Source of the DNA: Patescibacteria group bacterium
GTDB taxonomy: Bacteria; Patescibacteriota; Minisyncoccia; Phycocordibacterales; UBA918
Direction: 5' to 3'
Length of the DNA stretch: 64,000 nt
Assembly: GCA_018608435.1 (NCBI GenBank)
Contig: JABAZV010000006.1
Location: forward strand, 31,692-95,691
How positions within the stretch are numbered: position 1 is the first letter of the stretch; each line of letters opens with the position of its first letter. The notes below the pieces were generated by a model. That model made no database searches. It was not told where the DNA came from and saw only the letters and a program-made list of their open reading frames with translations. Positions 1 through 64,000 of this stretch are shown here, one piece after another. A program made the position numbers and the translations under genes.

Positions 1-336
1 TAGATTGCCCTCTTCTATCAAGTCGAGTAAAGACAACCCCCTGTTCATATAACGTCTTGAAATTTTTACAACTAAACGCAGATTGTACTCAATCATTATT
101 TTGCGTGATTTTTCGCAGCCCGTCTGTGCTTTACGGGTATATGACTTCTCCTCGTCTGCTGTTAGAAGCTTGTAGGCATCTATTTCCTTTAAATAAATAG
201 TCAAAACATCTCTGTTTTGTAGTGAGTTTTTTATTTGGCTTGGTTTCAGTTCTTCCTCGCCAATTTCAACTTCTTCATTTGAAAGATCATCGTCGTCCGG
301 CTCAATTTCATCTTGTTCTTGAATATCGTTTTTCAT
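1..336 (-). CDS. RNA polymerase sigma factor, sigma-70 family (RpoD/SigA-like), N-terminal part; the gene runs off the left edge of the window
   Basis: The minus-strand translation from the ATG at 336..334 has no stop codon down to position 1. It reads MKNDIQEQDEIEPDDDDL...EYNLRLVVKISRRYMNRGLSLLDLIEEGNL. This matches sigma-70 regions 1.2 and 2.1-2.2 (LRLV..IA.KY..RGL.FLDLIQEGN). A GGAGG RBS lies 4 nt upstream on the minus strand. Confidence 0.8.
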   Translation of the reverse strand, partial: MKNDIQEQDEIEPDDDDLSNEEVEIGEEELKPSQIKNSLQNRDVLTIYLKEIDAYKLLTADEEKSYTRKAQTGCEKSRKIMIEYNLRLVVKISRRYMNRGLSLLDLIEEGNL

Positions 337-381
337 GATCCCTCCTGAGGGTATATGTGATAGATAATTAAAAACATATTT

Positions 382-410
382 TTTATAGCACGTAGATGTT
401 CTATTTACAA
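382..410 (-). promoter_or_regulatory. Putative sigma-70 promoter for the sigma factor gene (minus strand: TTGTAA, 17 nt spacer, TATAAA)
   Basis: On the minus strand, TTGTAA (plus coords 405..410) is separated by 17 nt from TATAAA (plus 382..387). The element sits about 45 nt upstream of the start codon. This is a by-eye match only. Confidence 0.3.
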
Positions 411-413
411 TTT

Positions 414-440
414 AAAAGACGATCCAAAGGATCGTCTTTT
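414..440. terminator. Rho-independent terminator, probably bidirectional (11-12 bp perfect stem, AAA loop) after the rluB-like operon
   Basis: AAAAGACGATCC-AAA-GGATCGTCTTTT is a perfect hairpin. It is flanked by an A-run upstream and a T-run downstream. It lies between the stop of ORF 465..1184 and the sigma factor start. Confidence 0.65.
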
Positions 441-464
441 AAATGTTGTGCTTATAGTATTGTT

Positions 465-1184
465 CTACATACTTACTCCAATCGCTTGCAGAAAGGCAGT
501 TAGCTCCAATCCTTGGATTTTGCGGAATTGGTTTGGTTTTAGCTTGTCGAGTTCGATGTTTGTTACGCGCACACGCTTGAGTGTTTCGATTTGGTAGCCA
601 AGTGCTGCGCACATTCGCCTGATTTGGTGTTTCTTGCCTTCGGTAAGAATAATAGTAAAACGTTTGTCGTTTTTCGGGCTTCTGGTCGCTTTGGCTGCTT
701 TGGTGCGGTAGCCTTCAATATCAACGCCGTTTTCCATCGCGCGCATAAACATGCCGGAAACCTTCTTGTCTACGAGCACGTCGTATTCTTTTTCGTGATT
801 TGCTTCTGGGTCGAGCAGTGGGCCAGTGATTCGGCCGTCGTTAGAAAGTATAATAAGGCCTTCGGAGTCTTTGTCGAGACGGCCGACAGGCGACATGTCA
901 GTAATGCCGTAATCTTTTTTAAGTCTTCCTGCGATATCTATTTCATTTTCGCCTGGTGAATGAGTAATAACGCCGCGTCCTTTGTAGTATGCTAGGTAAG
1001 ATTTTACTTTTATTTTTCCGATTACTTCGACAGTGTCATCGACTTCGACTTTTTGCCCGAGCTCAGCTACTTTGCCGTTGATTGTAATTTTCTTTTTGCT
1101 TATGAGATCATCAACTTCGCGCCTCGAAGCAACCCCGTTTTTGGCGAGGTATTTATTGATCCGCATTGGGAATTCTTCATTCAT
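465..1184 (-). CDS. rluB: Pseudouridine synthase, RsuA/RluB family (S4 domain plus catalytic domain)
   Basis: The N-terminal S4 motif is RINKYLAKNGVASRREVDDLI. The catalytic motif VGRLDKDSEGLIILSNDG carries the conserved Asp. The 239-aa length fits RsuA/RluB/RluF, and I cannot distinguish the subfamily. Confidence 0.85.
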   Translation of the reverse strand: MNEEFPMRINKYLAKNGVASRREVDDLISKKKITINGKVAELGQKVEVDDTVEVIGKIKVKSYLAYYKGRGVITHSPGENEIDIAGRLKKDYGITDMSPVGRLDKDSEGLIILSNDGRITGPLLDPEANHEKEYDVLVDKKVSGMFMRAMENGVDIEGYRTKAAKATRSPKNDKRFTIILTEGKKHQIRRMCAALGYQIETLKRVRVTNIELDKLKPNQFRKIQGLELTAFLQAIGVSM

Positions 1185-1193
1185 GCTTGTACA

Positions 1194-1709
1194 CTACTCT
1201 ATTGTAGAGGAATATGGAAGCATAATAGTGTCACTCACTAGCTTGGCGATGCTTTCGCGCGCGGAACGAGTGCGGTTGCTGCCAACATAATAGGGGAGTT
1301 CAGAAACTGTAATACGATAAAGGTCAGATTCTGTCGGTGCTGTATTTTCTATATCGGCAATAACATAAAGGGTGAAATCAGCTTGAGTGTAAGGAGCAAG
1401 CACATAATATGATCCTTCCACCGGTAAATCAGCCAATAGTAAGCCTGAAGTTTTGACAGAAATGTTGTCGGATGGAGTTTTGCTTTGAAGATTGTAGCCG
1501 ATTAAGTCGACATTGTCTTTGCTAGTAATACCAATCTTTGCACCAATCGGCAGCCGGGTTTCTTCAGCTCCAGTAGAGAAGTTTATGTTTACACTAAAGA
1601 GAGCGATCGTGTCGGTGGCGGCATAGCTTATACCTGAGCCAAGAGCATTAGCTGGTAAAACTCCAATACCTCCAACTAAAACAAATAAAGCGATTACGTA
1701 TGATTTCAT
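1194..1709 (-). CDS. Secreted hypothetical protein (signal peptide, beta-rich), co-directional with and 9 nt upstream of the pseudouridine synthase gene
   Basis: The complete ORF is 171 aa. The N-terminus MKSYVIALFVLVGGIGVLPANALG is signal-peptide-like. I recognise no known domain. Confidence 0.55.
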   Translation of the reverse strand: MKSYVIALFVLVGGIGVLPANALGSGISYAATDTIALFSVNINFSTGAEETRLPIGAKIGITSKDNVDLIGYNLQSKTPSDNISVKTSGLLLADLPVEGSYYVLAPYTQADFTLYVIADIENTAPTESDLYRITVSELPYYVGSNRTRSARESIAKLVSDTIMLPYSSTIE

Positions 1710-1851
1710 GTGTAGTATTTTACTATATATATGAAGTGTCGCAAATTTACAGAGTGCTACAATCGTGCAGTGTAAGTAAAATGACTATTTTATAACCTGA
1801 GAAAGATTTATCGGTGTTGACTTAACTTGTTAATTCTGGGGAAAGGTTGGT

Positions 1852-1896
1852 GTATCTGTGCGAGTGACAGCCTGCGGCTGTCACTCGCACAGATAC
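1852..1896. repeat. Perfect 21-bp inverted repeat with a 3-nt spacer (GTATCTGTGCGAGTGACAGCC-TGC-GGCTGTCACTCGCACAGATAC) in a divergent intergenic region
   Basis: I verified this base by base. No T-run follows on either strand, so it is not a canonical terminator. It lies between the divergent ORFs 1194..1709 (-) and 2050..4038 (+). Confidence 0.7.
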
Positions 1897-2049
1897 ATTT
1901 CACACATCCAGTTCTCCACACTATACACAGCTTGCGTTTTCGAAAAAAAGTAGTATAGTCTGAACAACACGTCAAACCCCATAAGTAGTTGTTGCCGTGG
2001 GATCATTCAATCTAGTTCTTACTTCAAGTCTGTACGATACTTAATACAG

Positions 2050-4038
2050 ATGTTTTACCTTATTCAGATCACTTTAATACCTTTATTTATGAACGCTTTT
2101 TATTCTCTTAAAACTAATGCCTCAGCGCGCGCGCTAGCATTTTTAACCGTACTTTCGTTGCTTGTAAGCAGCTTGCCGTTGGCTGTTTTTACAGCAAATG
2201 CAGCGAGTGATGCTGTTGGTACGCTTACAGCTTTTGTGCTCCCAAACCCTTCAGATGGTGCTGGTGAGTACGTAGATCTTCAGTTTGTTGGTACAGGCAC
2301 GCTTGAACTAGCTGGCTGGACTATTTTTGACGCCAACAGGTTGCTTAATGACAATCCTCTATATACTTTTACAGAAACAGACATTCTTACTAATGGTGAT
2401 GAGCTGCGTCTGTGTGGCAATATGGCACTAGTGACTAACTGCGATATTGTTTATCCTGGCGGGAATACCGTTTGGAACAATACAACCGACACGCTCACGC
2501 TTAAGGATGAAGCAGGAGTAACAGTCCTAGAGTTTGATTGGACAGATCCTTTTGTTGAAGGTCTTGAAAATGGAGATACACCTGTTGATTTTTCTGCTGA
2601 AGAAGAAGAAGAAGATGAAGACGAAGCTGATACAAGTACATCTACCGAGCCGACAGGTTCTATCACGGTTGATCCCACAGTGCTAGAAACTACTATTTCA
2701 ACGCAAGTAAACTTCGTTGTTTCAGCGGAGTATGAAAACCTCTCATCTACACAAATCGTAGTGTCTGATGATTCTACTACTGGTTTGTTCTTCGGAGGCA
2801 ACACTGCGGGTGAATGTAATTCAGCTACTGTTGTTGAAGATAATACTTTTATTATTACTAACAACAAAGGTATTTGCTACTCAAACAGTGTTGCTGGCGA
2901 TTACGAAATCACTGCACAGCTAGTTGGTGGAGCAAGTAGTACTCCGGTAGGTGAAGCGGTTGTTATTGAGGTTTCTGTTCTTGCAGGTCAAGATGAAACA
3001 GGAACTACAACTGACGAAGGCACAGGAACTACAACTGACGACGGCACCGGAACAACTACTGACAACGGTTCAGGCACTACAACAGACAACGGAACAGGCA
3101 CGACTACAGACGATGGTGCTGGAGGCGGAGACGATGATGAAACAGGTGCGGGATCAGGTGGAGGTGGTGGTAGTGCAGAAACAGCTGGTGAATGTGAAAT
3201 TGAAGCTCATAAATACGACAGTGAAGGAAATCCTCTTTCAGGCTGGATGCTTGGTCTTATGAAGGTTATTTACAACGATGAATTCACAAATACATACTCT
3301 CTAGCTGAACAAGAAACTGGTGCTGATGGTTACGTATGTCTTGAATGGGATGGTGAAACTCGTTCTCCATTAAGCGTGGAAGGTGAAATTACTGGTAATG
3401 ACTACAATTTTGACTACTACGTATATGAGACATTGCAAGACGGATGGACAAATTGGTCAATCGAAGCTGGAGCAGACTTCAACAATCTTGTTGTAGTACC
3501 AGACGAAGATGTTCGTAGCGATGGTTTTACAGCCAGCGTACAGATTGGTGAGACTAATGGTTTCCTTATTAAAGGCGCAGCTTTCCATGTTGATTTCTAC
3601 AACCTTCTTCTAAACGGCGTAGAAACAGGAACATCAACTGACGATGGAACTGGAACAACTACAGACGACGGTACTAGTACTACGACTGATGATGGTACAG
3701 ACACAACTGTAAACGAAGTACCGCGTGGCGGTGGAGGTTCACTAGCTTCACCAGCTAACAGGGGTGGAAGTAGTGGAGGCTCAAGCTCTTCTGATGATGA
3801 GCTTGAAGAAGCTGGTGCGGCACCGCTTGTGGTGGGAACTACAAACAATGACAATGGTTCTGGTGACGGAAATACTCCAGCAGCACAAGTGCTTGGTGAT
3901 CAGGTAAGTGTTGTGCCATTTGGTGGTGCTGATACTGGTGCTGGCGGGAGTGCTCCACAGGCAGCTTCATTATGGGCTTCTCTACTGCTTGCGGTTTTGG
4001 CAGCTGGACTACGTTTTACACGACGCTTTGTAGCTTAG
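2050..4038 (+). CDS. Secreted cell-surface protein with Thr/Asp-rich tandem repeats and a C-terminal hydrophobic segment plus Arg-rich tail; candidate substrate of the adjacent sortase
   Basis: The N-terminus carries a signal peptide. An acidic run EEEEEDEDE is followed by GTGTTTDDGT repeats. The C-terminus ...VVPFGGADTGAGGSAPQAASLWASLLLAVLAAGLRFTRRFVA is a TM plus RR tail, like a cell-wall sorting signal but without LPXTG. A sortase gene lies 26 nt downstream. Confidence 0.8.
   Translation: MFYLIQITLIPLFMNAFYSLKTNASARALAFLTVLSLLVSSLPLAVFTANAASDAVGTLTAFVLPNPSDGAGEYVDLQFVGTGTLELAGWTIFDANRLLNDNPLYTFTETDILTNGDELRLCGNMALVTNCDIVYPGGNTVWNNTTDTLTLKDEAGVTVLEFDWTDPFVEGLENGDTPVDFSAEEEEEDEDEADTSTSTEPTGSITVDPTVLETTISTQVNFVVSAEYENLSSTQIVVSDDSTTGLFFGGNTAGECNSATVVEDNTFIITNNKGICYSNSVAGDYEITAQLVGGASSTPVGEAVVIEVSVLAGQDETGTTTDEGTGTTTDDGTGTTTDNGSGTTTDNGTGTTTDDGAGGGDDDETGAGSGGGGGSAETAGECEIEAHKYDSEGNPLSGWMLGLMKVIYNDEFTNTYSLAEQETGADGYVCLEWDGETRSPLSVEGEITGNDYNFDYYVYETLQDGWTNWSIEAGADFNNLVVVPDEDVRSDGFTASVQIGETNGFLIKGAAFHVDFYNLLLNGVETGTSTDDGTGTTTDDGTSTTTDDGTDTTVNEVPRGGGGSLASPANRGGSSGGSSSSDDELEEAGAAPLVVGTTNNDNGSGDGNTPAAQVLGDQVSVVPFGGADTGAGGSAPQAASLWASLLLAVLAAGLRFTRRFVA
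3001..3120 (+). repeat. Five tandem 24-nt repeats encoding GTTTD(D/E/N)G(T/S/A) within ORF 2050..4038; a second three-unit array lies at 3628..3699
   Basis: I read the units directly: ggaactacaactgacgaaggcaca, ggaactacaactgacgacggcacc, ggaacaactactgacaacggttca, ggcactacaacagacaacggaaca, ggcacgactacagacgatggtgct. Confidence 0.7.
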
Positions 4039-4063
4039 GCTGTGTGATTAAGTAAATTGTATT

Positions 4064-4666
4064 TTGCTTATGAATATTAACAAAAATCACCTCGAAATTG
4101 GGGTGATTTTTGTTTTTATGGCCGTACTAGTATTTGTTCCTAAGGGTGATCTTACGTCAGTCGAAAGAACAGAAGTAGAGGCGTTAGAAAGTGATTTTAT
4201 AGTTCAGGTTGCACAAAACCAATCTCTGCCTAAAACTCTGAGAATTCCAAAACTTAACATAGAAACTTCGTTTGGCTCAACTTTGGGTTTAACAGACAGT
4301 GGGGAAGTAGCTGTGCCTGATAATTTCTCCAATGTCGGTTTGTATGAATATGGTCCTCGTCCAGGGGAGCTTGGTCCGGCGGTTGTGCTTGGTCATGTTG
4401 ATTCTTATGAGGGTCCAGCAGTTTTTTATTCAATTGGTCAACTTGACCTCGACGATAAGATAGAAATTGAAACTGAAGATGGCACAAAACTAACCTTTAT
4501 TGTAACTGATTCTGTAAAATATTTACAAGATGATTTTCCGACGGAGCTGGTTTATGGAGACCTCGATCATGCTGGTTTACGGCTCGTGACATGCTCTGGA
4601 ACGTACAATAGAGACAAGAATCGCTACACACATAATCGTGTGATTTACGCAAGATTAGAAGGTTGA
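4064..4666 (+). CDS. Sortase (class E/F-like cysteine transpeptidase)
   Basis: There is an N-terminal TM. LRIPKLNIE matches the L.IPk.i motif. VVLGHVD holds the catalytic His. LRLVTCSG is the TLxTC Cys motif. NRVIYARLEG holds the conserved Arg. The gene is adjacent to a surface protein with a sorting-signal-like C-terminus. Confidence 0.85.
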   Translation: MLMNINKNHLEIGVIFVFMAVLVFVPKGDLTSVERTEVEALESDFIVQVAQNQSLPKTLRIPKLNIETSFGSTLGLTDSGEVAVPDNFSNVGLYEYGPRPGELGPAVVLGHVDSYEGPAVFYSIGQLDLDDKIEIETEDGTKLTFIVTDSVKYLQDDFPTELVYGDLDHAGLRLVTCSGTYNRDKNRYTHNRVIYARLEG

Positions 4667-4800
4667 ATAGTGAAATATTACGCTCGATATTGATTATATC
4701 GTTAATAAAGGCCATATATTTTGCTATTGACAAAAAACACTTTTCGGTATACAAATATACACATACCAGAAGTTCTCCAAATTTGTCGCATGATTTTTGT

Positions 4801-4824
4801 CTTCACTGGGTGACCAGTGAAGGT
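4801..4824 (+). promoter_or_regulatory. Perfect 9-bp stem-loop (CTTCACTGG-GTGA-CCAGTGAAG) in the putative 5' leader of the GT2 gene
   Basis: I read this in the sequence. There is no T-run after it. It lies about 47 nt upstream of the ATG at 4871. Its function is unknown. Confidence 0.3.
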
Positions 4825-4870
4825 TTAACGTGTGCTCAGGTGAGAATGACGTAGAGCAATTTATAAAAGT

Positions 4871-5905
4871 ATGACAATCACAATTTTAATACCATGTCAC
4901 AATGAAGAGCTCGGCATCGCCGCAACTGTTCAGTCGTGTTTAAACCAAACACGCAAGCCAGATCAAATTCTGGTTGTAAATGATGGCAGTACTGATCGTA
5001 GTGGCGAAATTCTCAAAAGCTTTGGTGATCAAATTCAAGTTTTGCATTTGCCCAAAGCAACTGGAAACAAAAGTCACGCCCAAGAGCTTGGACTTAAATT
5101 TGTAACTACAGATGTGTTTATTGCAACAGACGGCGACACGCAATTGGATGAGCGATTTGTCGAATACGTTGAAGAGGATCTCGAAAACAATCCTGAACTC
5201 ACAGCACTTGGTGGTTACGTGCGTAGCCAGCGTCACAACTGGCTTACCGCCTGTCGTGCCTTTGAATACAGTGTAGGACAAAACCTACACAAGCTTGCAC
5301 AACATCATCTTGGTTTTCTGTTTGTGATCCCTGGAGCGGCTGGAGTTTTCAAAACTGATCACTTCCGTAAATACATTTCTTTTGAACATGATACTTTGAC
5401 TGAAGACCTCGACTTCACCTACCGTCTGCACTCACTTGATCTTAAAATTATGTATGACCGTCGTTTGGTTGTATTGACACAAGATCCTGCCACACTGCAC
5501 TCATACATCAACCAAATGCGTCGATGGTTTGGCGGCGGTTGGCAGACTCTGATGAAGCATCACCGATTGGCTTTTAAAAAACCAAAAATTGCGCTGGAGT
5601 TGTCGATTATGTATGCAGAAGGAATTGTGTTTTCAATTTTGGTATTTTTGTTACCATTCTTGAGTCTTGAATTCTACAAGAACTTTATCTTGTCGTACTT
5701 TGCATTAGCGATCGCATTTGCTATCTTTGCTGCTTGGAAAGAGCGACGAATTGAAATGTTGTTGGTTCCGATTCCTTACGTATTGTTAGTATTAATCAAC
5801 TCGTATATATTCTTGGAGCAATTTGTTAAGGAGGTGGTTTTGCGTCGCAAGAACCTTACTTGGTTCCATCCAGAACGATTTAATAATAGTGAGAAATTAA
5901 GTTAA
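4871..5905 (+). CDS. Processive family-2 glycosyltransferase (beta-polysaccharide synthase-like: DXD, TED, QxxRW) with a C-terminal TM region
   Basis: The GT-A N-terminus is ILIPCHNEE...VVNDGSTD. The DXD is IATDGDTQLD. The TED motif is LTEDLDF. The QxxRW motif is INQMRRW. Three or four C-terminal TM helices follow. These motifs are diagnostic of cellulose/chitin/PNAG/hyaluronan-type synthases. Confidence 0.8.
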   Translation: MTITILIPCHNEELGIAATVQSCLNQTRKPDQILVVNDGSTDRSGEILKSFGDQIQVLHLPKATGNKSHAQELGLKFVTTDVFIATDGDTQLDERFVEYVEEDLENNPELTALGGYVRSQRHNWLTACRAFEYSVGQNLHKLAQHHLGFLFVIPGAAGVFKTDHFRKYISFEHDTLTEDLDFTYRLHSLDLKIMYDRRLVVLTQDPATLHSYINQMRRWFGGGWQTLMKHHRLAFKKPKIALELSIMYAEGIVFSILVFLLPFLSLEFYKNFILSYFALAIAFAIFAAWKERRIEMLLVPIPYVLLVLINSYIFLEQFVKEVVLRRKNLTWFHPERFNNSEKLS

Positions 5906-5910
5906 TTAGT

Positions 5911-6339
5911 ATGTTTTTTCAACTCGCAGGCCTGTCTCTAATAGTGCATCTTTTGATCATTTCCATGGCAGCTATATTCAATTTTGTAAGAGGAAGAAAA
6001 ATTTCATCAGCTTTTGACACGAAGAAAAAAGAGCATGGTCCCTCGTCTAAATTTGTAAGCATGCTGGTGTCTGGGTCAATTCTGACATTTGTATTCGTTT
6101 ACATGTTCTCACTGATGACCCTTGCTATATCAACTGGAGTTAAGGTTGGTGCTGATGAGCCGCAGGTTATCTTCATGAAAGAGCTATTTGGCACAGTCCT
6201 TGGTTGGATGATTGCTACTTTAACTCACCCTGTAGGAGTACTTAGTTTGCTTGTATTGGTTAGCGTTGTTATCGAGCTAAGTACACTACGTTACCGCCGA
6301 CAGTACAGTCGAGCGATGAGTAGCTCGATGGGAAGCTAG
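5911..6339 (+). CDS. Small integral membrane protein (about 4 TM), co-transcribed with the GT2 gene; possible synthase accessory subunit
   Basis: The ORF is 142 aa and starts 5 nt after the GT2 stop. It has four hydrophobic segments. I recognise no domain. Its position is analogous to IcaD/PgaD, which is inference only. Confidence 0.55.
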   Translation: MFFQLAGLSLIVHLLIISMAAIFNFVRGRKISSAFDTKKKEHGPSSKFVSMLVSGSILTFVFVYMFSLMTLAISTGVKVGADEPQVIFMKELFGTVLGWMIATLTHPVGVLSLLVLVSVVIELSTLRYRRQYSRAMSSSMGS

Positions 6340-6408
6340 TATTAAAAATGAAGTCACTAGAATTTAGAAAATTATCAATCATTTCAGTCAGTCAATAATT
6401 ATCGTCTT

Positions 6409-9400
6409 ATGAAAACTCCATTCAATCAAACTCGTAGTAATGTTCTTGTCGCCTTAGTAATGCTAGGTGCAGCATTGACATTCTTTGCACCGCAGTCAGC
6501 TTTGGCGCAAATTCCAGATGTCGTAATAAACGAGTCGGGGTTTGAGAATGAAGTGATTGCTGGTGGATTGAGTTTACCTACTGCGATGGCCTTCACTCCA
6601 GACGGGCGTATTTTTGTGACTGAAAAGAGTGGAGTTGTTCAGGTGATCAAGAATGGTGTTGTTCTAGCAGCTCCTCTTATTTCGCTTACAGATGTGAACA
6701 CTTTCGGCGACCGTGGTTTGCTTGGAATTGAGACTGATCCAAACTTTGCTTCAAACGGTTACGTGTATTTGTTATATACATATGAAAACTCACCAGGGAT
6801 AAACATCTCTGGTGCTAAGACTGCGCGAATCGTGCGAATCACTGTTACTGGCGACACTGCTAGTGAGTCTAGCAAAGTTGTTTTGGTTGGAGCTGTTGGC
6901 GGAAATGTTACTTCACCTTCGTGTGAGGATTTTGCTGTAACTGCAGACTGTATTGCGTCTGACTCAAACAGCCACAGTGCTGGCGGTTTGCGTTTTGGTC
7001 CTGACGGCAAGCTTTACGCCACAACTGGCGACGGAGCAGACTTTGCAGCGGTAGACAGCCGCGCACTGCGTGCCCAAGACATTGATTCGTTGGCTGGAAA
7101 AGTGCTTCGTATTAATACTGACGGAACTGCTCCAGCAGACAACCCGTTTTATGATGGTGATCCTGACTCAAACCGATCTAAAGTTTATGCTTTTGGTTTT
7201 CGTAACCAATTCCGCTTCAATTTTAATACCGAAACAGGCAAGCTTTATGGAGGTGATGTAGGATGGAGCTCATGGGAAGAAATCAACGAAGTAGTAGCTG
7301 GCGCCAACTACGGCTGGCCTTGTCGTGAGGGAGATTTTGCACAGGCTGAATATGCTTGTGATCCGTCAACTGTAGCTTCGGATCCTGTTTATGCTTACGC
7401 GCATGACGCAACTGGCGCAGGTTCAATCACAGCTGGCTCATTTTTCGAGAACAATGTATACCCGGCTGAGTATTCTACTAGCATGTTTATTGGTGACTAC
7501 GCGCAGCAATGGATGAAGCGACTAGTACTCGACACAAACGGAAATGTGGTTGAAGTAGTTGATTTTGTGCCCAATATGATTTGGCCGGTTGAGATTACAA
7601 CTGGCGCTGATGGAAATGTTTATTACATCGATATCGCACGAGGATCTGTAAACCGTATTACTCACACAGAAGGAAACCGTAGTCCGGTTGTAAACATTAC
7701 TGCTACGCCAACTTCTGGTCTATCGCCACTTCAAGTAGAGTTTTCAAGTGCTGGAACTCAGGATCTTGATGGTGATACACTTTCTTATTTCTGGACATTT
7801 GGAGACGGTGCGACGGCAGCCACTACAAGTCCTGTTCATACTTATACAACAAATGGACTTTACACAGCTTCGCTCCAAGTAACTGATTCTAATGGCGCTA
7901 CGGTATCAAAAAGTATTGATATTACGGTTGGTAATCAATCTCCAGCGGCTGAGATTACTAGTCCCGTTAGTGGTTCGTTCTATGAAGCTGGTCAAACATT
8001 GTCTGTTTATGGTCTTGGTACCGATCCTGAAGACGGAGCTATTCCAGCTGAAAACATTTCTTGGGAAGTAATACTTCATCATAATGTTCACACTCATACG
8101 TTATCGACGGCTGCAGGAGTGGATACAATTGAATTTCAAGCTGATGGTCATGACGATCCTGATGTTTACATTCGAGTCGTAATGCGAGTAACAGACAGCA
8201 ACGGTTTGGTTGGTGAGGACAGTATCAACATGTATCTCGACAACGGTTCAGGTATTGCTGGAAACTTGATTTCAAATCCTTCACTTGAAGAAGCTGATCC
8301 AGCTTTTGCTATTCAACCGCTTGATTGGATTCCGGGATGGTATGGAAACATGAACCCTGTATTTGAATATCCAGTTAACGGACTTTCTGGCGAAAAGGCT
8401 GCGCGAGTAACAGTTACTGATTATGTCTCAGGAGCAGCGAGATGGTATTTCTCTCCAGCCTTTGTGCAAGTGGGTACTGACTACAGATTTAGTAATGTTT
8501 ACATTGCAGATACAACTACCACTTTTACTGCTCAGTACGGTCGTTCAGATGGAACATACTTTTACGAAGTACTCAAAGTGCTTCCCGCTGTGTCTGATCC
8601 TACTAGTGCTGAGGTGACTTTCACTGTGCCAGAAGGAGTTCAGACAATGACTATTTTTCACGATCTATTTGCTAACGGTACTTTGACTGTGGATGAGTAT
8701 TCGTTGGTAGAAGTTTCTGGCGATACAAACCCACCGACTGGTTTCTTTACTAACATCGTGCCTGGTGATGTTGTTTCAGGAACCGTTTTGCTTGACGTGA
8801 CTGCAGCTGATGCTGAAGGTGATGTAACAATGGTGCATCTTTACGTGGACGGAGCAAAAGTTGAAGGAATAGAAGATACTACCGCACCATTTCAGCTTTT
8901 GTGGGACACGACTGCATTTGCAGACGGTGGGCACACAATCCAAGTTCATACACACGACGAAGTAGATAATGCTGGTTTGTCTGACCCAATCGCTATTACT
9001 ATTGATAATAGTTCTACTTCGACAAATCCAAATCTAGTATTTAATGGTGACTTTGAGATTGTTGGAGATGATGGTTTACCAGCCGGTTGGATACAGGGCG
9101 GTTGGGGTACAAACGAACGCGTTTACACTTACCCAAGCAATGGTCGCGATGGAGGAAGAGCAGCGGCTGTGTCTATTAATAAGTATGATCTGAGTGACGA
9201 CGGTGACGCTAAGTGGGTATTTTCAGATATTCCGGTTATTGTTGGTACAGAATACACATACAGAAATTATTACTATTCTGACACGATCTCAGACATAATT
9301 GGTCGCTACACTTACGCTGACGGCAGTATTTCTTACTTTGGTTTGATTAAGGAAATTGCACCTGTGGCTGATTGGACGCCGCTTGAAGCTACCTTTACAC

Positions 9401-12400
9401 CACCAATTGATGCTGTGAGCATAACGCTTTTCCAATTGGTAAGTTCTGTTGGTACAGTGGCTGTTGACGATGTCTCAATAGTTGTAAGTGGCACCAGCGG
9501 GCCAAGCGAAGCTAATGCACCAGCTGTCAATATCACAACTCCAGCGGCTGGAACGACTATAAGTGGAACTGTAACGGTCGTTGCAAACGCAACTGACGAT
9601 ACGGCGATAGTAGGAGTTTACTTTGCTGCAAATGGTATTCCAATCGGAAGCGAAGACTTTGCTGCTCCATATAATTACGTTTGGGACACAACAGCTGTAC
9701 CAAATGGAGAGTATATCCTGAAAGCAACTGCTCATGATCCATACGGAAACAACAATAAAGACGAAATTACAATAACTGTTGATAATAGTGGTGTAACGCC
9801 TCCGCCTTCTGGTGGCAATCTTATTGCCAACGCAGATTTTGCAACGGTAGTAGCAGGTGAACCAGCAGGCTGGAATAAAGGAGGATGGGGAACAAACAGT
9901 CGTGTTTTGACCTTTGTAGACAATGGCGGAAACGACAAGTATATTCGAACTGCAATTTCTGATTACGTATCAGGTGACGCGAAATGGTACTTCAATGATG
10001 TGTCTGTAACAGCTAACGAAACTTACGGTTACACGAGTACTTATCGATCCGATGTGCCAAGCGCTCTGACAGCTCGCTACACCAAAGCAGACGGCAGTAT
10101 TCAGTACGAATACCTCGGAGGCGAGCCTGCTTCTGCAGCATGGAATGATACTCAGGCTTACGACATCACAACTCCAGCGGACACGGTTTCATTGACTGTT
10201 TTCCATTCAATCAGCACAGCCGGTACGCTCGATGTACAAAGTGCAATATTGACTGGTGTGGCTGGTGAGCAAACAATCGAAGATCTGCAGCAGATGGTCA
10301 GTGATCTATTCCTTCAGATAAATGGTTTGTTGGCAAATGCTGGTAAAGAAGTAGATTCTTGTGATCTGATGACACTTGATCTAGCTAAAAACGCAGAAGA
10401 ACTTGATGCCCAGATTAATGATTTACTTGCAGTGCTTTCTGTACTGCAGGGAGGTGGAGTACCAGTTATTGGAACTTGTACAGTAACTGACATTCCAGTC
10501 GGTGCTAACCTGATCGCAAACGGCGATCTAGAAGTTGGTTCAGCAAACAATCCAACAGCTTGGGCTCAAGGAGGCTGGGGTACTAATGCTCGCGCCTTCA
10601 CTTACCCAGTAGCAGGCGAGACTGGTGACGCTGCTCGAGTAGAAATCACAAGCTACACCTCAGGTGACGCAAAATGGTTCTTCAATGACGTAACAGTGGT
10701 GTCTGGAACTGATTACACTTTTAGCGAAACTTACAAAGCAAACGTAGCTTCTGGACTCACAGCTCGCTACACTACAGCTGACGGTACAGTTTCTTACGAG
10801 TATCTTGCAACATTGCCAATTGCGGCAACGTGGCAAACTCACGTTGAAACAATCTCAGTACCAGCAGGCGTTACTGCTCTCACTATCTTCCACACTATTA
10901 CATCTGTAGGTGTGCTAGATATCGACAACTTCTCACTAACCGGAGCAGATGGTGGTCCTGGAGGTGGCGGAGGAGGGGTTACTCCACCAACTATTAGTTA
11001 CACAGGAGTAAGTGATGGTGATACTGTAACGGGACGACTTGTTCTAAATGTATCATTAGTAGACGGTAGCGCAGCTCCTTACCAGTCAGTTCAGCTGGAA
11101 ACAAATGGCACACCTGTAGCCAGAGACACAACGGCACCATATGTGTTGGCTTGGGACACAACTCGTTTTGCAGATGGTGACTACGAACTTGTAGTTGTAG
11201 TAAACGACGAAGTCGAAGCAAAAACTCAATCTGCGGCAATCAACATCACAGTTGATAATGTTGCTGACCCAGTAGATCCACCTCCGGTAGATCCTCCAAC
11301 AGGGAGCGGAATAATCAACGGATCAATGGAAGCGGCTGACCCAACTGACGCAACGCGTCCAAACGGTTGGAGCAAAAGTGCTTTCGGAGAATACGATGTA
11401 ACATTCACTTATCCAATTGCTGGAATAAGTGGAAACGGAGCGCGAGTTGAGCTTGCTAACTACATATCAAGTGACGCAAAGTGGGTATTCGAACCAGTCT
11501 CCGTAACAGCTGGAGCACTATACACACTGACTCATAGCTATCGTTCTGATGTAGAGACTACTATTAGTTTGGTATATCAGCGAGCCGACGATTCTTTCTA
11601 CTACATTGGACGAGTAGACTTAGCACCTAGCGCAACTTGGAAAACAGTCAAAGATTCATTCGTTATTCCAGATGATGCTGTAGCAGTATCTGTATTTCAA
11701 AGCCTGACTGCAGACGGTTTCCTTGAAGTAGACGAATTCATGCTAGAGCTTGGAACACCAGATGCTTTCAGTCAAGGAATGATTTCTCTTAGCTTCGATG
11801 ACGGTTGGCTAACTCACTATACTGAAGCTTTGCCACTGCTTGAAAAACACGACACTGACGCAACTTTCTACATAGTTAGTGGCTACACAACAGAAGCAAA
11901 TGGATCAGAACTAGTCGCCAACAACCTTATTTCAACAAACAACGGCAACGGTACACCAACAGGATGGTTCCAAGGTGGTTGGGGAGATAGTACTCAAGCA
12001 CTGGACTATAATATTACTGGCGGCGTGAATGGTGATGGTTCAGTGCGTACTGAAATAACAAATTATGTTTCTGGCGACGCTAAATGGTACTTTGATGACG
12101 TGCCAGTGACAGCAGGAGAATCATATGCTTTAACGCAAACTTACCGTTCTACGACTGACACTCAAATCAACGTTCGTTACACAATGTCTGATGATTCGTT
12201 CGTATACGACTTCATTGCTGGCGCTCCAAATACTGGAAACAGTTGGGAAGTGAATTCAAGTATAGTTGTTGCTCCAGTTGATGTGGTATCAATGACAATC
12301 TTTCATGTAGTTACTAGCGACGGAGTGCTAGAAATCGACAATGCATCAATTGTGTTAGTCGAAGACTTCATCTCTACCGACGAGGTACAGCGTTTGGCTG

Positions 12401-12891
12401 CGGCTGGTCACGAGATTGGTTCACATACTATTACCCACAGTTACCTCACAACATTAAGTGAGGCAGGGCAGGTAGCAGAACTTGAAAATTCAAAATCTAC
12501 TCTTGAGAACACGATTGTTCCAGGTGTTGCTGTGACTAGCATCGCGTATCCTTACGGAGACTACGATGGCTCAGTATTAGACAAAACAGCTGCGGCTGGC
12601 TATGACGCGGCGCGCGGAGTAGACCGAGGCTATAACACCAAAGCGACCGAACGTTACGCGCTTAAAGTGCAGCAAGTCGATCGTACAACAACAATTGCTG
12701 ATATTAACGAATGGATGACACAGGCAGAAACCGACGGTACTTGGTTAATCCTTATGTTCCACCAAATCGACGACATCGCAGCCAACGATCTCGGTATCAC
12801 AGCAGAATTCCTAGATGAAATCCTGACGACAGTAAACAACAGCGGAATCGCAGTGACAACAATAGGTGACGCAATCGGACTTTTGAACTAA
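6409..12891 (+). CDS. Giant secreted multidomain protein (2160 aa): PQQ-type sugar dehydrogenase-like beta-propeller, PKD/Ig-like domains, six CBM_4_9-like modules, and a C-terminal CE4 (NodB) polysaccharide deacetylase with one CBM module inserted
   Basis: It has a signal peptide. The SGDH-like propeller shows AMAFTPDGRIFVTEKSGVVQVI...LLGIETDPNFASNGYVYLLYTY. The PKD domain shows LSYFWTFGDGATAATTSPVHTYTTNGLYTASLQVTDSNG. Six modules repeat about every 600 bp, each with GW..GGWGTN...SGDAKW(Y/F)F.D.. ...W...PA..T.FH...S.G.L.(I/V)D. The CE4 motifs are SFDDGW (motif 1), GHEIGSHTITH (motif 2), IAYPYG (motif 3) and LILMFH (motif 5). Confidence 0.9.
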   Translation: MKTPFNQTRSNVLVALVMLGAALTFFAPQSALAQIPDVVINESGFENEVIAGGLSLPTAMAFTPDGRIFVTEKSGVVQVIKNGVVLAAPLISLTDVNTFGDRGLLGIETDPNFASNGYVYLLYTYENSPGINISGAKTARIVRITVTGDTASESSKVVLVGAVGGNVTSPSCEDFAVTADCIASDSNSHSAGGLRFGPDGKLYATTGDGADFAAVDSRALRAQDIDSLAGKVLRINTDGTAPADNPFYDGDPDSNRSKVYAFGFRNQFRFNFNTETGKLYGGDVGWSSWEEINEVVAGANYGWPCREGDFAQAEYACDPSTVASDPVYAYAHDATGAGSITAGSFFENNVYPAEYSTSMFIGDYAQQWMKRLVLDTNGNVVEVVDFVPNMIWPVEITTGADGNVYYIDIARGSVNRITHTEGNRSPVVNITATPTSGLSPLQVEFSSAGTQDLDGDTLSYFWTFGDGATAATTSPVHTYTTNGLYTASLQVTDSNGATVSKSIDITVGNQSPAAEITSPVSGSFYEAGQTLSVYGLGTDPEDGAIPAENISWEVILHHNVHTHTLSTAAGVDTIEFQADGHDDPDVYIRVVMRVTDSNGLVGEDSINMYLDNGSGIAGNLISNPSLEEADPAFAIQPLDWIPGWYGNMNPVFEYPVNGLSGEKAARVTVTDYVSGAARWYFSPAFVQVGTDYRFSNVYIADTTTTFTAQYGRSDGTYFYEVLKVLPAVSDPTSAEVTFTVPEGVQTMTIFHDLFANGTLTVDEYSLVEVSGDTNPPTGFFTNIVPGDVVSGTVLLDVTAADAEGDVTMVHLYVDGAKVEGIEDTTAPFQLLWDTTAFADGGHTIQVHTHDEVDNAGLSDPIAITIDNSSTSTNPNLVFNGDFEIVGDDGLPAGWIQGGWGTNERVYTYPSNGRDGGRAAAVSINKYDLSDDGDAKWVFSDIPVIVGTEYTYRNYYYSDTISDIIGRYTYADGSISYFGLIKEIAPVADWTPLEATFTPPIDAVSITLFQLVSSVGTVAVDDVSIVVSGTSGPSEANAPAVNITTPAAGTTISGTVTVVANATDDTAIVGVYFAANGIPIGSEDFAAPYNYVWDTTAVPNGEYILKATAHDPYGNNNKDEITITVDNSGVTPPPSGGNLIANADFATVVAGEPAGWNKGGWGTNSRVLTFVDNGGNDKYIRTAISDYVSGDAKWYFNDVSVTANETYGYTSTYRSDVPSALTARYTKADGSIQYEYLGGEPASAAWNDTQAYDITTPADTVSLTVFHSISTAGTLDVQSAILTGVAGEQTIEDLQQMVSDLFLQINGLLANAGKEVDSCDLMTLDLAKNAEELDAQINDLLAVLSVLQGGGVPVIGTCTVTDIPVGANLIANGDLEVGSANNPTAWAQGGWGTNARAFTYPVAGETGDAARVEITSYTSGDAKWFFNDVTVVSGTDYTFSETYKANVASGLTARYTTADGTVSYEYLATLPIAATWQTHVETISVPAGVTALTIFHTITSVGVLDIDNFSLTGADGGPGGGGGGVTPPTISYTGVSDGDTVTGRLVLNVSLVDGSAAPYQSVQLETNGTPVARDTTAPYVLAWDTTRFADGDYELVVVVNDEVEAKTQSAAINITVDNVADPVDPPPVDPPTGSGIINGSMEAADPTDATRPNGWSKSAFGEYDVTFTYPIAGISGNGARVELANYISSDAKWVFEPVSVTAGALYTLTHSYRSDVETTISLVYQRADDSFYYIGRVDLAPSATWKTVKDSFVIPDDAVAVSVFQSLTADGFLEVDEFMLELGTPDAFSQGMISLSFDDGWLTHYTEALPLLEKHDTDATFYIVSGYTTEANGSELVANNLISTNNGNGTPTGWFQGGWGDSTQALDYNITGGVNGDGSVRTEITNYVSGDAKWYFDDVPVTAGESYALTQTYRSTTDTQINVRYTMSDDSFVYDFIAGAPNTGNSWEVNSSIVVAPVDVVSMTIFHVVTSDGVLEIDNASIVLVEDFISTDEVQRLAAAGHEIGSHTITHSYLTTLSEAGQVAELENSKSTLENTIVPGVAVTSIAYPYGDYDGSVLDKTAAAGYDAARGVDRGYNTKATERYALKVQQVDRTTTIADINEWMTQAETDGTWLILMFHQIDDIAANDLGITAEFLDEILTTVNNSGIAVTTIGDAIGLLN

Positions 12892-12911
12892 AACAAAGAA
12901 AGTAATAGTTA

Positions 12912-12976
12912 GAAACCCTAAAATATAATGACCGGAGCTTTAGCTCTGGTCATTAATATTTTAGGGTTTCTTTTCT
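12912..12976 (+). terminator. Rho-independent terminator with an unusually long (about 27 bp) near-perfect stem after the 2160-aa gene
   Basis: GAAACCCTAAAATATAATGACCGGAGC-TTTA-GCTCTGGTCATTAATATTTTAGGGTTTC is followed by TTTTCT. The stem has one indel and one mismatch. Confidence 0.65.
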
Positions 12977-13010
12977 AATTATTTACCAGCTAAACCAAAC
13001 AGATAAGACT

Positions 13011-13019
13011 TGTTATAAT
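13011..13019 (+). promoter_or_regulatory. Extended -10 element (TGtTATAAT) 6 nt upstream of the MBL-hydrolase ATG; suggests a leaderless transcript
   Basis: TGTTATAAT lies at 13011..13019 and the ATG at 13026. There is no SD sequence. The spacing fits a TSS at the A of the ATG. Confidence 0.4.
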
Positions 13020-13025
13020 ATAAAA

Positions 13026-13667
13026 ATGAAAATCACTAAATACGGTCAGTGTTGTTTGCTGATTGAAATAAATGATAAAAGAATATTAACTGACCCGGGT
13101 AAATTCAGTGTGTCTCAAAATGATGTTAAGAACATTGATTTGATTTTGATTACGCATGAACACGCTGATCATTTACACAGTGACTCTTTGCAGGCTATTT
13201 TGGCAAACAATCCAAACGCCAAAGTCGTGGCAAATACCGGAGTTGCTAAAGTCTTAAACGAACTGGGAGTAAATCATGAAGTTCTAGAAGGGACTGACAG
13301 TGGCGAAAAGGCTGGGGTTGCGCTCGAAGCATATGATGGCAAACATGCAGAAATATTTGAAGAATACGGACAGGTGCAAAATACTGGATACTTTATCGAA
13401 AACAAATTATTTTACCCCGGAGACGCCTACACCGAGCCGAACAAAGAAGTGGAAGTATTAGCGCTCCCTGTCGCTGGTCCGTGGTGCAAAGCAGCTGATG
13501 CTATTGCATATGCACTTAAAGTAAAGCCATTAAAAGCTTTTCCGGTTCACGATTGGTTGCTTAATGATGATGGCATCGCCTTAACTCACAGTTTGTTTGA
13601 AACGCAGCTTAAAGTTAACGATATAGAGTTTGTCAGATTAAAGAACGATGAAGCTAAGGAGTTTTAG
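13026..13667 (+). CDS. MBL-fold metallo-hydrolase
   Basis: The HxHxDH motif is LILITHEHADHLH. Downstream are His and Asp ligands (GDAYTEP, PVHDW). The protein is 213 aa. Confidence 0.85.
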   Translation: MKITKYGQCCLLIEINDKRILTDPGKFSVSQNDVKNIDLILITHEHADHLHSDSLQAILANNPNAKVVANTGVAKVLNELGVNHEVLEGTDSGEKAGVALEAYDGKHAEIFEEYGQVQNTGYFIENKLFYPGDAYTEPNKEVEVLALPVAGPWCKAADAIAYALKVKPLKAFPVHDWLLNDDGIALTHSLFETQLKVNDIEFVRLKNDEAKEF

Positions 13668-13844
13668 CCAGATTGTGTAAAGTTCTAATTTTTTGTGCTA
13701 TTTTCTTCCCGCAATGCAAATTGCTACAATTTCCAAGTCTAAAGCTGGCTAACCAAAAACCGATGGTAAAGACAAAATATTCTTGTTGATATACTAAGGA
13801 TAGTGTTATACAGTATGGTTTGAAATCGTTTTGGGAGAAAAGTA

Positions 13845-14036
13845 ATGGCTAGGTCTATTTTCGCTGTAGTTCTCACTTTGGTGTCTTCTTCCTGTCTGTT
13901 CGTCGGAGTGTTTCATCTTACTGGTGACTGGGTGACTGCTGCTGTCTTTGCTGTGGCACTTTGCACAGCTCTGTTCATTTTGCTTATTTCAATAGAGGCT
14001 ATTATTGGGAGCATGCGCAAACTAAAATACAAATAA
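13845..14036 (+). CDS. Small two-TM membrane protein (63 aa), hypothetical
   Basis: Two hydrophobic helices are followed by a basic C-terminus. A terminator follows directly. Confidence 0.4.
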   Translation: MARSIFAVVLTLVSSSCLFVGVFHLTGDWVTAAVFAVALCTALFILLISIEAIIGSMRKLKYK

Positions 14037-14073
14037 CGCCCGCCGGTCGCCCTGACTTTTCGGGCGATTTTTT
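14037..14073 (+). terminator. Rho-independent terminator (CGCCCG...CGGGCG stem plus T6)
   Basis: cgcccgccggtcgccctgacttttcgggcgatttttt lies immediately after the 63-aa ORF. Confidence 0.5.
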
Positions 14074-14158
14074 ATATTAAAGGCGAAGTGTGTTGTTGTT
14101 CGTTTGTATATTATCCTGCCTCTTGGTTGCAGGGTGTTGAAAATTATTGTGTACGCAA

Positions 14159-14464
14159 TTATTCTGCTTTAAAAACAAATAAACCTTCTAGCTTCTTGCC
14201 TGAAATACTTTTCATATCGTAACACTTGGTCCATGGGTGATCGGCAGGGATGTCTTTCATGGCTGCAGTAGCTGCGTCTGCTGCTGCTTTGTCTTCCCAG
14301 AATACAAAGTCAGTGTAATTTCCATCTGCGTCTTTGGTGATATTCCAGCTCAACCAACCTGTCTGCTTCTTCATCCAGATGTCAACAATGTCTTCGGCGG
14401 CTTTGTGTAAAGCTTCTTCTGTTATTTCATCCGCTAGACGGTAATTGATTTGATCGATAAACAT
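14159..14464 (-). CDS. Hypothetical protein (about 101 aa; I trimmed the start to Met-72 of the listed 172-aa ORF to remove overlap with the upstream GH26 gene)
   Basis: The listed ORF 14159..14677 overlaps ORF 14541..15821 by 137 nt in another frame. The internal ATG at 14464..14462 removes the overlap. The C-terminal part reads as a globular protein, and I recognise no domain. Confidence 0.4.
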   Translation of the reverse strand: MFIDQINYRLADEITEEALHKAAEDIVDIWMKKQTGWLSWNITKDADGNYTDFVFWEDKAAADAATAAMKDIPADHPWTKCYDMKSISGKKLEGLFVFKAE

Positions 14465-14540
14465 AATATTTGTATTAATTAATAAGTTTACAAGGAAGGG
14501 TAGAGATAGATCAAAAATAGTCGCCCAGAGGTGGCTTTGT

Positions 14541-15821
14541 TTAATCTGTCTCTTCACCGATCGCGCGCAAGAACACTTCCCAAGCATCATCGTCAGACCA
14601 GAGCAGCCAGTTTCTTTCTTTGTTCTGGTTAAACCAAATCCAAGCTTCGATGTTTTTGTAGCGAGGAATGACATCAAAGAATCCTTCAGTCATCCACTTG
14701 GCCTTGTTTGGTCCTTCAGCTGACGCAAATGAGAAAATGAATATTGGCTTGTTGTATTGCGACAGAGTATCAAGCGGGCGAGTGAAAATCTCTTCAAAGG
14801 TGTACCACGGCGGCCCGTCATTAAACCCGTCTACACCGACAATATCGACGTAAGCATCGCCAGGGTAGTAGTTTTCAATCTTGTTTTCTGGAGTGTTTGG
14901 CACTGACGAAGCATTTACAGCCCAGCCAAATTTAACATTATTTAAGTGATTGAAGTAATCATGAATATACCGATAAGCTTGCACAGCCTTTTCTGGTGTA
15001 TTGCCGTTCTTGGTTCCACTCCATGGTGTCCAGTTGCCGTTTAGTTCAGAAAAAGGAATAAGAATAACCTCACCTCGGTAATTTTCTAGCTGGTCGGCAA
15101 AATCCTCGAAGTAATCGTCCCAGTTGCCATTTAAGATGTTCTGGTAAGAATAGGCAGGCTGATTTGTGCCTCCGATAGTGTAATCGCTGGCCTCCCAAAA
15201 GAGGACGAGTGTTCGGTCTTTGTCGCGTGCGTAGGTCTTGAGGAAGCTTGGTAAAGCACCATCACCGTTGCCCCAGTGAACAAAGAAGGCGAGATAATCA
15301 GGATTGGTTTCTACGCGTTGTTCAAAATCTTTGATGGCACCGGCATTTGAGCCAGTAAACACACCCCAATCTAATTGTTTGTATGGCGCCGGTGGAGTGT
15401 CGACAACTGTAGAGGGCTGGTTGGAGTAAAATGAAATATTGGTCGGTTTTGGAAGGATTGTGTTGTTTAGTGTGGTGGTTGATGTAGCTGCTGCAACTGG
15501 CATCTCTTCAATAACAGGCTTAATTGTTGTTTCTTGTTCAATCTCTACTGGCTTTACTGCTACTTCCTGTTCTTGCTGAACCTCTTTTGTTTCAGGTGTT
15601 TGTTGTAATTCTTCTGATTCTTGAACTATCACCGCTGTTTCTTCTGGCATTGTGTTTGTAGATAATTCTTCTGATTCGTGCAGAGCGTAAGCTGTTGGAG
15701 ATCTGGTTATAATTGACGGACTGTTAATTATCGTACTCGTTGTTTTTGGTGGAGTAGGGTTAATATTTTCAATTATTTCCTCCTGAACAGGTTGGTTGTG
15801 TGTACGCAAAATGTCTGCCAC
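14541..15821 (-). CDS. Glycoside hydrolase family 26-like (beta-mannanase family) with an N-terminal membrane anchor and a Pro/Glu/Thr-rich linker
   Basis: YYPGDAYVDIVGVDGFN matches the GH26 signature YYPGD.YVD.VG.D.Y(N/D). ILIPFSELNGNW matches the GH26 catalytic-acid region (HEMNG.W). Confidence 0.75.
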   Translation of the reverse strand: MADILRTHNQPVQEEIIENINPTPPKTTSTIINSPSIITRSPTAYALHESEELSTNTMPEETAVIVQESEELQQTPETKEVQQEQEVAVKPVEIEQETTIKPVIEEMPVAAATSTTTLNNTILPKPTNISFYSNQPSTVVDTPPAPYKQLDWGVFTGSNAGAIKDFEQRVETNPDYLAFFVHWGNGDGALPSFLKTYARDKDRTLVLFWEASDYTIGGTNQPAYSYQNILNGNWDDYFEDFADQLENYRGEVILIPFSELNGNWTPWSGTKNGNTPEKAVQAYRYIHDYFNHLNNVKFGWAVNASSVPNTPENKIENYYPGDAYVDIVGVDGFNDGPPWYTFEEIFTRPLDTLSQYNKPIFIFSFASAEGPNKAKWMTEGFFDVIPRYKNIEAWIWFNQNKERNWLLWSDDDAWEVFLRAIGEETD

Positions 15822-16044
15822 AAAGAATAGACATATAAAAAGGCAGAATCCACCACTGAGATAGAAAGCTTTCTTTTGTTTTCGATTTAACGGTGTCGAT
15901 TTCAGAGCTAGTATTATAACTCATTCTGAGTTTTGTTTGTGGTTTATGTATTTAAAATTGTGTCTTGTAGGTTGTCCTGTATGCCAATGTTAAATCTGCT
16001 CAGCAAATTCACTCAGAAACGGTGTTTGTGCCGCGTCTGCAGGT

Positions 16045-17529
16045 TTGACGATGCTATACTTTGTTATTATGAATAGTAATAATGACCATCATCTATCAAT
16101 TTCGCTGCAACCGTCTCGGCTGCAGCGGGTGGCAATGTCTTTGATGGCGGTCATGGTGCTGGTGACATTTGTTGCTACAAATTTGCAGGCTTTATTATGG
16201 CAATCTTCTTCTTGGCTGGTGGGAGCTGTTTTGCCGGCTGTGGTTGTTGATCTTACTAATGAAGAGCGTGGTGGGGTAGAAGCATCTTTGCTTGCGCGAA
16301 GCAGTCTGCTAGATGAGGCGGCACGCTTGAAGGCAGAACACATGGCTCAGAATGAGTATTTCTCGCACTATAGCCCTGAGGGAGTGACGCCGTGGGAATG
16401 GTTTGACGAGGTTAATTACGTTTACGCACATGCAGGAGAAAACCTAGCTATTCATTTTTCTGATTCATCTAAGTTGGTAGAAGCTTGGATGAATTCTCCT
16501 TCTCACCGTGAAAACATTGTGAATAGTGAATTCACAGAAATCGGCGTCGGTACAGCTAAGGGAAAGTTTGAAGGTTACGATACGGTTTACGTGGTGCAGC
16601 TGTTTGGCACTCCAGCAGTCATTGCTGAAGTAGAAGTCGTAACTGAGCTTGACGCAACAACATTTTCTTTGATTGAAGAAGTAGCTCCAGAAACAATTTC
16701 ATCAGATGTAGAACCAGCAATTGAAGAAACTGAAGAATTTACAGCAGTAGAATTAGCAGCAGTGACTGAGCCTGATATCGCTGCCGAGACTACTGCACTG
16801 GCTGAAGTTCTGGCAGTGCAGACTGAGGAAGTGATGGGAATAGTGGTAAAAGAAGATAGTTCTCATGCAGAAGAGGCTGCTAGCTATGAAGAAGCAACAA
16901 TAGAGATTAAGATTGAAGATCAATTAATTGAAACAGAATTAGAAACAGCCATAGATAATGAGGTTAAATTCACTGATTTGGCTGCTGTTTTAGATGTTGA
17001 ACCCGTTGAGTTAGAGGGTGTCGAAGATGAAATTTTACCATCTTCTACTTCAGAAACTGTTGTGGAAATCGAAGACCCTGCAAGTTCGACTCTGTTGTCT
17101 GGCAGCAGTGGACCAGCTGAATTAGTTAAAGCCGAGAACAGTCTGTCTGAGAGTGTTTCTGACTCTGAACAAGTGGCAGATGTTTCTGTTTATAAAGCAA
17201 GCCCTGCTGAAGTTATGCAAACTACGTTTCTATCAACATCATCTGGCTTAAAAGCGGTTGACTCTAAAAACACTTTTGTGACTGAGAAAACACTTTCTGC
17301 CACAGCAGGAACGACTGCCGCCGCGCTTGCTACCCAGCCACATGCGCTGTTGCGTGTCATATATATGTTGCTCACAACAACTATCCTTGGCTTGCTTGTG
17401 GCATCAATGGTGCTCGAGGCACGTCGTTTGCATGTGGTGCAAGTCGCTTATGGCTTTTTACTTATTTTAGGAATGGGAGGTTTGTGGTTCCTGCACGGTT
17501 GGTTTGTGGGTGGTGCGGTTGTGGTTTAG
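16045..17529 (+). CDS. CAP/SCP (YkwD-like) domain protein with an acidic low-complexity region and two C-terminal TM helices
   Basis: LTNEERGG...EYFSHYSPEGVTPWEWF...GENLA...EAWMNSPSHRENIVNSEFTEIGVG matches the CAP domain motifs. Confidence 0.8.
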   Translation: MTMLYFVIMNSNNDHHLSISLQPSRLQRVAMSLMAVMVLVTFVATNLQALLWQSSSWLVGAVLPAVVVDLTNEERGGVEASLLARSSLLDEAARLKAEHMAQNEYFSHYSPEGVTPWEWFDEVNYVYAHAGENLAIHFSDSSKLVEAWMNSPSHRENIVNSEFTEIGVGTAKGKFEGYDTVYVVQLFGTPAVIAEVEVVTELDATTFSLIEEVAPETISSDVEPAIEETEEFTAVELAAVTEPDIAAETTALAEVLAVQTEEVMGIVVKEDSSHAEEAASYEEATIEIKIEDQLIETELETAIDNEVKFTDLAAVLDVEPVELEGVEDEILPSSTSETVVEIEDPASSTLLSGSSGPAELVKAENSLSESVSDSEQVADVSVYKASPAEVMQTTFLSTSSGLKAVDSKNTFVTEKTLSATAGTTAAALATQPHALLRVIYMLLTTTILGLLVASMVLEARRLHVVQVAYGFLLILGMGGLWFLHGWFVGGAVVV

Positions 17530-17593
17530 TGTCGAATGATAATTCATTAGCACTGCCAGCAATGCTTTTCAATATCGAGTATACTAATGTGTA

Positions 17594-18055
17594 ATGAAGC
17601 AAAAAGCCTCCATAAGTGACAAAGCGAAACAGGTTGGTAACGCTATGATAAAAACTGATATTAAGTCAGAAAAGTTGCTTTTGTATGCCTCGCAACCAGC
17701 AGCTGGCTTTCCGGCACCAGGAGACGATCTGGTTGAAGCTCCACTTGATTTAAATGATTTACTTGTAGAAAACCCTACCAGTACGTTTTTTGTTCGCGTG
17801 TCTGGTGATTCTATGGAAGGCGCGCGTATTTTTGAAGGCGATATTTTGGTGGTAGATCGTTCAATTGAGCCTTCTCATGGCCGGATTGTGGTAGCTGCTG
17901 TGTATGGTGAATTGGTTATAAAGCGTTTACAAAAAACTCCCACAGGATTAGCTCTGGTGTCAGAGCAAAAAGGATATGAGCCAATTATTATCGATGATGT
18001 GGATGGTTGTTTTATTTGGGGAGTAGCAATTGGTTCGGCCAGGGTTTTGCTGTAA
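17594..18055 (+). CDS. umuD: UmuD-like S24 peptidase (translesion synthesis accessory protein)
   Basis: AGFPAPGDDLVEAPLDLNDLLVENPTSTFFVRVSGDSM aligns with E. coli UmuD [38 protein letters not shown]. This includes the Ala-Gly self-cleavage site, the Ser nucleophile and the Lys in VIKRL. There is no N-terminal HTH, so it is not LexA. Confidence 0.85.
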   Translation: MKQKASISDKAKQVGNAMIKTDIKSEKLLLYASQPAAGFPAPGDDLVEAPLDLNDLLVENPTSTFFVRVSGDSMEGARIFEGDILVVDRSIEPSHGRIVVAAVYGELVIKRLQKTPTGLALVSEQKGYEPIIIDDVDGCFIWGVAIGSARVLL

Positions 18056-18058
18056 GTA

Positions 18059-19288
18059 ATGTTTATAATCTACGTCTTTAGTACTATGAAAAATCAACTT
18101 GAAAAAACAACACATAATCAAATTTTATATATAGCCATGCTCTGGCTATTTCTAGCACTAGCTCCTGCTGTGGCGCACGGCGCTAGTAATCAGGTGGCTG
18201 TATGGATACCGTGGTGGGCGGAAGAAGCAGGAGCAGAAGATGCCGCTGCTCAAATACGCGATCTAGACGTCATCTATCCTTTTGTTTTTGAAGTAGAGGC
18301 TGACGGAAGTCTTAGAAACATGGTGGATTTCAAGGATGATCATTGGGAAGATTTGTTTGATAAGGCTGATGATCGGCGCGTGGATGTTGTTCCTACAGTC
18401 ATGTGGTTTGCTGGCTCAGAAATACATGAAGTTTTAAGTGATAGGCGCAAGCGAGAAAACCATGTTGAAGAGATTGTCGATATGGTGCGCAAAAATCGCT
18501 TCGATGGTGTAAATATTGATTATGAAAGTAAGTTAGCTGAAACTATCGATTACTTCTCTCTCTTTTTAAAAGAACTTGAAGACGAGCTCGGTCGCCGCGA
18601 TCTCACTTGTACCATAGAAGCACGCATGCCTCCCGAGTCTCGTTGGATTAATCCTCCTGCAGTTATTGAATATGCTAACGACTACAAAGAAATGAATCGT
18701 CATTGTGATTGGGTAGAAATCATGGCGTACGACCAACAGCGAGCTGATGTAAAGTTAAATAACGAACGTCGCGGAGTGCCGTATTCTCCAGTGGCAGACA
18801 TTGACTGGGTAGAAAAGGTGGTTGATCTCGCACTAGAAGATATCGATGAAGATAAAATAATGCTAGGGATCCCAACTTACGGTCGAGCTTGGGATGTGAC
18901 AGTGGCTTCAGAGTGGTATCGTGACTACAATCTAGTTACGTCCCTTAACCCAAAAAGAATAATTGAGCTTTCAAAGAAGTATGATTCGCTGATTGGAAGG
19001 ACTGCTGGTGGGGAAGCTGTTATTACGTACTTTCCTGAAGACTCACCGTGGCGATTGCTTAACCAATTACCAGCCCCTACAGGAACGCCTAAAGGTTACG
19101 AAGCAGCCGCCAAGGCTCTGCTCGTGGCAACGTACGCAGATATCGAAATTCCAGTTCGTTTTGTTTCTTGGAGTGATGCGCAAGCGATTGAAGATAAGTT
19201 GGACTTAGCTGACAAATATGATTTGCGAGGAGTGGCGATATTTAAAGTTGACGGCGAGGAAGACAAAAATATGTGGGATTTATTTTAA
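18059..19288 (+). CDS. Secreted glycoside hydrolase family 18-like protein, encoded between umuD and umuC
   Basis: It has a signal peptide. DGVNIDYE fits the GH18 catalytic motif D-G-x-(D/N)-x-D-x-E. The N-terminal VWIPWW is GH18-like. The gene starts 3 nt after the umuD stop. Confidence 0.75.
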   Translation: MFIIYVFSTMKNQLEKTTHNQILYIAMLWLFLALAPAVAHGASNQVAVWIPWWAEEAGAEDAAAQIRDLDVIYPFVFEVEADGSLRNMVDFKDDHWEDLFDKADDRRVDVVPTVMWFAGSEIHEVLSDRRKRENHVEEIVDMVRKNRFDGVNIDYESKLAETIDYFSLFLKELEDELGRRDLTCTIEARMPPESRWINPPAVIEYANDYKEMNRHCDWVEIMAYDQQRADVKLNNERRGVPYSPVADIDWVEKVVDLALEDIDEDKIMLGIPTYGRAWDVTVASEWYRDYNLVTSLNPKRIIELSKKYDSLIGRTAGGEAVITYFPEDSPWRLLNQLPAPTGTPKGYEAAAKALLVATYADIEIPVRFVSWSDAQAIEDKLDLADKYDLRGVAIFKVDGEEDKNMWDLF

Positions 19289-19400
19289 GACAGTACTTCT
19301 TATTCAGAAAGATAAAGTGCCGACTCTAATAGAGTGCGGCATTTTATTTTGCCAGTTTTAGAACATTGCCGAAGACACGGTCGATGGATATACTACTTGT

Positions 19401-20651
19401 ATGTCAAAACCACTTATCGGCTTGCTTGATTGTAATAATTTTTTTGTGTCATGTGAGCGTTTATTCCGACCTGATTTATTGGGTCGGCCAGTTATCGTCC
19501 TCTCAAGTAATGACGGTTGCGTAGTGGCCCGTTCGCAAGAAGTAAAGGACATCGGAGTAGAAATGGGTGTCCCTTACTTTAAAATAAAGGACACTGTAAA
19601 AGAGCACGGAATAGCAACGTTTTCTTCACATTTTGCTCTGTACAGAGATATTTCCAGAAGAGTGTTTGCTGTAATGAAAAGGGAATTAGAAGTAGTGGAG
19701 CAGTACTCAGTTGATGAAGCTTTTTTTATTATAAACAAGGATCATACTGAAACTGTAGTTAATTTAAAATCAACCATTGAGAAACTTGTCGGCATTCCTG
19801 TTTCTGTTGGAGTAGGGGCAAGTAAAACTCAAGCTAAATATGCTAGCGAACTTGCTAAGAAAGGTTCTGGCATAAAGGTCCTTACTCCAATCGAATGGAA
19901 TAGTTTGGCAGATAGTATCCCTCTTGGCCAATTGTGGGGAGTTGGTGGCAAATCATCAAAGCGGTATAAACAGCACAATTTGTTTACTGTCAGTGATATT
20001 TTAAATGCGGATTCAGGCAGAATAGCGCAATTGTTTGGGGTGAATGGTATTCGCTTGCAGCAGGAATTATTAGGTGATTTAACCCCTAAAATAGAACAAA
20101 AGCATGCTCCGCAACAAAGCATTACGAGCTCTCGTTCTTTTGCAAATTCGGTTACTGAACTGTCGATTTTGTACGATGCTGTTGCTTACCATGTGCGTCA
20201 CGCGGCAGCAGACTTGCGTGCACAAAAGCAGAATGCTGGCAAGATAATAGTCTCAATTAGACCTGGTCGATACGGTGATTTTGTCTTGCGTGGTGGCTCT
20301 AAAGAAGCTGTTTTCACCTCGCCTACAAACGACACTGTTGCTCTGATGACTTGTGCAGAAAAGCTTGTGTGTGATCTGTATGAAAAAGGTGTTCCGTACA
20401 AGAAAGTAGGAATAACTCTTTCTTTATTGCGCCCTGTAGGGGAAAGACAGACAGCCTTGTTTGCTGACCAAACACCAGAAGCAGGGTCGAAGCTACTGGC
20501 CGCAGTCGACATTTTAAACCAAAAGGTAGGGAAGGAGGTTGTGCTGTTTGGCAGTCGACTACAAACTAAAAAATGGCAATCTCGTTCAGCCTCTCAGTCC
20601 CCCTCGTATACAACTAACTGGAAAGACATTGCTACAGCACAGGCTTCATAG
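19401..20651 (+). CDS. umuC: Y-family DNA polymerase, UmuC-like (error-prone translesion polymerase V catalytic subunit)
   Basis: The N-terminus IGLLDCNNFFVSCERLFRPDLLGRPVIVLSSNDGCVVARSQEVKDIGVEMGVPYF aligns with E. coli UmuC FALCDVNAFYASCETVFRPDLWGKPVVVLSNNDGCVIARNAEAKALGVKMGDPWF. A umuD homologue lies upstream. Confidence 0.9.
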   Translation: MSKPLIGLLDCNNFFVSCERLFRPDLLGRPVIVLSSNDGCVVARSQEVKDIGVEMGVPYFKIKDTVKEHGIATFSSHFALYRDISRRVFAVMKRELEVVEQYSVDEAFFIINKDHTETVVNLKSTIEKLVGIPVSVGVGASKTQAKYASELAKKGSGIKVLTPIEWNSLADSIPLGQLWGVGGKSSKRYKQHNLFTVSDILNADSGRIAQLFGVNGIRLQQELLGDLTPKIEQKHAPQQSITSSRSFANSVTELSILYDAVAYHVRHAAADLRAQKQNAGKIIVSIRPGRYGDFVLRGGSKEAVFTSPTNDTVALMTCAEKLVCDLYEKGVPYKKVGITLSLLRPVGERQTALFADQTPEAGSKLLAAVDILNQKVGKEVVLFGSRLQTKKWQSRSASQSPSYTTNWKDIATAQAS

Positions 20652-21127
20652 GACAAGTGTCTGTTTGTGGGGTTTTTAGTATCCGACATTTGTACCAGAG
20701 CCCGTTTAGCGCTCATGTCCGTTTGTGTGATTATTAGCCATTAAAACTAGGTGTTTTCTAAAGGAACAAAGGTCAGCTCAAAAAGGTTATCAACAGTCAA
20801 TATCGGACAGTTGCATAAAGACTTAGTACAATACTTTTAGATCGGTAGTAGTTAAGTCGTTTAAACATTTTTCTTCAATGCGCACCGACACCCGTTTTAG
20901 CCAACGTAAGTGTCGATTGCAAAAAAGTATTTTATTAAAATGTTTGTTGCGGCTATACAGATAAAATTTCACTAAAGGCTGAGTTTTCTCACATATTGTG
21001 AATTACTTTATCTCTCCACAAACAACTACTATCGACCAGTACTTCAAGAGTTTCTCAATAAAAAACAAATTAAAATATTGAGTAAGTTCTCAGTACAAAG
21101 TTATTTAAAATAATTATAAATATAAAC

Positions 21128-22207
21128 ATGTTCGCAAAAGCAACTAAAGTTGGCTTTGCGCAGCAGGTGGTCGCGACACTTGTTGCAAGCGCAGTACTTA
21201 TGTGGTCATTTGGAATGTACCACACTGCGCAAGCAGCTAACCTCACTTTAATTAGTGACACCCTCGGCACTTCGGAGCCGGCGGTGACCTCAACACACTC
21301 AATTGCCTTCACTATCCCAACCGGCTCTGCGCTGGCGGATGGTGACACGGTAACTATTACATTCCCCGTAGGCTTTACAGGCGTTGCAGCAGTAGCCGAT
21401 GCTAATACCGACATTACTGTCGGAGGAACGCTAGATGTTGATGGTTCGGCAACCGTCGCAGGCGCTGGCCAAAGTATTACATTTAATACTGTGGCTGCAG
21501 CGGCGGGGCAAGAAATAATAGTCGCGATCGATGATTTGATTATTACAAATCCAGCAGTAGTTGGTTCGTATGAAATCTCACTTGATACTGGAACAGGTGG
21601 AGATAATGGTAACACTCGTGTTGCCATTATCGACACTGTACTAGTTACTGCAGCAGTTCTTACAACTTTTGATTTCACAATCATTGGAACTGCAACTTCT
21701 ACAGCAGTTAACGGAACATCAACTACTGGCTCAACTACTCCAACTGCCGTACCGTTTGGTACCGTGTCAGCTGGAGAAGTTAACACTCTCGCTCAACGTC
21801 TAACTGTATCTACAAACGCACGAAACGGTTTTGTGGTTACGGTACAAAGTGACGGTGAACTAGAGTCTTCAAACGGAGCGATCATTGACAGCTTCACCAA
21901 CGGTACTGACATTGCAGTTGCAGGTACCGCTTGGGCATCACCTACAAACCTCGTAGCAGATGAAGCGACTTGGGGTCACTGGGGAATCACTTATGATGAT
22001 GACGCAACAGTAGATCTTGCAGCCAATGAATTTATTGCTGCTTCTACTACACCGCGAGAAGTCTTCAGTCACACAGCTGCAGCTGATGGAGTAACACCAA
22101 ACATTGGTAGTACAACTATTGGCTACCAGCTAGAGATTACTCCACTACAGGAAGCGGCCGATGATTACAGCACTATTCTGACATTCATTGCAACACCTAC
22201 TTTCTAG
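21128..22207 (+). CDS. Secreted surface protein (signal peptide; N-terminal about 60-aa domain paralogous to that of ORF 24360..26258)
   Basis: Cleavage looks to follow AQA. The N-domain is SDTLGTSEP...THSIAFTI...GDTVTITFPVGF. The 24360 ORF has SDTISDSGP...HTLNFIL...GSTFEITPPSGF. The opposite-strand ORF 21070..21786 is a shadow. Confidence 0.7.
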   Translation: MFAKATKVGFAQQVVATLVASAVLMWSFGMYHTAQAANLTLISDTLGTSEPAVTSTHSIAFTIPTGSALADGDTVTITFPVGFTGVAAVADANTDITVGGTLDVDGSATVAGAGQSITFNTVAAAAGQEIIVAIDDLIITNPAVVGSYEISLDTGTGGDNGNTRVAIIDTVLVTAAVLTTFDFTIIGTATSTAVNGTSTTGSTTPTAVPFGTVSAGEVNTLAQRLTVSTNARNGFVVTVQSDGELESSNGAIIDSFTNGTDIAVAGTAWASPTNLVADEATWGHWGITYDDDATVDLAANEFIAASTTPREVFSHTAAADGVTPNIGSTTIGYQLEITPLQEAADDYSTILTFIATPTF

Positions 22208-22230
22208 TAAATGCAAATCTGAAATGGACA

Positions 22231-22259
22231 CAAAACCCTCTTTGAGGGTTTTTGTTTTG
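22231..22259 (+). terminator. Rho-independent terminator (AAACCCTC-TTTG-AGGGTTT plus T-run)
   Basis: caaaaccctctttgagggtttttgttttg lies 25 nt after the stop at 22207. Confidence 0.75.
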
Positions 22260-22668
22260 TCTGTTGCTCATGCTAGACAAGCTTTCGACAATATTATTTT
22301 TTCACATTTTTGATATTTATCATATTTTATTCTGAATTTTACGCTTGCCAATTTAATTGTCATAACAAGTTTATTTTCATAAATAATATTTAAAAGTGGC
22401 TTAGCTTTGTTAAAACTTTGGGTCAGATCTTGGTTAAGAAAGGTCTTTTAGATTTAAAAATATTTACAGTGTTTGTAGTTTCAGTTTAAAATATGGTTAA
22501 AGGTGAACCCAAATATGACATCGACTTTAGTTGTAAGCATGAGGATTGGTACACATTTTTTCGTACACATTTATAAATAATGTGTTCGTTTTGTGAATAG
22601 TAAAGACATACACAGTTGCAGGGTGATATGATGGTATTAATTATCAAATTTATAGTCAAAGCTGACAC

Positions 22669-23763
22669 ATGACATCAATCCCTCATTTTTTATCGACCTA
22701 TTTTATATCATGTGCGAAATTGGTGGTTGTCGCCTTTTTTATTGTAGTTTTCTTTATTTTCCCCATACTTGCGACGGCGCAAGAAGAAGGGGTCGGTATT
22801 TCTCCTGCGACGATCGAAGAAACTATAGATCCTGGAGTGACAAAAGAATACGCGGTGACTATAGAGAACCTGAATAATAGTGAACAGAAATATTTTTTGT
22901 CCACTCGAAATATAAAAGGAGTAGAAGCTGGTGGTGTTCCTGTATTCGCTACAGATAATTTAGAGAAGACTGGTTATGAGTTAGCAGATTGGATAGATTT
23001 GTCTGTGACAGAAGTTGTCGTTCCTTCTCGCGGTAAAGTTCAGGTTCCTTTTGTACTAAGTGTGCCAGAAGCCGCTTCTCCTGGAAGTCACTTTGGAGGA
23101 GTTTTTATTTCGGTGGACCCTCCTGATATTGTGGGTAGTGGTGCAGCTGTGGGATATCAAGTAGCAAACATTATAAGCATAAGAGTTTCGGGTGACGCTA
23201 TCGAACAGGCTGGTGTACGTGAATTTTCAACTGTTAACTTTTTCCATAATTCACAAGATGTTGATTTTCAAGTAAGAATTGAGAACACAGGAAATGTTTT
23301 AGTGCGCCCCACTGGACCGCTTGAGATTTACAACATGTTAGGAAATAAAGTTGGTAACATCGTTTTTAACGAAAGTCAAAGCGGCGTATTTCCAGGAACG
23401 GTAGAGACTTTCTCAAATATAAATTGGACAGGGGATTCGCTTGGGTTCGGTCGTTATGAAGCGGTAGTTAGCCCGGTTTATGGTGATTTTGGAGCCATAA
23501 AGACCATGACAAGTACTGTTACTTTTTGGATTCTACCGATGAGCATTATCGGTCCTGCTCTTGGTGTGCTGGCTGTGCTGGTTTTACTTACATACATATT
23601 TGTGCGCATCTACATCAAGAGATCTCTTGCTCACATAACGCAGGGCAGGAGAATTGTTCGTAAGCGTAATCAGCAAGGGTCGTCAGCCTGGTTACTTGTT
23701 ACAGTAATGGTATTGGCGGTCACAGCTCTATTTCTCATTGTGTTGTTGGCTCTGTTTGCGTAA
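22669..23763 (+). CDS. Cell-surface protein with an N-terminal signal/TM, an Ig-like extracellular region and a C-terminal TM anchor (DUF916/DUF3324-like or COG1470-like architecture)
   Basis: GISPATIEETIDPGVTKEYAVTIENLNNSEQKYFLS resembles the DUF916 N-terminus pattern. There are two C-terminal TM helices. The assignment rests on pattern and architecture, not on a confirmed HMM hit. Confidence 0.6.
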   Translation: MTSIPHFLSTYFISCAKLVVVAFFIVVFFIFPILATAQEEGVGISPATIEETIDPGVTKEYAVTIENLNNSEQKYFLSTRNIKGVEAGGVPVFATDNLEKTGYELADWIDLSVTEVVVPSRGKVQVPFVLSVPEAASPGSHFGGVFISVDPPDIVGSGAAVGYQVANIISIRVSGDAIEQAGVREFSTVNFFHNSQDVDFQVRIENTGNVLVRPTGPLEIYNMLGNKVGNIVFNESQSGVFPGTVETFSNINWTGDSLGFGRYEAVVSPVYGDFGAIKTMTSTVTFWILPMSIIGPALGVLAVLVLLTYIFVRIYIKRSLAHITQGRRIVRKRNQQGSSAWLLVTVMVLAVTALFLIVLLALFA

Positions 23764-23791
23764 TTTACAATTGTGTGACATATTAAAACAT

Positions 23792-24238
23792 ATGGCATCT
23801 GACGCAATAAACAACAATGTGATACCGAAATTGAAGCAATTTTCGATGTATCATAAAGCATTGCGAATTGCTATGGCTGTCGCATCTGTCGCACTTGTGT
23901 TTGAAAGTGGTTTGGTTGATGATTCTACTGCTCGCATGTCGCAGCAAACTCATCAGTACTTGGCTAATGCAGTTGGCATGACAACTTCTGTTAGTCCAAC
24001 AGAGCTCAATCAGTACACCGCCGCCCTAACGGCAAAAGAAAAAGCTCTTGCTGATCGAGAAGCTGCCTTGGAAGAACGTGAACTATCGATCGGTTTGTCG
24101 TCTGGGGTTAGTACTCCAGGAAATCAACAGGCAACGTATATTTTGGCTAGCGTTCTGTTTATATTGTTGGCACTAATATTGCTAAACTACATTCTTGATT
24201 ACATGCGTTTGCGTCGAGAATCAGTCGTGCAAGTTTAA
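23792..24238 (+). CDS. Small bitopic membrane protein with a central coiled-coil segment (start trimmed to the ATG at 23792)
   Basis: The listed ORF starts at 23738, inside the upstream gene. The downstream ATG gives 148 aa with N- and C-terminal TM helices and a coiled coil (EKALADREAALEERE). Confidence 0.45.
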   Translation: MASDAINNNVIPKLKQFSMYHKALRIAMAVASVALVFESGLVDDSTARMSQQTHQYLANAVGMTTSVSPTELNQYTAALTAKEKALADREAALEERELSIGLSSGVSTPGNQQATYILASVLFILLALILLNYILDYMRLRRESVVQV

Positions 24239-24248
24239 AGAATATAAA

Positions 24249-24279
24249 GATCAGCAAGCAAAACTTGCTGATCTTTTTT
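24249..24279 (+). terminator. Strong Rho-independent terminator (10-bp perfect stem GATCAGCAAG/CTTGCTGATC, CAAAA loop, T6)
   Basis: I read this directly at 24249..24279. Confidence 0.8.
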
Positions 24280-24359
24280 AATGCTTTTCATTCACACATC
24301 GTTTTGCTTCCTGTGTAATAAGTCGTTTTATCTGTCTTGGTGCGCGGTACAATATAAGT

Positions 24360-26258
24360 ATGTTATCTCTAGCACTAAAGAAAGTGTGCCGATTATTACT
24401 ATTTGCACTGTTTGTATTTTCTGGTTGGCTAGTTGTGTCTACTGAAAGTGCGGAGGCAGCAAATATTATACAATACAGCGATACTATAAGTGATTCTGGT
24501 CCGAATCAATTAGCCAATCACACTTTAAATTTTATTCTCAACGCAGCAGCAGGAAGTGGTTCGACCTTTGAAATTACTCCTCCGTCTGGATTTACACTTA
24601 ATTCAACAACAACGTTTGGCGTTCGAAATGTTGAGCTTGTGGTAGATGGCGCCGTACGTTCTGCAGTTGATACTCCTACTGCTGGTGAAGATTCGGTTGA
24701 TATTACTGGTGGTTCTCCTGGTTTTATTAGCTACACTTTGGCTGACGATTACAGTATTCCGGCCGGTAGTGAGCTGACATTTAGAATCGGTAATCATACC
24801 TCCGGTGCCCTAGGAGCTGTCTCTTCTTTCAGTACTACTACTGGTACAACCACTACGCAAGCCGATGTGCCGCCAATACAGAACTCATCTGCTCTTGGGA
24901 GACATGATTTACTGCTTGAAGTATATGATGGTTCTTTGATCGCATCCACTGAGTTTGTTCTTTTTCTAAATAATAAGGTTAATCTACAAGGAATTGATAC
25001 GACAGAAGAAATTCCTCCTTTTCTTTTTAATGGTTCACCGACCAGTACTGTTGGCGGAACCACTTTGAGTGTAGAAATTTCTTTAGAGTCGGATGAGTTT
25101 GCTTTTTGTAGATATAGCACAACTTCGGGCACGGCTTTTACTTCTATGGATCCTGATTCATTCTCTAATACGGGTTTAATATTTCATTCGACAGTAGTTT
25201 CTATTGTTACTGGTCAACTCAACGTATTTTTTGTGCGCTGTATTGACGACGAAGGAAACTTTAATACAGAAGATTTTTTAATCTCTTTCGTCGTATCAGG
25301 TCAGCCAACCGGTACTGCTAACACCGAAGGTGAAACCAGTGGAGATGGAACTGGATCAGGAGATAGCGGTGGAGGAAGTGGTAGTGGATCAGGCGGAACC
25401 TCTGGTGATTCTGATGGTGAGCAACCAGAAGAAGGAAATTCTTCTGGAACTGGCGGTTCTGGTGGAGGTGGGGGTAGAACTTCTGGTGGCGGAGCTGGCG
25501 GTGGATTTGAAAATACAGATGCTTCGTATCGGAGTGGCGACGGACGCGTTGTAATTTCAGGTTACGCTTTTCCAGATAGTGACGTCACTATATTGATTGA
25601 CGGGCAGCTTCACGACACTGTAATAGCAGATGCTGACGGATCGTACTCCATTACTCTCGATGAAATAGCTCGTGGGGCTTATACTTTTGGAGTTTACGCG
25701 GTTGGTGACAATGATGTGAAGTCGTCAACATTCAGTACTTCCTTTACTGTAACTGGTGCTAGGACTTCTTCTTTGAGTAATATTAATGTTGTTCCGTCAG
25801 TACTGGTCGATCCTGACCCAGTTGATATTGGGCAAACTCTGACTATGTCTGGATATGCTTTGCCCAACGCGATTATTTCGATTGAAAACAGTCAACGTGA
25901 ATCAAGTATTGTAAAAGAAATTTCTGCTACTTCAAACAGTGATGGTTTTTGGTCGACTACAGTAGATACAGGTTCTTTCTCCCAAGATACATATCAAGTG
26001 CGGGTAAAGTCTGAGCAAGAGGATGGTGCTGAGACTGGATGGTCTAACTACACATATTATGGTGTTGGCGGAGAAGCTGAAGCTCCTCTTTTCCCCGATT
26101 TAAACCGAGACGGGTTTGTTAATCTTGTCGACTTCTCTATCTTACTTTTCTGGTGGGCAACAGACGGAGGTGACTCTGATCCACCGGCTGACATTAACCG
26201 CGACGGTAATGTGACTCTGACAGACTTCTCTATTCTGCTCTTTAATTGGACTGGATAA
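24360..26258 (+). CDS. Secreted protein with an N-terminal domain paralogous to ORF 21128, a Gly/Ser-rich linker, Ig-like domains and a C-terminal type-I dockerin
   Basis: It has a signal peptide. The C-terminus has DLNRDGFVNLVDFSILLFWW and DINRDGNVTLTDFSILLFNW. These are two canonical dockerin Ca-binding segments with D1-N3-D5-G6-V8-N/T9-D12 spacing. Confidence 0.85.
   Translation: MLSLALKKVCRLLLFALFVFSGWLVVSTESAEAANIIQYSDTISDSGPNQLANHTLNFILNAAAGSGSTFEITPPSGFTLNSTTTFGVRNVELVVDGAVRSAVDTPTAGEDSVDITGGSPGFISYTLADDYSIPAGSELTFRIGNHTSGALGAVSSFSTTTGTTTTQADVPPIQNSSALGRHDLLLEVYDGSLIASTEFVLFLNNKVNLQGIDTTEEIPPFLFNGSPTSTVGGTTLSVEISLESDEFAFCRYSTTSGTAFTSMDPDSFSNTGLIFHSTVVSIVTGQLNVFFVRCIDDEGNFNTEDFLISFVVSGQPTGTANTEGETSGDGTGSGDSGGGSGSGSGGTSGDSDGEQPEEGNSSGTGGSGGGGGRTSGGGAGGGFENTDASYRSGDGRVVISGYAFPDSDVTILIDGQLHDTVIADADGSYSITLDEIARGAYTFGVYAVGDNDVKSSTFSTSFTVTGARTSSLSNINVVPSVLVDPDPVDIGQTLTMSGYALPNAIISIENSQRESSIVKEISATSNSDGFWSTTVDTGSFSQDTYQVRVKSEQEDGAETGWSNYTYYGVGGEAEAPLFPDLNRDGFVNLVDFSILLFWWATDGGDSDPPADINRDGNVTLTDFSILLFNWTG
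26155..26255 (+). other. Dockerin type-I module (two 22-residue Ca-binding repeats) at the C-terminus of ORF 24360..26258
   Basis: The coordinates are approximate. The two segments are quoted in the entry for ORF 24360..26258. Confidence 0.8.
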
Positions 26259-26473
26259 GAGTCAGTTTAATAAACAGTTTATGATATTAAGCAGAGACCG
26301 TAACAATACATTTACGGTTTGTATAAAAGTGATGCACCACTCTGGTGTGTGACTTTTATATCGTAAGCAAAATGTTGTAAATTTAAATTTTGTTAAATTA
26401 AAATTTAAGCTACGAAAACCGTGTATCTCTTTGTTTTCTGTGGGTAAACCATAAACATTTTCTCTGACTACCG

Positions 26474-26479
26474 TATAAT
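26474..26479 (+). promoter_or_regulatory. TATAAT -10 hexamer 8 nt upstream of the hsp20 ATG (putative leaderless promoter)
   Basis: The sequence is ccgTATAATacttacatATG. There is no SD. I found no CIRCE or HAIR element. Confidence 0.35.
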
Positions 26480-26487
26480 ACTTACAT

Positions 26488-26973
26488 ATGTCCTTTCTGC
26501 AGAGACTAAAAGGTAGGGGAGTACGTGATGGTGACGACACGCTTCTTTCTGATGCTGAAGAAACAGCCGTCGACAAGGTTGCTCAGCTCCATGTTGATGT
26601 TTACCAGACTGAGCGGATGATTGTGGTTTACGCACAATCTGCTGGCGCTGACATGAATGACGTTCACGTTTCAATTGAAGGTGATGCGGATATCGTTTTG
26701 ATTGAAGGTCGTCGTGTGCGACCTGAGTACATTGTTTTCCCGCGAAAAAAGGTCAAAGGAGCTTTTGCTGCCGAAGAGTGCGAGTGGGGCGAGTTTTACA
26801 GGCGAATTATTTTGCCTGAAAGCGTTGATATTGACCAGGCGGATGCAAAGATTAAAAACGGAGTTTTAATACTAATTTTACCCTTGCTAAAGCCGAGCGA
26901 AAAGGAAAAGGTTAATCTTAAGGTTACAGGCGGCCGTAAAGAAGGGAAGCGCAAGGTAGCAAAATCTACTTAA
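26488..26973 (+). CDS. Hsp20/alpha-crystallin family small heat-shock protein
   Basis: The alpha-crystallin domain has the motif AKIKNGVLILILP (A..nGvL.i..P). Size and charge distribution also fit. Confidence 0.85.
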   Translation: MSFLQRLKGRGVRDGDDTLLSDAEETAVDKVAQLHVDVYQTERMIVVYAQSAGADMNDVHVSIEGDADIVLIEGRRVRPEYIVFPRKKVKGAFAAEECEWGEFYRRIILPESVDIDQADAKIKNGVLILILPLLKPSEKEKVNLKVTGGRKEGKRKVAKST

Positions 26974-26991
26974 TATAGTTCTATTGTTCTT

Positions 26992-28542
26992 ATGAAAACC
27001 ATCCGTATTGTAGATAAGATAATAACAGCAACACTTTTTTCTGTGGCTATGTTTGCCTTTTCAGCAGCTTCTGTTATGGCGGCGGACTTGGCTCTTTCTC
27101 CCAGCACAGGGTCTTACTCAGTTGGACAAACTTTTACAGTAGCTGTGCAAGCAGTGCCTGGTGGAGATAATGTTAACGCAGTTGAAACTACTCTGGAATT
27201 TGATCCTAGCGTTCTTTCTGTTGTCAGTATAAATAAAGATGGCTCCGCCTTTTCCTTGTGGACTACTGAGCCAGCCTTTTCAAACAGCGCCGGCACCATC
27301 ACTCTAGGTGGCGGAAGTCCGACGCCTTTTACCGCCACTTCCAAGATACTTAATGTTACGTTTAGAACAACAGGAGAAGGAGTTGGCTCGGTAACCTTTA
27401 GTGGTTCTTCAGTTTTGGCAGCTGATGGTAGAGGTACCGACGTTTATAAAAATTCTACCAATGGTACTTATACTATTGCTGTAGCCACAACTCCTACGCC
27501 AGAGCCTACTCCTACGCCTGTGTCTACACCTGAACCAGTGTCCCAAACACCGACTGAAGCAGCAGAGGAAGATGATGAAGAAGCTATTATTTTTGGCGAC
27601 CCGCCACGACCGCCTGAAGTTGGTTCTCAAACTTTTCTTGATCCAAATATTTGGTACGGTGACATAAACGGTCTTTTTACTTGGTCGCTTCCGTTTGATG
27701 TTAACGTCGTGGCTGTAGAAATTTCTGATGACCCAGAAAATAAACCTGAAGAAAACGAAGATGCAATCATTGATCCACCAGTTGAAGAGTTTATAATTAG
27801 CGAAGATAATGCCTCAGATGGAGTGCAATACGTTAGTGTAAACTTCAAAAACCAAGTTGGTTGGGGTGCGCCTACAAACAGGAAATTGCAGATCGACACT
27901 ACTTCGCCAGAGCCATTTGCAATTAATGTCCAAGCTGGAACTTCTCCAGATTCATTCCCTTTGCTTAAATTTGCTGCTGAAGATAAAACTTCTGGAATCG
28001 AATACTACGATATGACTGTGGCGGACAAAGAACCTGTCCGTATTACTCCTGACGAAGCAAAGCTTGGCTATTTACTTAAAGATCTTGAGGACGGTACGTA
28101 CACTGTAAAAGTGGTTGCTTCAGACATGGCCGGTAATACTCGTGAAAGTAGTGTTGCTGTATTGATCACTGCTGGTTGGGTGAAACCGGTTGAAGTCATT
28201 GATGAAACTTCTTTCTGGGACTACTTAACTTTCGTTAATCTTCTGATCTTCTTCTTAATCGTTACTATTATTCTACTAATGGTTTACGTCTGGTACTTGC
28301 TTAAGAGCACAAAAGAAAAAGATGAAAAATTGCGCCGAGAAACACGTGAAATTCAAGATCAAATGGAAAAGATTTTCTCTGCTCTCCGTGATGAAATTTA
28401 CGATCAAATCAACACCATAACAAAGCGAAAGCGGTTGTCAGCAAAAGAAAAAGAAACTGTAGCAGCTCTTACACAAGCACTAGAAGTATCCGAAACTCTG
28501 ATTGAAAAAGAGATCAATGATGTCAAAGCCATTCTGAAATAA
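26992..28542 (+). CDS. Membrane-anchored protein with an N-terminal cohesin-like domain, a Pro/Thr/Glu linker, a second beta domain, a single TM and a cytoplasmic coiled-coil tail
   Basis: It has a signal peptide. GQTFTVAVQAVPGGDNVNAVETTLEFDPSVLSVVSINKDG...GTITLGGG...ILNVTFRTTG...GSVTFSG follows the cohesin consensus (..fdl.YDp.vLe.vsv..). The TM is FVNLLIFFLIVTIILLMVYVWYLL. A C-terminal coiled coil follows. Confidence 0.75.
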   Translation: MKTIRIVDKIITATLFSVAMFAFSAASVMAADLALSPSTGSYSVGQTFTVAVQAVPGGDNVNAVETTLEFDPSVLSVVSINKDGSAFSLWTTEPAFSNSAGTITLGGGSPTPFTATSKILNVTFRTTGEGVGSVTFSGSSVLAADGRGTDVYKNSTNGTYTIAVATTPTPEPTPTPVSTPEPVSQTPTEAAEEDDEEAIIFGDPPRPPEVGSQTFLDPNIWYGDINGLFTWSLPFDVNVVAVEISDDPENKPEENEDAIIDPPVEEFIISEDNASDGVQYVSVNFKNQVGWGAPTNRKLQIDTTSPEPFAINVQAGTSPDSFPLLKFAAEDKTSGIEYYDMTVADKEPVRITPDEAKLGYLLKDLEDGTYTVKVVASDMAGNTRESSVAVLITAGWVKPVEVIDETSFWDYLTFVNLLIFFLIVTIILLMVYVWYLLKSTKEKDEKLRRETREIQDQMEKIFSALRDEIYDQINTITKRKRLSAKEKETVAALTQALEVSETLIEKEINDVKAILK

Positions 28543-28651
28543 ACAAACATACAATGAACACTCTAGCCAAAGTATCCAAATTAACTGATAATATATTGTA
28601 GCTCTATAAATAAGGGTATAACCAAAAAACCAATCCCCAAAAAAGTTAAAT

Positions 28652-28692
28652 ACCGCACATCCAAATCGTTGGATGTGCGGTATACTTATAAT
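28652..28692 (+). promoter_or_regulatory. Perfect 13-bp stem hairpin (ACCGCACATCCAA-ATCG-TTGGATGTGCGGT) abutting a TATAAT box upstream of the 5599-aa gene; putative operator or attenuator
   Basis: I read this in the sequence. TATAAT lies at 28687..28692, 6 nt after the hairpin. The GTG start of the giant ORF is at 28737. Confidence 0.35.
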
Positions 28693-28736
28693 TGCCCACA
28701 CATCTATGTCGGTGATATAGAAAGGGCACTTGTTTA

Positions 28737-31700
28737 GTGAAAAAAAATAAGCCTCACAACTCAAGCGAAAATAAAAATAAGAGCATTTTTAAAGCACCAT
28801 TCGGGATTTTGCAGCTTATTAATGGTTTTAAATTGTCATTAAAATTTACTCTAGCTGTCGCTGTTGTATTTAGTTTGCTTTTACTGCAACCGCCTGATGT
28901 TCAATCAAAACGTTCGACAAACATTAGCTTTGGTTCAGATCAGACCATCAATATTTTTCCGTCACAAGTTGAAACGACAGATTGGGCTGGACTTAACAAC
29001 GTTCTTATTCAGGATTTGCCGAACGATGCTCTGTACCAAAACTTTGGTGCTCAGTCATCAGCTTATGTTCCTTTGGCCGATTTGTTCGTTCCACAAAATG
29101 GCGAGCCTGAATTGATCAATAGTCAAGTACAGCCGCAAGCAGACAGTTCATCTTCAGACGGTAGTCAGCCTGCTTTGCCAAATGGAACTTCTGCTGCTGA
29201 CGCTGCCGGTTTTGTCGAGAATGATGCTATAAGTCTTTCTGGTGATCAGTCGACATCAACTCAGTCTGAAGAAGTGTCAAATGAAATTTCTGATAATCCT
29301 GTAACAGAAAGTGATTCGTCAAATGCTGATGAGACAGTTGTTGCTGAACCTTTGCTCGATGATGTTCCTGAAAAAGATGATGGTTTTTCTGTTCAGTCGG
29401 AACCAGAATCTGATGAAAGTACTGCTGCTGATGTTTCTGAAATAGAAGAGGAGATTGTTGTCGAAAGCGAAGTGGAAGTTGTTGCTGAACCTGTTGAAGA
29501 TTCGACGGCTGAAACTGAATCTTCAGAACCTGAACCTTCAGCTGAGCCAGAAGAAGCGATTTCACTGATTGATATTTTGCACCCAAAGTACGGAGTTTTT
29601 TCTGTAACTTCACAACTCTTTCCACTTATGCAGCTGTCGTTTGTTAGTACCACGGAACCGGTTTTAGAAGAATCTACTCCCCTTGAAACTGATTCAGGAA
29701 ATATTGTTGATGTAGAAGAAGATCAACCACTTCCTGAAGAAGCAGCTCCTGAAGAAACATTTTCATCATCAATTGCAAACGAAGGAGTTGTAGAAGAGAT
29801 TGATCCTCTGTCGCTTTCTGATGAAGTAGTAGAGATTGATACGACAACTTCTACATCTGAAATTTTGAATACTGAGTCATCTTTAAACACAAAAAGTATA
29901 GAGTCTCCAGTGGCCGACGATACTTCTTCAGCTTTGCAAGATTCTCCTGTGACATCTAATTCTTCATTTTTACATGAGATTACTTTGTCTAACTTCGATA
30001 CAGCCCCGCTCGATCCTGGGCAGTTTGTCCAAGGTATGCAGCTTAGACTTTCACTTGCAGCCCAGCTTAATGATCCTGTTGCTGACGGCGAACAAGCACC
30101 ATACATAGAAATATTATTTGGGCAAGGTGAATCGCTTGAAACTGTCGGTATTATTTTGCTTGAAGATGAAGTGTCAAATGCACTTAATGGTGGCTATTTC
30201 CTCTTCGCTTTACCTGAACTTTATGACATTGACAATCTCGCCAGCACCACGGTTTCTGTGCGTTACATGGGAGAGGCTGATTTGCTTGATGGAATGTTCC
30301 TTGATGCTGCTTGGCTCGAGCTTGATACGAAAATTATTACAAAAGAAGACCTTGAAGCTCGAGGTAATGCCGCAGCGATTAAGAAACTTGATTTGCCAAC
30401 AGCTAGTACGCTTATAAGCGATCAGGTTAATTTCCGTCGCGACGAAACCCCAGTCTTCAACTTGCGCTATAACTCAAAAAGAAACACTGTTCTGCGTGGT
30501 TTGCGTGACCTTTTCGGAAGAGATTTAGTGGAAGTTGAATCGGCTCTCGTTAAGCACCGTGGGACAGGTTTGTTAGGGATCACACCAGAGATTAATATTA
30601 CAAATGATGGTTTGCTTACCGTATCAATTAATGAAAAAGATAGGAAAAAACTTCGTCCCGGTCAGTATACGGTTGAGATAACATACAAAGAAGGAGGCGA
30701 GACTATCATTGATACTTTTGATTTCCAGTGGGGAATATTAACTACTAATCCCAATAAGTCAGAATATGAAGTAGGTGAGACAGCACAGATTTCCGTTGGT
30801 GTTTTGACTCCTACTGGACACACTGTTTGTGATGCAAATCTAGACCTGTACGTCACCGATCCTGAAGGATTTGTGTCTCGCTACCTAGTCGATCCGTCAG
30901 GTTTATGTGATGGAAATAATGTTATTGACGTGCCTGATTTCAGCACTTTTGTTCCAGTGACAACTGCAGGTGTGTATGAGCTGTATTTGGAGAGACTGGA
31001 CGATGATGGTTCTGTTCTTGGTTTTACTACAGACACTTTCAATGCTGTGCCTCTACAACAAACAATCAGTATTGAACGTACTGGGCCAACTCGTATTTAC
31101 CCACTTGCTCCTTACACAATGAGCTTGAAGGTTGATTCGGCTGGTGATTTTGATGGAACTTTGACCGAGTATGTTCCAGCTTCTTTTGTGGTTTTTGATA
31201 CTGACGCTAGTGTAGAGCGTGAAGGTGAGTGGCTTAAATTAGTTTGGGATTTATCTGTTTCGGCTAGTGGTACGGAAACCATTAGCTATCAGTTTGATGC
31301 TCCGGATATTTCTCCCTACCTCTTTACTTTAGGGCCAGCGCGGCTTGATTCTAACGACGCATCTACAGCTTCAAGCACCGAAAAAACGGCTAGAAATAAC
31401 GTTTTCATTGAACATCGCCGTTGGCAGATCGCGTCTGACGCGGTTGGGAAGATGTTGCTCTTCTGGGATGACGGTGCTGCTATTCCGGCAGGCTGGGTTT
31501 GTGTTTCTTGTGCACCGGCTGATCCTTTTTATCAAAGGTTTATTATGGGTAGCTCAACTTACAACTCTACTGGTGGTGCGGCTACTCATACTCATACTAC
31601 TAGCGGATCCGTTCTGGCGTCACTTTTATCTACGACAGAGAGTGGGTCAGGTACCATAGCGCCAGTGAGCCATACTCACACCTACACTCCGACTATCAGT

Positions 31701-34700
31701 GGTGAATCAAATCTTCCGCCTTATCGTCAGTTACGCGTAATCCGCTACGACACCGCGGCAGGAGAGCCTGCAACGATTCCGGCTGGAGCGATTGGTATAT
31801 TTGATGTTGCGTCCTCATCACTTCCAGCTAATTGGAATCGTTACGGTGCGCAAGATGGCAGTTTCATTTACGGTGAAGACACCCCTGCTACCACAGGTGG
31901 TACAACTACTCACACTCATGGTATTTCTGGAACAACCGGCGCTTCAGCTGGAGCTGGCACGCGTGTTCGTGGTGGCGGAACACAGGTCTCGGGTGCTGGC
32001 AATACTCATACTCACACTGTTACTGCTAGTAGCGACTCTCACAGCAATGAGCCACCTTACATAACTGTCTTATTGGCGGAGCTTTCTGTCGATTCTGCGC
32101 CAACTAATGGACTAATTGCAATGTGGGACGAAGATATTGATGATGGCTGGTTAAGCTTGTCAGCCGACAGCGAAGCATTCAGCAACCGTTTTATTAAACC
32201 AACTACAACTTACGGTACGACCGGTGGAGGTGAAACTCATGATCATGCCGACGTTACTGGTATTACTTCAAGTGCTCCAAGCGCAACTCAAAATGCACGT
32301 TCTGGTTCTTCTGGTTCTGATGGCACGCACACTCACTCAGTAAGCGTTACCGGATTCTCAACTGAGTCAAACTTGCCGCCTTATGTAACTGTTGTCTTTG
32401 GCAAGCGACAGGGAACTAGTCCGGTTTACGAACAGCTTTCTTCTCGTTGGTACGCTAATAATGAATCAGCCCAAACACCGACCGAACCATGGCCAAACGA
32501 CGCTGGAGTAATTGATTTGGCAGAAGATGAGCCGATTACTGCTACCAGCTCACCGGTGAAAAATGGTGAAGAAGTTCGTTTGCGAATTAATGTTGGTGTT
32601 ACAAATGCTACTTCTACTGCAGGAGAGGAATTCCAGCTCCAATACACTGCGGCCAATATTTGTACAGACGGATCTGCGGTGTGGAGTGATGTTGGTGATG
32701 TAGCGTCTAGCACAGCTTTTTGGCGCGGTTATAATAATGTCAGTATTACCGACCATGGAACTCTCTCTTCTACGCTCCTTGCTTCATCAACCGTCGAGGC
32801 TACTTACGAAGAAAACGGCTACTCCACTACCACACCCAATGATATTAGTGTAGGTGAGTATGGCGAGTGGGATTTTGTCTTGCAACACAACGGTGCCTTA
32901 GCTGGCACAAATTACTGTTTCCGAATGGTTGAGAAAGCCGGTGCGACTTTCCAGAGCTACACGCAGTACCCACAAATTTACACCAACGAGTCACCAAACC
33001 AGCCAACCCTAAGTAAGTTATTTGATGCTGAAAAAACAGCTTCTACCTCTCCTTGGTTTTATTTCGTTGCCAGTGACACTGAAGGGGAAAACATTCATTA
33101 CGAAATAGAAATAGCTGACAATTATGCTTTCGCTTCACCAGCTGTTAGCAAAGACACCATTTCCAATTCTTCCCAATTTGAAAACCAACTTCTAATCTCT
33201 GATAAAGCTCCTTTCCGTCAGGGTGAATTAATGAAGTTTACTCCCAGTGCAAGCTTCACAAATGGCACGACTTATTATTGGCACGTGCGCGCTCGAGATC
33301 CTGAGGGGTCAGACGATTGGAGTGAGTGGTCAAGTATCAATAGCTTTACTATTGATACTGCGCTGACAGCTTCTGCTTGGTTCCAAACGGAAACAGAACA
33401 ATTTGACGAAAACATTCTCGACAGGGTCGACACCGCTACCGATCAGGCTGACATTGCGGCTGGTTCTACCACTGCCGCCATGACAGGAGGTTTGATAGAT
33501 TTCACCGATGGTGAAATGGGAACAGCTTGGGATAGTCTGACATTTAACGAAACCGACGGCAGTGGCGTACTCTTGTATCAAATCGAGTATTTGGATAATA
33601 GCGACACATGGACGCTGATTCCAGATGTCGACTTGCCAGGAAACAGTACGGGCTTTAACACTTCACCGGTAAACTTATTATCACTTGATGTTGAGACTTA
33701 TAATTCCATTCGAGTGGTGGCTGATTTTAGTGCTAATACTGGTACACCAAGTTTGCAAGACTGGACAATAAACTGGGGTTATCGAGTAGATACTCCGATG
33801 ATCGCGAGTCTTTTTGCTAACGAACAAACAGGCACGACAACACCGACATTAGAATTTACTACGACCGATCCACAGAACGACAGTCTGACTTATCAGCTGC
33901 AGTGGTCACTCACACCTGATTTTGCCGCTTCAACAACGCGTACATCTGATGCTGATGCTGGGTTTACAAATATCAACACCGGCGCTGATCTCGATCCGTT
34001 TAACTCTGGCGATACAATTCAATTTACCGTGCAAGCAGCCGATGCTCTGACTGGTTCAACCACTTACTGGTGGCGAGTGCGGGCAAAAGACACTACAGGG
34101 GATGATGCTTATTCCTTCTGGACTGACGCTCAGAGCTTTACTGTAATTCCTGGGACTGAAGTTTCTACTTGGTTCCAAACATCAGCTGATCAATTTAGTA
34201 GTAATATTCTCTCTGGTACTACACCAATTGGTATTGGTGCTGTAACAGTAGCGACTACAGCCGTAGAAGCGATGATTGTTTACGGAGAAGGTACGCTTAC
34301 GTCACCACGTTATCGTCAGTGGGATGGTACAAATCTTGGCGCTGAAGATTCAATGCAAGATATTGACTCACCGTTAAAGTGGGCTGTTGTGCGGGCTGCT
34401 CCAACGCGTGAAGAATATGTCGCAGCAACAGTCGGGACTGATGCCGACGTGAACGCTCAAGTATTTTCGACTGGTAGTTGGGAGAATTTACAGGAAATGA
34501 CTATCAGTGTCGGTAACATTAACGCTCGTGGTTTTGATGTGGCATACGAAACGCTCTCGGGTGACGCTCTGGTTGTGTACTGTGACGGCGACGCTGACCC
34601 TAGCTATTACGTTTGGAACGGAACTAGTTGGACTAGCGGCGGAACTATAAATCTTGCTAGTATAAATAACTGCGAATGGATAAAACTCGCTGCTGATCCT

Positions 34701-37700
34701 GTGTCTGACGAGATTGTTCTGATGGCGCGTGATAGTGATGGTACTGCTGCTGCTTCTTACGAACTGCAGGTGTGGAACGGTACGGCTTGGGGAAACTCTT
34801 CTACTCAAGGCGGTGCGCGTAACACAGCTTACGAAACAATGGCTTTAAAATATGAAGAAAGCGGTGGTCAACTACTTTCGGTTTCAGGTGACGGTAATCC
34901 AGCTCGGTTTGAATACAACTCTTGGAACGGTACTGCTTGGGCCGGAAACGCCAATGATAGTACGATCGCGGATAATATAATTTGGGCAGAACTAACACGC
35001 GACGAAGGAACAGACAACATGACAATGTGTTATGTAGACGAATCAGTTGCAATTGGTGCAATCAATTGGACTGGTGCAGCATGGAGCGGACAAATTGACC
35101 TAGATGCAACTGGAAATGCAATAGATGACAAAGCGGTTTCTTGTGTGTACGAATCAACGACTGGTCGCGACGGTAATCTTATGACTGTCTACAGTGACGC
35201 AACCAACTCTCGCTACCGTGTGTGGAATGGAGTGACATGGTCAGCGGAAGCTTCTGTAAGCACGATCACTGATGTGTCGACTATTCAAACAATCCGCACG
35301 GGAATTGGTGGTATTCTTGGTCTTTTCTACGACGATGTAAACGACGCTATTTCTTTCTCAGACTGGAACGGCAGTGCATGGAGCGCGGAGCAGACAGTTG
35401 AAACAAACGGCTCAGTCGATACGGTTCCTTACGGACAGCCGTTCTTCATGGCGCCCAGAAACCCAGGTGGCGAAGGAACGGTGGTAGTTAGTCCAGCACT
35501 TAATTTTGACGACGGCAACGGACCGTACTGGAAAACGTTCTCGTGGAATGATGTGCAGCCAGGTACGAGCGAGATTCTGTATCACTTGCAATACCAGACT
35601 GCGACTGGTTCATGGGCATTTATCCCTGACGTAGATTTACCTGATAATGTTGCAGGCACATCAACCGGACCTTATGATTTATCTCTCTTAAACACCGGTA
35701 TCTACGATACGATCAGGCCGTATGCTGAGCTTACTTGTGACGGTTCTGGCAATTGTCCAGAGTTGCAAGATTGGAAAGTTGAATGGGCTGGCGGAATTGT
35801 TATTTCGGGAACAGCTGCACTCTACGACGAAACTACGGCTCTAAATAGCGGTACAGTGGCAGTGGCTGTAAACGGAGTATTGCAAGTTGGTAAAACAGCT
35901 AACATTAGTGCAGGCGCATGGAGCATTACTAACGTAACCACTTTCCCTAGTGATGTTGTTACGGTGTTTATAACTGGTGCGGCTGACTCCGGCGAAGCTG
36001 TTGCTGTTTCGCGCTACGATGGGCAAGGCGACATGAGCGGTATGGACTTGTTTGAAAGGCACCTTACGCTTGGTTCAAACGACGCGACCACTACGCCACT
36101 TACCAATGCTGATATTGGGCTGTATGACTTTACTAATACTGAAGACATTTTCTTCGATCTCTCTGGCGCGACTCTTACTATGTGTGCCGATGCTGGTTGT
36201 AGCGATGCTGAATTATACGTTCAAGCTGGTACATATTACGAGCCAGCCGGTGCTTTTGTTGCGCATGATTTTGAAAATAACGGCTACTTCACAGCCGGCG
36301 CATACACCCATGAGATAAATGGCTCTTGGGACAATAACGCCACTACGACAATGACAGGTTCGACAGTCGTATTCGCTGCGACTAGCACAACCGAAAGTGT
36401 AGATAATACAGGTGCTGTCACTCCAACTTTTGACAATATAAGATTTGGTACAACTACAGGTAACGGAACATGGACACTTGAAAGCGAGCTTGATGTTAAT
36501 GGCGACCTGATCGTTGATAACGGTACCTTAGCGCGCGGCACAACCAGCATGTTAGTGGCCGGTGATTTGACGACTGGAACCAGTGGTTTCTGGAGCGGAA
36601 TCGGCACTACTACATTTGACGGCGCAGATGCAGCCAACTGGAGTGATCAGAACGCCGTCATACAAAACGTTGGTAATGTAGTGGTTGACGGTACAAACAA
36701 AGTAGTTATCTTGGCCGGTGACGCTGCGGCAGAATCAATCATTATCGGAGCCGATGACACGCTTGATGTTTCGGTTTCAAACTATGATCTTACTGTTTAT
36801 GGCGATTGGACTAATCAAAACAACTTCCTTGCTCGCGCCGGAACAGTTTTCTTTGCAGCAACTTCAAGCGGACAAGCAATCACAAGCGCTGGCGACGCTT
36901 TCTATGATCTTTCATTTGTAGGAATTAATGGCGGCTGGTCGTTTATAGACACGGCACTCTTGGTGAATAATGATTTTGCCGTAGCGACAGGAACAGTAAC
37001 TTTGCCGACAGCTACAACGACCATCGACGGCTCATTTGATTCTACTGGTGGTAGCTTCGCGCATAACAACGGCACGCTTCTGTTTACGTCGGATGCCGCT
37101 GAAAACATCACTCTCGACGGAGATGACTTTACGAATGTTACGAATAATCTAATTTTTGATGGGGCTGGCACATGGAACATGCTCGATGTTAATGCGACTT
37201 CTACTGGAAATGTAACAGTGAGTCAGGGAACAGTTAATTTCCCATCTGGTACCTTAGCGATTGGTGGATCACTCACTGATGATGGCGGCACTTTTGTTGG
37301 CGGCACAGGTACCGCGCGTTTCTATAGCGCTGGAACTGAGACGGTAACTACCGGAGGGTCGAGCTTCAATAATCTTACTTTCGACGGCGCTGGTGATTGG
37401 TCTTTTGTCGACACTAACTCGACTATTGCTGGCGATTTGCTCGTACTGCAAGGAACGACCACTTTCCCAACCGGCAATCTCTTGATTGGTGGTTCTTACC
37501 AAAATGCAGCAACTGTTGATGCTAACTCGGGAACAGTTACTTTTGATTCAGCTGACACAGGAGAAGCTATCGACTTCGGAAACTCTGCTCTTTACGATGT
37601 TTCCTTCACTAGTGTAAGTGGCGGCTGGACGATTACCGCTGTAGCTACGACTACTAATAACTTCAGTCTCGTTGCTGGCTCTGATTTCACTCTCGACAGC

Positions 37701-40700
37701 GGGCAAATTTTGTCGGTCGGTGCTAATTTCACCAATAGTATCGGCGGAGCTTCTACCACTTGGACCGGTTCGACGCTTTCGCTTGAAAATGGCGCTTACA
37801 GTATAAATACAAAAACAGACAACGGTGATGTTTACGAAACGTTACGCATCTCTGCAACAGCCGACGTTAAAATGTGGAATTCGAGCGCCGCTACTTATAA
37901 TGTTTTGACTGGCGGTTCGCTTTACTCTCAAGATCATACAGAAGTAGATGGAGAGCTCTACATCTTTGGTGCTTACGAAAATATTGGCGGTAATGAATAC
38001 TGGAGTTACGCTACTGATTTTGATGGAGCTGATTTGATTGCCTCAAGTAGCGAGCGGCAAGCACAAGTATATTTTGCGTCAGGCGGAAGTGCTTTGCTTA
38101 CAAACTCTTCGTTTGAAATGCTTGGAGACTCAACTGCTTCTTCTACTGTTCAGAATCAAGGTTCAGGTACATACGGTGTGACTGTAGAAAGCGGAACGAC
38201 AACAGCACAATATTATGAATTCAATAATCTCGGCGGCAGTGGCCTTAGCTTGCTCGACAGCTCAAATGTAATTTCGCTTCGAGACGGTTACTTTGAAGTG
38301 ACTGGTGTTGCTGGCACAGCTCTCACTCTTGCTTCGAGCACAATCGACGCAAATCCAGCGAAGCAAATTTACAACGTTACCTTTGCAACCAGCTCAGCTA
38401 TTTTTGCAAATAACGTTACACAATCTGGAGCAGCGCCGACTTCATACTGGTGGTTCCGCGACGGCTTCGGTAATCTTTACGGTGAAGCAAAAGACAACGA
38501 CTCTGGTGATCCTGGTTCTGTTCGGTTTGATGACAGTTCGCTCGTTCTTACTATTGCCGGAACCGTGTATACCGACGCTGGTACAACAGAGCTTACTGGT
38601 GGCACTTGCGACGGCGCTACTCCAGTAGTGCGAATAATGGTCGACGACGTTGAAGCGGCCAGGGTTTCGTGTAGCGCCGCCGACGGCAGCTACTCAGCAG
38701 CAGGAATAATTGTCATTGGCGATCCGACTATTACCGTTTACCTCGACAATGCTTCTGGCGGAGAGCAGGGAAGCGCGATCACTCGTACACCCACAGCAGA
38801 CATTGCCGATATGGATATTTATGCTAATCGCGTGATTGTGCGCAATGAAGATGCGGCCGCTCTTACAATTGAAAACTTGGCGGTCCTCGACAGTTCTGAC
38901 GATGCGGATCTCAACTACAGCGCAGCAACTTCAACTAGTGGCGACACGCTAAGTGTGGCTTCTGGTAACGAGTTGTTTGTCTGGGCGTCTTCCACCTTTA
39001 CTCCAAGTGGAGCGGTGACGCTTGCTGGCGAAGCGGCTGCTAATAGTTACGACGGCACTTTGTACTTAGCTGGCGACGCCACCTTTAATGCATACTCCAC
39101 TTCGACTGTAACAATTGGTGGACGGCTCGAGCTCGAGTCTGGTGCAGTCTTCAGTGCCGCTAGCACAACGGTCTTGATGAATGCAACCACAACTGGTAAG
39201 AGTATTACAGCGGTAGAAGAAGTTTCGTTTAACGAACTCGTCTTCGACGGTGTCGGTGGAGGCTGGAACTTGAGCGCCGACATTCGCGTGGCTGGAGATA
39301 TGACTATTACAAACGGCACCGTTACAGGAACTGGCGACATTTACATGGAAGCGGGTGGTTTGACTGGTAACGGAACATTGTCGCTCGGCGGCGGAACAAC
39401 TACGCTTGCAACCACCAACTCACTTGGCGGAAGTACAGCTTGGACTTTCTTTGACCTTACTTTAGGCGACGCAATTGCCGTTGGTACAACAACTCCATTG
39501 TTTACCAGTACCACCACCGTGTCAGGAAAACTGACTATTTCTGCTGCTCATTATCTAGATGCAGGTAATACGGCATGGGACTTGGCAGGTTCAGGAACAG
39601 TGTTTGAGGAGAGTGGAACTTTCTTGGAAGACACGAGTACGATTCGTTACAGCGGCGCGAATGCTGACGTACTCGACGCACAATACTATAATCTGACCTT
39701 AGACGCGGGCGCCGGATCAGCTACTTATACAGCGGTAACAGCTGGGCTGATTGTCGACAACGACTTAGTGATTGGTGGCACAGCCAACACGACTTTTGAT
39801 CTTAATGCTAATAACGTTTGGTTCGATGTAAACGCCGATGTGTTTGTGGGCAGCAACGGCACGCTTTCAGCTAGTGCTGGGAACAACTTCACGATTGCTG
39901 GAAGTTATGATAATGACGGCACTTTCACAGCTAATGGCGGAACACTAACTTTTGACGGAGCTGGAACAATCGACATCGCTGCTGGCACTAGCGACTTTAA
40001 TAATCTTGAAGTGATAGCAACAGGTGATGTAACTTTCTCTGAAAGTGCAACTTCTTCTGATCTTTTTACTCTCACTGCGGCCAATTCCTTTACTCTTGCA
40101 AGTGGTGAAACACTGGCTGTCGGCGGAGCGTTCTACTCGGCGCTGGCTGACGGAGATACGACTTGGACCGGCACAACTCTTCGACTTTATGGTGGCAATA
40201 ATTACAGCCTCGGTGCAGCTACTTCGTCTGATTCATACGCTACGCTCGACATCGACGACACAACGCAAATTCGTATGTGGAACTCAGACGCATTAGTTTA
40301 CGATGTTGCTCCAACCGCTTCACTTTATTCTCAAGATCACGCTGGTGTCGACGGCGACTTGTATATCTGGGGCGATTACAACCAAACTTCTGCCAATGAT
40401 TACTGGAGCTTCGCCACTGATTTTGACGGTACAGCACTTGGCTTAGCAACACGTAAAGTTGATGTTTACATCAATAGTGGTTCAAGCGTCACTTACACCA
40501 ATGGTTCGCTCTCAGTGATCGGAGATTCGGCTGCTTCAACTACAATTCAAAATCAAGGTTCAGGAACTTACAGTCTTACTATTGGCGGTACTGCAACTAC
40601 TGAGTTTAATTATTACGAAATACGCGACATTGATATAGTTGGTCTTTTGCTCACAGGCACACCGACAATTACTTCGCTTTCGTACGGTGATATCGAAGTT

Positions 40701-43700
40701 TCGCAAACTGGCGGCTCTGGTATTACTGTTGGTGGTTCTGTTATTACCCAAAATCCAGCTAAGAACTTTACCCAAAATCGGTTCGCTCGTAACGGCGCTG
40801 CTTCAGGCTTTGGTGTCACTGCGACTGGTACGAGCGTGAGTTCGTGGCGCTTCGCAAATCATACTGGCGATATTTCGGGCGAAAGTTTTGACGTCGATCC
40901 TGATGGCGATCCTGGTTACGTGGCTTGGGATGATTCAGCTGCTTTAATTACAATTTCTGGTGTCGTGTACAGCGATGAAGGAAGTACAGTTTCAGCTATT
41001 TGTGACGGTTCGACCAACAACATTGTTTTGCGCGTAGCAGGAATCACAACTTACACTTCGAGCTGTAACGCGACGACTGGAGTGTACAGTGTGACCAGCG
41101 TTTCGTACGGCGCGAGCGATTCGCTTGTCGCTTTCATCGACGGCGAAGCGGTTGAGGGAACGACGGTTTCAAAGGAACCAATTTCAAACATTGGTAACTT
41201 TGATATCTACGAAAATCGAGTTATCGTCCGCCACGAAGACGTGAATCCGATCACCATTGCTGACATGGCTGTGTGGGATTCTTCAGACGATGCCGACATT
41301 TTGTTTACAGCAGTCGATGCAGGAAGTGACACTCTTACACTGCCAGCCGACACGAAGTTGATTATCTGGAACGGAAAAACTTTTGCACCAGCAGGCGACG
41401 TTACTCTTTCAGGTGGCGGAGCAGGCGCTGTATATGACGGAACGCTGGAGCTTTACGACAACGCAGTTTGGTCTGGCACAGGGACCGAGTCGATCGACAT
41501 TGGCGGCAGCTTGATTTCAGGTACCGGTGCGATCTTTACCGCTGGTAACGGAACTACAACTTTTACAACAGTTGATGCTGGCCGAACGATAGGTGTGAAC
41601 GAAGCTGGTTTCTACAACCTTACTGTTACTGGATCGGGTGATCTTACTTTCACTGACTCCACGCTCACTGTCCTTGGCGATTATGCACAAACAGCCGGAA
41701 CAGTTACTCTCCCGTCTGCTACTTCTACTTTCTCTGGATCTTTCACAAACAGTGGCACAAGCTTCGACGCAAACGACGGCTTTGCTTACTTCACAGGCTC
41801 TGGAACGCATAGTGTTGCGCTTGGCGGATCAGACTTAGCACTAGTAGAATTCGCTGGCGGCACTTACGTGTGGAGTGATACAGATGCAACTACAACCAAA
41901 TCTATCCTTATTTCTAGCGGTAGTTTGACACTGCCAAGCGGCAAGCTTACAGTCGGCGGCAACTTTGAAAACGTAGACGGAACACTTGCACACAATACCT
42001 CTGAACTTGTCTTTACTGCCTCCACGACAGCTTTTCTTTTAGCTTCAAGTTCAGATTTGTACGAAGTGAGGTTTGTCGGTGGCGGTGACTACACGCTGGT
42101 AGATGAAGGTCTGGCGTTGCTCGACAGCCTTACAGTTTCGAGCGGAACTCTTGCTTTGGCTTCAGGCACGCTTTCAATCGGCGGTAGCTTCGACGCTTCG
42201 GGCGGTAGCTTCGACCACGCTTCAGGCACTATCCTGTTCAACTCTGCTGATACGGGAGAATTTATCGATGCTGGCACGAGCGATTTCTACGCAGTACAAA
42301 TAAGCGCTCCGACCGGCGGCTACACTCTCATCGGCAGCGCTACTACTACAAACAATTTCACTTTGGCTGCGGCTAATACTTTCGTCGCTCAATCAGGCAG
42401 TTCGCTCGTGGTTGAAGGAGTGTTTACTAACCTTGTCGGCGGAACAAATACTACTTGGTCTGGCAGCACTCTCACACTTGCTGGTCAAAACACTTACACC
42501 GTAAACACAAAAATAAACGGTGGCGATAATTACGACACGCTCGTTCTGGGGGCAAATAGTGACATTCGCTTGTGGGATTCTGCTGCGACCACTACTACTG
42601 TGGCGAATAATTCATCACTATATTCACAAGATAACAACTCCGTTGACGGCGCGCTCAACATTTATGGCGACTTCCATATCGCAACTACAACCGAGTATTG
42701 GAGCTACGCAACTGACTTCGATGGTACTGATCTTTCTGGCGGTAGCGAGCGCATGGTAACTGTTTCGCACGCAACCAGCGCAACCACTACTTTAGATGGC
42801 GGAACATTACAGATAGTTGGAGTCAGTGGAAATGAGACCCTTATAACTAATCAAGGTTCTGGTACGTTCGATATGGGAGTTGAAGCAGGAACTTTTACTG
42901 CAAACTATTATCAATATCGTAATCTTGCTTCTGCTGGACTAGCTCTTTCGGGCACTCCGGTCATTACTTCGCTTTCTTACGGCGACTTTGAGCTGGCAGT
43001 CTCTGGCGGCAGTCTCATTACTCTTTCATCTACCACGCTCAACGCCAATGCGTCGCTTATAATTACTGGCAATAGTTTTGCTACGACATCAGCCATCACA
43101 GGGAACAACGTTACTCTCACGGGTAGTACAAGCAACGCTTGGACATTCGTCTCGCACTCAGGCAATCTAGATGGCGAAAATTACGATGCTGACGGCGCGA
43201 CCGCTTGTGGACAGATTCGCTGGAACGACAGCGCTTGTTTGCTCACCCAGCAAACTAATTACCGCTGGCGTAATGATGACGGAGGCCTTGGAGTAGACAG
43301 TGACGAATGGTACAGCGCGAGTTGGGCAGCGCGGCAATATGTACGAGTGCAAAATGCCGACGCCACGACTTATGCCGACGCAGTGGTTAAGATGACTGTT
43401 CCTTATGATGGAGATATGCAATCAGACTTCGATGATCTGCGCGTTACTTCAGGCGATGGAACAACACTGCTTTCACACTGGATCGGAGCTTCGACTGCCG
43501 CAACTGAAGCTGAGCTATGGGTAAAAATTCCAACTCTCACAGCAGAAGCTGTCACTGACCTTTATCTTTATTACAATAATCCAACTGCCACCAGTACCGC
43601 TTCCAGCACAGCTGTCTTTATCGCAGTCGATGACTTTGAAGACAATGACATAAATGAATATTCTGGCCAAACAAGTCTCTTTAATGTCGGTACTAGCTTT

Positions 43701-45536
43701 AATTACGACGGCAGTTATGGTCTCGACAACTCCGGTAGCGAATCAGGTCGAGCCAACACAGGTGGTATTTATAGATTCGATCAAACTGTTAGTCAGGGAG
43801 AAACCTTTAGTTATCAGCAGTATGTAGACACCAGTGCTGGTACAAGTGACGAAGTATGTACTATGTTTGGTGTTCAATCACCAGGTTCTACCAATCTAAA
43901 TTATGCTATTTGTCTTGAGCAGTTTGGAGTAGACAGAATTTCACTGGTGAAAGACGTAGTTGACAATGATGCCTCTGGAACAATTATTGCATCATCAACA
44001 GTAACCTTCACAACTGGCTGGTACAACATCGAAGTTGATTGGGACACAGACGATTCTTTCAATGTGTCATTGTTCAATCCATCTGGCAGCGAAGTGGCAA
44101 ACTTCACCGGATCAGACAGTACATATACTTCAGGAGGATACGGCTTCACTTTCTGGTTCCATAATGGTGGCTGGGACAGTGTCCATTCACGTCCAATCAT
44201 TACTACGACACCAACGGTGCAGCTTGGCTCAGAACAGGTTGATGGTGGAGCTAGTTGGAATGCTACTCAAAATACCCTTGGTATATACGAAGTAAATGAC
44301 ATCGCGCGTTTACGTCTTTCAGTCGAGAATTCTGGCTTGGCTATCACTAACCAACAGTACCGACTCGAATACGCTGCACTAGATTCTGCTCCTAGTTGTG
44401 AGGCTGTTGATACGTCTGATTATGTAGCCGTACCAGTACAGGCAAGTTGTGGAACTTCACCGCTTTGTATGCAAAGTTCAACTCAGGCAACAAACGGAGC
44501 AGCTACAGCCGAACTCCTGACAAATGTATCTGGTACTTTTACAGCGGGTGAAGTAAGAGAAGATCCTTCAAACACTACTGGGAATATTGACATCGACCAA
44601 GACTTTTACACTGAGTTAGAGTATGCCGTTACTCCAACTGAAAATGTCGTGGACCAAAATCTTTGTTTGCGAGTTACTAACAGTGGCACCGATCTTGACA
44701 CCTACCTTAAAGTCGCCCAGCTTGTATTGCGTTTTGATCCGACATTAGGTGCTATTACATTTAATGACGGTTTGCCTATTTCTCTTGTCCCAGGTACGAC
44801 TACTTTGGTTTATGCAACAGGAACCGTAACCGACCTCAACGGCTTTGCCGATTTGGTGCTGGCGAGTTCTACTTTCTATCGTAGCGGTGTGGCTGGCGGC
44901 GCAGCTTGTACTCTTGATAATAACAATTGTTACTCTTCAACTCTGTCTAATAGCTGTGCGTTTACAAACTGTTCAGGTAACAGCTGTGTCTTGGAATGTA
45001 CAGCCGAAGTTTATTATCACGCTGATCCAACTGATTCTGGGAGTACCTTTGAAGGACAAGAATGGTTGGCGTTTCTTGAAGTTGAAGACACGGGTGGTGG
45101 CTACGACTTTGGCTCAGGGCTTGGTATAGAAATGAACACTCTCCGCGCTATTGATGTTATTGGTGCGATTGATTATGGCGCTTTGGCTGTAAACTCTGAC
45201 ACTGCTGCTTACAACGCTTCTACTTCTGTATTAAACTACGGAAACGTGGAGGTTGACCTCGAAGTGTATGGTTCGGATTTGTCTGATGGATTGAGCTCTG
45301 TCATCCCGGCTGATCAACAAAAATTTGCTACCAGTACATTTACTTATTCTTCTTGTGGCCTGAGTTGTTCTTTGCTCTCAAGTACTTCGCCTTTGTCTCT
45401 CGATGTTGATCTGACCAAGCCGACCACTAACGCTCCGCCGGTAGAAGACGAAGTGTACTGGGGAATAGCGGTTCCGATTGGAGTCAATAGCGTTCCTCAC
45501 CAAGGAATTAACGTCTTTACTCCAGTTAGTCCATAA
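28737..45536 (+). CDS. Giant cell-surface protein (5599 aa): N-terminal signal anchor, acidic low-complexity region, three phage tail-collar (MDP-like) domains, FN3-like domains, a six-bladed WNGTxW repeat propeller-like region, a long beta-helix region including three tandem ~800-aa super-repeats, and a DUF2341/LamG-like C-terminus
   Basis: This is a single uninterrupted ORF. The tail-collar motifs are GGAATHTHTTSG...SNLPPYRQLRVIRY, GGTTTHTHGISG...NTHTHTVT...SNEPPYITVLLAEL and GGGETHDHADVTG...THTHSVSVTGF..SNLPPYVTVVFGKR. The FN3 region includes TYYWHVRARDPEGSDDWSEWSS. The repeat YYVWNGTSWTSG recurs six times at about 50-aa spacing. The beta-helix modules repeat GTVT(L/F)PxxxxTxxGSFxxxGGSFxHxxGT. 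The DUF2341-like region is DLRVTSGDGTTLLSHWIGAST..AELWVKIPTL....DLYLYYNNPTA. Confidence 0.9.
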   Translation: MKKNKPHNSSENKNKSIFKAPFGILQLINGFKLSLKFTLAVAVVFSLLLLQPPDVQSKRSTNISFGSDQTINIFPSQVETTDWAGLNNVLIQDLPNDALYQNFGAQSSAYVPLADLFVPQNGEPELINSQVQPQADSSSSDGSQPALPNGTSAADAAGFVENDAISLSGDQSTSTQSEEVSNEISDNPVTESDSSNADETVVAEPLLDDVPEKDDGFSVQSEPESDESTAADVSEIEEEIVVESEVEVVAEPVEDSTAETESSEPEPSAEPEEAISLIDILHPKYGVFSVTSQLFPLMQLSFVSTTEPVLEESTPLETDSGNIVDVEEDQPLPEEAAPEETFSSSIANEGVVEEIDPLSLSDEVVEIDTTTSTSEILNTESSLNTKSIESPVADDTSSALQDSPVTSNSSFLHEITLSNFDTAPLDPGQFVQGMQLRLSLAAQLNDPVADGEQAPYIEILFGQGESLETVGIILLEDEVSNALNGGYFLFALPELYDIDNLASTTVSVRYMGEADLLDGMFLDAAWLELDTKIITKEDLEARGNAAAIKKLDLPTASTLISDQVNFRRDETPVFNLRYNSKRNTVLRGLRDLFGRDLVEVESALVKHRGTGLLGITPEINITNDGLLTVSINEKDRKKLRPGQYTVEITYKEGGETIIDTFDFQWGILTTNPNKSEYEVGETAQISVGVLTPTGHTVCDANLDLYVTDPEGFVSRYLVDPSGLCDGNNVIDVPDFSTFVPVTTAGVYELYLERLDDDGSVLGFTTDTFNAVPLQQTISIERTGPTRIYPLAPYTMSLKVDSAGDFDGTLTEYVPASFVVFDTDASVEREGEWLKLVWDLSVSASGTETISYQFDAPDISPYLFTLGPARLDSNDASTASSTEKTARNNVFIEHRRWQIASDAVGKMLLFWDDGAAIPAGWVCVSCAPADPFYQRFIMGSSTYNSTGGAATHTHTTSGSVLASLLSTTESGSGTIAPVSHTHTYTPTISGESNLPPYRQLRVIRYDTAAGEPATIPAGAIGIFDVASSSLPANWNRYGAQDGSFIYGEDTPATTGGTTTHTHGISGTTGASAGAGTRVRGGGTQVSGAGNTHTHTVTASSDSHSNEPPYITVLLAELSVDSAPTNGLIAMWDEDIDDGWLSLSADSEAFSNRFIKPTTTYGTTGGGETHDHADVTGITSSAPSATQNARSGSSGSDGTHTHSVSVTGFSTESNLPPYVTVVFGKRQGTSPVYEQLSSRWYANNESAQTPTEPWPNDAGVIDLAEDEPITATSSPVKNGEEVRLRINVGVTNATSTAGEEFQLQYTAANICTDGSAVWSDVGDVASSTAFWRGYNNVSITDHGTLSSTLLASSTVEATYEENGYSTTTPNDISVGEYGEWDFVLQHNGALAGTNYCFRMVEKAGATFQSYTQYPQIYTNESPNQPTLSKLFDAEKTASTSPWFYFVASDTEGENIHYEIEIADNYAFASPAVSKDTISNSSQFENQLLISDKAPFRQGELMKFTPSASFTNGTTYYWHVRARDPEGSDDWSEWSSINSFTIDTALTASAWFQTETEQFDENILDRVDTATDQADIAAGSTTAAMTGGLIDFTDGEMGTAWDSLTFNETDGSGVLLYQIEYLDNSDTWTLIPDVDLPGNSTGFNTSPVNLLSLDVETYNSIRVVADFSANTGTPSLQDWTINWGYRVDTPMIASLFANEQTGTTTPTLEFTTTDPQNDSLTYQLQWSLTPDFAASTTRTSDADAGFTNINTGADLDPFNSGDTIQFTVQAADALTGSTTYWWRVRAKDTTGDDAYSFWTDAQSFTVIPGTEVSTWFQTSADQFSSNILSGTTPIGIGAVTVATTAVEAMIVYGEGTLTSPRYRQWDGTNLGAEDSMQDIDSPLKWAVVRAAPTREEYVAATVGTDADVNAQVFSTGSWENLQEMTISVGNINARGFDVAYETLSGDALVVYCDGDADPSYYVWNGTSWTSGGTINLASINNCEWIKLAADPVSDEIVLMARDSDGTAAASYELQVWNGTAWGNSSTQGGARNTAYETMALKYEESGGQLLSVSGDGNPARFEYNSWNGTAWAGNANDSTIADNIIWAELTRDEGTDNMTMCYVDESVAIGAINWTGAAWSGQIDLDATGNAIDDKAVSCVYESTTGRDGNLMTVYSDATNSRYRVWNGVTWSAEASVSTITDVSTIQTIRTGIGGILGLFYDDVNDAISFSDWNGSAWSAEQTVETNGSVDTVPYGQPFFMAPRNPGGEGTVVVSPALNFDDGNGPYWKTFSWNDVQPGTSEILYHLQYQTATGSWAFIPDVDLPDNVAGTSTGPYDLSLLNTGIYDTIRPYAELTCDGSGNCPELQDWKVEWAGGIVISGTAALYDETTALNSGTVAVAVNGVLQVGKTANISAGAWSITNVTTFPSDVVTVFITGAADSGEAVAVSRYDGQGDMSGMDLFERHLTLGSNDATTTPLTNADIGLYDFTNTEDIFFDLSGATLTMCADAGCSDAELYVQAGTYYEPAGAFVAHDFENNGYFTAGAYTHEINGSWDNNATTTMTGSTVVFAATSTTESVDNTGAVTPTFDNIRFGTTTGNGTWTLESELDVNGDLIVDNGTLARGTTSMLVAGDLTTGTSGFWSGIGTTTFDGADAANWSDQNAVIQNVGNVVVDGTNKVVILAGDAAAESIIIGADDTLDVSVSNYDLTVYGDWTNQNNFLARAGTVFFAATSSGQAITSAGDAFYDLSFVGINGGWSFIDTALLVNNDFAVATGTVTLPTATTTIDGSFDSTGGSFAHNNGTLLFTSDAAENITLDGDDFTNVTNNLIFDGAGTWNMLDVNATSTGNVTVSQGTVNFPSGTLAIGGSLTDDGGTFVGGTGTARFYSAGTETVTTGGSSFNNLTFDGAGDWSFVDTNSTIAGDLLVLQGTTTFPTGNLLIGGSYQNAATVDANSGTVTFDSADTGEAIDFGNSALYDVSFTSVSGGWTITAVATTTNNFSLVAGSDFTLDSGQILSVGANFTNSIGGASTTWTGSTLSLENGAYSINTKTDNGDVYETLRISATADVKMWNSSAATYNVLTGGSLYSQDHTEVDGELYIFGAYENIGGNEYWSYATDFDGADLIASSSERQAQVYFASGGSALLTNSSFEMLGDSTASSTVQNQGSGTYGVTVESGTTTAQYYEFNNLGGSGLSLLDSSNVISLRDGYFEVTGVAGTALTLASSTIDANPAKQIYNVTFATSSAIFANNVTQSGAAPTSYWWFRDGFGNLYGEAKDNDSGDPGSVRFDDSSLVLTIAGTVYTDAGTTELTGGTCDGATPVVRIMVDDVEAARVSCSAADGSYSAAGIIVIGDPTITVYLDNASGGEQGSAITRTPTADIADMDIYANRVIVRNEDAAALTIENLAVLDSSDDADLNYSAATSTSGDTLSVASGNELFVWASSTFTPSGAVTLAGEAAANSYDGTLYLAGDATFNAYSTSTVTIGGRLELESGAVFSAASTTVLMNATTTGKSITAVEEVSFNELVFDGVGGGWNLSADIRVAGDMTITNGTVTGTGDIYMEAGGLTGNGTLSLGGGTTTLATTNSLGGSTAWTFFDLTLGDAIAVGTTTPLFTSTTTVSGKLTISAAHYLDAGNTAWDLAGSGTVFEESGTFLEDTSTIRYSGANADVLDAQYYNLTLDAGAGSATYTAVTAGLIVDNDLVIGGTANTTFDLNANNVWFDVNADVFVGSNGTLSASAGNNFTIAGSYDNDGTFTANGGTLTFDGAGTIDIAAGTSDFNNLEVIATGDVTFSESATSSDLFTLTAANSFTLASGETLAVGGAFYSALADGDTTWTGTTLRLYGGNNYSLGAATSSDSYATLDIDDTTQIRMWNSDALVYDVAPTASLYSQDHAGVDGDLYIWGDYNQTSANDYWSFATDFDGTALGLATRKVDVYINSGSSVTYTNGSLSVIGDSAASTTIQNQGSGTYSLTIGGTATTEFNYYEIRDIDIVGLLLTGTPTITSLSYGDIEVSQTGGSGITVGGSVITQNPAKNFTQNRFARNGAASGFGVTATGTSVSSWRFANHTGDISGESFDVDPDGDPGYVAWDDSAALITISGVVYSDEGSTVSAICDGSTNNIVLRVAGITTYTSSCNATTGVYSVTSVSYGASDSLVAFIDGEAVEGTTVSKEPISNIGNFDIYENRVIVRHEDVNPITIADMAVWDSSDDADILFTAVDAGSDTLTLPADTKLIIWNGKTFAPAGDVTLSGGGAGAVYDGTLELYDNAVWSGTGTESIDIGGSLISGTGAIFTAGNGTTTFTTVDAGRTIGVNEAGFYNLTVTGSGDLTFTDSTLTVLGDYAQTAGTVTLPSATSTFSGSFTNSGTSFDANDGFAYFTGSGTHSVALGGSDLALVEFAGGTYVWSDTDATTTKSILISSGSLTLPSGKLTVGGNFENVDGTLAHNTSELVFTASTTAFLLASSSDLYEVRFVGGGDYTLVDEGLALLDSLTVSSGTLALASGTLSIGGSFDASGGSFDHASGTILFNSADTGEFIDAGTSDFYAVQISAPTGGYTLIGSATTTNNFTLAAANTFVAQSGSSLVVEGVFTNLVGGTNTTWSGSTLTLAGQNTYTVNTKINGGDNYDTLVLGANSDIRLWDSAATTTTVANNSSLYSQDNNSVDGALNIYGDFHIATTTEYWSYATDFDGTDLSGGSERMVTVSHATSATTTLDGGTLQIVGVSGNETLITNQGSGTFDMGVEAGTFTANYYQYRNLASAGLALSGTPVITSLSYGDFELAVSGGSLITLSSTTLNANASLIITGNSFATTSAITGNNVTLTGSTSNAWTFVSHSGNLDGENYDADGATACGQIRWNDSACLLTQQTNYRWRNDDGGLGVDSDEWYSASWAARQYVRVQNADATTYADAVVKMTVPYDGDMQSDFDDLRVTSGDGTTLLSHWIGASTAATEAELWVKIPTLTAEAVTDLYLYYNNPTATSTASSTAVFIAVDDFEDNDINEYSGQTSLFNVGTSFNYDGSYGLDNSGSESGRANTGGIYRFDQTVSQGETFSYQQYVDTSAGTSDEVCTMFGVQSPGSTNLNYAICLEQFGVDRISLVKDVVDNDASGTIIASSTVTFTTGWYNIEVDWDTDDSFNVSLFNPSGSEVANFTGSDSTYTSGGYGFTFWFHNGGWDSVHSRPIITTTPTVQLGSEQVDGGASWNATQNTLGIYEVNDIARLRLSVENSGLAITNQQYRLEYAALDSAPSCEAVDTSDYVAVPVQASCGTSPLCMQSSTQATNGAATAELLTNVSGTFTAGEVREDPSNTTGNIDIDQDFYTELEYAVTPTENVVDQNLCLRVTNSGTDLDTYLKVAQLVLRFDPTLGAITFNDGLPISLVPGTTTLVYATGTVTDLNGFADLVLASSTFYRSGVAGGAACTLDNNNCYSSTLSNSCAFTNCSGNSCVLECTAEVYYHADPTDSGSTFEGQEWLAFLEVEDTGGGYDFGSGLGIEMNTLRAIDVIGAIDYGALAVNSDTAAYNASTSVLNYGNVEVDLEVYGSDLSDGLSSVIPADQQKFATSTFTYSSCGLSCSLLSSTSPLSLDVDLTKPTTNAPPVEDEVYWGIAVPIGVNSVPHQGINVFTPVSP
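31480..32410 (+). other. Three consecutive phage tail-collar / microcystin-dependent-protein-like domains inside the 5599-aa ORF
   Basis: The motifs are quoted in the 5599-aa ORF entry. The coordinates are approximate. Confidence 0.7.
37700..43250 (+). repeat. Three tandem, diverged ~2.3-kb intragenic repeats (units beginning about 37760, 40165 and 42455; the third is shorter) encoding homologous ~800-aa beta-helix super-modules
   Basis: The protein-level alignment holds across all three units. Each begins TTW(T/S)GSTLxLxxGxxYxxxxxxxxxDxYxTLxxxxxxxxxxWxSxAxxxxVxxxxSLYSQDxxxVDGxLxIxGxxxxxxxxxYWS(Y/F)ATDFDGxxL. QNQGSGT(Y/F) recurs a fixed distance downstream. The unit boundaries are approximate. 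Confidence 0.6.
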
Positions 45537-45699
45537 TACTGATCAATCTTGCTGACCGAAGGAAAGGAATATAAAAGAGATGACTAAAGCGCAGTTCGTC
45601 CAAAGGGCGTCCTGTGCTTTTTTATGTTGTGCCTACAATTGCTAACTTTCCTCACACCTATAAAAATTTTATCTCTAACATAATGCTATTATTACAGGA

Positions 45700-47286
45700 A
45701 TGTTCCGCTCATTGCTCGGTTTTGTTTTAGCTATATTTGCGCTTGGTGGCGCAGCTTATGCTGTGGCAGCCGACGACCAGGAGGCTCCTGAGATTAACAA
45801 CGTTAAGATTGAACAGGTTGATGACAGTAGCGTTACCATCAGCTGGGAGACAGACGAAGATTCAGACTCGCTGGTAAACTACGGTCTGCAGCCTGATTAT
45901 GGCATTGTCCGTATCCCTGTGGCCGATCGAACCGCTCACTCCATTACTCTAGACAATCTGGAAGCAGGTCAGGTTTACTATTTTCGCGTAGTTTCAGCCG
46001 ACTCAAGTGGTAACCAAGGAATTTCTGCTGACTACAGAGTACAAACTTCTGGCGAATCAAATGATGGTAAAGATGCAGGTACTGATGACGGAGTTGGCGA
46101 AGGTGCTGCTGATGGTGTTGGTAGCGGTGTGCAGGCTGGTGATGATTCAGGTGAATCTTCAGATACACAAACTCAATCTGAATCTGAAACTGAATTCGAC
46201 ACCAATACAGCGTCACAAGAGCAAAGTCAAACCGTGCAAGAAATAATCGAGCAAATTAACAAGATCGGTAATCCTGAGCAGCTAGAAGAGATTTTAAACG
46301 AAACAATCAAGGCTATAAAAGGAATCACCGAAGATCTAACTATCGTTGGGCCGCCAACTGTCATCCCTGAGACAAACACAGCCGTCGTTAGTTGGATCAC
46401 TGACCGAGAAGCTTCTTCAAAGGTTTTGTTCTCGGCTACTAATGGATTTGACGGCTTTAATTATGAGTATTCGCAAGAGTCTACCCAGCCACCGACTACT
46501 GATCATGAGATTAGACTCATTGGGCTTGACCCGTTTACAGAGTACAGCTTTAAAGTTATTTCAGATGACAGTTTTGGTATTAGCGGAGAAAGTAGAAACT
46601 TCACTTTTACTACAAAGGCCACTGCGCCAGATATTCGTAATTTGCGTGTGTTGAAGGTAGAAGAAAATGCAGCTACGCTAGCTTGGGATACAAATGTGCC
46701 AACTAAAGCTTTGGTAGATTTTCAAGACCAGACAACTGGAGAACAGCAATCAGTCGGTCGTCCAACCCTTTCAACTACTCACCAGATGCGTTTGGCCGAT
46801 CTTACGCTTGGAACACGTTATGTCGCTTTTGTGACAGCTGAAAACTCAGGTGGGGATCGCGAGCGCAGTCGGCCAGTACAATTCATTACTGTGCGTGACA
46901 CCGCTTCGCCGATTATCACTAATGTTACAAATGAATCAACTCTTTTTCCAGGCAGTGAGTCGCGTATTCAAACTATTGTGGAATGGGATACAGACGAGCC
47001 AGCCAACTGTTTGCTTACATACCAAGAAGGAGTGGCTGGCGGAACTGATCCGTATACAGTAGAAAAAGAAGTGCTTGAGTACAATACAGGACATGTTGAA
47101 GTTATCGTAGACTTCGCTCCAGCAACTGTTTATCAGTTTTTCCTGACTTGCGTCGATGAGGCTGGTAATGAAGTTAAGTCTGAAAACTTCGTACTCTTTA
47201 CTCCAATCCAAGAGAAGAACATTATTGATCTTATCCTCGAAAACTTCGAAAGCACCTTCGGCTGGGTCAAAAACATCAGTGGATAA
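45700..47286 (+). CDS. Secreted protein with four fibronectin type III-like domains and an acidic linker
   Basis: It has a signal peptide. The FN3 patterns are VTISWETDEDSDSLVNYGL...YYFRVVSADSSGN, TAVVSWITD...YSFKVISDD, ATLAWDTNVPTKALVDF...YVAFVTAEN and IQTIVEWDTDEPANCLLTY...YQFFLTCVDEAGN. Confidence 0.75.
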   Translation: MFRSLLGFVLAIFALGGAAYAVAADDQEAPEINNVKIEQVDDSSVTISWETDEDSDSLVNYGLQPDYGIVRIPVADRTAHSITLDNLEAGQVYYFRVVSADSSGNQGISADYRVQTSGESNDGKDAGTDDGVGEGAADGVGSGVQAGDDSGESSDTQTQSESETEFDTNTASQEQSQTVQEIIEQINKIGNPEQLEEILNETIKAIKGITEDLTIVGPPTVIPETNTAVVSWITDREASSKVLFSATNGFDGFNYEYSQESTQPPTTDHEIRLIGLDPFTEYSFKVISDDSFGISGESRNFTFTTKATAPDIRNLRVLKVEENAATLAWDTNVPTKALVDFQDQTTGEQQSVGRPTLSTTHQMRLADLTLGTRYVAFVTAENSGGDRERSRPVQFITVRDTASPIITNVTNESTLFPGSESRIQTIVEWDTDEPANCLLTYQEGVAGGTDPYTVEKEVLEYNTGHVEVIVDFAPATVYQFFLTCVDEAGNEVKSENFVLFTPIQEKNIIDLILENFESTFGWVKNISG

Positions 47287-47340
47287 AAAGCAACTGGCGT
47301 TGCTTTTTATCCGATTCCGGCGCGAGCCGGAAATTCCCGA
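47282..47340 (+). terminator. Tandem hairpins after the FN3 gene (13-bp perfect stem GATAAAAAGCAAC-TGGC-GTTGCTTTTTATC, then TTCCGGC-GCGA-GCCGGAA)
   Basis: I read this in the sequence. The second hairpin is followed by ATTCCCGATTTCGTTT. Confidence 0.6.
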
Positions 47341-47589
47341 TTTCGTTTAGACAAGGGAATAGGTGGGCACCAGCTTCAAGCAGCAAAACTTGTGCTCCGC
47401 ACAAACTATCTCTCCCAATTCTCTTGCGGCAGGTTTTGTCTGTTCTAAGCGATAACACTCCACGTGATGACGTTACGACCAGGCAGAGTTAAGTTGAGTT
47501 TTCTCTAATTTACATCGTCACTTACTTATTCTCAGCTTTGTCCCAAGCACAATTTGTTCAACAGTGGTTAACCATGTATTATAAAATTA

Positions 47590-49161
47590 ATGAATAAAGA
47601 ACTAAAAGAATACGTTGAAAGTGAAATTGCTCGTGGTGTTGGCAAGCAAGAAATTAGAGACACATTACTACAACAAGGGGGTTGGACCGAAGAGGATTTT
47701 GGCGATCTGTTTGAAGATCTTGTTGTTACTGGTGAAATCAAAACAGGATTTGGTGAAGGTGATCAAATAATTACTGAAAATAAAGACGTTTATAATCCAC
47801 AGCAAGTAGCAGAATCCAAATTCAAGCCTTATCTTTTAGGTGCAATAGTTGCCGTACTACTTTTCGCTCTAGCTGGCGGAGTCTTTTTTGTCAAGCAACA
47901 GAAAAATTCGTCCGGTTTAATGGAAAATGGTTCTCCAGAATACATGGAAAACAAGAAGGGGATTGATGCTCTGAATGAAGAATGGAGTAAACTTGAAGCT
48001 GAACTTAGAGCAGATGGTAAATCTGATGAGGAGATAAAGCTTTACAAATCCGATTATTTTGAATTTATTGCAACTGCTTTGCTTTTAGACATTAAACTGA
48101 ATACAGCACTGACAGATTCTGAGAAGGATAATTTGCTAGGTCATGTTGAAGAAATAGTTGATGCCGATGTTATTACTAAGCCTGACAGAGGTTGTAAATA
48201 TTCTGAAGAGATATTACCAGTGGAAGATTTTTTTGAGGGAGCGGTTATCAAATTCTCAAACCCAATGCTTTATATCACTGATCCTGACGATCAAGAAAAA
48301 TGCTCACCTATAATGAAGCAGAAAGACTATGAGTTATATTCTGCTGATTCTTGGAACAGTATTATATTTGACAAGTCTGAAATCAAAGAGCTTCCCATAG
48401 ATGAAGGTACTACTTTTACAGTTGAAGGTAAGATCTTGCTTGAGCTAGGTGGTCTATTTGATGACGAGACAGTGCGTTATGTACTTCGCGACAGTAAGGG
48501 CAATCTTTCCGTGCCATCTTTCTTTATCTTTGATATGGCTAGGTCAGACGACAAGTCTAGTTCTTATTTGTACAAAGACGACGAACAGGTTGGTCATTTG
48601 GTGCAAGATATTCGCGGTAGCGTTGTATGGCTTGAAGAAAATGGTGTTCCTGAGGAGGTGGTTGAATCGTATGATCTTCAACGACCTTCAAGTTTTGAAA
48701 GTCCGCTACTTAAAAGAGGGGAATTTTTGCGCAGATTAATGTTTGCTGTTCAAGAAGATAAGTTAATCAACTATTCACAGAAAGAATTAATCGACGCTGG
48801 ATTAACAGAAAATATTTACGAAATACAAGGCAGTAAGATAGTGAATGATTACGGAGGTGCTGTAGAAGTAACGAATGACGGCACGCACGTTGCTGTAGCT
48901 TTTAGCGGCGTCCCTCGTGGCGACGATTGTTACAAATTTTACTTTATGAACGATCCTGACATATATGGTTTTAATGAAACATACATTGATGGTACTCTCA
49001 AAGAATACATTGAAAGAAGCTCACAAGGCACAAGCGCTTTTAAAGAAAAGGTTTGTTTTACTGAAAAAGATGTGCATGAAATAACTTTTAAAGGATCTGT
49101 TAGTGAAATAATTTCGCAAGCACAGTCTATTCAGCGCAGAGAAAGTAATCCTTATAGATAA
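47590..49161 (+). CDS. Hypothetical single-pass membrane protein (523 aa) immediately upstream of the ABC transporter genes
   Basis: This is a complete ORF. One TM helix (PYLLGAIVAVLLFALAGGVFFV) lies about 90 aa in. It has a large extracytoplasmic C-terminal region. I recognise no domain. Confidence 0.65.
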   Translation: MNKELKEYVESEIARGVGKQEIRDTLLQQGGWTEEDFGDLFEDLVVTGEIKTGFGEGDQIITENKDVYNPQQVAESKFKPYLLGAIVAVLLFALAGGVFFVKQQKNSSGLMENGSPEYMENKKGIDALNEEWSKLEAELRADGKSDEEIKLYKSDYFEFIATALLLDIKLNTALTDSEKDNLLGHVEEIVDADVITKPDRGCKYSEEILPVEDFFEGAVIKFSNPMLYITDPDDQEKCSPIMKQKDYELYSADSWNSIIFDKSEIKELPIDEGTTFTVEGKILLELGGLFDDETVRYVLRDSKGNLSVPSFFIFDMARSDDKSSSYLYKDDEQVGHLVQDIRGSVVWLEENGVPEEVVESYDLQRPSSFESPLLKRGEFLRRLMFAVQEDKLINYSQKELIDAGLTENIYEIQGSKIVNDYGGAVEVTNDGTHVAVAFSGVPRGDDCYKFYFMNDPDIYGFNETYIDGTLKEYIERSSQGTSAFKEKVCFTEKDVHEITFKGSVSEIISQAQSIQRRESNPYR

Positions 49162-49287
49162 TTGAGTGTTATTCAGATATTTTGTTATGTAAAGAATAAC
49201 AGCATTAACGGTTGTGCTTTCAACACCACTCATTGCCTGTGAATTCAGCCGCTCTTTCTTTCAATAAAAATGTAATAATGTAAGCAA

Positions 49288-50613
49288 ATGGCAAAGCCAC
49301 TAATTGTTGCGCGTGATCTTTCGATTATCTATAACCAAGGAAAATCGAATGAGTTTAAAGCCTTGTCGGATGTTAATACCGATATTTTTGAAGGTGAGTA
49401 CATCATTCTTTTTGGTCCGTCTGGATGTGGAAAATCTACCCTTATGTATTCCATTCAAGGATCTCTTCCGCCTGGAGAGGGAACACTGCTTGTAAAAGGC
49501 GATGACGTATATTCATACCCGCCAGCCGAGCGTGTTTACTTTCAGCGCCATGTGATGGGAATTATCTTCCAGCAGTTCAACCTCATTATGTCTTTGTCTG
49601 TTTTGGACAACGTCGCCTTGCCGCAAATTTTCTGTAATGGTGATAAGCAAAAACGTGAGCGTAGGGCGCAATCACTACTCGATCGCTTTGGAGTAGGGCA
49701 TGTTTCGCACAAGCTACCGGCCATGCTTTCTGGTGGTCAGCAGCAGCGTGTGTCAGTGTCCCGCTCTATGGTAAATGATCCTAAAATTCTTTTGGCCGAT
49801 GAACCTACTGGAAACCTTGACTCTGTTTCCACTCAACAAGTAATGGACAAGATCGACGAAATTAACACCTTCGACCGTCGTACTATTATTATGGTGTCCC
49901 ACAATGCGGCCCATCTTTCTTACGCTCACCGAGTATACTATCTGAAGGATGGTTATGTTCTGCGCGAAGTTGTTAATCCGCAGAGAAAGCAGATTAAGCC
50001 CGTGCGAGAAGGAGAAACGATCGTTACTGAACTTGAGCAGCTTGCTAGGCTTTATCCATACGACTCGGTGGAGACGTGGCGTGTAAAGAGTATGGTTAAC
50101 TACCTTACCCAGGATTATACCTTCAATCAAATTAATCGTATTGAACGCGCCATTAGTCTTTTCCTCCAAGGTAAGGTTGATCGACATGCTATGGTTAAAG
50201 CGCTTGTGTTGCCTTACGAGCGTGGCGGAGCAGAAGTGAAGGAAAAAGAAGCTAGACGTATGGCCAGTGTCTCTGCCAGAATGGTCGATCATTCGACAGA
50301 CATTAAGCGTTTTCGTGCACGAAAAGATAATGACAACATTTTCTTCACTCAACACAAGCTGGCTGAACGAATGTCTGATCATTTGTCACACGAATACCGC
50401 ATCAAACTATCCAAAGATCAACGCGAAAACATGACAGAAATGATTGCTGACCGTGTGACCGGAGTAGCAACTGATGTGGAGATGAATATTCGTCTTATGC
50501 GTGGCATTCGTACTGGTGGACTTGGTTTATCAGAAAGCGAAGCTGACAATATCACACGGCACTTTGAAAAAATCATCGCTCAGGGAGTAGATGTTAGTTA
50601 CAAGAAAGAGTAG
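49288..50613 (+). CDS. ABC transporter ATP-binding protein, MacB/LolD/FtsE-like, with an ~200-aa C-terminal extension of unknown function
   Basis: Walker A is GPSGCGKST. The signature is LSGGQQQRVSVSRSM. Walker B is ILLADEPTGNLD. The H-loop is MVSHN. The extension after about residue 230 has no motif I recognise. Confidence 0.9.
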   Translation: MAKPLIVARDLSIIYNQGKSNEFKALSDVNTDIFEGEYIILFGPSGCGKSTLMYSIQGSLPPGEGTLLVKGDDVYSYPPAERVYFQRHVMGIIFQQFNLIMSLSVLDNVALPQIFCNGDKQKRERRAQSLLDRFGVGHVSHKLPAMLSGGQQQRVSVSRSMVNDPKILLADEPTGNLDSVSTQQVMDKIDEINTFDRRTIIMVSHNAAHLSYAHRVYYLKDGYVLREVVNPQRKQIKPVREGETIVTELEQLARLYPYDSVETWRVKSMVNYLTQDYTFNQINRIERAISLFLQGKVDRHAMVKALVLPYERGGAEVKEKEARRMASVSARMVDHSTDIKRFRARKDNDNIFFTQHKLAERMSDHLSHEYRIKLSKDQRENMTEMIADRVTGVATDVEMNIRLMRGIRTGGLGLSESEADNITRHFEKIIAQGVDVSYKKE

Positions 50614-50762
50614 CGCAAAATCTAGATCTTATTTGTCAGTTATTGTTTAAAGCAAAGCGTTCCTTTTGAGACCGTGGGCGTTCATTATCGACCTTTTTTA
50701 ATTATCCCTACCTCAGCCAAGTTAGGCGTAATTTTCTGCTTCAATCAGGTATAATCAACTAA

Positions 50763-51977
50763 ATGCGCATACAAGATCTTGCACAACTTTCGACTAGAAT
50801 GTTTAAAACCAACCCGCTTCGTACGTGGTTGACAATTTTAGGTATGGGTGTTGGAACTGGTGCGGTTGTAATCTTGGTGGGTCTCGGTTTTGGTCTGCAG
50901 CAGATCATCCTCGAGCAGATTGTATTCGGTGAAACATTGCTATCTCTTGGCGTTTCTTCTACTGGAGCGCAAGGCTTGCGACTTACTCCAGAAACAGTCA
51001 CAGATTTTGAGGAGAATCCGGCTGTGCTAGACGCCGCTCCCTTGGCCCGTTTTCCCGCGCTAGTAACATACAAAGGTCTGACGGGTAACGTTTTCGTACA
51101 AGGGGTAGAGCCGCCCTATTTACGCTACGCTGGTGTAACGACTTTGGCTGGAGAAGTTTTTACAGATGAAGACGCTGGTGACACAACCTCAATTATTCTT
51201 TCGCCAGCAACACTAAAATTATTTGGTATTCCCGACGAAGAAATGGAAGCTTTTATTGGCGAAAAAGTTTCTATTCGTCTTTTAGTGCCAGCTGAAGACG
51301 GTACAGACAATGTTAACGAAATCATCATTGATAAAGAATACGTCGTACGTGGTGTAAATAAAGAGGCTGGTGTTCTAAACGCCATGATGATGCTTCCAGA
51401 GCTCCGTAATTACGTTGGTATTGAAGAATACGAGCGTATACAAGTCCGTGTAGACACCAACGAAAACCTACCAATAATAGAAAACATGTTGATTGAAGAA
51501 GGGTATCGGGTAACCGCTTTGTCTAAAACTGTAGAGCAAGCCTCAAAAATCTTCCAAGGTATTCAAGCAGTGCTCGCTACTTTTGGTGGAATTGCGCTTA
51601 TTGTGTCGGCAATCGGAATGTTTAACACTATGACAGTTACGCTTTTGGAGCGAACCAAAGAGATTGGTATTATGCGCACAATCGGAGCTTCTCCAAACGA
51701 TGTTAAATACCTCTTCGTTTCTGAATCAATCGTGGTAGGTTTCTTGGGTGGCATTACAGGAATTCTGATGGGGGTAATTTTGGGTGGAGCAGTTAATCTG
51801 TTTTTGAATATACTTGCTGGCCAGTTTGGAGGACAGGCTGTGAAGCTGTTTGCTTTTCCTCTCGACTTCCTAACATTTATTGCTGTATTCTCTGCTGGGG
51901 TTGGATACCTTACGGGTATTTTCCCGGCTCGACGCGCCTCAACTTTAAACCCGCTCGACGCTATTCGTTACGAGTAG
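50763..51977 (+). CDS. ABC transporter permease, FtsX/MacB family (MacB-like periplasmic domain plus FtsX TM bundle)
   Basis: There is an N-terminal TM, a large extracytoplasmic domain and three C-terminal TM helices with the FtsX-type motif LLERTKEIGIMRTIGASPNDV. Confidence 0.85.
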   Translation: MRIQDLAQLSTRMFKTNPLRTWLTILGMGVGTGAVVILVGLGFGLQQIILEQIVFGETLLSLGVSSTGAQGLRLTPETVTDFEENPAVLDAAPLARFPALVTYKGLTGNVFVQGVEPPYLRYAGVTTLAGEVFTDEDAGDTTSIILSPATLKLFGIPDEEMEAFIGEKVSIRLLVPAEDGTDNVNEIIIDKEYVVRGVNKEAGVLNAMMMLPELRNYVGIEEYERIQVRVDTNENLPIIENMLIEEGYRVTALSKTVEQASKIFQGIQAVLATFGGIALIVSAIGMFNTMTVTLLERTKEIGIMRTIGASPNDVKYLFVSESIVVGFLGGITGILMGVILGGAVNLFLNILAGQFGGQAVKLFAFPLDFLTFIAVFSAGVGYLTGIFPARRASTLNPLDAIRYE

Positions 51978-52165
51978 TTCTGTGTGGCAAACTATTATTG
52001 CTTTTAATGATTTCCTTAGTTCACGGGCAAAATGTGTTTATACCCCTCGACAAATAGTTTATTTAGTGTATTGTGTAGTCTCAAATCGGGTATTGTTGTA
52101 AGCAGAAGCGAAGTGTTTATACAGTCTCAGTATGGTTTGAGATTTATAACTTTTCAAAAAACAAT

Positions 52166-52378
52166 ATGCAAACAGGAACTATTGCTCGTTTAAATAACGG
52201 CTACGGATTTATTACTCGCGAAGAAGGAGAGAAAGATCTTTTCTTCCACGCTAACGGACTTGTAGGAGTTGCGTTTGACGACTTGCGAGAAAATGACAAA
52301 GTACAGTTTGAAGTAGGTGAAGGTCCAAAAGGCCCTAACGCTGTAAACGTTGCTTTGGTTGAAGAAGCTGCTGCTTAA
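52166..52378 (+). CDS. cspA: Cold-shock protein, CspA family
   Basis: MQTGTIARLNNGYGFITREEGEKDLFFHANGL...FEVGEGPKGPNAVNV matches the CSD motifs RNP1 (GYGFI) and RNP2 (LFFHA). The protein is 70 aa. Confidence 0.9.
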   Translation: MQTGTIARLNNGYGFITREEGEKDLFFHANGLVGVAFDDLRENDKVQFEVGEGPKGPNAVNVALVEEAAA

Positions 52379-52390
52379 TAAGCAAATTCT

Positions 52391-52416
52391 AAAAAAGCGC
52401 CTTACGGCGCTTTTTT
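52391..52416 (+). terminator. Rho-independent terminator (GCGCC-TTAC-GGCGC plus T6)
   Basis: aaaaaagcgccttacggcgcttttttg lies 12 nt after the csp stop. Confidence 0.8.
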
Positions 52417-52593
52417 GTATATCTGTTTACAAAATTAATGATTGCTTCAGCAGTATTGATTTTTCAAATGAAGCTGGTGTATTTTGAAATTTTGAAATAT
52501 TAGAACCATCAGTTTGTATTAATTATTACAGAGCCACTTTCTTTCTGAAGCTCTGTTCTCGAAATTTAATTTTATTTCTATAACATTTGAAAT

Positions 52594-52926
52594 ATGAAAA
52601 AACGTGAAGAAAATAATCATCTTGCAATGTTGGCTGTACCAATTGTATTGTCGATGCTGATTAATGTGTCAGGATTTTCAATGAACGGGTCAGCAATTCG
52701 GTCTAATGAACAAAATGCTCAGTCTCATAAGAGTGCAAGTGCTGACAATTCCACAGCAGAAAAGGATAGTAATAGCCAACGTATTGCAGCAATGCAAACA
52801 GCGGTAGACTCGGTTGATTACACAGCTTTTCTAAATTCAATGCAAAACACACCATTAGCTGACGTCATGACAGAAACAGCCTTCAACGAAGTGGTTAAGC
52901 GTTATCAAGCGTATTTGCTTGTTTAA
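52594..52926 (+). CDS. Small secreted hypothetical protein (110 aa)
   Basis: It has an N-terminal hydrophobic segment. I recognise no domain. Confidence 0.45.
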   Translation: MKKREENNHLAMLAVPIVLSMLINVSGFSMNGSAIRSNEQNAQSHKSASADNSTAEKDSNSQRIAAMQTAVDSVDYTAFLNSMQNTPLADVMTETAFNEVVKRYQAYLLV

Positions 52927-53042
52927 ATAGATGTTCTTGCTGCAACTGTGAAGCACATAAAACATTAAACATTTTTGTTCTAAGATAATTTTAAAGTATT
53001 TTGCTTATTGATTGTGTTATTATTCATTTCAATTAATAAGCA

Positions 53043-53113
53043 GGGCCTATAGTATAACGGTAGAACATATCCATGGCATGGATAGGGTCCGGGTTCGATT
53101 CCCGGTAGGTCCA
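53043..53113 (+). tRNA. tRNA-Ala (anticodon GGC), CCA not encoded
   Basis: I folded it by hand. The acceptor is GGGCCTA/TAGGTCC with a G3:U70 wobble, the Ala identity element. The D-arm is GTAT-AACGGTA-GAAC with one mismatch. The anticodon stem is TATCC/GGATA with loop ATGGCAT, anticodon GGC. The T-arm is CCGGG-TTCGATT-CCCGG. The discriminator is A. Confidence 0.7.
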
Positions 53114-53299
53114 CAACTTAAGCCACCACTCTATTGAGCAGTGTCTTTTGTTTCTAGAGATGAGTCTAAATCAAATTATGCTAAGAAACGAAAGATTATA
53201 AAATTACGATTTATCCCAGTTGAGGTCTGTACAATCGACAAATAATACTGTATATTCCTGCTTAGTTTGTACATTCTGTAAAGACAAAAGGAGAGAGTA

Positions 53300-53638
53300 G
53301 TGAGATTCATTATAATAAACGGTACCAAGGTCAGAGATGGTGACTTGGTCGAGATGCAGGTGACAGTACCTGTGTTTTTTGGTCAAGGATCTAGAGTTAT
53401 TAAAGTCACCTCGGCCTTCTTGGGTGTTGGCGAAGGAAACAGTGAAGAAGTAAATTTGTTTTTTGTCGACAAAGCAAGAGATTGTCTTTATATTAGTTTT
53501 TTCATCAGTCAGATAAAAAGTATTCAGGTGGTCGAAGAAGCGAAAGACGCCGTTCTCCGGAATACAGGTGGAGATTTTGGTCATGGTTCCGCGGTTTGTT
53601 ATGAGAGCGAAGGTTACTTTGTTAATTGTGGCTATTAG
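53300..53638 (+). CDS. Hypothetical protein (112 aa); an alternative overlapping ORF exists on the minus strand
   Basis: It starts with GTG, with an AAAGGAGAG RBS 5 nt upstream. The competing ORF 53204..53584 (-) has no such RBS. I recognise no domain in either. Confidence 0.35.
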   Translation: MRFIIINGTKVRDGDLVEMQVTVPVFFGQGSRVIKVTSAFLGVGEGNSEEVNLFFVDKARDCLYISFFISQIKSIQVVEEAKDAVLRNTGGDFGHGSAVCYESEGYFVNCGY

Positions 53639-53870
53639 CTGCGTATGATGGGACTGTGTCTGTTTTTCTTCCGAGTAAAAATATTTCTAAGACACTAAGT
53701 CTGTCACAAGTTTATTCTTGTATAGAATAGATCACTCATGAATGATGATATGATTTAACTTTCGCGCAGCTTGCTGCGCGTTTTTTTTGATCAATAAAAC
53801 TTCAGTTATAAAATATTGACAAGTAGTACAAATAATGTATAATTTGTTTAGTTTAAACGGAGGTACATTT

Positions 53871-54182
53871 ATGTACAAGTTTGTTTTATTGGTCAGAGTT
53901 CTTAAAAATTTTGCCTATTTCAATTTGGCAAAAGCCGATTTCAAATATCCTGAGGAATTTAAGATCGTTAAAACGTTTTCTTCTGAAGACCATCCAGACA
54001 CAGTTGTTGAGACTGTCAGTGAAAAGATGGAGAATTACGATAAAAATCTCATGTGTCTTTTGTTACAATCAGCACCAGAGCCAGTTGATTGTACATATGA
54101 AGACGCTAGCCTTTCGAGAGATTTAATGAAATCTATCGAAACGGCTGTGGCGAGGCGTCGAAAGCAGCATAAGGCTACTTAA
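53871..54182 (+). CDS. Small hypothetical secreted protein (start trimmed to the ATG at 53871, which has a GGAGG RBS)
   Basis: ACGGAGGTACATTTATG gives a good RBS. The N-terminus MYKFVLLVRVLKNFAYFNLAKA is hydrophobic. Confidence 0.4.
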   Translation: MYKFVLLVRVLKNFAYFNLAKADFKYPEEFKIVKTFSSEDHPDTVVETVSEKMENYDKNLMCLLLQSAPEPVDCTYEDASLSRDLMKSIETAVARRRKQHKAT

Positions 54183-54188
54183 GCAAAC

Positions 54189-54230
54189 AGACCTACGACA
54201 ATTCAATTGTCGTAGGTCTGATTTTATTTT
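54189..54230. terminator. Bidirectional terminator: perfect 16-bp palindrome CAGACCTACGACAATT|AATTGTCGTAGGTCTG flanked by A- and T-runs, between convergent genes
   Basis: I read this in the sequence. It lies between the stop of the + ORF (54182) and the stop of the minus-strand RND gene (54261). Confidence 0.75.
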
Positions 54231-54260
54231 CTTATTTATCCTCTTGTCTTCTGCTCAGTT

Positions 54261-57200
54261 TTATTTTTCAATTTTGCCGGGATTACGAACGTACAAGATA
54301 GGAATAAGGAGCAGGGTAATGATGACAGAGAAAACTAAGCCAAACATAACTGCATAGGCAAGTGGCGCCCACAGATCGCCAGCGTAAGCTAGCGGTAGCA
54401 TTCCGAACACGGTTGTGATGGTGGTAAGCAGAATCGGACGAATACGATTTCCAGCTGCTTCAAGCACGATTCCTTCGATGCTTTGCTGTGGGTTTTTAAG
54501 ACGCAAGTTATTCATCATGTCGATGAGCAAAATGGAGTTGTTTACCACGATTCCAGAAAGAGCAATAAAGCCCATGATGGAAGGGAAGGAGAGTGGATTA
54601 GAAGTAACTGCGAGACCTAGCATGATACCAATCAAAGAATACGGCAAGATCGACAAGACATAACGCATATGCAGATAAGAGTTGAATTGCAGAACCAAGA
54701 TTCCAACCATGAGTAGAATTCCAACTACAAGTGCTAGTCCCATTTCAATGAAGGCTTTGTTTGATTCGTCAGTTTCTCCACCACCAGTGCTAAGTTCGAC
54801 ACTGTCTGACATGCTTAGCTCGGCGTTAATTCTTTCTATGGCAAGAGCTTGTAGCTCTCGTGCGTTGGCGCCGTTTGTTATGTCGGCAGTGATGGTTACA
54901 ACCCGTTTTCCTTCTTCGTGATAAATAACAGAGCTTGATTCACGCAGTTTTACTGTCACCAAGTTTGAGAGGGCAATAGAGCCGTCTCTGGTTGGAATAC
55001 TGATGTTTTCCAATGCATCAATCGTAGTAACGTTGGCAGTTTCGTTGGTGACGCTGTCAGAGTTGTTTACGTTTAGTCTTACTATCACTGGAATATCTTC
55101 GTCGAGAGTAGTGAGAGAAGTGGCTTCGCTACCAAACACAGCAGCCCGAGCAAGTTGTGAAATAGTGAAAGGATTCAATCCGAGTGCTGTTGCTTTGTCG
55201 CGATCAAGCTCGAGGACAAACTCAGTGCTGTTGTTGTTTGTACTAGTTTCAACGTTAATAGCATCAGGCAAAGAGCGGAAGATGCGTGCTGATTCGTTGG
55301 CAAGACGAGTGAGTTCGTCTAGATCGTCTCCCAAGAATTTTACGATTATCGCGGCACCAGTTGGCGGCCCGTCGCTTGGTTGGCTGACTGTGACCTTTAA
55401 GTCAGTCAGTGGCTGAAATCTTTCGCGCAAGCTGTCGACGACTTCGCCTGAAGTGCTGTCTCGATCAAGTGAAAGATTAACAAACACATTGGCAAACTTT
55501 TCTCCCGAACCACCTGATCCAAAGTCGCTTCCGCTACCTACAGTGACAGCAAACGAATCAATGTCTGATTCTTCGTAGAGAAAATCTTCTACGCGGCGAA
55601 TGGCGATGTCTGTTACTTCTTTAGTTGTGCCTTCTGGCTTTTCCAGTTCGACAATGATGAAGTCTACATCGCTTTGCTCAAAGAATGTTACAGCAACAGG
55701 ACTGTAAACAGGGAAGATTATACCAACAATAAAGAAACAAATTCCAATCGTTAAAATAAAGCTAACTGCAACCGAAAGACGTTTGGCAAATGCGGTCCAA
55801 AAGCCAGTTGCTTTCCATTTAGAAAATAGCAGCGACAGTTGGTATACCAGAGGAGCTGCAACTAATCCGGCAAAGACATTTACCGTAAGAGAAATTGCTA
55901 GTACAAGAGCGGCTGCCAAGAAGGCGAGGAAAACGTTTTGTTTTCGCTCGCTTGTCATGTATGGAGTAAGCCTGGCTCGATACCATGTTTCTAGCTTGTG
56001 AGCGAAAGCAACTTGTCTTTCTTCAAGCTTGGAAGTTGATTTCCGTCTTAAGAACACCGATGCGATCAAAGGAATGATAGCGAGTGAGACAAACAAAGAC
56101 GCAAACAAAAGGAAGATGAGCGTAAAAGGAATAGAAGCAATGAATTGTCCGATTACTCCAGATACGATAAACAGCCCAGCAAACATTGACACAGTTGTAA
56201 GTGTTCCAGAGATAAGCGGGGCAGAGAACTCATGAATCGCTTCAATTGCTGCTTGCTTCTTGTCGATATTTACATCATCTTTCATTTTGCGGTTGATGCC
56301 TTCAACCATCACGATGGCAGAGTCCACCAAAATTCCGATTCCCAGAATAAGAGAGAAAAGACTGAGGAAGTTGATCGTGTTGCCGGAAAAATATAGACCA
56401 ATAAAACCGAACAAAAAGGAAAGAGGAATAGCCGCACCAGCTAAAAGACCTTCGCGCCAACCAATTGCAACGATAAGCAAAAGTACCACAAGTATGATTG
56501 TTTGTAGTCCAGAAGAAGAAAGTCGCACAAGATCCTTTTTAATTTGGTCGCCAGAGTCGAGTACGATTGCGGTTGTTATGCCGTCGAGCATTGCTCCTTT
56601 TTCGCTTAGTTCTGTTATTTTACTATTAACAGCCGAAGTAATGCGAGTGATGTCTCCTCCAGATTGCTTGTAGACATTTAGCGTGATGGAGTTTTGAGAA
56701 GGTTTTCCTTCGACACTAAGCCGTGATAAAGACGCTCCTGTAGCAAGTCCGTCTTCTACGATTGCGATATCACGGATGAAAACTGGCTGACCGCCGCGGG
56801 CAGCAATACTTACATTCGCGATTTCGCTAGAGTCTGTAATGTCTCCTTCAAATGCTACGTTATAAGAAATTCCATCGTTTATGATTTGTCCAATTGGAAA
56901 AGTGAGGTTGGCGTTAGAGAGTCCATTTATCACTTCATTTAAAGTCATGTCGTAGCGAGCAAGTGCTGTTTGGTCAACGATGATTGCAACTTCACGGTCG
57001 CGCACGCCAGAGAATTCAGCTCGCGATACGCCAGCAATGGTTTCAATTTCGCGCTCAACTTCATCTGCCAAAGCTGAGAATTCAAAGTCTGAAAGATTAG
57101 CTGACAGGCCAATGGTGATAATTGGCTGATCAACAAAGTTTACTTCAGAAACAGAAGCATCAGCCGCGTCAGCTGGGAGTTCGCGCTCAATTACGTCGAC

Positions 57201-57527
57201 GCTGTCTTTGAGGTCTTGGATTGAATCATCCAGATTAGCATCAGCTTCGAATTCTACGACTATACTTGAAAAACCTTCGCGCGAAGTAGAAGTAATTTTT
57301 TTAACGTTTTCTAAGCTTGTCAGACCACGTTCTATTTCATTTGTGATGAGAGATTCGACGTCGGCTGCAAGAGCGCCCGGATAAGCGACCGAAACTACAC
57401 CTACCGGAATAATAACTTCAGGTGAAGATTCGCGAGGAATACTAAGAATACTGTAAACACCTACTCCCAAAAGAGCGAGTAGAAACAGGTAGGCAAACTT
57501 GTTGTTTTTTATAAAGAAATCCCACAT
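54261..57527 (-). CDS. RND family efflux transporter permease (AcrB/HAE1-like, 12 TM, two large extracytoplasmic loops)
   Basis: The protein is 1088 aa. The N-terminus MWDFFIKNNKFAYLFLLALLGVGVYSILSIPRESSPEVIIPVGVVSVAYPGALAADVE parallels AcrB. The topology is the typical duplicated one. Confidence 0.9.
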   Translation of the reverse strand: MWDFFIKNNKFAYLFLLALLGVGVYSILSIPRESSPEVIIPVGVVSVAYPGALAADVESLITNEIERGLTSLENVKKITSTSREGFSSIVVEFEADANLDDSIQDLKDSVDVIERELPADAADASVSEVNFVDQPIITIGLSANLSDFEFSALADEVEREIETIAGVSRAEFSGVRDREVAIIVDQTALARYDMTLNEVINGLSNANLTFPIGQIINDGISYNVAFEGDITDSSEIANVSIAARGGQPVFIRDIAIVEDGLATGASLSRLSVEGKPSQNSITLNVYKQSGGDITRITSAVNSKITELSEKGAMLDGITTAIVLDSGDQIKKDLVRLSSSGLQTIILVVLLLIVAIGWREGLLAGAAIPLSFLFGFIGLYFSGNTINFLSLFSLILGIGILVDSAIVMVEGINRKMKDDVNIDKKQAAIEAIHEFSAPLISGTLTTVSMFAGLFIVSGVIGQFIASIPFTLIFLLFASLFVSLAIIPLIASVFLRRKSTSKLEERQVAFAHKLETWYRARLTPYMTSERKQNVFLAFLAAALVLAISLTVNVFAGLVAAPLVYQLSLLFSKWKATGFWTAFAKRLSVAVSFILTIGICFFIVGIIFPVYSPVAVTFFEQSDVDFIIVELEKPEGTTKEVTDIAIRRVEDFLYEESDIDSFAVTVGSGSDFGSGGSGEKFANVFVNLSLDRDSTSGEVVDSLRERFQPLTDLKVTVSQPSDGPPTGAAIIVKFLGDDLDELTRLANESARIFRSLPDAINVETSTNNNSTEFVLELDRDKATALGLNPFTISQLARAAVFGSEATSLTTLDEDIPVIVRLNVNNSDSVTNETANVTTIDALENISIPTRDGSIALSNLVTVKLRESSSVIYHEEGKRVVTITADITNGANARELQALAIERINAELSMSDSVELSTGGGETDESNKAFIEMGLALVVGILLMVGILVLQFNSYLHMRYVLSILPYSLIGIMLGLAVTSNPLSFPSIMGFIALSGIVVNNSILLIDMMNNLRLKNPQQSIEGIVLEAAGNRIRPILLTTITTVFGMLPLAYAGDLWAPLAYAVMFGLVFSVIITLLLIPILYVRNPGKIEK

Positions 57528-57530
57528 AGA

Positions 57531-59069
57531 TTATTTTTCTAGCACTGTTACTTGGTCTCCGTTGTTTAGTCCGCGTGCGTCAGACACAAACTCTTCGTCG
57601 GCTGTAAGGCCAGAGGTTACTTCAACTGAACCTCCACGAATAACACCTAAAGTTATGTCACGAGAAACCAAACGACCGTTGTCGAGCAAGAAGACCGAGC
57701 CATCTTCAGCTTGGAGCTTCACTGCTGAAAGTGGCACTTGAATCGTTTGCAATGCAGCTGTGTCAGAAAAAGTCTTGCTGATGCGAACAGTGTCGCCGTT
57801 TGCAATGCTTGATTCTTCGCTGGCAACACGTACTTCAGTTTTACCAGTTTCGCTATCAACTGATGGGGCGATGTTAGTTACGATTCCTTCGAATTCATTT
57901 TCAATCGTAACTGTGCTGCCAACTTCTAGCAGTGATCGCTCAGTGTCGCTAACATAAGTTACAATTTCAAGCGCATTGTTGTTTGCAATGGTTGCAACTG
58001 GGGCAAATGAGCTCAGAAAGTTTCCGACTCTAATATCAACTGCGTTTACAGTTCCACTGATTGGAGAGCTAAACACTGTCTTTGCCAAGTTGGCTTGTGC
58101 TGCACGTAAAGAACCGAGTGCTTGTTTTATTTGCGCGTCGGCTGCCGAGGTTGTTCCTCCGCTGGCTGCAATCTTTGCTTTTTCTACTCCTTCGCGCGCT
58201 GACGAGAGACTGTTTTCTGCATTGTCTATACTAGACTGTGTACCAATCAAAGTAGAACGAAGAGATGTAAAAGAATTGATAAAACCTTTTATTTCAGATT
58301 CAGAATAACGGCCGTTTCTATCCTGATTAGCAAAGACTGTCAGGAATGTGTCGATCAAAGTGATAGTTCTTTGCACTTGAACACTAGCGTAAGCAAGCTC
58401 GGTGTTGATGTCAGCCGCAGTTGAAATGGTATTAGACTTTTGCTGCCAAGAGGTGAGAAGAGTTTGATAGACCACTCGTTCGTTGTTCAGAGCGCTTGTA
58501 AAACCTTTTCCATCGAGGCGCAAGCCGGGAATACGAGCGTCAGGATCAGAGAAGAAAGGGTCGATATTATTGCGCACCATTCCGTTAGTTGTGTTGTAGG
58601 CTGATTGGAAAGTTGAAACAGCTGCTTTTTCAGCCGATAGTACTACTGTTTCTGCTTGCTCAACACTGACACCGCTTTGCGCTGCCGCTGCAAGTGCTGA
58701 TTCATAAGCACCCTCGGCTTGCAAAACAGAAGCACGTTCGCTCGCATTCTCGATTGAACCGATTGTTTGGCCAGCGTTTACAAACTGTCCAAGCTCAACA
58801 TTTACGCTTGTTATGCGTCCTGAAGCCTCGCTGGTGACTTTTGCTTCACTAAACGCTCGTGCTGTTCCGATAAGAGAAAGTGATTCTTCGCCACTATAGT
58901 TGAGAGCAGAAGTTAGGGTAACTTGTGGTAGTTTTGTGCCACTCACTATTGCGTCTTCTTCTTGTTTGTCGACTACTAACACCCAAAAAGCAATAGCAGC
59001 AATCGCTATAACCAGTACCCAGAGTAGTTTTTTACGCAACCAAGTTGCGATGTTCATAATCATTTCCAT
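57531..59069 (-). CDS. Efflux RND periplasmic adaptor (membrane fusion protein, HlyD/AcrA family) with an extended coiled-coil hairpin
   Basis: It has an N-terminal TM, a biotinyl-lipoyl-like segment (GRITSVNVELGQFVNAGQTIGSIE), a long alpha-helical hairpin and C-terminal beta-barrel/MP domains. The stop lies 4 nt before the RND start. Confidence 0.85.
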   Translation of the reverse strand: MEMIMNIATWLRKKLLWVLVIAIAAIAFWVLVVDKQEEDAIVSGTKLPQVTLTSALNYSGEESLSLIGTARAFSEAKVTSEASGRITSVNVELGQFVNAGQTIGSIENASERASVLQAEGAYESALAAAAQSGVSVEQAETVVLSAEKAAVSTFQSAYNTTNGMVRNNIDPFFSDPDARIPGLRLDGKGFTSALNNERVVYQTLLTSWQQKSNTISTAADINTELAYASVQVQRTITLIDTFLTVFANQDRNGRYSESEIKGFINSFTSLRSTLIGTQSSIDNAENSLSSAREGVEKAKIAASGGTTSAADAQIKQALGSLRAAQANLAKTVFSSPISGTVNAVDIRVGNFLSSFAPVATIANNNALEIVTYVSDTERSLLEVGSTVTIENEFEGIVTNIAPSVDSETGKTEVRVASEESSIANGDTVRISKTFSDTAALQTIQVPLSAVKLQAEDGSVFLLDNGRLVSRDITLGVIRGGSVEVTSGLTADEEFVSDARGLNNGDQVTVLEK

Positions 59070-59316
59070 ATATCAGCTTTAAAATAATACTTCCGTTTTG
59101 CTAAGTAATCACAAAAAGTACCATAAGTAAAGTCTTTTGTCTATAGATAAGGCTTATGTTTTAGGCACTTTTGGCTTTGAATGATCTGGCTCAAGAATAA
59201 ATTGTATAAAATAAACCGCCCAGATAAGCGGGGCGGCTAATTAAGCTCGGAAGAGCTCAGTTTAGAACTTTTAGTTGCAGTTGCTGTCTAACGTACTGAA
59301 GGCATCAGTTGAGACA

Positions 59317-59943
59317 TTATTGTACAATCCTGAGACGTGGAGGGTTTTCAGCTTGTTCGGCAGCGTATCCTGTTTCTCCGACAGCGCTTAATCGCTCCAC
59401 ACTGTCTTCAGCTGCTTGTAGCTGAGCTATTGTTTCGCGCAATAGATTATCCATGCGCGAAAATTTTTGCTGATTGTCATCGTTGAAGTATGATTTCTCG
59501 CGCAATTTTTCAGTTGGCAGACATCCTGCTACGAAAGCACAGAGCAGATCGCAGTTATGGATGACATACGTGCGGATAAACTTTTTTGTTTGAGAATACA
59601 CGAAAGTTGAACCGTTTTCACGGATAGACCACAAATCACTTTTTTTGTCGCAGAAAATAGATAATTCGTCTGTTTCATACGCAGCGTAATCTACTGTGCA
59701 CGCTTCGACAGACCGATCAAGATGACGATGAATATATATGAAGCAGTATTCGCCAGACCCCTTTACTGCCAAGACGATTGGTTCGGCAGGGTCTTTGGGC
59801 TCAAAAGAGAGCGCTTCAATTTCCTGACCTCGTTTGAAGTCGCTTAGAGGACGGAGGTTGAAATGTCCAACCACTGTAATGCACAAATCTGTACCGTTGT
59901 AATGGTGTTTTTCCGGATCATAAGACAGTGACAACATGCTCAT
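59317..59943 (-). CDS. Hypothetical cytoplasmic protein (about 208 aa; start trimmed to the MSMLSL Met)
   Basis: The N-terminal 30 codons of the listed ORF are Cys-rich and atypical. The ATG at 59943 is preceded (minus strand) by AGAGAGG. I recognise no domain. Confidence 0.5.
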   Translation of the reverse strand: MSMLSLSYDPEKHHYNGTDLCITVVGHFNLRPLSDFKRGQEIEALSFEPKDPAEPIVLAVKGSGEYCFIYIHRHLDRSVEACTVDYAAYETDELSIFCDKKSDLWSIRENGSTFVYSQTKKFIRTYVIHNCDLLCAFVAGCLPTEKLREKSYFNDDNQQKFSRMDNLLRETIAQLQAAEDSVERLSAVGETGYAAEQAENPPRLRIVQ

Positions 59944-60119
59944 ATAAAGCCTCTCTTTGCTGGGTGAATTTGTGCTGAGTAAACAGCACTGATGATTAGG
60001 AACGTTTAAAGCAGCGCATATTATACATCTCATTTATATCTTGTCAACTTAGTTAGTTTTCGTAACTCGGCATCAAAATATCTAGCAATGCATTTTGTTT
60101 ATGATATAATCCATGCACT

Positions 60120-60434
60120 ATGTTAGGAAAATTGAAAAATATGGCGATGAAGAAACTTCTTCAGTCGCAAATGAAAGACGTACCAGAAGATCAGCAGAAG
60201 ATGATTATGGAGATGCTGGAGAAAGACCCGAAGCTATTTGAGAAAATTGCTAAAGAAATGCAGGCAGAACTTAAGTCCAATGGCAACAATCAAATGCAAG
60301 CTGCGATGAAGGTTTTGCCAAAGTACCAGAAAGAAATTATGTCTGTGATGAGTCCTGAAATGAAAGAGAAAATGATGCAAATGCAAGCTGGCATGGCAGG
60401 GAAGTTCAGTCCTGACGGGCGAATCAACTCTTAG
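60120..60434 (+). CDS. Small Met/Lys/Glu/Gln-rich protein (104 aa), hypothetical
   Basis: The composition is biased (MKxxM and MQ repeats). A terminator follows. Confidence 0.45.
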   Translation: MLGKLKNMAMKKLLQSQMKDVPEDQQKMIMEMLEKDPKLFEKIAKEMQAELKSNGNNQMQAAMKVLPKYQKEIMSVMSPEMKEKMMQMQAGMAGKFSPDGRINS

Positions 60435-60452
60435 TTCTAAAGAAAGTAAACA

Positions 60453-60484
60453 AAAACCCCACACTTGTGTGAGGGGTTTTGTTT
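60453..60484 (+). terminator. Rho-independent terminator (AAACCCCACAC-TTG-TGTGAGGGGTTT plus T-run)
   Basis: I read this in the sequence. The stem has one mismatch. Confidence 0.7.
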
Positions 60485-60566
60485 AACTTGTCCTTTTAAA
60501 AAGTGTAATCAACAGAACACGCGCTTTGACCCAGCTCTTGGTCAACACATGCTGTACAATAAACCC

Positions 60567-61148
60567 ATGAAATCCAAAAATATCGTTATAATTTGCGGTC
60601 ATCCAGATTCTGACAGTTTTACTGGACATCTTTTAGATGTTTACCAAGCTGCTGCTGAGGAAGCTGGTCACGAAATTAGACGTTATGACTTGGGTTTACT
60701 CAAATTCGATCCTGTCTTACACAAGGGTTACAAAGAAATTCAGCATCTAGAACCAGATCTTGAAATGATACAAAGTGCCATTCGCGAGTGCGACCATTTG
60801 GTAATCGCTTACCCAAACTGGTGGTGCAGCATGCCCGCCTTGCTCAAAGGCTTGTTTGACCGCATTTGGTTGCCCGGGTTTGCCTTTAATTTTAATAAAG
60901 AAACAAACAAAACAGAAAAACATCTCACTGGCAAAACTGCTCGTGTATTTACTCTTTCTGGTTCGCACAGCCCATTTAACACTTGGTGGAAGTTTGGTGA
61001 TTATACCAACGAAATTCAATACGGGATTTTAGAGTTTGCCGGAATTAAGGCAGAAGTTACTGCGTATGGTCCTTGCGAAAAAGTAGACGACAAAGTAAGG
61101 GAGAAGTGGTTGAAAGAAGTTGATGCGTTCGGTCAAAAAGCAAGGTAA
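60567..61148 (+). CDS. Flavodoxin-like fold NAD(P)H-dependent oxidoreductase (NAD(P)H dehydrogenase (quinone)/Flavodoxin_2 family); start trimmed to MKSKN
   Basis: MKSKNIVIICGHPDSDSF is the flavodoxin-like FMN/NAD(P)H loop. LVIAYPNWWCSMPALLKGLFDRIW is typical of Flavodoxin_2. The listed upstream extension overlaps the terminator. Confidence 0.75.
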   Translation: MKSKNIVIICGHPDSDSFTGHLLDVYQAAAEEAGHEIRRYDLGLLKFDPVLHKGYKEIQHLEPDLEMIQSAIRECDHLVIAYPNWWCSMPALLKGLFDRIWLPGFAFNFNKETNKTEKHLTGKTARVFTLSGSHSPFNTWWKFGDYTNEIQYGILEFAGIKAEVTAYGPCEKVDDKVREKWLKEVDAFGQKAR

Positions 61149-61708
61149 AGAACGTTTTGAAAAATTTTCTCAATATACGTGAAAAAGATGGATACTTAGC
61201 GATATACTTTTGTTCAAAATGTGTACAAAAAAATTGGAGAGTTCATTCATCGAACTGCCAGAGGATGAGAGTTTTGGTAACCGGTCACAGCACGCTAGTG
61301 CACACTGCTCGTTTACAGCGTTTCAAAATATTGTCTTTACAAATTTTGATAATCAGCTCGCTTCTAACCTAGTGAGCTCTGGCGTTATTTACTTGAAAGA
61401 GATATTTGACCTTAAATCAAACAAATCTGACCTTACGTTTGGTTATACTTGGCAAAATAATATCTCTTCTATTCAATTGGCTATTTCTGGAGATGCAAAA
61501 AATGCTTTTTTGTACTTCACTAAAAAGTTTTAATAAATTTGTTCTTTATAGAGCTGCGTTTAAAAACGCTGCTCTTATTTTTTTATTGAAAAATGAGTGT
61601 ACATAGATAAGTAGAAACGACCTAAAAACATTGCTTTTTACGTTAAGTTATGGTATACTGCGTACAGAATTTGTTCCAATAAAACCTTTCCCCAAACAGG
61701 AGAACCAA

Positions 61709-62023
61709 ATGAAAAAGTCTGCATTTTTACTAATAGGATTGTTTTTCATACTTGGCACAGTAAGTTGTGTCGTTCCTTACGAACCTTACGAACCTTACGA
61801 AAGACCTGCGCGAAATTTCTCAGCCGTGGCTGGTGCTTATGTCAAAAATGGCGTAAGTAGGAGTAACTGTCCAGATGGTCTTTACCAACCAGACACAGAG
61901 ATTTATACCAGTTCTGAAGCAATCGCTGATGAGGATTACGACAGCCGAGATGGATCTGTCGAGAGATTCCGCCAGAGACATGAAGGGGACAGGAGAGGAC
62001 CATGTGTGAAAAAACCTCAATAG
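61709..62023 (+). CDS. Small putative lipoprotein with a PYEPYEPYE repeat (start trimmed to MKKSAFLL with an AGGAG RBS)
   Basis: CAGGAGAACCAAATG gives the RBS. The signal peptide has a lipobox-like ...LGTVSC. A tandem 9-nt repeat ccttacgaa x3 lies at about 61775..61801. Confidence 0.5.
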   Translation: MKKSAFLLIGLFFILGTVSCVVPYEPYEPYERPARNFSAVAGAYVKNGVSRSNCPDGLYQPDTEIYTSSEAIADEDYDSRDGSVERFRQRHEGDRRGPCVKKPQ

Positions 62024-62259
62024 TAATAGCGCTTTTATTTTTTCTCTCAGGCTGCGTTGGAACCAGCTTTAAAGTTGAAAGCACTATTCCAGGAGTAGCT
62101 CCTGTTATTGCAGGTGCGATGCAGAAAATCGATAATCTGGCTGTTTGTCCGCGAGGGACAGAGCCAGTGAAGGAAGTTTCTGCTCAGCAACGCAAAAGTT
62201 CTGGTGCTGCAGGCAGAAAAGAGATATTTGAATCGACGCTAGAGTGTCGACAACTATAA
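62002..62259 (+). CDS. Small putative lipoprotein (lipobox LSGC)
   Basis: IVIALLFFLSGCVG is a classic L-S-G-C lipobox. The protein is 85 aa. The ORF overlaps the preceding one by 22 nt. Confidence 0.45.
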   Translation: MCEKTSIVIALLFFLSGCVGTSFKVESTIPGVAPVIAGAMQKIDNLAVCPRGTEPVKEVSAQQRKSSGAAGRKEIFESTLECRQL

Positions 62260-62271
62260 AGAGGCTAAAAT

Positions 62272-62306
62272 CCCGTTCGCAATCTGCGAACGGGTATATT
62301 TATTAT
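62272..62306 (+). terminator. Rho-independent terminator (CCCGTTCGC-AATCT-GCGAACGGG plus T-rich tail)
   Basis: I read this in the sequence, 13 nt after the stop at 62259. Confidence 0.6.
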
Positions 62307-62344
62307 ATTGTCGATTGCGCGTTTCTGTCTCCTCTTAGCATGAT

Positions 62345-63199
62345 ATGATACAAGCAATTATGCAAAAATCTTTTCTGCGAGAAACAGCCAGCGTTGTAAT
62401 GCGTGCGGTGGTGGTTGTGCTTACAATTGTGTTGGTCGTATGGAGCATGTCGGCTTTGTATGCAGTCGGGACCGGTATCAGCGATGGTGAGTGTAATGTG
62501 GCTGTTTTACCAATCGAAGGAGTTATTTTGCCTTACCATGGGTTACTCGATTACGAAATAATTACTACGCCAGAAAAAGTCGAAACCTTTATGTCTTTGG
62601 TTGAGGACGATCCTTCTATTGATGCTGTTTTGTTAGAAATAAATTCTCCCGGAGGAACACCAGTGGCGTCAGAAAGAATCGCTCAGCGTTTTAGGGACAG
62701 TAGTTTGCCGGTAGTAGGGCTGATTGGCGATACTGGCGCATCAGGTGGATACATGATTGCCGCAGCGACAGATTACTTAGTGGCTTCGAGAATGTCAGAT
62801 GTTGGTAGTATCGGTGTAAATATGTCGTATTTGGAAGAGTCGAAAAAGAACGATGAAGAAGGAATTACCTACGTGCAGCTGACGACCGGAGAATTTAAAG
62901 ATGCGGGTAGCCCAAATCGTCCTATTACAGACGCTGAGCGTGACTTATTGCAGGCAGATTTAGATATGGTACACGATGCTTTTATAGATTTGGTCAGTGA
63001 GTATCGTGGCCTTGAAAGGGAAGCAGTCGTAGAGCTTGCAAATGGCGCCACGATGCCCGGAGAGCGTGCATTCGAAGAAGGTTTGATAGATTCTGTCGGT
63101 GGTCGTGATGAAGTTAAAAAAGTACTTTCAAAATCACTCGACATCCAACCAGAAGAGGTTATCTTTTGTGAGTACAGCAGCGGCTTCTGGTTGCTATAA
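62345..63199 (+). CDS. sppA: Signal peptide peptidase SppA (S49 family, 36K type)
   Basis: It has an N-terminal TM. EINSPGGTPVASE is the oxyanion region. GASGGYMIA contains the Ser nucleophile. A catalytic Lys lies downstream. Confidence 0.85.
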   Translation: MIQAIMQKSFLRETASVVMRAVVVVLTIVLVVWSMSALYAVGTGISDGECNVAVLPIEGVILPYHGLLDYEIITTPEKVETFMSLVEDDPSIDAVLLEINSPGGTPVASERIAQRFRDSSLPVVGLIGDTGASGGYMIAAATDYLVASRMSDVGSIGVNMSYLEESKKNDEEGITYVQLTTGEFKDAGSPNRPITDAERDLLQADLDMVHDAFIDLVSEYRGLEREAVVELANGATMPGERAFEEGLIDSVGGRDEVKKVLSKSLDIQPEEVIFCEYSSGFWLL

Positions 63200-63202
63200 T
63201 TT

Positions 63203-63640
63203 TTGCAAATAATGCCTCAGCAATCTACCCGCTTTGATTTTGGTGACAGCTTCGCACCCAAAGAAGACTTCGTGTTGCTTGAAAATATCATCGAAGATCG
63301 CGGCAGTCGCTACGCTGTGAGCTATGGAATGGTGCAAAATAGAGCCGAAATAAAAGTTTTTTTGCAACGTTTGAAGAAAAAAAAGAAATATAATAAAGCT
63401 ACACACAACTCTTGGGCAGTGCGCATTTCTCACGCTGGCACAATTTACGAAAGTAAATCAGACGATGGCGAGACTGGCGCCGGTATGGTGATATTAAGAA
63501 TTATGCAAAAAACCGATGTGACAAACTGTGTTGTTTGTGTGACTCGTTGGTTTGGAGGAGTTAAGTTGATGGGTGACCGCTTTAAGCATCTGCAAGACGC
63601 AACAAAAATTGCTATTCAAGACATAGAGCACAAACGGTAA
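63203..63640 (+). CDS. yigZ: YigZ/IMPACT family protein (UPF0029)
   Basis: ATHNSWAVRI...SDDGETGAGMVIL and VVCVTRWFGGVKLMGDRFKHL match the conserved IMPACT-N motifs (ATHNCYAY..DDGEP.GTAG.P.L; VVVtRYFGGikLG.GGL). Confidence 0.8.
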   Translation: MQIMPQQSTRFDFGDSFAPKEDFVLLENIIEDRGSRYAVSYGMVQNRAEIKVFLQRLKKKKKYNKATHNSWAVRISHAGTIYESKSDDGETGAGMVILRIMQKTDVTNCVVCVTRWFGGVKLMGDRFKHLQDATKIAIQDIEHKR

Positions 63641-63738
63641 ACTGCTGCTTGGATGATTAAGAGTTTACAGTTCTGCATGTTCTAGGGTGTTATGCATATT
63701 TGCATTATGACGACTATAAGTCTGTTAGAATAAAAGAG

Positions 63739-64000
63739 ATGGATTTTGGCTATTTGCTATTGTTTCTATACGAGTTTTCTTACTTGCTGTCCGTGTTCGG
63801 AGTTTTTGTTGTTATCGCTGTGCTGAAAGGGAGGCAAGCGATTATAAATATTATTTTTGGTTTGTACCTGTCACTCTTGCTGGTAACTTTTTTGCCAAAT
63901 TATGACCAGCTCTTTTCTAGTGTTAGTGGCGCGGCTGCTAACTCTGCAGCACAACTCGCTTTCTTTGTGTTTTTGACTGTAATCACTACTATAGTTTCGG
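63739..64000 (+). CDS. Partial ORF (runs off the right edge) encoding a polytopic membrane protein N-terminus
   Basis: ATG at 63739 opens a frame with no stop to the window end. It reads MDFGYLLLFLYEFSYLLSVFGVFVVIAVL..., which is strongly hydrophobic. I recognise no family. Confidence 0.35.
   Translation, partial: MDFGYLLLFLYEFSYLLSVFGVFVVIAVLKGRQAIINIIFGLYLSLLLVTFLPNYDQLFSSVSGAAANSAAQLAFFVFLTVITTIVS

What the first reader, a model, noticed from the sequence alone, without database searches (positions are those of the whole stretch)
21128..24238. Surface-protein cassette with paralogous N-domains and a DUF916/DUF3324-like anchored protein, reminiscent of WxL/Csc loci
ORFs 21128 and 24360 share an N-terminal domain directly after their signal peptides: SDT(L/I)xxSxP...HTxxFxx...G(D/S)T(V/F)xITxPxGF. 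Between them lies a protein with signal peptide, Ig-like region and C-terminal TM anchor, whose N-terminus (GISPATIEETIDPG...YAVTIENLNNSEQKYF) resembles DUF916. A small coiled-coil membrane protein follows. In Firmicutes, DUF916/DUF3324 (CscA) proteins co-occur with WxL (CscB/C) surface proteins as non-covalent cell-wall complexes. The C-terminus of ORF 21128 (...DDYSTILTFIATPTF) is loosely WxL-like, with F in place of W. This may be a divergent analogue of such a complex. Here it is coupled to the cohesin-dockerin pair downstream.
Basis: inference. Interest (0 to 1): 0.5.

Follow-up and report, generated by a model that had tools for sequence, protein, structure and literature searches.

The report
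Pam-like pilus with WxLIP-type chaperone
This gene cluster of an ultra-small (CPR/Patescibacteria) bacterium most likely builds a thin surface fibre from one repeated subunit, helped by a membrane-bound partner protein; it ties a pilus only just discovered in these bacteria to the 'WxL' surface complexes of lactic acid bacteria.

Summary

A is not a recognisable WxL protein. It has the two-domain build of Pam pilins, and its C-terminal domain matches NCBIfam CPR_Pam_pilin_C across the family (best E 1.5e-10, always below the naming cut-off).

My reading is a Pam-type donor-strand fibre of Paceibacteria. A is the subunit and B the membrane-anchored strand-donating chaperone or anchor. D (pilin N-domain plus linker, no acceptor domain, C-terminal dockerin) bound to F (cohesin plus membrane anchor) would form a split base anchor.

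The gene set recurs in 217 species genomes and in three locus architectures, including an in-frame B-A fusion. A WxL to pilin-domain relationship is only suggestive (global hhalign E 5e-4, 13% probability). No polymerisation or binding step is shown. I class it as a new variant of a known kind.

The parts
21128..22207 (+). A: major fibre subunit (Pam-like pilin), 359 aa. Signal peptide aa 1-36 (AQA|A), N-terminal beta-sandwich aa 37-167, linker aa 168-187, C-terminal domain aa 188-359 ending in the invariant ...ATPTF-COOH.
   Evidence: AF2 pLDDT 90.8 with two domains. NF058581 CPR_Pam_pilin_C matches aa 205-359 against model positions 3-148 of 148, E 7e-4; 87 of 118 and 60 of 93 relatives match, best 1.5e-10. 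1969 representatives at 50% identity.
21614..21688 (+). Linker of A (aa 163-187, TRVAIIDTVLVTAAVLTTFDFTIIG): candidate donor strand.
   Evidence: One of the most conserved 15-mers of the family (0.86 / 0.66). As hydrophobic as a membrane segment. In Pam pilins the linker strand is the donated strand (paper). The donor role here is inferred.
22232..22262 (+). Terminator-like hairpin plus T-run 25 nt after the stop of A, followed by about 400 bp of AT-rich spacer before B.
   Evidence: This is a consensus match only.
22669..23763 (+). B: WxLIP-type (DUF916), PapD-like two-domain protein, membrane-anchored. Candidate chaperone and/or anchor.
23113..23184 (+). Hairpin of B (aa 149-172, ...SGAAVGYQVANIISIR): candidate strand donated to A.
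   Evidence: Most conserved 15-mer of B (0.93), yet the lowest model confidence in the ectodomain (aa 157-162 below 50). It aligns with the WxLIP hairpin that AF2 predicts to insert into WxL.
23792..24238 (+). C: small protein with two membrane segments and an extracytoplasmic coiled coil. Role unknown.
   Evidence: Present after B in 55 of 58 related loci. No informative family match.
24360..26258 (+). D: signal peptide, pilin N-domain paralogue and linker-like segment (aa 34-205), Cys-pair domain (205-315), Gly/Ser spacer, two Ig domains, dockerin (aa 580-626). It has no pilin C-domain. Proposed terminal (base) subunit.
   Evidence: Present in 46 of 47 related loci.
26488..26973 (+). Hsp20 gene between D and F. 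Conserved position; membership of the system uncertain.
   Evidence: PF00011, E 5e-10. Present in 38 of 44 loci.
26992..28542 (+). F: signal peptide, cohesin (aa 41-162), Ig-like domains, membrane helix (aa 406-440), cytoplasmic coiled-coil tail. Proposed membrane receptor for D's dockerin.
   Evidence: PF00963 29.6 bits, above the cut-off. Membrane segment. Present in 38 of 41 loci and in 2-3 copies in the type-2 loci.
28737..45536 (+). G: 5599-aa secreted giant protein (DUF2341, Ig_Rha78A_N) with a conserved C-terminal domain of about 260 aa (aa 5340-5598). Linked by position; role unproven.
   Evidence: The C-terminal domain recurs on a 625-aa protein next to the B-like gene in type-2 loci. 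No significant match to the pilin C-domain.

Best explanation
The cassette encodes a Pam-type, usher-less donor-strand fibre of a Paceibacteria-class CPR bacterium.

Shown:
- A is a Sec-exported two-domain protein whose C-terminal domain is homologous to the Pam pilin C-domain.
- B is a membrane-anchored two-domain protein, homologous to WxLIP (DUF916) and with the PapD-chaperone fold.
- D carries a paralogue of A's N-domain but no C-domain, and ends in a dockerin.
- F carries a cohesin and a membrane anchor.
- These genes travel together in several architectures.

Inferred mechanism:
1. After export, the incomplete C-domain of A is completed by the conserved hairpin strand of B (aa 149-172). 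B thereby holds A at the membrane, acting as chaperone and possibly as anchor.
2. The hydrophobic linker strand of the next A subunit (aa 168-187) replaces B's strand, so A polymerises head to tail as PamA and PamB do.
3. D can donate but cannot accept a strand. It therefore ends the fibre at the cell-proximal end.
4. D's dockerin plugs into the cohesin of the membrane protein F. D plus F would then be a two-piece equivalent of the PamR anchor.
For: A as a Pam-like pilin:
- The AF2 model (pLDDT 90.8) shows signal peptide, N-terminal sandwich, linker and C-domain. This is the build described for PamA and PamB.
- NF058581 matches over its whole length, to the very C-terminus, in 87 of 118 close and 60 of 93 diverse relatives (best 1.5e-10).
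- The linker, the C-terminus and the segment 225-239 are the most conserved parts. The Pam authors report the same for the donor strand and the groove.

B as a strand-donating partner:
- B's most conserved segment is a low-confidence hairpin aligned to the WxLIP hairpin that is predicted to complete the WxL fold.

Linkage of the genes:
- 217 species genomes, all CPR, encode an A relative. Among type-1 loci with enough flank, B is present in 57 of 61, D in 46 of 47 and F in 38 of 41.
- A second, rearranged locus keeps a B-like gene, a dockerin gene, an A-like gene and cohesin genes.
- P0399 is an in-frame B-A fusion.

Polarity:
- In the fusion's locus, a 996-aa protein carries only the C-domain behind a large N-terminal region, which is tip-like.
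- A 703-aa protein there carries only the N-domain plus a linker-like segment and a membrane anchor, which is base-like.
- Other relatives fuse lectin, LVIVD or Listeria-Bacteroides repeat modules in front of the A module.
Against: - No polymer, strand exchange or cohesin-dockerin pairing was tested; multimer modelling was not available.
- A scores 19.7 bits against a curated cut-off of 55 for NF058581, and no family member seen reaches the cut-off.
- PamA and PamB structures were not in the PDB copy, so there is no direct structural comparison.
- A has no cysteines, whereas PamA and PamB have 2-3 disulfides.
- Only one pilin gene and one B gene are present, and no CTD-only tip gene was found in the window.
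- Whether PamC and PamD themselves are DUF916-type is untested.
- Lineage-wide synteny also includes unrelated upstream genes (CAP, S24, GH18, DinB). Adjacency in the type-1 loci alone is therefore weak evidence.
- In type-2 loci the dockerin protein lacks the pilin N-domain, so the dockerin-cohesin pair may serve another purpose.
Confidence: 0.58

Rival explanations
1. A non-polymerising WxL/Csc-like surface complex. Single A molecules, and D through its related N-domain, are held on the cell surface by the membrane-anchored WxLIP homologue B, which permanently inserts its hairpin strand. This is the model proposed for WxL-WxLIP in enterococci. No filament is formed.
For: B is a true WxLIP homologue, and EfmWxLIP1 is its closest solved structure. 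WxLIP is predicted to complete the WxL fold with a hairpin strand, and a WxL-WxLIP complex is deposited (9i25). Global hhalign of 24 WxL domains against A's C-domain is the best of 11 comparisons, with all three conserved motifs in register (score 21.0, E 5e-4; decoys 10.4 or less). There is only one A gene and one B gene.
Against: A's C-domain matches the Pam pilin model, and PamA and PamB are proven filaments. A has the N-domain plus conserved hydrophobic linker expected of a donor. Relatives exist that look like tip (C-domain only) and base (N-domain only plus anchor) subunits, which only makes sense for a polar polymer. No WxL HMM hit was found.
Confidence: 0.22
2. A self-assembles into a fibre or coat without a chaperone, as TasA, archaeal bundling pili or BslA layers do. 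B is only a nucleator or membrane tether, and the D/F cohesin-dockerin pair displays unrelated surface proteins.
Confidence: 0.12
3. The genes are neighbours only because gene order is frozen in this lineage. A, B, C, D, F and G are independent surface proteins with no common machine.
For: The unrelated upstream genes CAP, S24 peptidase, GH18 and DinB are just as syntenic across about 70 species.
Against: The same gene set is re-assorted in a second locus type on the same contig as a type-1 locus (L070 and L090) and in a third architecture. There is a B-A fusion. A and D share a domain. D and F carry complementary dockerin and cohesin modules.
Confidence: 0.05
4. A sortase-assembled Gram-positive-type pilus.
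Confidence: 0.02

Closest known systems
Pam pilus of Candidatus Mycosynbacter amalyticus (PamA/PamB pilins, PamC/PamD chaperones, PamT tip, PamR anchor; Troman et al., bioRxiv 10.64898/2026.03.03.709456)
   Same: - It is restricted to CPR bacteria.
[quoted passage not shown]
- The C-domain is homologous by the NCBIfam model.
- The helper protein has two PapD-like domains and a C-terminal membrane helix.
- There is no usher and no ATPase.
- The linker and the C-terminal region are the most conserved parts.
   Different: - This locus is in Paceibacteria-type genomes. [quoted passage not shown]
- Scores stay below the NF058581 naming cut-off.
- There is one pilin and one helper, against three pilins and two chaperones.
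- A has no cysteines.
- B has two C-terminal membrane helices.
- No PamT-like or PamR-like gene is present. A dockerin-bearing N-domain paralogue (D) and a cohesin membrane protein (F) stand in their place.
- No ATP-synthase genes are nearby.
- The paper does not connect its chaperones to DUF916/WxLIP.
WxL / Csc clusters of Lactobacillales, Listeria and Enterococcus (WxL proteins plus WxLIP = DUF916-DUF3324-TM; Siezen 2006, Hassan 2023; PDB 9i1y, 9i25)
   Same: - The conserved hairpin is equivalent to the strand predicted to complete the WxL fold.
- The design of a small partner protein, and in relatives large versions with N-terminal binding modules, mirrors small and large WxL proteins.
- A's two best-conserved motifs (NGFxVTV and DYxxTLT[YF]IATP at the C-terminus) parallel the two WxL motifs, in the same order.
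   Different: - No PF13731 or PF11797 match.
- hhalign of WxL against A's C-domain gives only 13% probability.
- There is no LPXTG partner (CscD).
- A has an extra N-terminal domain and linker that WxL proteins lack.
- The host is a CPR bacterium, not a Firmicute.
- WxL proteins are not known to polymerise.
Chaperone-usher pili (PapD/FimC, CfaA, CsuC, SafB chaperones)
   Different: There is no outer membrane and no usher. The helper is membrane-anchored rather than soluble. The donor would be an internal linker rather than an N-terminal extension. There is no detectable sequence homology to PapD-like families.
Cohesin-dockerin anchoring as in cellulosomes (anchoring scaffoldins such as SdbA/OlpB-type)
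   Same: The dockerin (D) and cohesin (F) modules both score above the Pfam cut-offs. The cohesin protein is fixed to the cell and the dockerin protein is secreted. Type-2 loci even contain a cohesin-plus-dockerin adaptor.
   Different: No enzymes are attached. The anchor is a membrane helix, not SLH domains or sortase. The dockerin protein carries a pilin domain. Use as a pilus anchor has not, to my knowledge, been described; a literature search found nothing.
Chaperone-free donor-strand fibres (TasA/TapA, archaeal bundling pili, pond fibril TLP-1)
   Different: Their donor is the N-terminal strand and they have single-domain subunits. Apart from TapA they have no PapD-like partner.

Membership tests
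Pam pilus system (CPR) | [quoted passage not shown] | tested here: met
   AF2 model of A, pLDDT 90.8. Strands 42-167 form the N-domain, 168-180 is extended, and 181-357 forms the C-domain. Compared with the description. Coordinates could not be inspected for an open groove.
Pam pilus system (CPR) | Sequence membership in NF058581 CPR_Pam_pilin_C at the curated cut-off (55 bits). | tested here: not met
   A scores 19.7 bits, E 7e-4, over the full model length. Relatives: 87 of 118 and 60 of 93 match at E 0.01 or better, best 1.5e-10; none seen at the cut-off. This indicates remote homology, not membership by NCBI's rule.
Pam pilus system (CPR) | Membrane-anchored PapD/FimC-like chaperone encoded beside the pilin. 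| tested here: met
   [not shown]
Pam pilus system (CPR) | Filament assembled by donor-strand exchange through the linker. | not testable with these tools
   No multimer prediction or coordinates were available. There is only indirect support from the conservation and hydrophobicity of aa 163-187.
Pam pilus system (CPR) | Tip subunit with C-domain only (PamT) and membrane-anchored terminator (PamR) in the operon. | tested here: not met
   The pilin C-domain HMM hits only A in the window. Equivalents do exist in a related locus, L099: a 996-aa protein with the C-domain only, and a 703-aa protein with the N-domain plus a membrane anchor. In the window, D plus F is proposed as a substitute anchor (inference).
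Pam pilus system (CPR) | Restricted to CPR bacteria. | tested here: met
   All 80 loci retrieved from 185,579 species genomes carry CPR/Patescibacteria titles; 217 matches in all. Named homologues are Kaiserbacteria, Nomurabacteria and Parcubacteria.
WxL / Csc cluster | WxLIP protein with a DUF916 (PF06030) domain. | tested here: met
   [not shown]
WxL / Csc cluster | Second WxLIP domain, DUF3324 (PF11797). | tested here: inconclusive
   [not shown]
WxL / Csc cluster | C-terminal transmembrane helix on WxLIP. | tested here: met
   Helices at aa 291-324 and 339-363. There are two helices rather than one.
WxL / Csc cluster | At least two WxL-domain (PF13731) proteins within four genes of WxLIP (definition of Hassan et al. 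2023). | tested here: not met
   No PF13731 hit for A, C or D, nor in 93 diverse A relatives. My WxL HMM finds nothing in the window at E up to 10. hhalign: local Prob 1-4%, global Prob 12.9%, E 5e-4. 9i25_A is not among the top structural hits.
WxL / Csc cluster | Small LPXTG-anchored partner (CscD). | tested here: not met
   No LPxT[GAS] within 60 aa of any ORF C-terminus in the window.
Chaperone-usher pilus | Outer-membrane usher. | tested here: not met
   No usher family appears in the Pfam scans of the ORFs of at least 120 aa that were scanned. The organism belongs to a lineage regarded as monoderm (general knowledge).
Chaperone-usher pilus | PapD-like periplasmic chaperone fold. | tested here: met
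   [not shown]
Cohesin-dockerin pair | Dockerin and cohesin modules above the Pfam cut-offs on separate secreted proteins. | tested here: met
   D: PF00404, 26.5 bits (cut-off 22.9). F: PF00963, 29.6 bits (cut-off 24.1). Binding was not tested.

The most novel reading that the evidence does not exclude
The WxL-WxLIP surface clusters of Firmicutes and the Pam pili of CPR bacteria would be two branches of one ancient, usher-less 'membrane chaperone plus incomplete-Ig subunit' pathway of single-membrane bacteria. The WxL domain would then be homologous to the Pam pilin C-domain, and WxLIP to the Pam chaperones. In Paceibacteria the fibre would be fastened to the cell by a cohesin-dockerin joint, a use of that module pair not described before. 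One consequence is that WxL proteins of enterococci, listeriae and lactobacilli might also form, or descend from, donor-strand polymers.
Probability: 0.3. Interest if true: 0.8.

Novelty: new variant of a known kind. Interest (0 to 1): 0.6.

Why it matters
CPR bacteria make up a large share of bacterial diversity and live attached to other cells, yet their attachment organelles are almost unknown. The Pam pilus was identified only in 2026, in one cultured Saccharibacterium.

- **Wider distribution.** This locus shows a related system that is very widespread: about 2000 protein clusters at 50% identity and 217 species genomes. It occurs in a different CPR class and escapes the current NCBIfam naming threshold.
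- **A link to a studied system.** The helper protein connects the Pam system, by sequence and by solved structure, to the WxLIP/DUF916 proteins of Gram-positive commensals and pathogens. This offers an experimentally tractable model (Enterococcus, Lactiplantibacillus) for a CPR machine. Conversely, it suggests a chaperone or strand-complementation reading of WxL virulence loci.
- **A testable anchoring role.** The proposed cohesin-dockerin base anchor would be a new job for a classic module pair, and it can be tested directly with recombinant domains.

Tried and rejected
- **Sequence search of PDB chains with A and with the A-family profile.** Nothing found. PamA and PamB are evidently not in the copy.
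- **Foldseek of A against the PDB.** Only generic two-Ig adhesins at TM about 0.25; uninformative.
- **WxL hypothesis for A.** Pfam gave nothing. hhalign with 10 and then 24 real WxL domains harvested from Firmicute plasmids: the local mode is not significant; the global mode beats column shuffles (0 of 40), reversed profiles and 9 decoys, but stays at 4-13% probability. I kept this as suggestive only.
- **G's C-terminal domain as a hidden pilin or WxL acceptor.** hhalign is not significant. Global score against WxL was 9.9 with 10 sequences and fell to 5.2 with 24. Rejected for now.
- **DUF3324 in B.** Not detected.
- **NCBIfam for B relatives.** No Pam-chaperone model; only weak 'choice-of-anchor T' hits.
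- **Sortase pilus.** Rejected because there is no sorting signal.
- **The search for related loci with the diverse alignment A4.** Failed because no conserved stretch was available. It was repeated with A1.
- **Source organism of the window.** Not obtainable.
- **Literature searches.** Nothing on cohesin-dockerin in CPR or on a WxLIP structure paper.
- **TLP-1b hit.** It traces to a Flavobacteriales-like pond fibril, not to CPR.
Full report
**What is there**

On the + strand lie seven consecutive genes.
- A, 21128-22207 (359 aa).
- B, 22669-23763 (364 aa).
- C, inside ORF 23738-24238, with a likely ATG at 23792.
- D, 24360-26258 (632 aa).
- An Hsp20 gene, 26488-26973.
- F, 26992-28542 (516 aa).
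- A 5599-aa giant, G, 28737-45536.

A, B, D, F and G have N-terminal signal or anchor sequences. B has two C-terminal membrane helices, C has two membrane segments around a coiled coil, and F has one membrane helix before a cytoplasmic coiled-coil tail. D ends in a dockerin and F begins with a cohesin, both above the Pfam cut-offs. A terminator-like hairpin (22232-22252) follows A directly. About 400 bp of AT-rich spacer then precedes B.

**Checking the observation**

The shared N-domain of A and D is real.
- BLASTP gives E 6e-6.
- Profile-profile comparison gives Prob 98.2, and 98.5-98.9 (E about 1e-15) after removing the signal peptides.
- An HMM of the A N-domain picks out only A and D among all ORFs of the window.
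- With lower confidence, the alignment continues into a linker-like hydrophobic segment of D (LIASTEFVLFL), opposite A's VLVTAAVLTTFDFTI.

D then diverges into a conserved domain with a Cys pair, a Gly/Ser spacer, two Ig domains and the dockerin. D has no counterpart of A's C-terminal domain.

**B is a WxLIP (DUF916) homologue with a pilus-chaperone fold**

- The window protein scores just under the PF06030 gathering score (23.9 against 27.3 bits). However, 117 of 119 homologues match the model, some above the cut-off and already named 'DUF916 domain-containing protein' by NCBI.
- The family profile finds EfmWxLIP1 in the PDB by sequence (E 4.9e-5).
- I harvested seven real WxLIPs from Firmicute plasmids. 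hhalign against B's ectodomain gives Prob 95.9 over 213 columns. Domain 1 alone gives Prob 96.8, E 2.4e-10; domain 2 alone is not significant.
- B's most conserved 15-mer, GAAVGYQVANIISIR (aa 158-172), lies in the one low-confidence loop of the ectodomain. It aligns with the WxLIP hairpin.
- Hassan et al. report that AlphaFold2 predicts this hairpin to become a strand that fills a gap in the WxL fold (PMC10599100).

**A is a Pam-type pilin, not a recognisable WxL protein**

NCBIfam's new model NF058581 (CPR_Pam_pilin_C) matches A aa 205-359 over the whole model length. The score is sub-threshold for every member seen. The match is nevertheless consistent: 87 of 118 close relatives and 60 of 93 representatives at 50% identity match, with best E 1.5e-10.

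The model derives from a 2026 preprint.
- Thin filaments of Ca. Mycosynbacter amalyticus consist of PamA and PamB.
- The linker of one subunit fills the C-domain of its neighbour.
- The membrane-anchored PapD-like proteins PamC and PamD are proposed chaperones. PamT (C-domain only) is the proposed tip. PamR (N-terminal strand plus membrane anchor) is the proposed base.

A's AF2 model (pLDDT 90.8) has exactly this build. Its most conserved stretches are the C-terminus (...DDYxTxLT[YF]IATPTF, always the very end), LTVSTNARNGFVVTV, and the linker TRVAIIDTVLVTAAV. The linker is as hydrophobic as a membrane helix. These features fit a buried donor strand and its groove, which is inference.

Structure searches for A were not decisive.
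- PamA and PamB are not in the PDB copy.

**The WxL question**

- No PF13731 hit occurs in A or in 211 relatives.
- The solved WxL chain (9i25_A) is not among A's top structural hits.
- I built WxL profiles from 10 and then 24 Firmicute domains.
- Local hhalign aligns only GWxLxV with GFxVTV (E 0.01-0.05).
- Global hhalign aligns 131 columns with all three conserved motifs in register: FG, G[WF]x[LV]xV, and YxTTLTWxLxxxP against DYxNTLTYIATP.
- The global score rose from 16.3 to 21.0 (E 5e-4) as sequences were added.
- It exceeded 40 of 40 column shuffles, reversed profiles (1.2 or less) and nine decoy domains (10.4 or less).
- The probability is still only 13%, so I regard homology of the WxL domain and the Pam C-domain as an open and attractive possibility.

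**Comparative genomics**

- The A family is large: 1969 clusters at 50% identity at E 1e-3 or better. It is confined to CPR genomes, with 217 species hits. All 80 fetched loci are labelled Paceibacteria, Kaiserbacteria, Nomurabacteria, Parcubacteria or generic CPR.
- In 72 'type-1' loci the order is CAP, S24 peptidase, GH18, DinB, A, B, C, D, Hsp20, F, giant. Where the flank allows, B is found in 57 of 61, C in 55 of 58, D in 46 of 47 and F in 38 of 41.
- Unrelated upstream genes are equally fixed, so this synteny alone proves little.
- Seven or eight 'type-2' loci re-assort the set. One lies on the same contig as a type-1 locus. Their order is: a 625-aa protein ending in G's C-terminal domain, a B-like gene, a dockerin protein, an A-like pilin, and two or three cohesin proteins including a cohesin-plus-dockerin adaptor.
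- Long family members put lectin (Laminin_G_3), LVIVD-propeller, Listeria-Bacteroides-repeat or FN3 modules in front of a complete A module.
- P0399 is an in-frame fusion of a B-like protein (PF06030 above the cut-off) and an A module. B's second membrane helix serves there as the pilin's signal peptide.
- The contig carrying P0399 (L099) holds a Pam-operon-like set:
  - a 996-aa protein with only the pilin C-domain at its end, which is tip-like;
  - a 703-aa protein with only the pilin N-domain and a linker-like segment, ending in a membrane anchor, which is base-like;
  - a second pilin;
  - a second B-like protein with a single membrane helix.

**Mechanism proposed**

Shown: the domain identities, the homologies and the co-occurrence described above.

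Inferred:
1. A is exported. Its incomplete C-domain is capped by B's hairpin at the membrane.
2. The linker of an incoming A displaces B, so the fibre grows from its base.
3. D can donate a strand but not accept one, so it terminates growth.
4. D's dockerin binds F's cohesin, fixing the fibre to the membrane. D plus F would be a split analogue of PamR, as suggested by the single-chain version in L099.

I cannot tell whether B acts transiently as a chaperone or permanently as an anchor, as proposed for WxLIP. The roles of C, Hsp20 and G are unknown. A's own terminator would fit a higher output of subunit than of helper, but that is consensus-level evidence only.

**Comparison and verdict**

The locus works like a Pam pilus and most likely is a distant member of that superfamily, but it fails NCBI's membership score. 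It shares one true component (WxLIP) with WxL/Csc clusters, but it fails their defining requirement of WxL proteins. It shares the chaperone fold and logic, but not the usher, with chaperone-usher pili.

I class the locus as a new variant of a known kind. Two points are new: the WxLIP identity of a Pam-type helper, which the Pam paper and its supplement do not mention, and the candidate cohesin-dockerin anchor. Interest is 0.6.

Noticed in passing
window 28737-45536; L067 4978-6855, L075 4857-6734, L090 5551-7401: The 5599-aa giant protein G (DUF2341, Ig_Rha78A_N) ends in a conserved, Cys-rich domain of about 260 aa. In type-2 loci the same domain ends a 625-aa protein directly upstream of the B-like gene. 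It has an I-x-Y-G-x-L motif like the pilin's IPFGTL, but no significant profile match to the pilin C-domain or to WxL.
   Followed up: partly
window 23683-23763 (B aa 339-364): B has a second C-terminal membrane helix ending ...LLALFA-COOH. It is among the most conserved parts of the protein (0.91). In the fusion protein P0399 the equivalent helix is the signal peptide of the attached pilin (…IFVQA|ASLTG). WxLIP, PamC/D and the second B-like protein of L099 have only one helix. I have no explanation for this.
   Followed up: partly
window 26488-26973: An Hsp20 (alpha-crystallin) gene without a signal peptide sits between the dockerin gene and the cohesin gene in 38 of 44 related loci. That is an odd place for a cytoplasmic chaperone.
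   Followed up: no
window 16045-20651: The block CAP-domain protein, S24 (LexA/UmuD-like) peptidase, GH18 and DinB/IMS polymerase is syntenic with the pilin cassette in about 70 species. S24 plus DinB looks like an SOS mutagenesis pair.
   Followed up: no
window 2050-4666: A sortase gene (PF04203, E 2e-17) follows a 662-aa secreted protein with a lamin-tail domain. Yet no ORF in the window has an LPxTG-like motif near its C-terminus.
   Followed up: partly
window 6409-12891: A 2160-aa secreted protein combines glucose/sorbosone dehydrogenase, PKD, three Big_7 domains and a polysaccharide deacetylase.
   Followed up: no
window 49288-51977 and 54261-59069: A MacB-type ABC transporter, an AcrB-like RND pump and a HlyD-like adaptor are present in a genome of a lineage regarded as lacking an outer membrane.
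   Followed up: no
L067 14667-15419, L075 14664-15419, L090 14834-15577, L092 14966-15718: Type-2 loci encode a 250-aa protein with both a cohesin and a dockerin, that is, an adaptor scaffoldin. This points to a multi-step cohesin-dockerin chain on the CPR cell surface.
   Followed up: partly
L099 (Logan SRR22388272 contig), 1-13993: This is a third locus architecture. It has a two-component system and a type IV pilin-like gene upstream, then tip-like, base-like, fused and free chaperone and pilin genes, and a TSP3-repeat protein.
   Followed up: partly
[not shown]
   Followed up: partly
L098 (CP069367.1 95106-106504): The best plasmid match to EfmWxLIP1 (50% identity), with a WxL ORF beside it, lies on a record labelled Klebsiella pneumoniae. 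It is probably a mislabelled or contaminating Gram-positive sequence.
   Followed up: no
window 21689-21745 (A aa 188-206): A conserved Ser/Thr-rich loop (ATSTAVNGTSTTGSTTPT, conservation 0.87 among close relatives) lies at the start of the C-domain. It may be a glycosylation site, by analogy with the modified Ser356 of PamA. A GT2 glycosyltransferase gene lies at 4871-5905.
   Followed up: no

Follow-up and report, generated by a model that had tools for sequence, protein, structure and literature searches.

The stretch of 64,000 nucleotides of Patescibacteria DNA analysed here (the window) encodes a secreted dockerin-bearing protein, DOC (24360..26258), and a membrane-anchored cohesin protein, COH (26992..28542), both on the forward strand and exactly where the original prediction had placed their open reading frames. 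The reading that we regard as probable, with considerable room for doubt, is that calcium-dependent cohesin-dockerin docking tethers DOC to the transmembrane stalk provided by COH. The matched, non-cellulosomal pair would thereby provide the means of attachment for a cell-envelope module that is conserved in a large Patescibacteria clade of Paceibacteria/Kaiserbacteria-type CPR bacteria. We found no paper that describes this arrangement, and the locus is of interest for the surface biology of CPR, i.e. ultra-small Patescibacteria.

A dockerin protein and a cohesin protein in the same locus

DOC is a protein of 632 aa with 716 homologs, described here from its ORF call, its Pfam matches (Dockerin_1 and Big_6) and an AlphaFold2 model. 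A Sec signal peptide (aa 1-33, ending in AEA|A) precedes a pilin-type N-terminal beta-sandwich (aa ~34-203), a Cys-containing beta domain that AlphaFold2 models weakly (aa ~236-311), a disordered Gly/Ser-rich linker (aa 314-387), two Ig-like domains (aa 392-570) and a type-I dockerin module with two F-hand repeats (aa 577-632; 26088..26255, forward strand), which is supported by Pfam, motif scan and ortholog alignment. The C-terminus reads DLNRDGFVNLVDFSILLFWW ... DINRDGNVTLTDFSILLFNW-TG followed by the stop, the two dockerin segments being precisely those first quoted for this protein, and it matches Dockerin_1 over aa 580-626 with 26.5 bits, above the Pfam gathering cut-off of 22.9. All aligned DOC orthologs match the same family (37/37, best E 8e-10), and the DOC family profile retrieves the CelS dockerins 1daq and 2mte (E 0.002). 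Across 58 DOC orthologs both repeats keep their Ca ligands at positions 1, 3, 5 and 12 with little or no variation; at position 9 the first repeat has N and the second S/N/T, and the helix motif DFSILLF(W/N)W hardly varies. The dockerin, with a conservation of 0.82, is more strongly conserved than any other region of DOC, and its AlphaFold2 model is of low confidence (pLDDT <50). Besides the signal peptide, the DOC sequence carries no TM segment or sorting signal.

COH is a bitopic membrane protein of 516 aa (ORF call, Pfam, AlphaFold2, Foldseek) in which a signal peptide is followed by a distal cohesin, a Pro/Thr linker, two Ig/FnIII-like stalk domains, a TM helix and a cytoplasmic hairpin. 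The cohesin anticipated after the signal peptide (aa 31-165; 27082..27486, forward strand) is borne out by a Pfam Cohesin match over aa 41-162, a segment that includes ETTLEFDPSVLSVVSI, with 29.6 bits (cut-off 24.1). AlphaFold2 models aa 31-163 confidently as a nine-strand sandwich and the top Foldseek PDB matches are cohesins (TM 0.72-0.79), the best being 1g1k (TM 0.75, 2.5 A), 2xdh (TM 0.79), 2vo8 and 6kgf, so that the N-terminal domain adopts a cohesin fold rather than another Ig-like one; many of the cohesins matched were solved in complex with dockerins. The predicted strands 3, 5, 6 and 8 are conserved at 0.81 versus 0.68 for the other sheet (p=0.002) and loop 8-9 reaches 0.94, canonical strand numbers being assigned from strand order, not from superposition.

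The linker (aa 166-198; 27487..27585) is Pro/Thr/Glu-rich, disordered (pLDDT <50) and little conserved (0.43), and the stalk (aa 199-395; 27586..28176), defined with AlphaFold2 and Foldseek, shows a weak Pfam match to Big_13, a SiiE-like motif and Foldseek matches to FnIII tandems; in the alignment its two domains are kept in cohesin-less homologs. All these features, as well as the TM helix (aa ~411-433) and the cytoplasmic hairpin (aa 434-516; 28222..28539 for both together), lie on the forward strand. The single TM helix was correctly foreseen, whereas the tail, expected to be a coiled coil of ~110 aa, measures about 83 aa and is modelled by AlphaFold2 as a helical hairpin instead of one long coil. 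The suggestion that this tail matters is nonetheless backed by its conservation, the highest within COH (0.83-0.88 versus 0.74 for the cohesin), with its motif still present in distant family members, and by the tight coupling of an HSP20-like gene just upstream. Cohesin and dockerin occur one to one in the 64 kb: a search of the window for dockerin Ca-loop motifs in all six frames gave none outside DOC, and Pfam searches of a 5599-aa giant protein, of the genes at 6409-12891, 54261-57527 and 2050-4038, of a GH18 protein and of the locus genes detected no second cohesin or dockerin.

In the proposed tether, COH would be exported by Sec and then held in the cytoplasmic membrane by its one C-terminal TM helix, with the two Ig/FnIII-like domains and the Pro/Thr linker holding the cohesin off the membrane. 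DOC, likewise predicted to be exported by Sec and to have no anchor of its own in membrane or wall, would be retained at the cell through insertion of its Ca-binding dockerin, with both repeats, into the 8-3-6-5 face of the cohesin of COH. The pilin-type N-terminal domains of DOC would then be displayed at the surface, linked by a long Gly/Ser tether. We infer both the physical binding of the two proteins and its calcium dependence, and the complex may serve as a surface adhesin or a pilus-associated subunit for contact with a host or substrate. Inside the cell, the helical hairpin of COH, which is almost invariant, probably interacts with a cytoplasmic protein, for which the HSP20-like protein is the obvious candidate given the tight coupling of its gene to that of COH.

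The surrounding module and a possible pilus base

Originally described as stand-alone, the pair is in fact embedded in a conserved multi-gene module with the order Pam-pilin-like protein, WxLIP-like protein, small TM protein, DOC, HSP20-like protein, COH and giant surface protein, all encoded here on the forward strand. About 60 of the 80 species-level Patescibacteria genomes found have sufficient flank for this arrangement to be visible. The HSP20/alpha-crystallin-family protein (161 aa, 26488..26973; Pfam HSP20, 39.8 bits) has no signal peptide and is thus presumably cytoplasmic; its identity in close relatives is 66-87%. Its gene lies directly upstream of COH in nearly all lineages that have it, overlapping or abutting COH across lineages and separated from it by 19 nt here, and a contact between its product and the COH tail appears plausible. 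Downstream of COH, a perfect 15-bp hairpin (28650..28683) possibly marks where an HSP20-COH transcription unit ends, although it comes only from a consensus scan whose counts are not above those of shuffled controls. The giant protein that follows (28737..45536, 5599 aa, with DUF2341 and Ig_Rha78A_N) is always encoded directly after COH in close relatives and is missing at loci without the cohesin or the dockerin gene.

The first gene of the module encodes the secreted protein o21128 (21128..22207, 359 aa), whose C-terminal domain matches the NCBIfam profile CPR_Pam_pilin_C in 21 of the 29 members of its family (best E 3e-7), over the full profile length and always far under the NCBIfam cut-off (about 20 bits versus 55). 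Its N-terminal sandwich is homologous to that of DOC (hhalign probability 98.3%, E 1.1e-14; BLASTP E 7e-6), so the paralogy already noticed between both proteins is real, being confined to the N-terminal ~110-aa domain. The second, o22669 (22669..23763), is a WxLIP-like (DUF916-type) two-domain secreted protein whose family matches WxLIP_PGBD in 28/29 members (best E 1.5e-8) and fn3_5 in 14/29 (Pfam), and has C-terminal TM segments as do PamC/D and WxLIP; putatively anchored in the membrane, it may serve the pilin-like o21128 as a chaperone or partner. The upstream block is completed by a small conserved protein whose coiled-coil-like stretch lies between two hydrophobic segments (23738..24238, the ATG at 23789 being the likelier start); it is also present in the distant module of locus L090.

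These neighbours invite a more specific form of the tether, speculative and in our view less likely than not, in which the membrane-anchored chaperone o22669 would help to assemble the o21128 pilin into a Pam/WxL-type donor-strand fibre, and the dockerin of a terminal, cell-proximal DOC would fix the fibre onto COH as a PamR-like membrane anchor. COH minus its cohesin shares the architecture of the membrane anchor PamR, with a pair of FnIII-like domains and a TM helix, and the matches of the o21128 and o22669 families to Pam pilin and WxLIP profiles fit this pilus-base adaptor. So does the N-terminal domain that DOC shares with the pilin (E 1e-14). No Pam C-domain was found in the N-terminal half of DOC, which in this reading lacks the acceptor domain. 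The full gene set is moreover conserved jointly, at 33-41% identity, in the distant L090 lineage. On the other hand, the Pam matches stay at the low scores given above, the matches from fold searches with the DOC model were all generic Ig ones, and the pilin block and DOC, often with inserted genes unrelated to them in between, are thus separable units. Loci L082 and L083 lack DOC and retain the genes for the pilin-like and chaperone-like proteins. Nor does the Pam paper, in which Pam pili are mainly a feature of Saccharimonadia and Microgenomatia, report any cohesin or dockerin.

Conservation, loss and decay of the pair

The expectation that orthologous loci keep the gene pair together holds: in ~60 loci with enough flank, drawn from 80 species-level Patescibacteria genomes, DOC, HSP20 and COH are adjacent in essentially all cases, although many genomes have unrelated cargo inserted ahead of DOC. 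This order is found again in L090 and L091, where each protein is only 33-35% identical to that of the window, and in a third distant lineage with another gene order Dockerin_1 and Cohesin genes are again neighbours. Part of this synteny may reflect clade-wide collinearity, since unrelated neighbours (GH18, Y-family polymerase and LexA-like genes) are syntenic too.

This last observation speaks for an alternative that we consider unlikely, namely that cohesin and dockerin are genuine but not mutual partners, with other ligands elsewhere or on a host and an adjacency that is merely inherited order. Orphan cohesins or dockerins are common in non-cellulosomal genomes. In L083 a diverged cohesin is kept and no DOC gene was found in the 20-kb locus, so that this cohesin could be in decay or bind a different partner, and a mirror-tree analysis of dockerin-cohesin co-evolution (r = 0.42) did not rise above control domain pairs. 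The one-to-one occurrence in the window, the adjacency at 33-35% identity and its recurrence under a different gene order argue against it, as does the pattern of losses. None of the three assessable cohesin-less homologs (L082, L092 and L094) has an intact dockerin gene, the cohesin/DOC co-loss counts being 58/1/0/3 (Fisher p = 1e-4, for loci that are not phylogenetically independent). In L082 the COH homolog has lost exactly its cohesin module through an in-frame deletion, and in the same genome DOC has decayed to a remnant joining aa 9-96 to aa 562-598, followed by a stop. In L092 and L094, where no DOC gene was found, the entire module is gone, DOC included; these losses therefore do not single out the cohesin-dockerin pair.

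Surface layer or enzyme display

A two-component surface layer, with DOC as an abundant S-layer-like canopy, COH as the membrane stalk and the cohesin-dockerin contact as the joint, in analogy to the archaeal SlaA/SlaB pair, seems to us very unlikely. The 1:1 ratio of both genes and the stalk-plus-TM architecture of COH would suit it, and Foldseek with full-length DOC ranked S-layer/biofilm surface proteins first (7ptp, E 9e-9; 9g93; 6qx4); nevertheless, at a TM of just ~0.1-0.16 these matches are generic ones between tandem Ig domains, the 70-aa disordered Gly/Ser tether of DOC fits a lattice poorly, and several lineages dispense with both DOC and the cohesin.

A minimal cellulosome- or chitinosome-like display of the secreted GH18 encoded 5 kb upstream (18059-19288), a gene syntenic in many relatives, is essentially refuted by domain content: as the original prediction had noted, this glycoside hydrolase is not fused to a dockerin, the sole dockerin sits on a protein without a catalytic domain, and a Y-family polymerase gene separates GH18 from the module. 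With one cohesin and no CBM in COH, and a single dockerin that is not on an enzyme, the system is non-cellulosomal, as first supposed. Returning to the cohesin-dockerin tether, the matched pair is maintained within a larger, pilus-like surface module in very distant relatives, so it probably fastens a surface protein to the cell and does not serve to assemble a cellulosome.

Identification of the dockerin and cohesin modules

Both open reading frames named in the original prediction are present on the forward strand of the window as described, one of them (24360-26258) encoding a secreted protein of 632 amino acids, hereafter DOC, and the other (26992-28542) a membrane-stalk protein of 516 amino acids, hereafter COH. 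The claim that DOC ends in a type-I dockerin was borne out by Pfam, whose Dockerin_1 model (PF00404) matched residues 580-626 with 26.5 bits over a gathering cut-off of 22.9. The same model matched all 37 aligned DOC orthologs (37/37; best E 8e-10), and the profile of the DOC family retrieved the CelS dockerins 1daq and 2mte (E 0.002). The module is made of two tandem segments of ~22 residues, DLNRDGFVNLVD and DINRDGNVTLTD, each with an F-hand calcium loop (D1, N/D3, D5, N/S9, D12) followed by a helix. Across 58 orthologs the loop positions 1, 3, 5 and 12 show little or no variation in either repeat, position 9 is N in the first repeat and S, N or T in the second, and the helices, with the pattern DFSILLF(W/N)W, are nearly unchanged; the dockerin is also where conservation within DOC is highest (0.82). 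Over this module (residues 577-632) AlphaFold2 confidence falls to pLDDT values <50, the alignment being shallow and calcium absent from the model. The rest of the model is confident at an N-terminal beta domain (residues 36-203) and two Ig-like domains (residues 392-570), and a Gly/Ser-rich stretch (residues 314-387) is modelled as disordered; fold searches with full-length DOC returned generic Ig matches only. DOC has a Sec signal peptide, with cleavage between AEA and A, and neither a transmembrane segment nor a sorting signal was found in it.

The N-terminal domain of COH had been proposed to be a cohesin, and the Pfam Cohesin model (PF00963) matched it at residues 41-162 with 29.6 bits (cut-off 24.1); among the 120 COH homologs listed, most likewise carry a precomputed PF00963 assignment. 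Searches of PDB sequences with COH, both as a single sequence and as a family profile, matched no cohesin, and the fold was therefore tested by modelling. The AlphaFold2 model (mean pLDDT 81) comprises a signal-peptide helix, a nine-strand sandwich at residues 31-163 (pLDDT ~90), a disordered Pro/Thr linker (residues 167-197), two further beta domains (residues 200-392), a transmembrane helix running into a long helix (residues 408-477) and a second helix (residues 484-515). Foldseek comparison of this model with the PDB placed cohesins on top, including 6kgf/6kge, 1g1k (TM 0.75, 2.5 A, 25% identity), the non-cellulosomal Archaeoglobus fulgidus cohesin 2xdh (TM 0.79) and the Clostridium perfringens module 2vo8 (TM 0.78), and many of the matched structures were solved with bound dockerins. 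The domain thus has a cohesin fold as well as a cohesin family match, and not another Ig-like fold, an identity visible only to the Pfam model and to fold comparison since the sequence searches of the PDB were negative. Mean conservation is 0.81 on strands 3, 5, 6 and 8 of the sandwich, numbered as inferred from the predicted strand order, as against 0.68 on the opposite sheet (Mann-Whitney p = 0.002); loop 8-9 reaches 0.94. This is the pattern that would be expected of a working dockerin-binding face formed by the 8-3-6-5 sheet, and the face motifs are kept in distant COH proteins at 35% identity.

The maximum of conservation in COH lies at the other end of the protein, in a cytoplasmic helical hairpin of ~83 amino acids (0.83-0.88). 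No SLH repeat or sortase signal was matched in COH, whose anchor consists of the transmembrane helix and the cytoplasmic tail. The motif of this tail (window 28291-28539), EIQDQMEKIFSALRDEIYDQI...ALEVSE.LIEKEI.DV..IL, is kept in very distant members of the family whether the cohesin is present or absent, carriers among these relatives being P0256, P0260, P0286, P0308, P0320, P0329 and P0362; the COH core family is a widespread membrane-protein core of the CPR. Another distant relative, P0284 (813 aa), has two cohesin modules and two hydrophobic segments and seems to have arisen from the stalk protein by tandem duplication or by fusion.

A six-frame motif scan of the 64-kb window located dockerin calcium loops in DOC only, and Pfam scans of those of its large ORFs that were scanned yielded no second cohesin or dockerin. 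Because neither kind of scan shows another copy, the pair is one-to-one within 64 kb. Its description as non-cellulosomal agrees with what the two proteins carry: COH has one cohesin and no CBM, and the sole dockerin in 64 kb sits on a protein without a catalytic domain. No dockerin was found on the GH18 or the polysaccharide deacetylase protein of the window, and the features that define a cellulosome or an amylosome are absent from the locus.

Conservation of the locus and co-loss of the two modules

DOC and COH have hundreds of full-length homologs each, with 57-76% identity and all in Patescibacteria. Synteny was assessed by tblastn on one genome per species, a sample of 80 loci of which ~60 had enough flanking sequence. 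In essentially all of these ~60 the order was a Y-family polymerase, a Pam-pilin-like gene (o21128; 21128-22207), a WxLIP-like, chaperone-like membrane protein gene (o22669; 22669-23763), a gene for a small transmembrane protein (o23738), DOC, an HSP20-like gene (26488-26973), COH and the gene of a giant surface protein (28737-45536). The block formed by DOC, the HSP20-like gene and COH is kept in essentially all of the flank-sufficient loci and also in relatives at 33-35% identity, so that the pair does stay together in orthologous loci; it is not stand-alone, as had been thought, and sits inside a conserved multi-gene module.

Unrelated cargo has been inserted between o23738 and DOC in many genomes, with DOC, the HSP20-like gene and COH still joined. 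This cargo (L025-L077) includes one to six tandem FGE-sulfatase-like transmembrane proteins of ~267 aa, anchored N-terminally, and at the same spot an MgtE-like protein (330 aa), an ABC exporter (~590 aa) and EamA transporters; the idea that the inserted genes could be minor pilins was discarded on account of these identities. A further locus (L001) has a 1956-aa FG-GAP protein between DOC and the HSP20-like gene.

Because clade-wide collinearity could explain part of the synteny, the search was widened to distant forms of COH. An exhaustive HMMER search with the COH profile gathered 1,634 clusters at 50% identity (E <= 1e-30), which include forms of ~580 aa with the cohesin and forms of ~350 aa without it. 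Two loci of the P0329 lineage (L090/L091) show the same order of pilin-like gene, chaperone-like gene, small transmembrane protein gene, DOC, HSP20-like gene and COH, at identities to the window of 33-35% for COH, DOC and HSP20 and 39-41% for the pilin-like and chaperone-like proteins, and DOC of this type ends in a two-repeat dockerin. Genes with Dockerin_1 and Cohesin matches adjoin again in a third distant lineage.

The two modules also disappear together. The most telling single case is the double lesion of L082, where COH (9962-11101) carries an in-frame deletion of exactly the cohesin module and DOC survives as a decayed remnant (8949-9321) with residues 9-96 fused to residues 562-598, the part with the first dockerin repeat, and then a stop; this case comes from one MAG. 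The former site of the pilin gene at this locus (6497-7237) likewise appears decayed; downstream of COH there is a pilin-like copy that is intact. L092 has the Y-family polymerase, the HSP20-like gene and a cohesin-less COH with DOC absent, and L094 a lone cohesin-less COH, likewise without DOC. The one locus that retains a cohesin and has no DOC within 20 kb, L083, has an unusually diverged cohesin. The counts were 58 loci with cohesin and DOC, one with cohesin only, none with DOC only and three with neither (Fisher p = 1e-4, for loci that are not phylogenetically independent); P0401/L088, whose gene call ends at a contig end, was left out of the cohesin-less set. A mirror-tree comparison of dockerin and cohesin was uninformative on co-evolution: over 58 ortholog pairs r was 0.42, a value not above that of control domain pairs.

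The gene of the giant protein follows a similar distribution. It encodes 5599 aa (window 28737-45536), a secreted or anchored product with DUF2341 (61 bits), Ig_Rha78A_N and several long internal repeats, and it is always 3' of COH in close relatives. In L090 two genes of 479 aa and 876 aa take its place, the latter product being 33% identical to the C-terminus of the giant, and the giant gene is missing wherever DOC or the cohesin is missing (L082, L083, L089, L092, L094).

A candidate surface-retention device and its genetic surroundings

The best-supported reading of the locus is that of a surface-retention device. COH would act as a membrane stalk presenting the cohesin at its tip, and secreted DOC, devoid of an anchor of its own, would be held there by calcium-dependent binding of its dockerin to COH, so that the pilin-type domains at its N-terminus would hang on a long, flexible tether. 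The joint loss of cohesin and DOC lends indirect support to such binding.

The pilin-like character of DOC comes from its relationship to o21128. That the N-terminal domain of DOC is paralogous to the product of this gene was proposed at the outset and has been confirmed by BLASTP (E 7e-6) and by hhalign comparison of the two families (98.3% probability, E 1.1e-14, ~105 columns). The o21128 protein itself aligns with the NCBIfam model CPR_Pam_pilin_C (NF058581) over profile positions 3-148 of 148 with 19.7 bits (E 7e-4), the cut-off being 55 bits; the model was matched in 21 of 29 members of the o21128 family, all below the curated cut-off (best E 3e-7), and by the L090 ortholog with 21.6 bits, again below 55. 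No WxL domain was matched in this family by Pfam, which gave a weak BslA match only. An acceptor C-domain of the Pam type was not seen in DOC, though the pilin N-domain is shared, and the notion that the giant carries such a domain, raised by a similar C-terminal motif, was rejected (hhalign probability 0.1%, no NCBIfam match). A 238-aa antisense ORF (window 21070-21786, reverse strand) lies wholly within the pilin-like gene; it is probably no gene but a shadow ORF that arises from the Thr/Ala/Val-rich coding strand.

The neighbouring o22669 protein has two beta domains followed by C-terminal transmembrane segments. It scored 23.9 bits with WxLIP_PGBD (DUF916) against a Pfam cut-off of 27.3, and 28 of 29 family members matched that model at E <= 0.01 (best 1.5e-8); the family also matches fn3_5, and DUF3324 was not among the matches listed. 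As a narrower form of the surface-retention reading, it could be speculated from these architectures that DOC is the cell-proximal adaptor of a fibre of Pam or WxL type and COH its PamR-like base. The architectures do fit such an arrangement, but the homology on which it rests is sub-threshold, and we regard it as unlikely on present evidence.

The 161-aa ORF between DOC and COH (window 26488-26973) belongs to the HSP20 family and is without a signal peptide. An HSP20/alpha-crystallin-family gene is always directly upstream of COH, in the window as well as in the L001-L092 orthologs, the spacing being a 19-nt gap in the window, a 4-nt overlap in L090 and abutting genes in L082. This coupling is kept at ~34% identity and in the cohesin-less loci L082, L089 and L092, and the protein is 66-87% identical among close relatives with an invariant N-terminus, MSFLQRLKG. 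The near-invariant COH hairpin and the abutting or overlapping HSP20 gene suggest a cytoplasmic partner for the COH tail. The further proposal of the original prediction, that the tail couples the docking module to the cell interior, is favoured by the same two observations and may be kept as a conjecture. So tight and deeply conserved a coupling of an HSP20-like gene to a stalk protein with a cytoplasmic tail is unexpected and deserves a separate study.

It is tempting to go further and to see in the seven-gene block, namely the Pam-like pilin, the membrane-anchored chaperone-like protein, the small transmembrane protein, the dockerin adaptor, the cytoplasmic sHSP-like protein, the cohesin-bearing transmembrane base and the giant adhesin, an unrecognised and very widespread surface organelle of the CPR. 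The cohesin-dockerin joint would then fix a donor-strand fibre or the giant adhesin to a base that spans the membrane and is coupled inside to an alpha-crystallin-type protein. We hold this to be a doubtful extension of the surface-retention reading; if true, it would amount to a link across the envelope through which assembly could be controlled or signals passed while the cell attaches to a host.

Relation to known systems

By analogy, the systems that appear functionally closest are the single-cohesin anchoring scaffoldins (OlpA/OlpC, SdbA, ScaE) and the non-cellulosomal cohesin-dockerin pairs. With Clostridium thermocellum OlpA/OlpC and SdbA and Ruminococcus flavefaciens ScaE the locus shares a single cell-fixed cohesin on a linker and the capture, here predicted, of one dockerin protein at the surface, and the COH model matches Coh-OlpC (4dh2) and Coh-OlpA (3ul4). 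Those scaffoldins are anchored by SLH repeats or a sortase signal, whereas COH has a C-terminal transmembrane helix with a conserved cytoplasmic tail; they receive an enzyme or a scaffoldin, whereas the protein predicted to dock here is Ig-rich, pilin-like and structural; and the host here is a CPR bacterium without a cellulosome. The A. fulgidus cohesin 2xdh and the C. perfringens GH84C/GH33 cohesins 2w1n and 2vo8 are likewise modules outside cellulose degradation and are structurally similar (TM 0.78-0.79), but the C. perfringens modules join secreted glycoside hydrolases to one another. Judging from entry descriptions and to our knowledge, none of the listed non-cellulosomal cohesin or dockerin proteins combines a transmembrane anchor, a cytoplasmic tail and a pilus-like operon. 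The locus is set apart from these two groups by its transmembrane anchor with a conserved cytoplasmic tail, its non-enzymatic pilin-like cargo, the pilus-like module and sHSP-like gene to which it is linked, and its host lineage.

The Pam pilus of the CPR, the source of the CPR_Pam_pilin_C model, has a pilin in which an N-terminal sandwich precedes a C-terminal acceptor domain, PapD-like chaperones anchored in the membrane and, as terminator, PamR, which consists of two FnIII domains plus a transmembrane helix (bioRxiv 10.64898/2026.03.03.709456). The locus appears similar in its CPR-specific appendage genes, its two-domain pilin-like protein and its membrane-anchored two-domain chaperone-like protein, and PamR parallels COH minus its cohesin in general architecture only. 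The C-domain homology of o21128 is weak, however (~20 bits vs the cut-off of 55), the described Pam operons are without cohesin, dockerin or HSP20, and Pam has been reported mainly in Saccharimonadia and Microgenomatia (bioRxiv 10.64898/2026.03.03.709456). In the WxL/WxLIP (Csc) clusters of Firmicutes, the membrane-anchored WxLIP has two Ig-like domains and has been proposed to retain secreted WxL proteins at the surface by strand insertion (PMC10599100); the o22669 family resembles it in its DUF916 matches and in two Ig-like domains followed by a C-terminal transmembrane segment, whereas the pilin-like protein here has no Pfam match to a WxL domain and no cohesin-dockerin pair is listed for those clusters as described (PMC10599100).

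Neither the pairing nor the module was described in any paper retrieved by full-text literature searches, part of which were directed at cohesin or dockerin in these lineages, the nearest reports being an envelope protein of a saccharibacterium and the dockerin-rich giant proteins known in Omnitrophota. The former, SEML1_0315 of the cultivated CPR bacterium Southlakia epibionticum, contains a dockerin domain and was scored as essential in a transposon screen (PMC10633639), which indicates that dockerin modules can matter for an epibiotic lifestyle; it resembles DOC in being described as a dockerin protein of the CPR, and PMC10633639 mentions no cohesin. Some homologs of the pair are already labelled 'cohesin domain-containing' or 'dockerin type I domain-containing' in public records.

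A central open question is by what means the ultra-small CPR/Patescibacteria fasten themselves to hosts or surfaces, and most lineages, including this Paceibacteria-type clade, are largely uncultivated. The locus offers a concrete candidate for an attachment device, a transmembrane-stalk cohesin with a single dockerin protein, conserved from ~75% to ~33% identity and genetically linked with both a pilus-like module and a giant surface protein. With it, cohesin-dockerin biology comes to include a membrane-anchored form that has a cytoplasmic tail, cargo that is not an enzyme, and a major radiation of uncultivated bacteria. The cohesin and dockerin modules, being small and readily expressed and with tight binding expected, could also find use in pull-downs or labelling of the native surface complex from enrichment cultures.

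Other genes of the window

With ~43% GC, numerous large secreted proteins and few metabolic genes that can be recognised, the window is of Patescibacteria (CPR) type in composition and gene content. Promoter and terminator scans gave counts not above those of shuffled sequence, and only individual hairpins were noted. A 662-aa protein (window 2050-4038) shows a weak match to a lamin-tail domain and a C-terminal GVDTG_CTERM match of 25.6 bits (NCBIfam cut-off 29), and may carry a C-terminal sorting signal of CPR type. A secreted multidomain protein of 2160 aa (window 6409-12891) combines a glucose/sorbosone dehydrogenase beta-propeller, PKD, three Big_7 and two polysaccharide deacetylase domains. 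At window 17594-20651 the genes of a LexA/UmuD-like S24 peptidase, a secreted GH18 and a Y-family DNA polymerase stand in a row, and many relatives keep them in synteny with the module; the position of the GH18, within what appears to be an SOS-type pair, is odd. CPR bacteria are generally held to be without a typical outer membrane. An AcrB-type RND transporter (556 bits) and a membrane-fusion adaptor protein are encoded at window 54261-59069 on the reverse strand, near a MacB-like ABC pair at window 49288-51977.

What the first reader, a model, noticed from the sequence alone, without database searches (positions are those of the whole stretch)
28737..45536. A 5599-aa surface giant combining three phage tail-collar domains, a novel WNGTxW six-blade repeat, beta-helix super-repeats and a DUF2341/LamG end
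This is a single 16.8-kb ORF. It has an N-terminal signal anchor and a ~300-aa Asp/Glu/Ser-rich tract. Three consecutive domains carry the GG..THTH...N(L/E)PPY signature of phage tail-collar / microcystin-dependent-protein domains, which are receptor-binding tips. FN3 domains follow. Then comes a repeat of six units at ~50-aa spacing around (Y/F)xxWNG(T/V/S)xW(S/T/A)x, which I cannot place in a known family. About 3000 aa of GTVTLPxxxTxxGSF...GGSFxHxxGT beta-helix modules follow, and then a DUF2341-like domain (DLRVTSGDGTTLL...ELWVKIPTL...LYLYYNNPTA) and LamG-like domains. The architecture reads as a giant adhesin or host-attachment fibre that borrows phage receptor-binding modules.
Basis: partly seen in the sequence, partly recalled or inferred. 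Interest (0 to 1): 0.75.

Follow-up and report, generated by a model that had tools for sequence, protein, structure and literature searches.

The report
Giant surface fibre of an ultrasmall bacterium
This is a real, conserved 5,599-residue cell-surface protein of a Patescibacteria (CPR) bacterium; its modules include a single-chain, three-fold copy of a phage tail-fibre tip and an eight-bladed lectin-like propeller, so it is most likely a host-attachment fibre, a kind already suspected for this phylum.

Summary
The 16.8-kb ORF (28737..45536, +) is real. Colinear orthologues of 5,515-6,510 aa exist, and 12 independent Patescibacteria MAGs carry it uninterrupted in conserved synteny, so it is not an assembly artefact.

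The interpretation needs correcting:
- The three "tail-collar domains" do not hit Pfam Collar. They form one ~340-aa triple module that always occurs as a triplet. It is distantly related to trimeric phage fibre tips with HxH motifs (SU10 gp16, C24) and also occurs in phage tail proteins (PHROG 5795, phiAsp2 Pas28/29). I read it as a probable single-chain pseudo-trimer.
- The WNG region is an eight-bladed, not six-bladed, beta-propeller (pLDDT 91). It belongs to a widespread family with no Pfam hit in the local copy, and many members are fused to type IV pilin N-termini. Among solved structures its fold resembles PLL-type lectins.
- The beta-helix and LamG calls could not be verified.

My best reading is a membrane-anchored, multi-lectin host-attachment fibre. 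Giant DUF2341 proteins are already reported in Patescibacteria, so interest is moderate.

The parts
28737..45536 (+). Giant ORF, 5599 aa, GTG start
   Evidence: Full-length colinear orthologues are P0253 (5625 aa, 53% id over aa 856-5598), P0235, P0256, P0327 and P0252. The ORF is uninterrupted in 12 MAG loci.
28815..28901 (+). N-terminal hydrophobic signal anchor (aa ~27-55)
   Evidence: This is the only strongly hydrophobic segment: windows above KD 1.6 otherwise occur only marginally at aa 1830-1831, and the peak is 2.04. Orthologues have equivalent hydrophobic N-termini. Whether it is cleaved was not tested.
29124..30026 (+). Asp/Glu/Ser-rich low-complexity tract (aa ~130-430)
   Evidence: Composition. 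This region is poorly conserved in orthologues (27-29% id).
31416..32435 (+). Triple HxH module (aa 894-1233) made of three tandem repeats of about 105 aa: R1 31443-31754, R2 31764-32102, R3 32109-32411. Each repeat has PxGW, GG..HxH, HxH and N.PPY.
   Evidence: AF2 gives pLDDT 84.5 and pTM 0.80 for the whole unit. All 12 His are conserved in 23-29 of 27-29 homologues. All but a few truncated homologues of the 28 carry the triplet. The single-repeat profile hits SU10 gp16 at E 0.005 on both HxH pairs and tail fibre 9qgo at E 0.007. PHROG tail families hit at E 4e-4. BFVD gives Pas28/Pas29 at E 1e-13.
33003..33419 (+). FN3/Ig-like domain, copy 1 (aa 1423-1561)
   Evidence: It matches copy 2 at 35% id, E 6e-18. 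Ig_Rha78A_N scores 33.1 bits against a 27.4 cut-off.
33495..33815 (+). Unassigned ~105-aa domain 'X', copy 1 (aa 1587-1693)
   Evidence: It matches aa 2255-2363 at 33% id, E 8e-16. No Pfam hit.
33795..34211 (+). FN3/Ig-like domain, copy 2 (aa 1687-1825)
34269..35456 (+). Eight-bladed beta-propeller (aa 1845-2240). The W(N/T/D)G motif ends the second strand of each blade, and blades 1-2 are degenerate.
35499..35825 (+). Domain 'X', copy 2 (aa 2255-2363)
35856..37436 (+). Partial super-repeat pre-unit (aa 2374-2900) with ~75-aa sub-repeats
   Evidence: It matches the tail halves of the later units. Autocorrelation peaks at lag 75 with z 3.1.
37437..39836 (+). Super-repeat unit A (aa 2901-3700)
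   Evidence: No Pfam or PDB match to its profile.
39837..42128 (+). Super-repeat unit B (aa 3701-4464)
42129..43256 (+). Super-repeat unit C, head half only (aa 4465-4840)
   Evidence: It is 43-48% id to the heads of units A and B. This half followed by DUF2341 is a common combination in Patescibacteria proteins of 1100-1400 aa.
43425..43655 (+). DUF2341 (PF10102) domain (aa 4897-4973)
   Evidence: E 9.8e-18, 64.8 bits against a 23.4 cut-off.
44334..45533 (+). Cys-rich conserved C-terminal module (aa ~5200-5599, 12 Cys)
   Evidence: Composition. It is colinear to the last residue in orthologues, with a conserved ...KPT...YWG.xVP.G...H.G.N.F end. It is also present at the C-terminus of P0002 and P0239.
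26488..28542 (+). Conserved upstream neighbours: HSP20 (26488-26973) and a cohesin-domain/DUF4381 protein (26992-28542)
   Evidence: Pfam. The cohesin-domain protein lies upstream of the giant ORF in all 12 orthologous loci and HSP20 in 11 of the 12.

Best explanation
The gene encodes a cell-anchored extracellular fibre of a Patescibacteria (Paceibacteria-like) bacterium. It most likely attaches the cell to glycans on a partner cell or surface.

Proposed mechanism:
- The protein is exported. It is held in the membrane by its single N-terminal hydrophobic helix. [The helix is shown; export and retention are inferred.]
- A ~300-aa acidic, disordered tract acts as a spacer through the wall. [inferred]
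- Ig/FN3-like domains and three ~800-aa super-repeats form a long stalk. [The repeats are shown; the fold is inferred.]
- Several binding modules are spaced along this stalk.

Binding module (i) is a ~340-aa unit built from three tandem copies of an HxH fibre-tip repeat. Its homologues in phage are homotrimeric receptor-binding tips in which three HxH pairs bind a metal ion. I infer that here the three copies fold within one chain into a pseudo-three-fold body, with two six-His metal sites.

Binding module (ii) is an eight-bladed propeller. Elsewhere its sequence family is displayed on type IV pilin N-termini. Among solved structures its fold resembles PLL-type fucose lectins. I infer glycan binding.

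Binding module (iii) is DUF2341 plus a Cys-rich C-terminal module. Its function is unknown, but it recurs in surface proteins of this phylum.
For: The gene is real and conserved:
- Colinear orthologues run to the C-terminus.
- It is uninterrupted in 12 MAGs.
- The cohesin-domain protein precedes the giant ORF in all 12 loci and HSP20 in 11 of them.

Anchor: there is a single N-terminal hydrophobic segment and no other TM candidate.

HxH module:
- The compact AF2 model has pTM 0.80.
- Nearly all full-length homologues carry the triplet, and each repeat is closer to its positional counterpart than to its sister repeats.
- All 12 His are conserved.
- The profile hits SU10 gp16 exactly on His194/196 and His230/232, and also tail fibres 9qgo and C24. 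All of these are deposited as three chains.
- The SU10 paper states that these His pairs may bind Fe2+, as in T4 and JUB59 (PMC9509320).
- P0027, a phage protein with the triplet, lies between a tail-fibre gene and an endolysin and hits PHROG 5795 at E 2.5e-26.
- BFVD gives Pas28/29 at E 1e-13 and a 'tail collar domain containing protein' at prob 0.94.
- The family has 6425 cluster representatives, 977 of them at E<=1e-30. It usually matches as one stretch, including in many proteins of 5,500-7,200 aa.

Propeller:
- AF2 gives pLDDT 91.
- 25 of 81 aligned homologues have a canonical G|FSxxE prepilin motif. Others are labelled PilV or hit N_methyl.
- One such homologue sits beside another pilin gene.

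Precedent:
- In Saccharibacteria TM7x the propeller-bearing minor pilin PilX2 resembles PLL lectins and is needed for efficient host binding (PMC11623550).
- Giant Patescibacteria proteins with DUF2341 have been proposed as adhesins (PMC11809585).
Against: - There is no experimental or ligand evidence for any module.
- Sequence links to solved phage tips are marginal (E 0.005-0.007), and Pfam Collar does not hit.
- Propeller fold matches are generic. WD40-like 8-bladed proteins score as well as lectins, and identity is <=14%.
- About 60% of the protein has no assignable fold: aa 430-893, the super-repeats, and the region after DUF2341.
- The partner organism is unknown, and the window gives no direct evidence of episymbiosis.
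Confidence: 0.6

Rival explanations
1. It is a structural envelope or matrix protein, such as an S-layer-like coat, a sheath or a biofilm scaffold. On this reading its lectin-like modules bind the cell's own wall polymers rather than a host.
For: It is very long and repetitive, rich in Thr/Ser/Gly, and has a single anchor. It is a conserved single-copy gene in fixed synteny across genera, which suggests a housekeeping-like role. The stalk-like super-repeats have no binding signature.
Against: The identifiable modules are those used elsewhere at the tips of phage fibres and on pilins. The propeller cassette is duplicated or lost between orthologues, which is more typical of adhesins under diversifying pressure.
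Confidence: 0.15
2. It is a polysaccharide-capture scaffold belonging to a cellulosome-like surface complex. It would hold insoluble glycans for neighbouring glycoside hydrolases, with the adjacent cohesin and dockerin proteins assembling the complex.
For: The cohesin-domain protein lies directly upstream in all 12 loci, and the dockerin-domain protein lies upstream in six of them. The window also encodes GH18, GH26 and a 2160-aa GSDH/PKD/polysaccharide-deacetylase protein. The propeller resembles lectins.
Against: No dockerin, cohesin, CBM or catalytic domain is detected in the giant itself. The Cohesin and Dockerin hits in the neighbours are weak (E 1e-6 to 8e-6).
Confidence: 0.15
3. It is a contact-dependent effector-delivery exoprotein of the FhaB/CdiA type. 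The long repeats would form a filament and the C-terminus would be a toxin.
For: Giant Patescibacteria proteins have been compared with FhaB (PMC11809585). The repeat region is long and beta-rich in composition.
Against: The C-terminus is conserved to the last residues among orthologues rather than polymorphic. No toxin, TPS or pre-toxin domain is detected in Pfam or NCBIfam. No immunity-like small ORF follows; the next gene is a 528-aa fn3 protein.
Confidence: 0.05
4. It is a prophage or phage-derived tail fibre gene, or an assembly chimera joining phage and host DNA.
For: The HxH module is related to phage tail proteins.
Against: No phage genes flank it. The same chromosomal neighbourhood recurs in 12 MAGs from different samples. 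The ORF is colinear over >4,500 aa with orthologues. GC content is only mildly higher than in the flanks.
Confidence: 0.03

Closest known systems
HxH receptor-binding tips of phage tail fibres: SU10 short tail fibre gp16 (7z47), JUB59 C24 (6ov6), tail fibre 9qgo, T4 gp37 tip (2xgf)
   Different: The phage tips are homotrimers of one chain. Here three diverged copies lie in tandem in one chain, inside a 5,599-aa cellular protein. Sequence similarity is marginal (E 0.005-0.37).
Phage tail proteins with the same triple module: PHROG 5795, Actinoplanes phage phiAsp2 Pas28/Pas29, and metagenomic phage protein P0027
   Same: The whole ~340-aa triple unit aligns: Foldseek E 1e-13, prob 1.0, TMq 0.53-0.56. 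P0027 matches the query at E 1.7e-5 and PHROG 5795 at E 2.5e-26.
   Different: These are virion tail components of 400-1300 aa encoded next to tail-fibre and lysis genes. They are not anchored cellular giants.
Pfam Collar (PF07484) / microcystin-dependent-protein family
   Same: BFVD hits include proteins named 'tail collar domain containing protein' (E 0.013, prob 0.94).
   Different: The query gives no HMM hit at E<=10. Only 1 of 29 homologues hits, at E 0.032 and below threshold.
PLL-type propeller lectins (PLL 5c9o, BP39L 6gxr, CV39L 6gxs) and propeller-bearing pilus adhesins (Saccharibacteria PilX2, Pseudomonas PilY1)
   Different: This propeller has eight blades rather than seven. Identity is <=14% and there is no Pfam hit. 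In the giant it is internal to a non-pilin protein. Homology to PilX2 itself was not tested because I had no sequence for it.
Giant (>4000 aa) Patescibacteria surface proteins with FhaB/DUF2341 domains (PMC11809585)
   Same: Same phylum, same size class and same DUF2341 domain, with the same proposed role in adhesion or host interaction.
   Different: That paper found no full-length homologues for its own giants. This protein has a conserved, syntenic orthologue family, and its HxH and propeller modules are not described there.

Membership tests
Pfam Collar (PF07484, phage tail collar domain) | HMM match at or above the gathering score | tested here: not met
   The query gives no hit at E<=10. 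Among 29 family members, one hit at E 0.032.
HxH metal-binding phage fibre tips (T4 gp37 / SU10 gp16 / C24-like) | Paired, conserved HxH motifs in each subunit | tested here: met
   There are two HxH per repeat, and all 12 His are conserved in 23-29 of 27-29 homologues. They align to gp16 His194/196 and His230/232.
HxH metal-binding phage fibre tips (T4 gp37 / SU10 gp16 / C24-like) | Statistically significant sequence or fold similarity | tested here: inconclusive
HxH metal-binding phage fibre tips (T4 gp37 / SU10 gp16 / C24-like) | Three-fold assembly with His6-coordinated Fe/Zn ions | not testable with these tools
   The evidence is indirect: three tandem copies are always present together and the model is compact (pTM 0.80).
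Beta-propeller fold | Radially arranged four-stranded antiparallel blades | tested here: met
BNR / sialidase propellers | Asp-box SxDxGxTW repeats and a BNR/sialidase HMM match | tested here: not met
PLL-like lectin propellers | Seven blades and a family HMM match | tested here: not met
Type IV pilins | N-terminal prepilin motif G|F(T/S)xxE followed by a hydrophobic helix | tested here: not met
   The giant's N-terminus lacks the motif. It is present in 25 of 81 propeller homologues, not in the giant.
DUF2341 (PF10102) | HMM match above the gathering score | tested here: met
   64.8 bits against a 23.4 cut-off, E 9.8e-18.
Laminin_G_3 / LamG (PF13385, PF02210) | HMM match, or similarity to a LamG-bearing relative | tested here: not met
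   No Pfam hit at E<=10. There is no BLAST similarity to the LamG region of P0201, and the C-terminal profile finds nothing in the PDB. The fold itself was not tested.
Right-handed beta-helix (Pfam Beta_helix and relatives) | HMM match or a predicted solenoid fold | tested here: inconclusive
   Neither the query nor a 14-sequence profile gives a Pfam or PDB hit. Homologues carry no beta-helix annotation. A ~75-aa sub-repeat exists.
fn3 (PF00041) / FN3-like Ig domains | HMM match | tested here: inconclusive
   fn3 itself does not hit. The FN3-like Ig_Rha78A_N passes its cut-off (33.1 against 27.4 bits), while Ig_J_second and Pur_ac_phosph_N fall below theirs.
Giant Patescibacteria DUF2341 surface proteins | >4000 aa, Patescibacteria origin, DUF2341 domain | tested here: met
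   The protein is 5599 aa. The closest relatives are all Patescibacteria MAGs at up to 74% id. DUF2341 is present. The class is described in PMC11809585.

The most novel reading that the evidence does not exclude
The ~340-aa HxH unit is a single-chain pseudo-trimer of a phage receptor-binding tip. It would be a whole trimeric fibre tip, with its two His6 metal sites, encoded as three fused repeats. Episymbiotic Patescibacteria and phages would draw on the same module pool to recognise cell-surface glycans. If so, the specificity of ultrasmall bacteria for their hosts could be read and engineered in the same way as phage host range. The widespread family (about 6,400 cluster representatives), which has no match in Pfam, would then be a new class of monomeric 'trimer-mimic' adhesin domains.
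Probability: 0.35. Interest if true: 0.7.

Novelty: new variant of a known kind. Interest (0 to 1): 0.5.

Why it matters
Patescibacteria form a very large phylum of ultrasmall, mostly uncultivated bacteria that live attached to other microbes. How they recognise a host is largely unknown beyond type IV pili in Saccharibacteria.

This protein is a conserved, syntenic giant. It combines a phage-fibre-tip-like module with a propeller that relatives display on pilins, which makes it a concrete candidate for the attachment apparatus in Paceibacteria-like lineages. Two expressible domains follow from this work: aa 894-1233 and aa 1841-2250. Both can be tested on glycan arrays and on candidate host cells.

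The fused-trimer reading of the HxH module, if confirmed, would also interest phage structural biology and protein engineering, because it would give a monomeric scaffold with the geometry of a fibre tip.

Giant DUF2341 adhesin-like proteins have already been noted in this phylum, and none of the functions above has been shown.

Tried and rejected
- NCBIfam gave no hit on the whole protein.
- Pfam at E<=10 on the HxH region, the propeller and the N-terminal 900 aa gave nothing.
- PDB sequence searches found nothing meaningful. These covered the C-terminal 799 aa, aa 430-893, aa 1234-1840, the super-repeat profile and the C-terminal profile. The best hit was E 0.05, to a GH74 blade.
- An exact-match look-up of the downstream fn3 protein, meant to identify the source contig, found nothing on record.
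- The viral-contig scans failed. Alignment A2 was too divergent for pattern design, and P0027 gave no confirmed relative.
- The afdb50 fold library was unavailable, so I searched BFVD instead.
- I looked for a 25-aa coil period as a beta-solenoid signature. Only the ~75-aa period stands out, so the beta-helix call stays open.
- I tried to tie the post-DUF2341 region to LamG through P0201, which has DUF2341 followed by Laminin_G_3. There is no similarity.
- I considered and rejected an assembly artefact and a prophage origin.
- I could not resolve what PF26696.1 is. It is a precomputed hit on two propeller homologues.
Full report
**1. The observation**

The window contains a single ORF at 28737..45536 (+) with a GTG start, encoding 5599 aa. 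A GAAAGGG Shine-Dalgarno-like motif lies about 12 nt upstream, and a hairpin follows the preceding gene.

- The tract at aa ~130-430 is acidic and Ser/Thr-rich. Residues 201-400 are 28% D+E and 1% K+R.
- There are six HxH motifs and three PPY motifs between aa 951 and 1216.
- There are six W(N/T)GxxW motifs at roughly 50-aa spacing between aa 1960 and 2215.
- The DLRVT... DUF2341 signature is present.

A Kyte-Doolittle scan finds one strong hydrophobic segment, at aa 27-55. This fits an N-terminal signal anchor.

Chunked self-BLAST shows the following internal repeats:
- The three HxH units are 35-38% identical to each other.
- An FN3-like pair lies at 1423-1561 and 1687-1825.
- A second duplicated domain lies at 1587-1693 and 2255-2363.
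- Super-repeats of about 800 aa lie at 2901-3700, 3701-4464 and 4465-4840, preceded by a partial unit at 2374-2900. They are 36-48% identical.

**2. Is the ORF real?**

Yes.
- A scan of one genome per GTDB species with the HxH region returned 12 loci. All are from Patescibacteria MAGs (Pacebacteria/Paceibacterota, Parcubacteria, Kaiserbacteria, Elulimicrobium and several labelled Saccharibacteria), at 48-74% identity.
- In every locus the match lies in a reading frame that stays open to the end of the fetched DNA, up to 4,877 codons.
- Six of the loci are colinear with the window protein over about 3,500-4,500 aa at 45-63% identity.
- The exhaustive representative search recovered full-length proteins: P0253 (5625 aa, 53% id over aa 856-5598), P0235 (5649 aa), P0327 (5714 aa), P0252 (5997 aa) and P0256 (6229 aa). 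These are colinear to the last residues, and P0253, P0235 and P0327 carry all three YSQD super-repeat marks.
- Gene order is conserved. The cohesin-domain protein precedes the giant in all 12 loci and HSP20 in 11 of them. The dockerin-domain protein is detected upstream in six loci and the WxLIP-like protein in four.

The 'assembly artefact' refutation therefore fails, and so does a prophage origin.

**3. Domain annotation by HMM**

Pfam finds only two things in the giant:
- DUF2341 at aa 4897-4973, E 1e-17.
- An FN3-like Ig_Rha78A_N match in the duplicated domain around aa 1500-1540.

Collar, Beta_helix, Laminin_G and fn3 give no hit, and neither does any propeller family, even at E<=10. NCBIfam finds nothing.

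**4. The HxH region**

*Homologues.* A word-seeded search found 28 homologues. They include ~500-aa secreted proteins, DUF2341-HxH proteins, Bacteroidota proteins with a T9SS tail, and ~410-aa proteins without a signal peptide. In the alignment, all but a few truncated entries carry three tandem repeats. All 12 His are almost invariant.

*Order of the repeats.* Repeat 1 of the query is 41-49% identical to repeat 1 of homologues. It is only 28-38% identical to repeats 2 and 3. The triplication is therefore old and its order is fixed.

*Model.* AlphaFold2 on this alignment gives a confident compact model for the whole 340 aa (pLDDT 84.5, pTM 0.80). Low confidence is confined to the loops between the HxH pairs.

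*Links to solved phage structures.* A profile of single repeats hits the following:
- the receptor-binding domain of the phage SU10 short tail fibre gp16 (E 0.005), with both HxH pairs aligned;
- tail fibre 9qgo (E 0.007);
- the JUB59 C24 tip (E 0.37).

Each of these is deposited as three chains. The SU10 paper states that gp16 His194/196 and His230/232 may bind Fe2+, as in T4 and JUB59 (PMC9509320). C24 is described as a receptor-binding protein resembling the T4 long-tail-fibre tip (PMC11821841).

*Links to phage proteins with the same triplet.*
- PHROG tail families hit at E 4e-4 and 9e-4.
- One homologue, P0027, lies on phage contigs between a tail-fibre gene and an endolysin. It matches PHROG 5795 'tail protein' at E 2.5e-26.
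- Foldseek against BFVD aligns the whole module to Pas28 and Pas29 of Actinoplanes phage phiAsp2 (E 1e-13, prob 1.0). It aligns more weakly to a tail fibre protein and to 'tail collar domain containing' proteins.

*Spread of the family.* The family is very large: 6,425 cluster representatives at E<=1e-3 and 977 at E<=1e-30. It usually matches as one ~350-aa stretch.

*Conclusion.* The three units are one module, a fused triple copy of an HxH fibre-tip repeat shared by phages and cellular surface proteins. The three-fold packing and the two His6 metal sites are my inference from homology and the model statistics. I could not inspect coordinates.

**5. The WNG region**

*Model.* AlphaFold2 on an 82-sequence alignment gives pLDDT 91 and pTM 0.89. 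DSSP shows eight groups of four strands. The W(N/T)G motif ends the second strand of blades 3-8. Blades 1 and 2 carry the degenerate motifs YRQWDGTNLG and QVFSTGSWEN. A ~100-aa autocorrelation peak is stronger than the 50-aa one, which suggests four two-blade units.

*The family.* The sequence family can be placed: 134 homologues were found.
- Most are ~560-aa proteins.
- 25 of the 81 I aligned have a canonical prepilin G|FSxxE motif.
- Several are labelled PilV or hit N_methyl.
- The N-terminus of the family profile matches pilins in the PDB.
- One Saccharimonadales member lies near another pilin gene.

*Precedent.* In TM7x the propeller-bearing minor pilin PilX2 resembles PLL-type lectins and is needed for efficient host binding (PMC11623550). 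PilX2 is described as heptabladed with RCC1 repeats, so I treat it as an analogue. Homology was not tested.

**6. The rest of the protein**

*Super-repeats.*
- A 14-sequence profile finds nothing in the PDB or Pfam.
- Almost all named homologues come from Patescibacteria, and most carry no Pfam annotation other than DUF2341.
- Only a ~75-aa sub-period is detectable.

A beta-solenoid is plausible from the G/T/N-rich motifs but is not shown.

*C-terminal regions.* The region after DUF2341 shows no LamG signal. The last ~400 aa are Cys-rich and conserved to the C-terminus in orthologues. This argues against a polymorphic toxin tip.

*Variation between orthologues.* Three loci carry two FN3-propeller cassettes. 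Two full-length orthologues lack WNG arrays.

**7. Interpretation**

The best-supported reading is an N-terminally anchored extracellular fibre. It carries several putative glycan-binding modules on a long repetitive stalk and is used for attachment to a partner cell or surface (confidence about 0.6).

- Shown: the gene is real and conserved; the anchor-like segment; the modular anatomy; the propeller fold; the family relationships.
- Inferred: surface exposure, the pseudo-trimer with metal sites, glycan binding and host attachment.
- Rivals: a structural envelope protein; a cellulosome-like glycan-capture scaffold, which the conserved cohesin and dockerin neighbours and nearby GH genes suggest; an FhaB/CdiA-like effector; a phage-derived gene.

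**8. Novelty**

Giant Patescibacteria proteins with DUF2341 have been reported and proposed to mediate adhesion (PMC11809585). The kind is therefore known.

New here:
- a conserved syntenic orthologue family;
- the recognition that the 'three collar domains' are one triple module shared with phage tail proteins;
- the link between the eight-bladed propeller and pilin-fused relatives.

I rate it a new variant of a known kind, of moderate interest. It has a more interesting but unproven reading: the single-chain trimer mimic shared between phages and episymbionts.

Noticed in passing
window 22669-28542 (+); loci L006-L017: A gene cluster lies upstream of the giant: a WxLIP-like protein (22669-23763), a small ORF (23738-24238), a dockerin-domain protein (24360-26258), HSP20 (26488-26973) and a cohesin-domain/DUF4381 protein (26992-28542). 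The cohesin-domain protein recurs in all 12 orthologous loci and HSP20 in 11. This may indicate a cohesin-dockerin surface assembly linked to the giant.
   Followed up: partly
window 28655-28690: An inverted repeat, ccgcacatccaaatcgttggatgtgcgg, is followed by a T-rich stretch. It lies between the cohesin gene and the giant ORF. It looks like a terminator, which would mean the giant gene may have its own promoter.
   Followed up: no
window 6409-12891 (+): A second large surface protein of 2160 aa combines a glucose/sorbosone-dehydrogenase propeller, PKD, Big_7 and two polysaccharide deacetylase domains. The window also encodes GH18, GH26, a CAP protein and a lamin-tail-domain protein, so this region is rich in secreted or surface proteins.
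   Followed up: no
L003 9065-10324 (phage contig, Logan SRR30502310): A 419-aa phage protein consists almost entirely of the triple HxH module. It lies between a tail-fibre gene and an endolysin, on a contig that also encodes a methyltransferase-bearing protein of more than 2,700 aa. The fused-trimer module is therefore used in virions as well.
   Followed up: partly
L013, L015, L016 (orthologous giants): The FN3-propeller cassette is duplicated, giving two WNG arrays about 1,100 aa apart. Full-length orthologues P0269 and P0258 have no WNG array. The propeller is therefore a gain-and-loss module within the family.
   Followed up: partly
P0017, P0018, P0020 (homologues): These ~575-aa secreted proteins have DUF2341 directly followed by the triple HxH module. 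The same two modules thus co-occur in small proteins, which hints at a functional link between DUF2341 and the HxH unit.
   Followed up: no
P0007-P0013, P0019 (homologues): These ~500-aa triple-HxH proteins start with a signal resembling SipW/TasA-type or archaeal-type signal peptides (...A.F.D.E.S...). They end with a domain similar to the giant's duplicated domain 'X' (aa 1587-1693 and 2255-2363).
   Followed up: no
P0059, P0065 (propeller homologues): These carry a precomputed Pfam hit, PF26696.1, which the local Pfam copy did not reproduce and I could not identify. It may be a recently curated family covering this propeller or a neighbouring domain.
   Followed up: partly
window 45700-51977 (+) and 54261-59069 (-): Downstream of the giant lie a 528-aa double-fn3 protein, an unknown 523-aa protein and a MacB-like ABC/FtsX pair. 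On the opposite strand lies an AcrB/HlyD-type pair, which is unusual equipment for a presumed single-membrane Patescibacteria cell.
   Followed up: no
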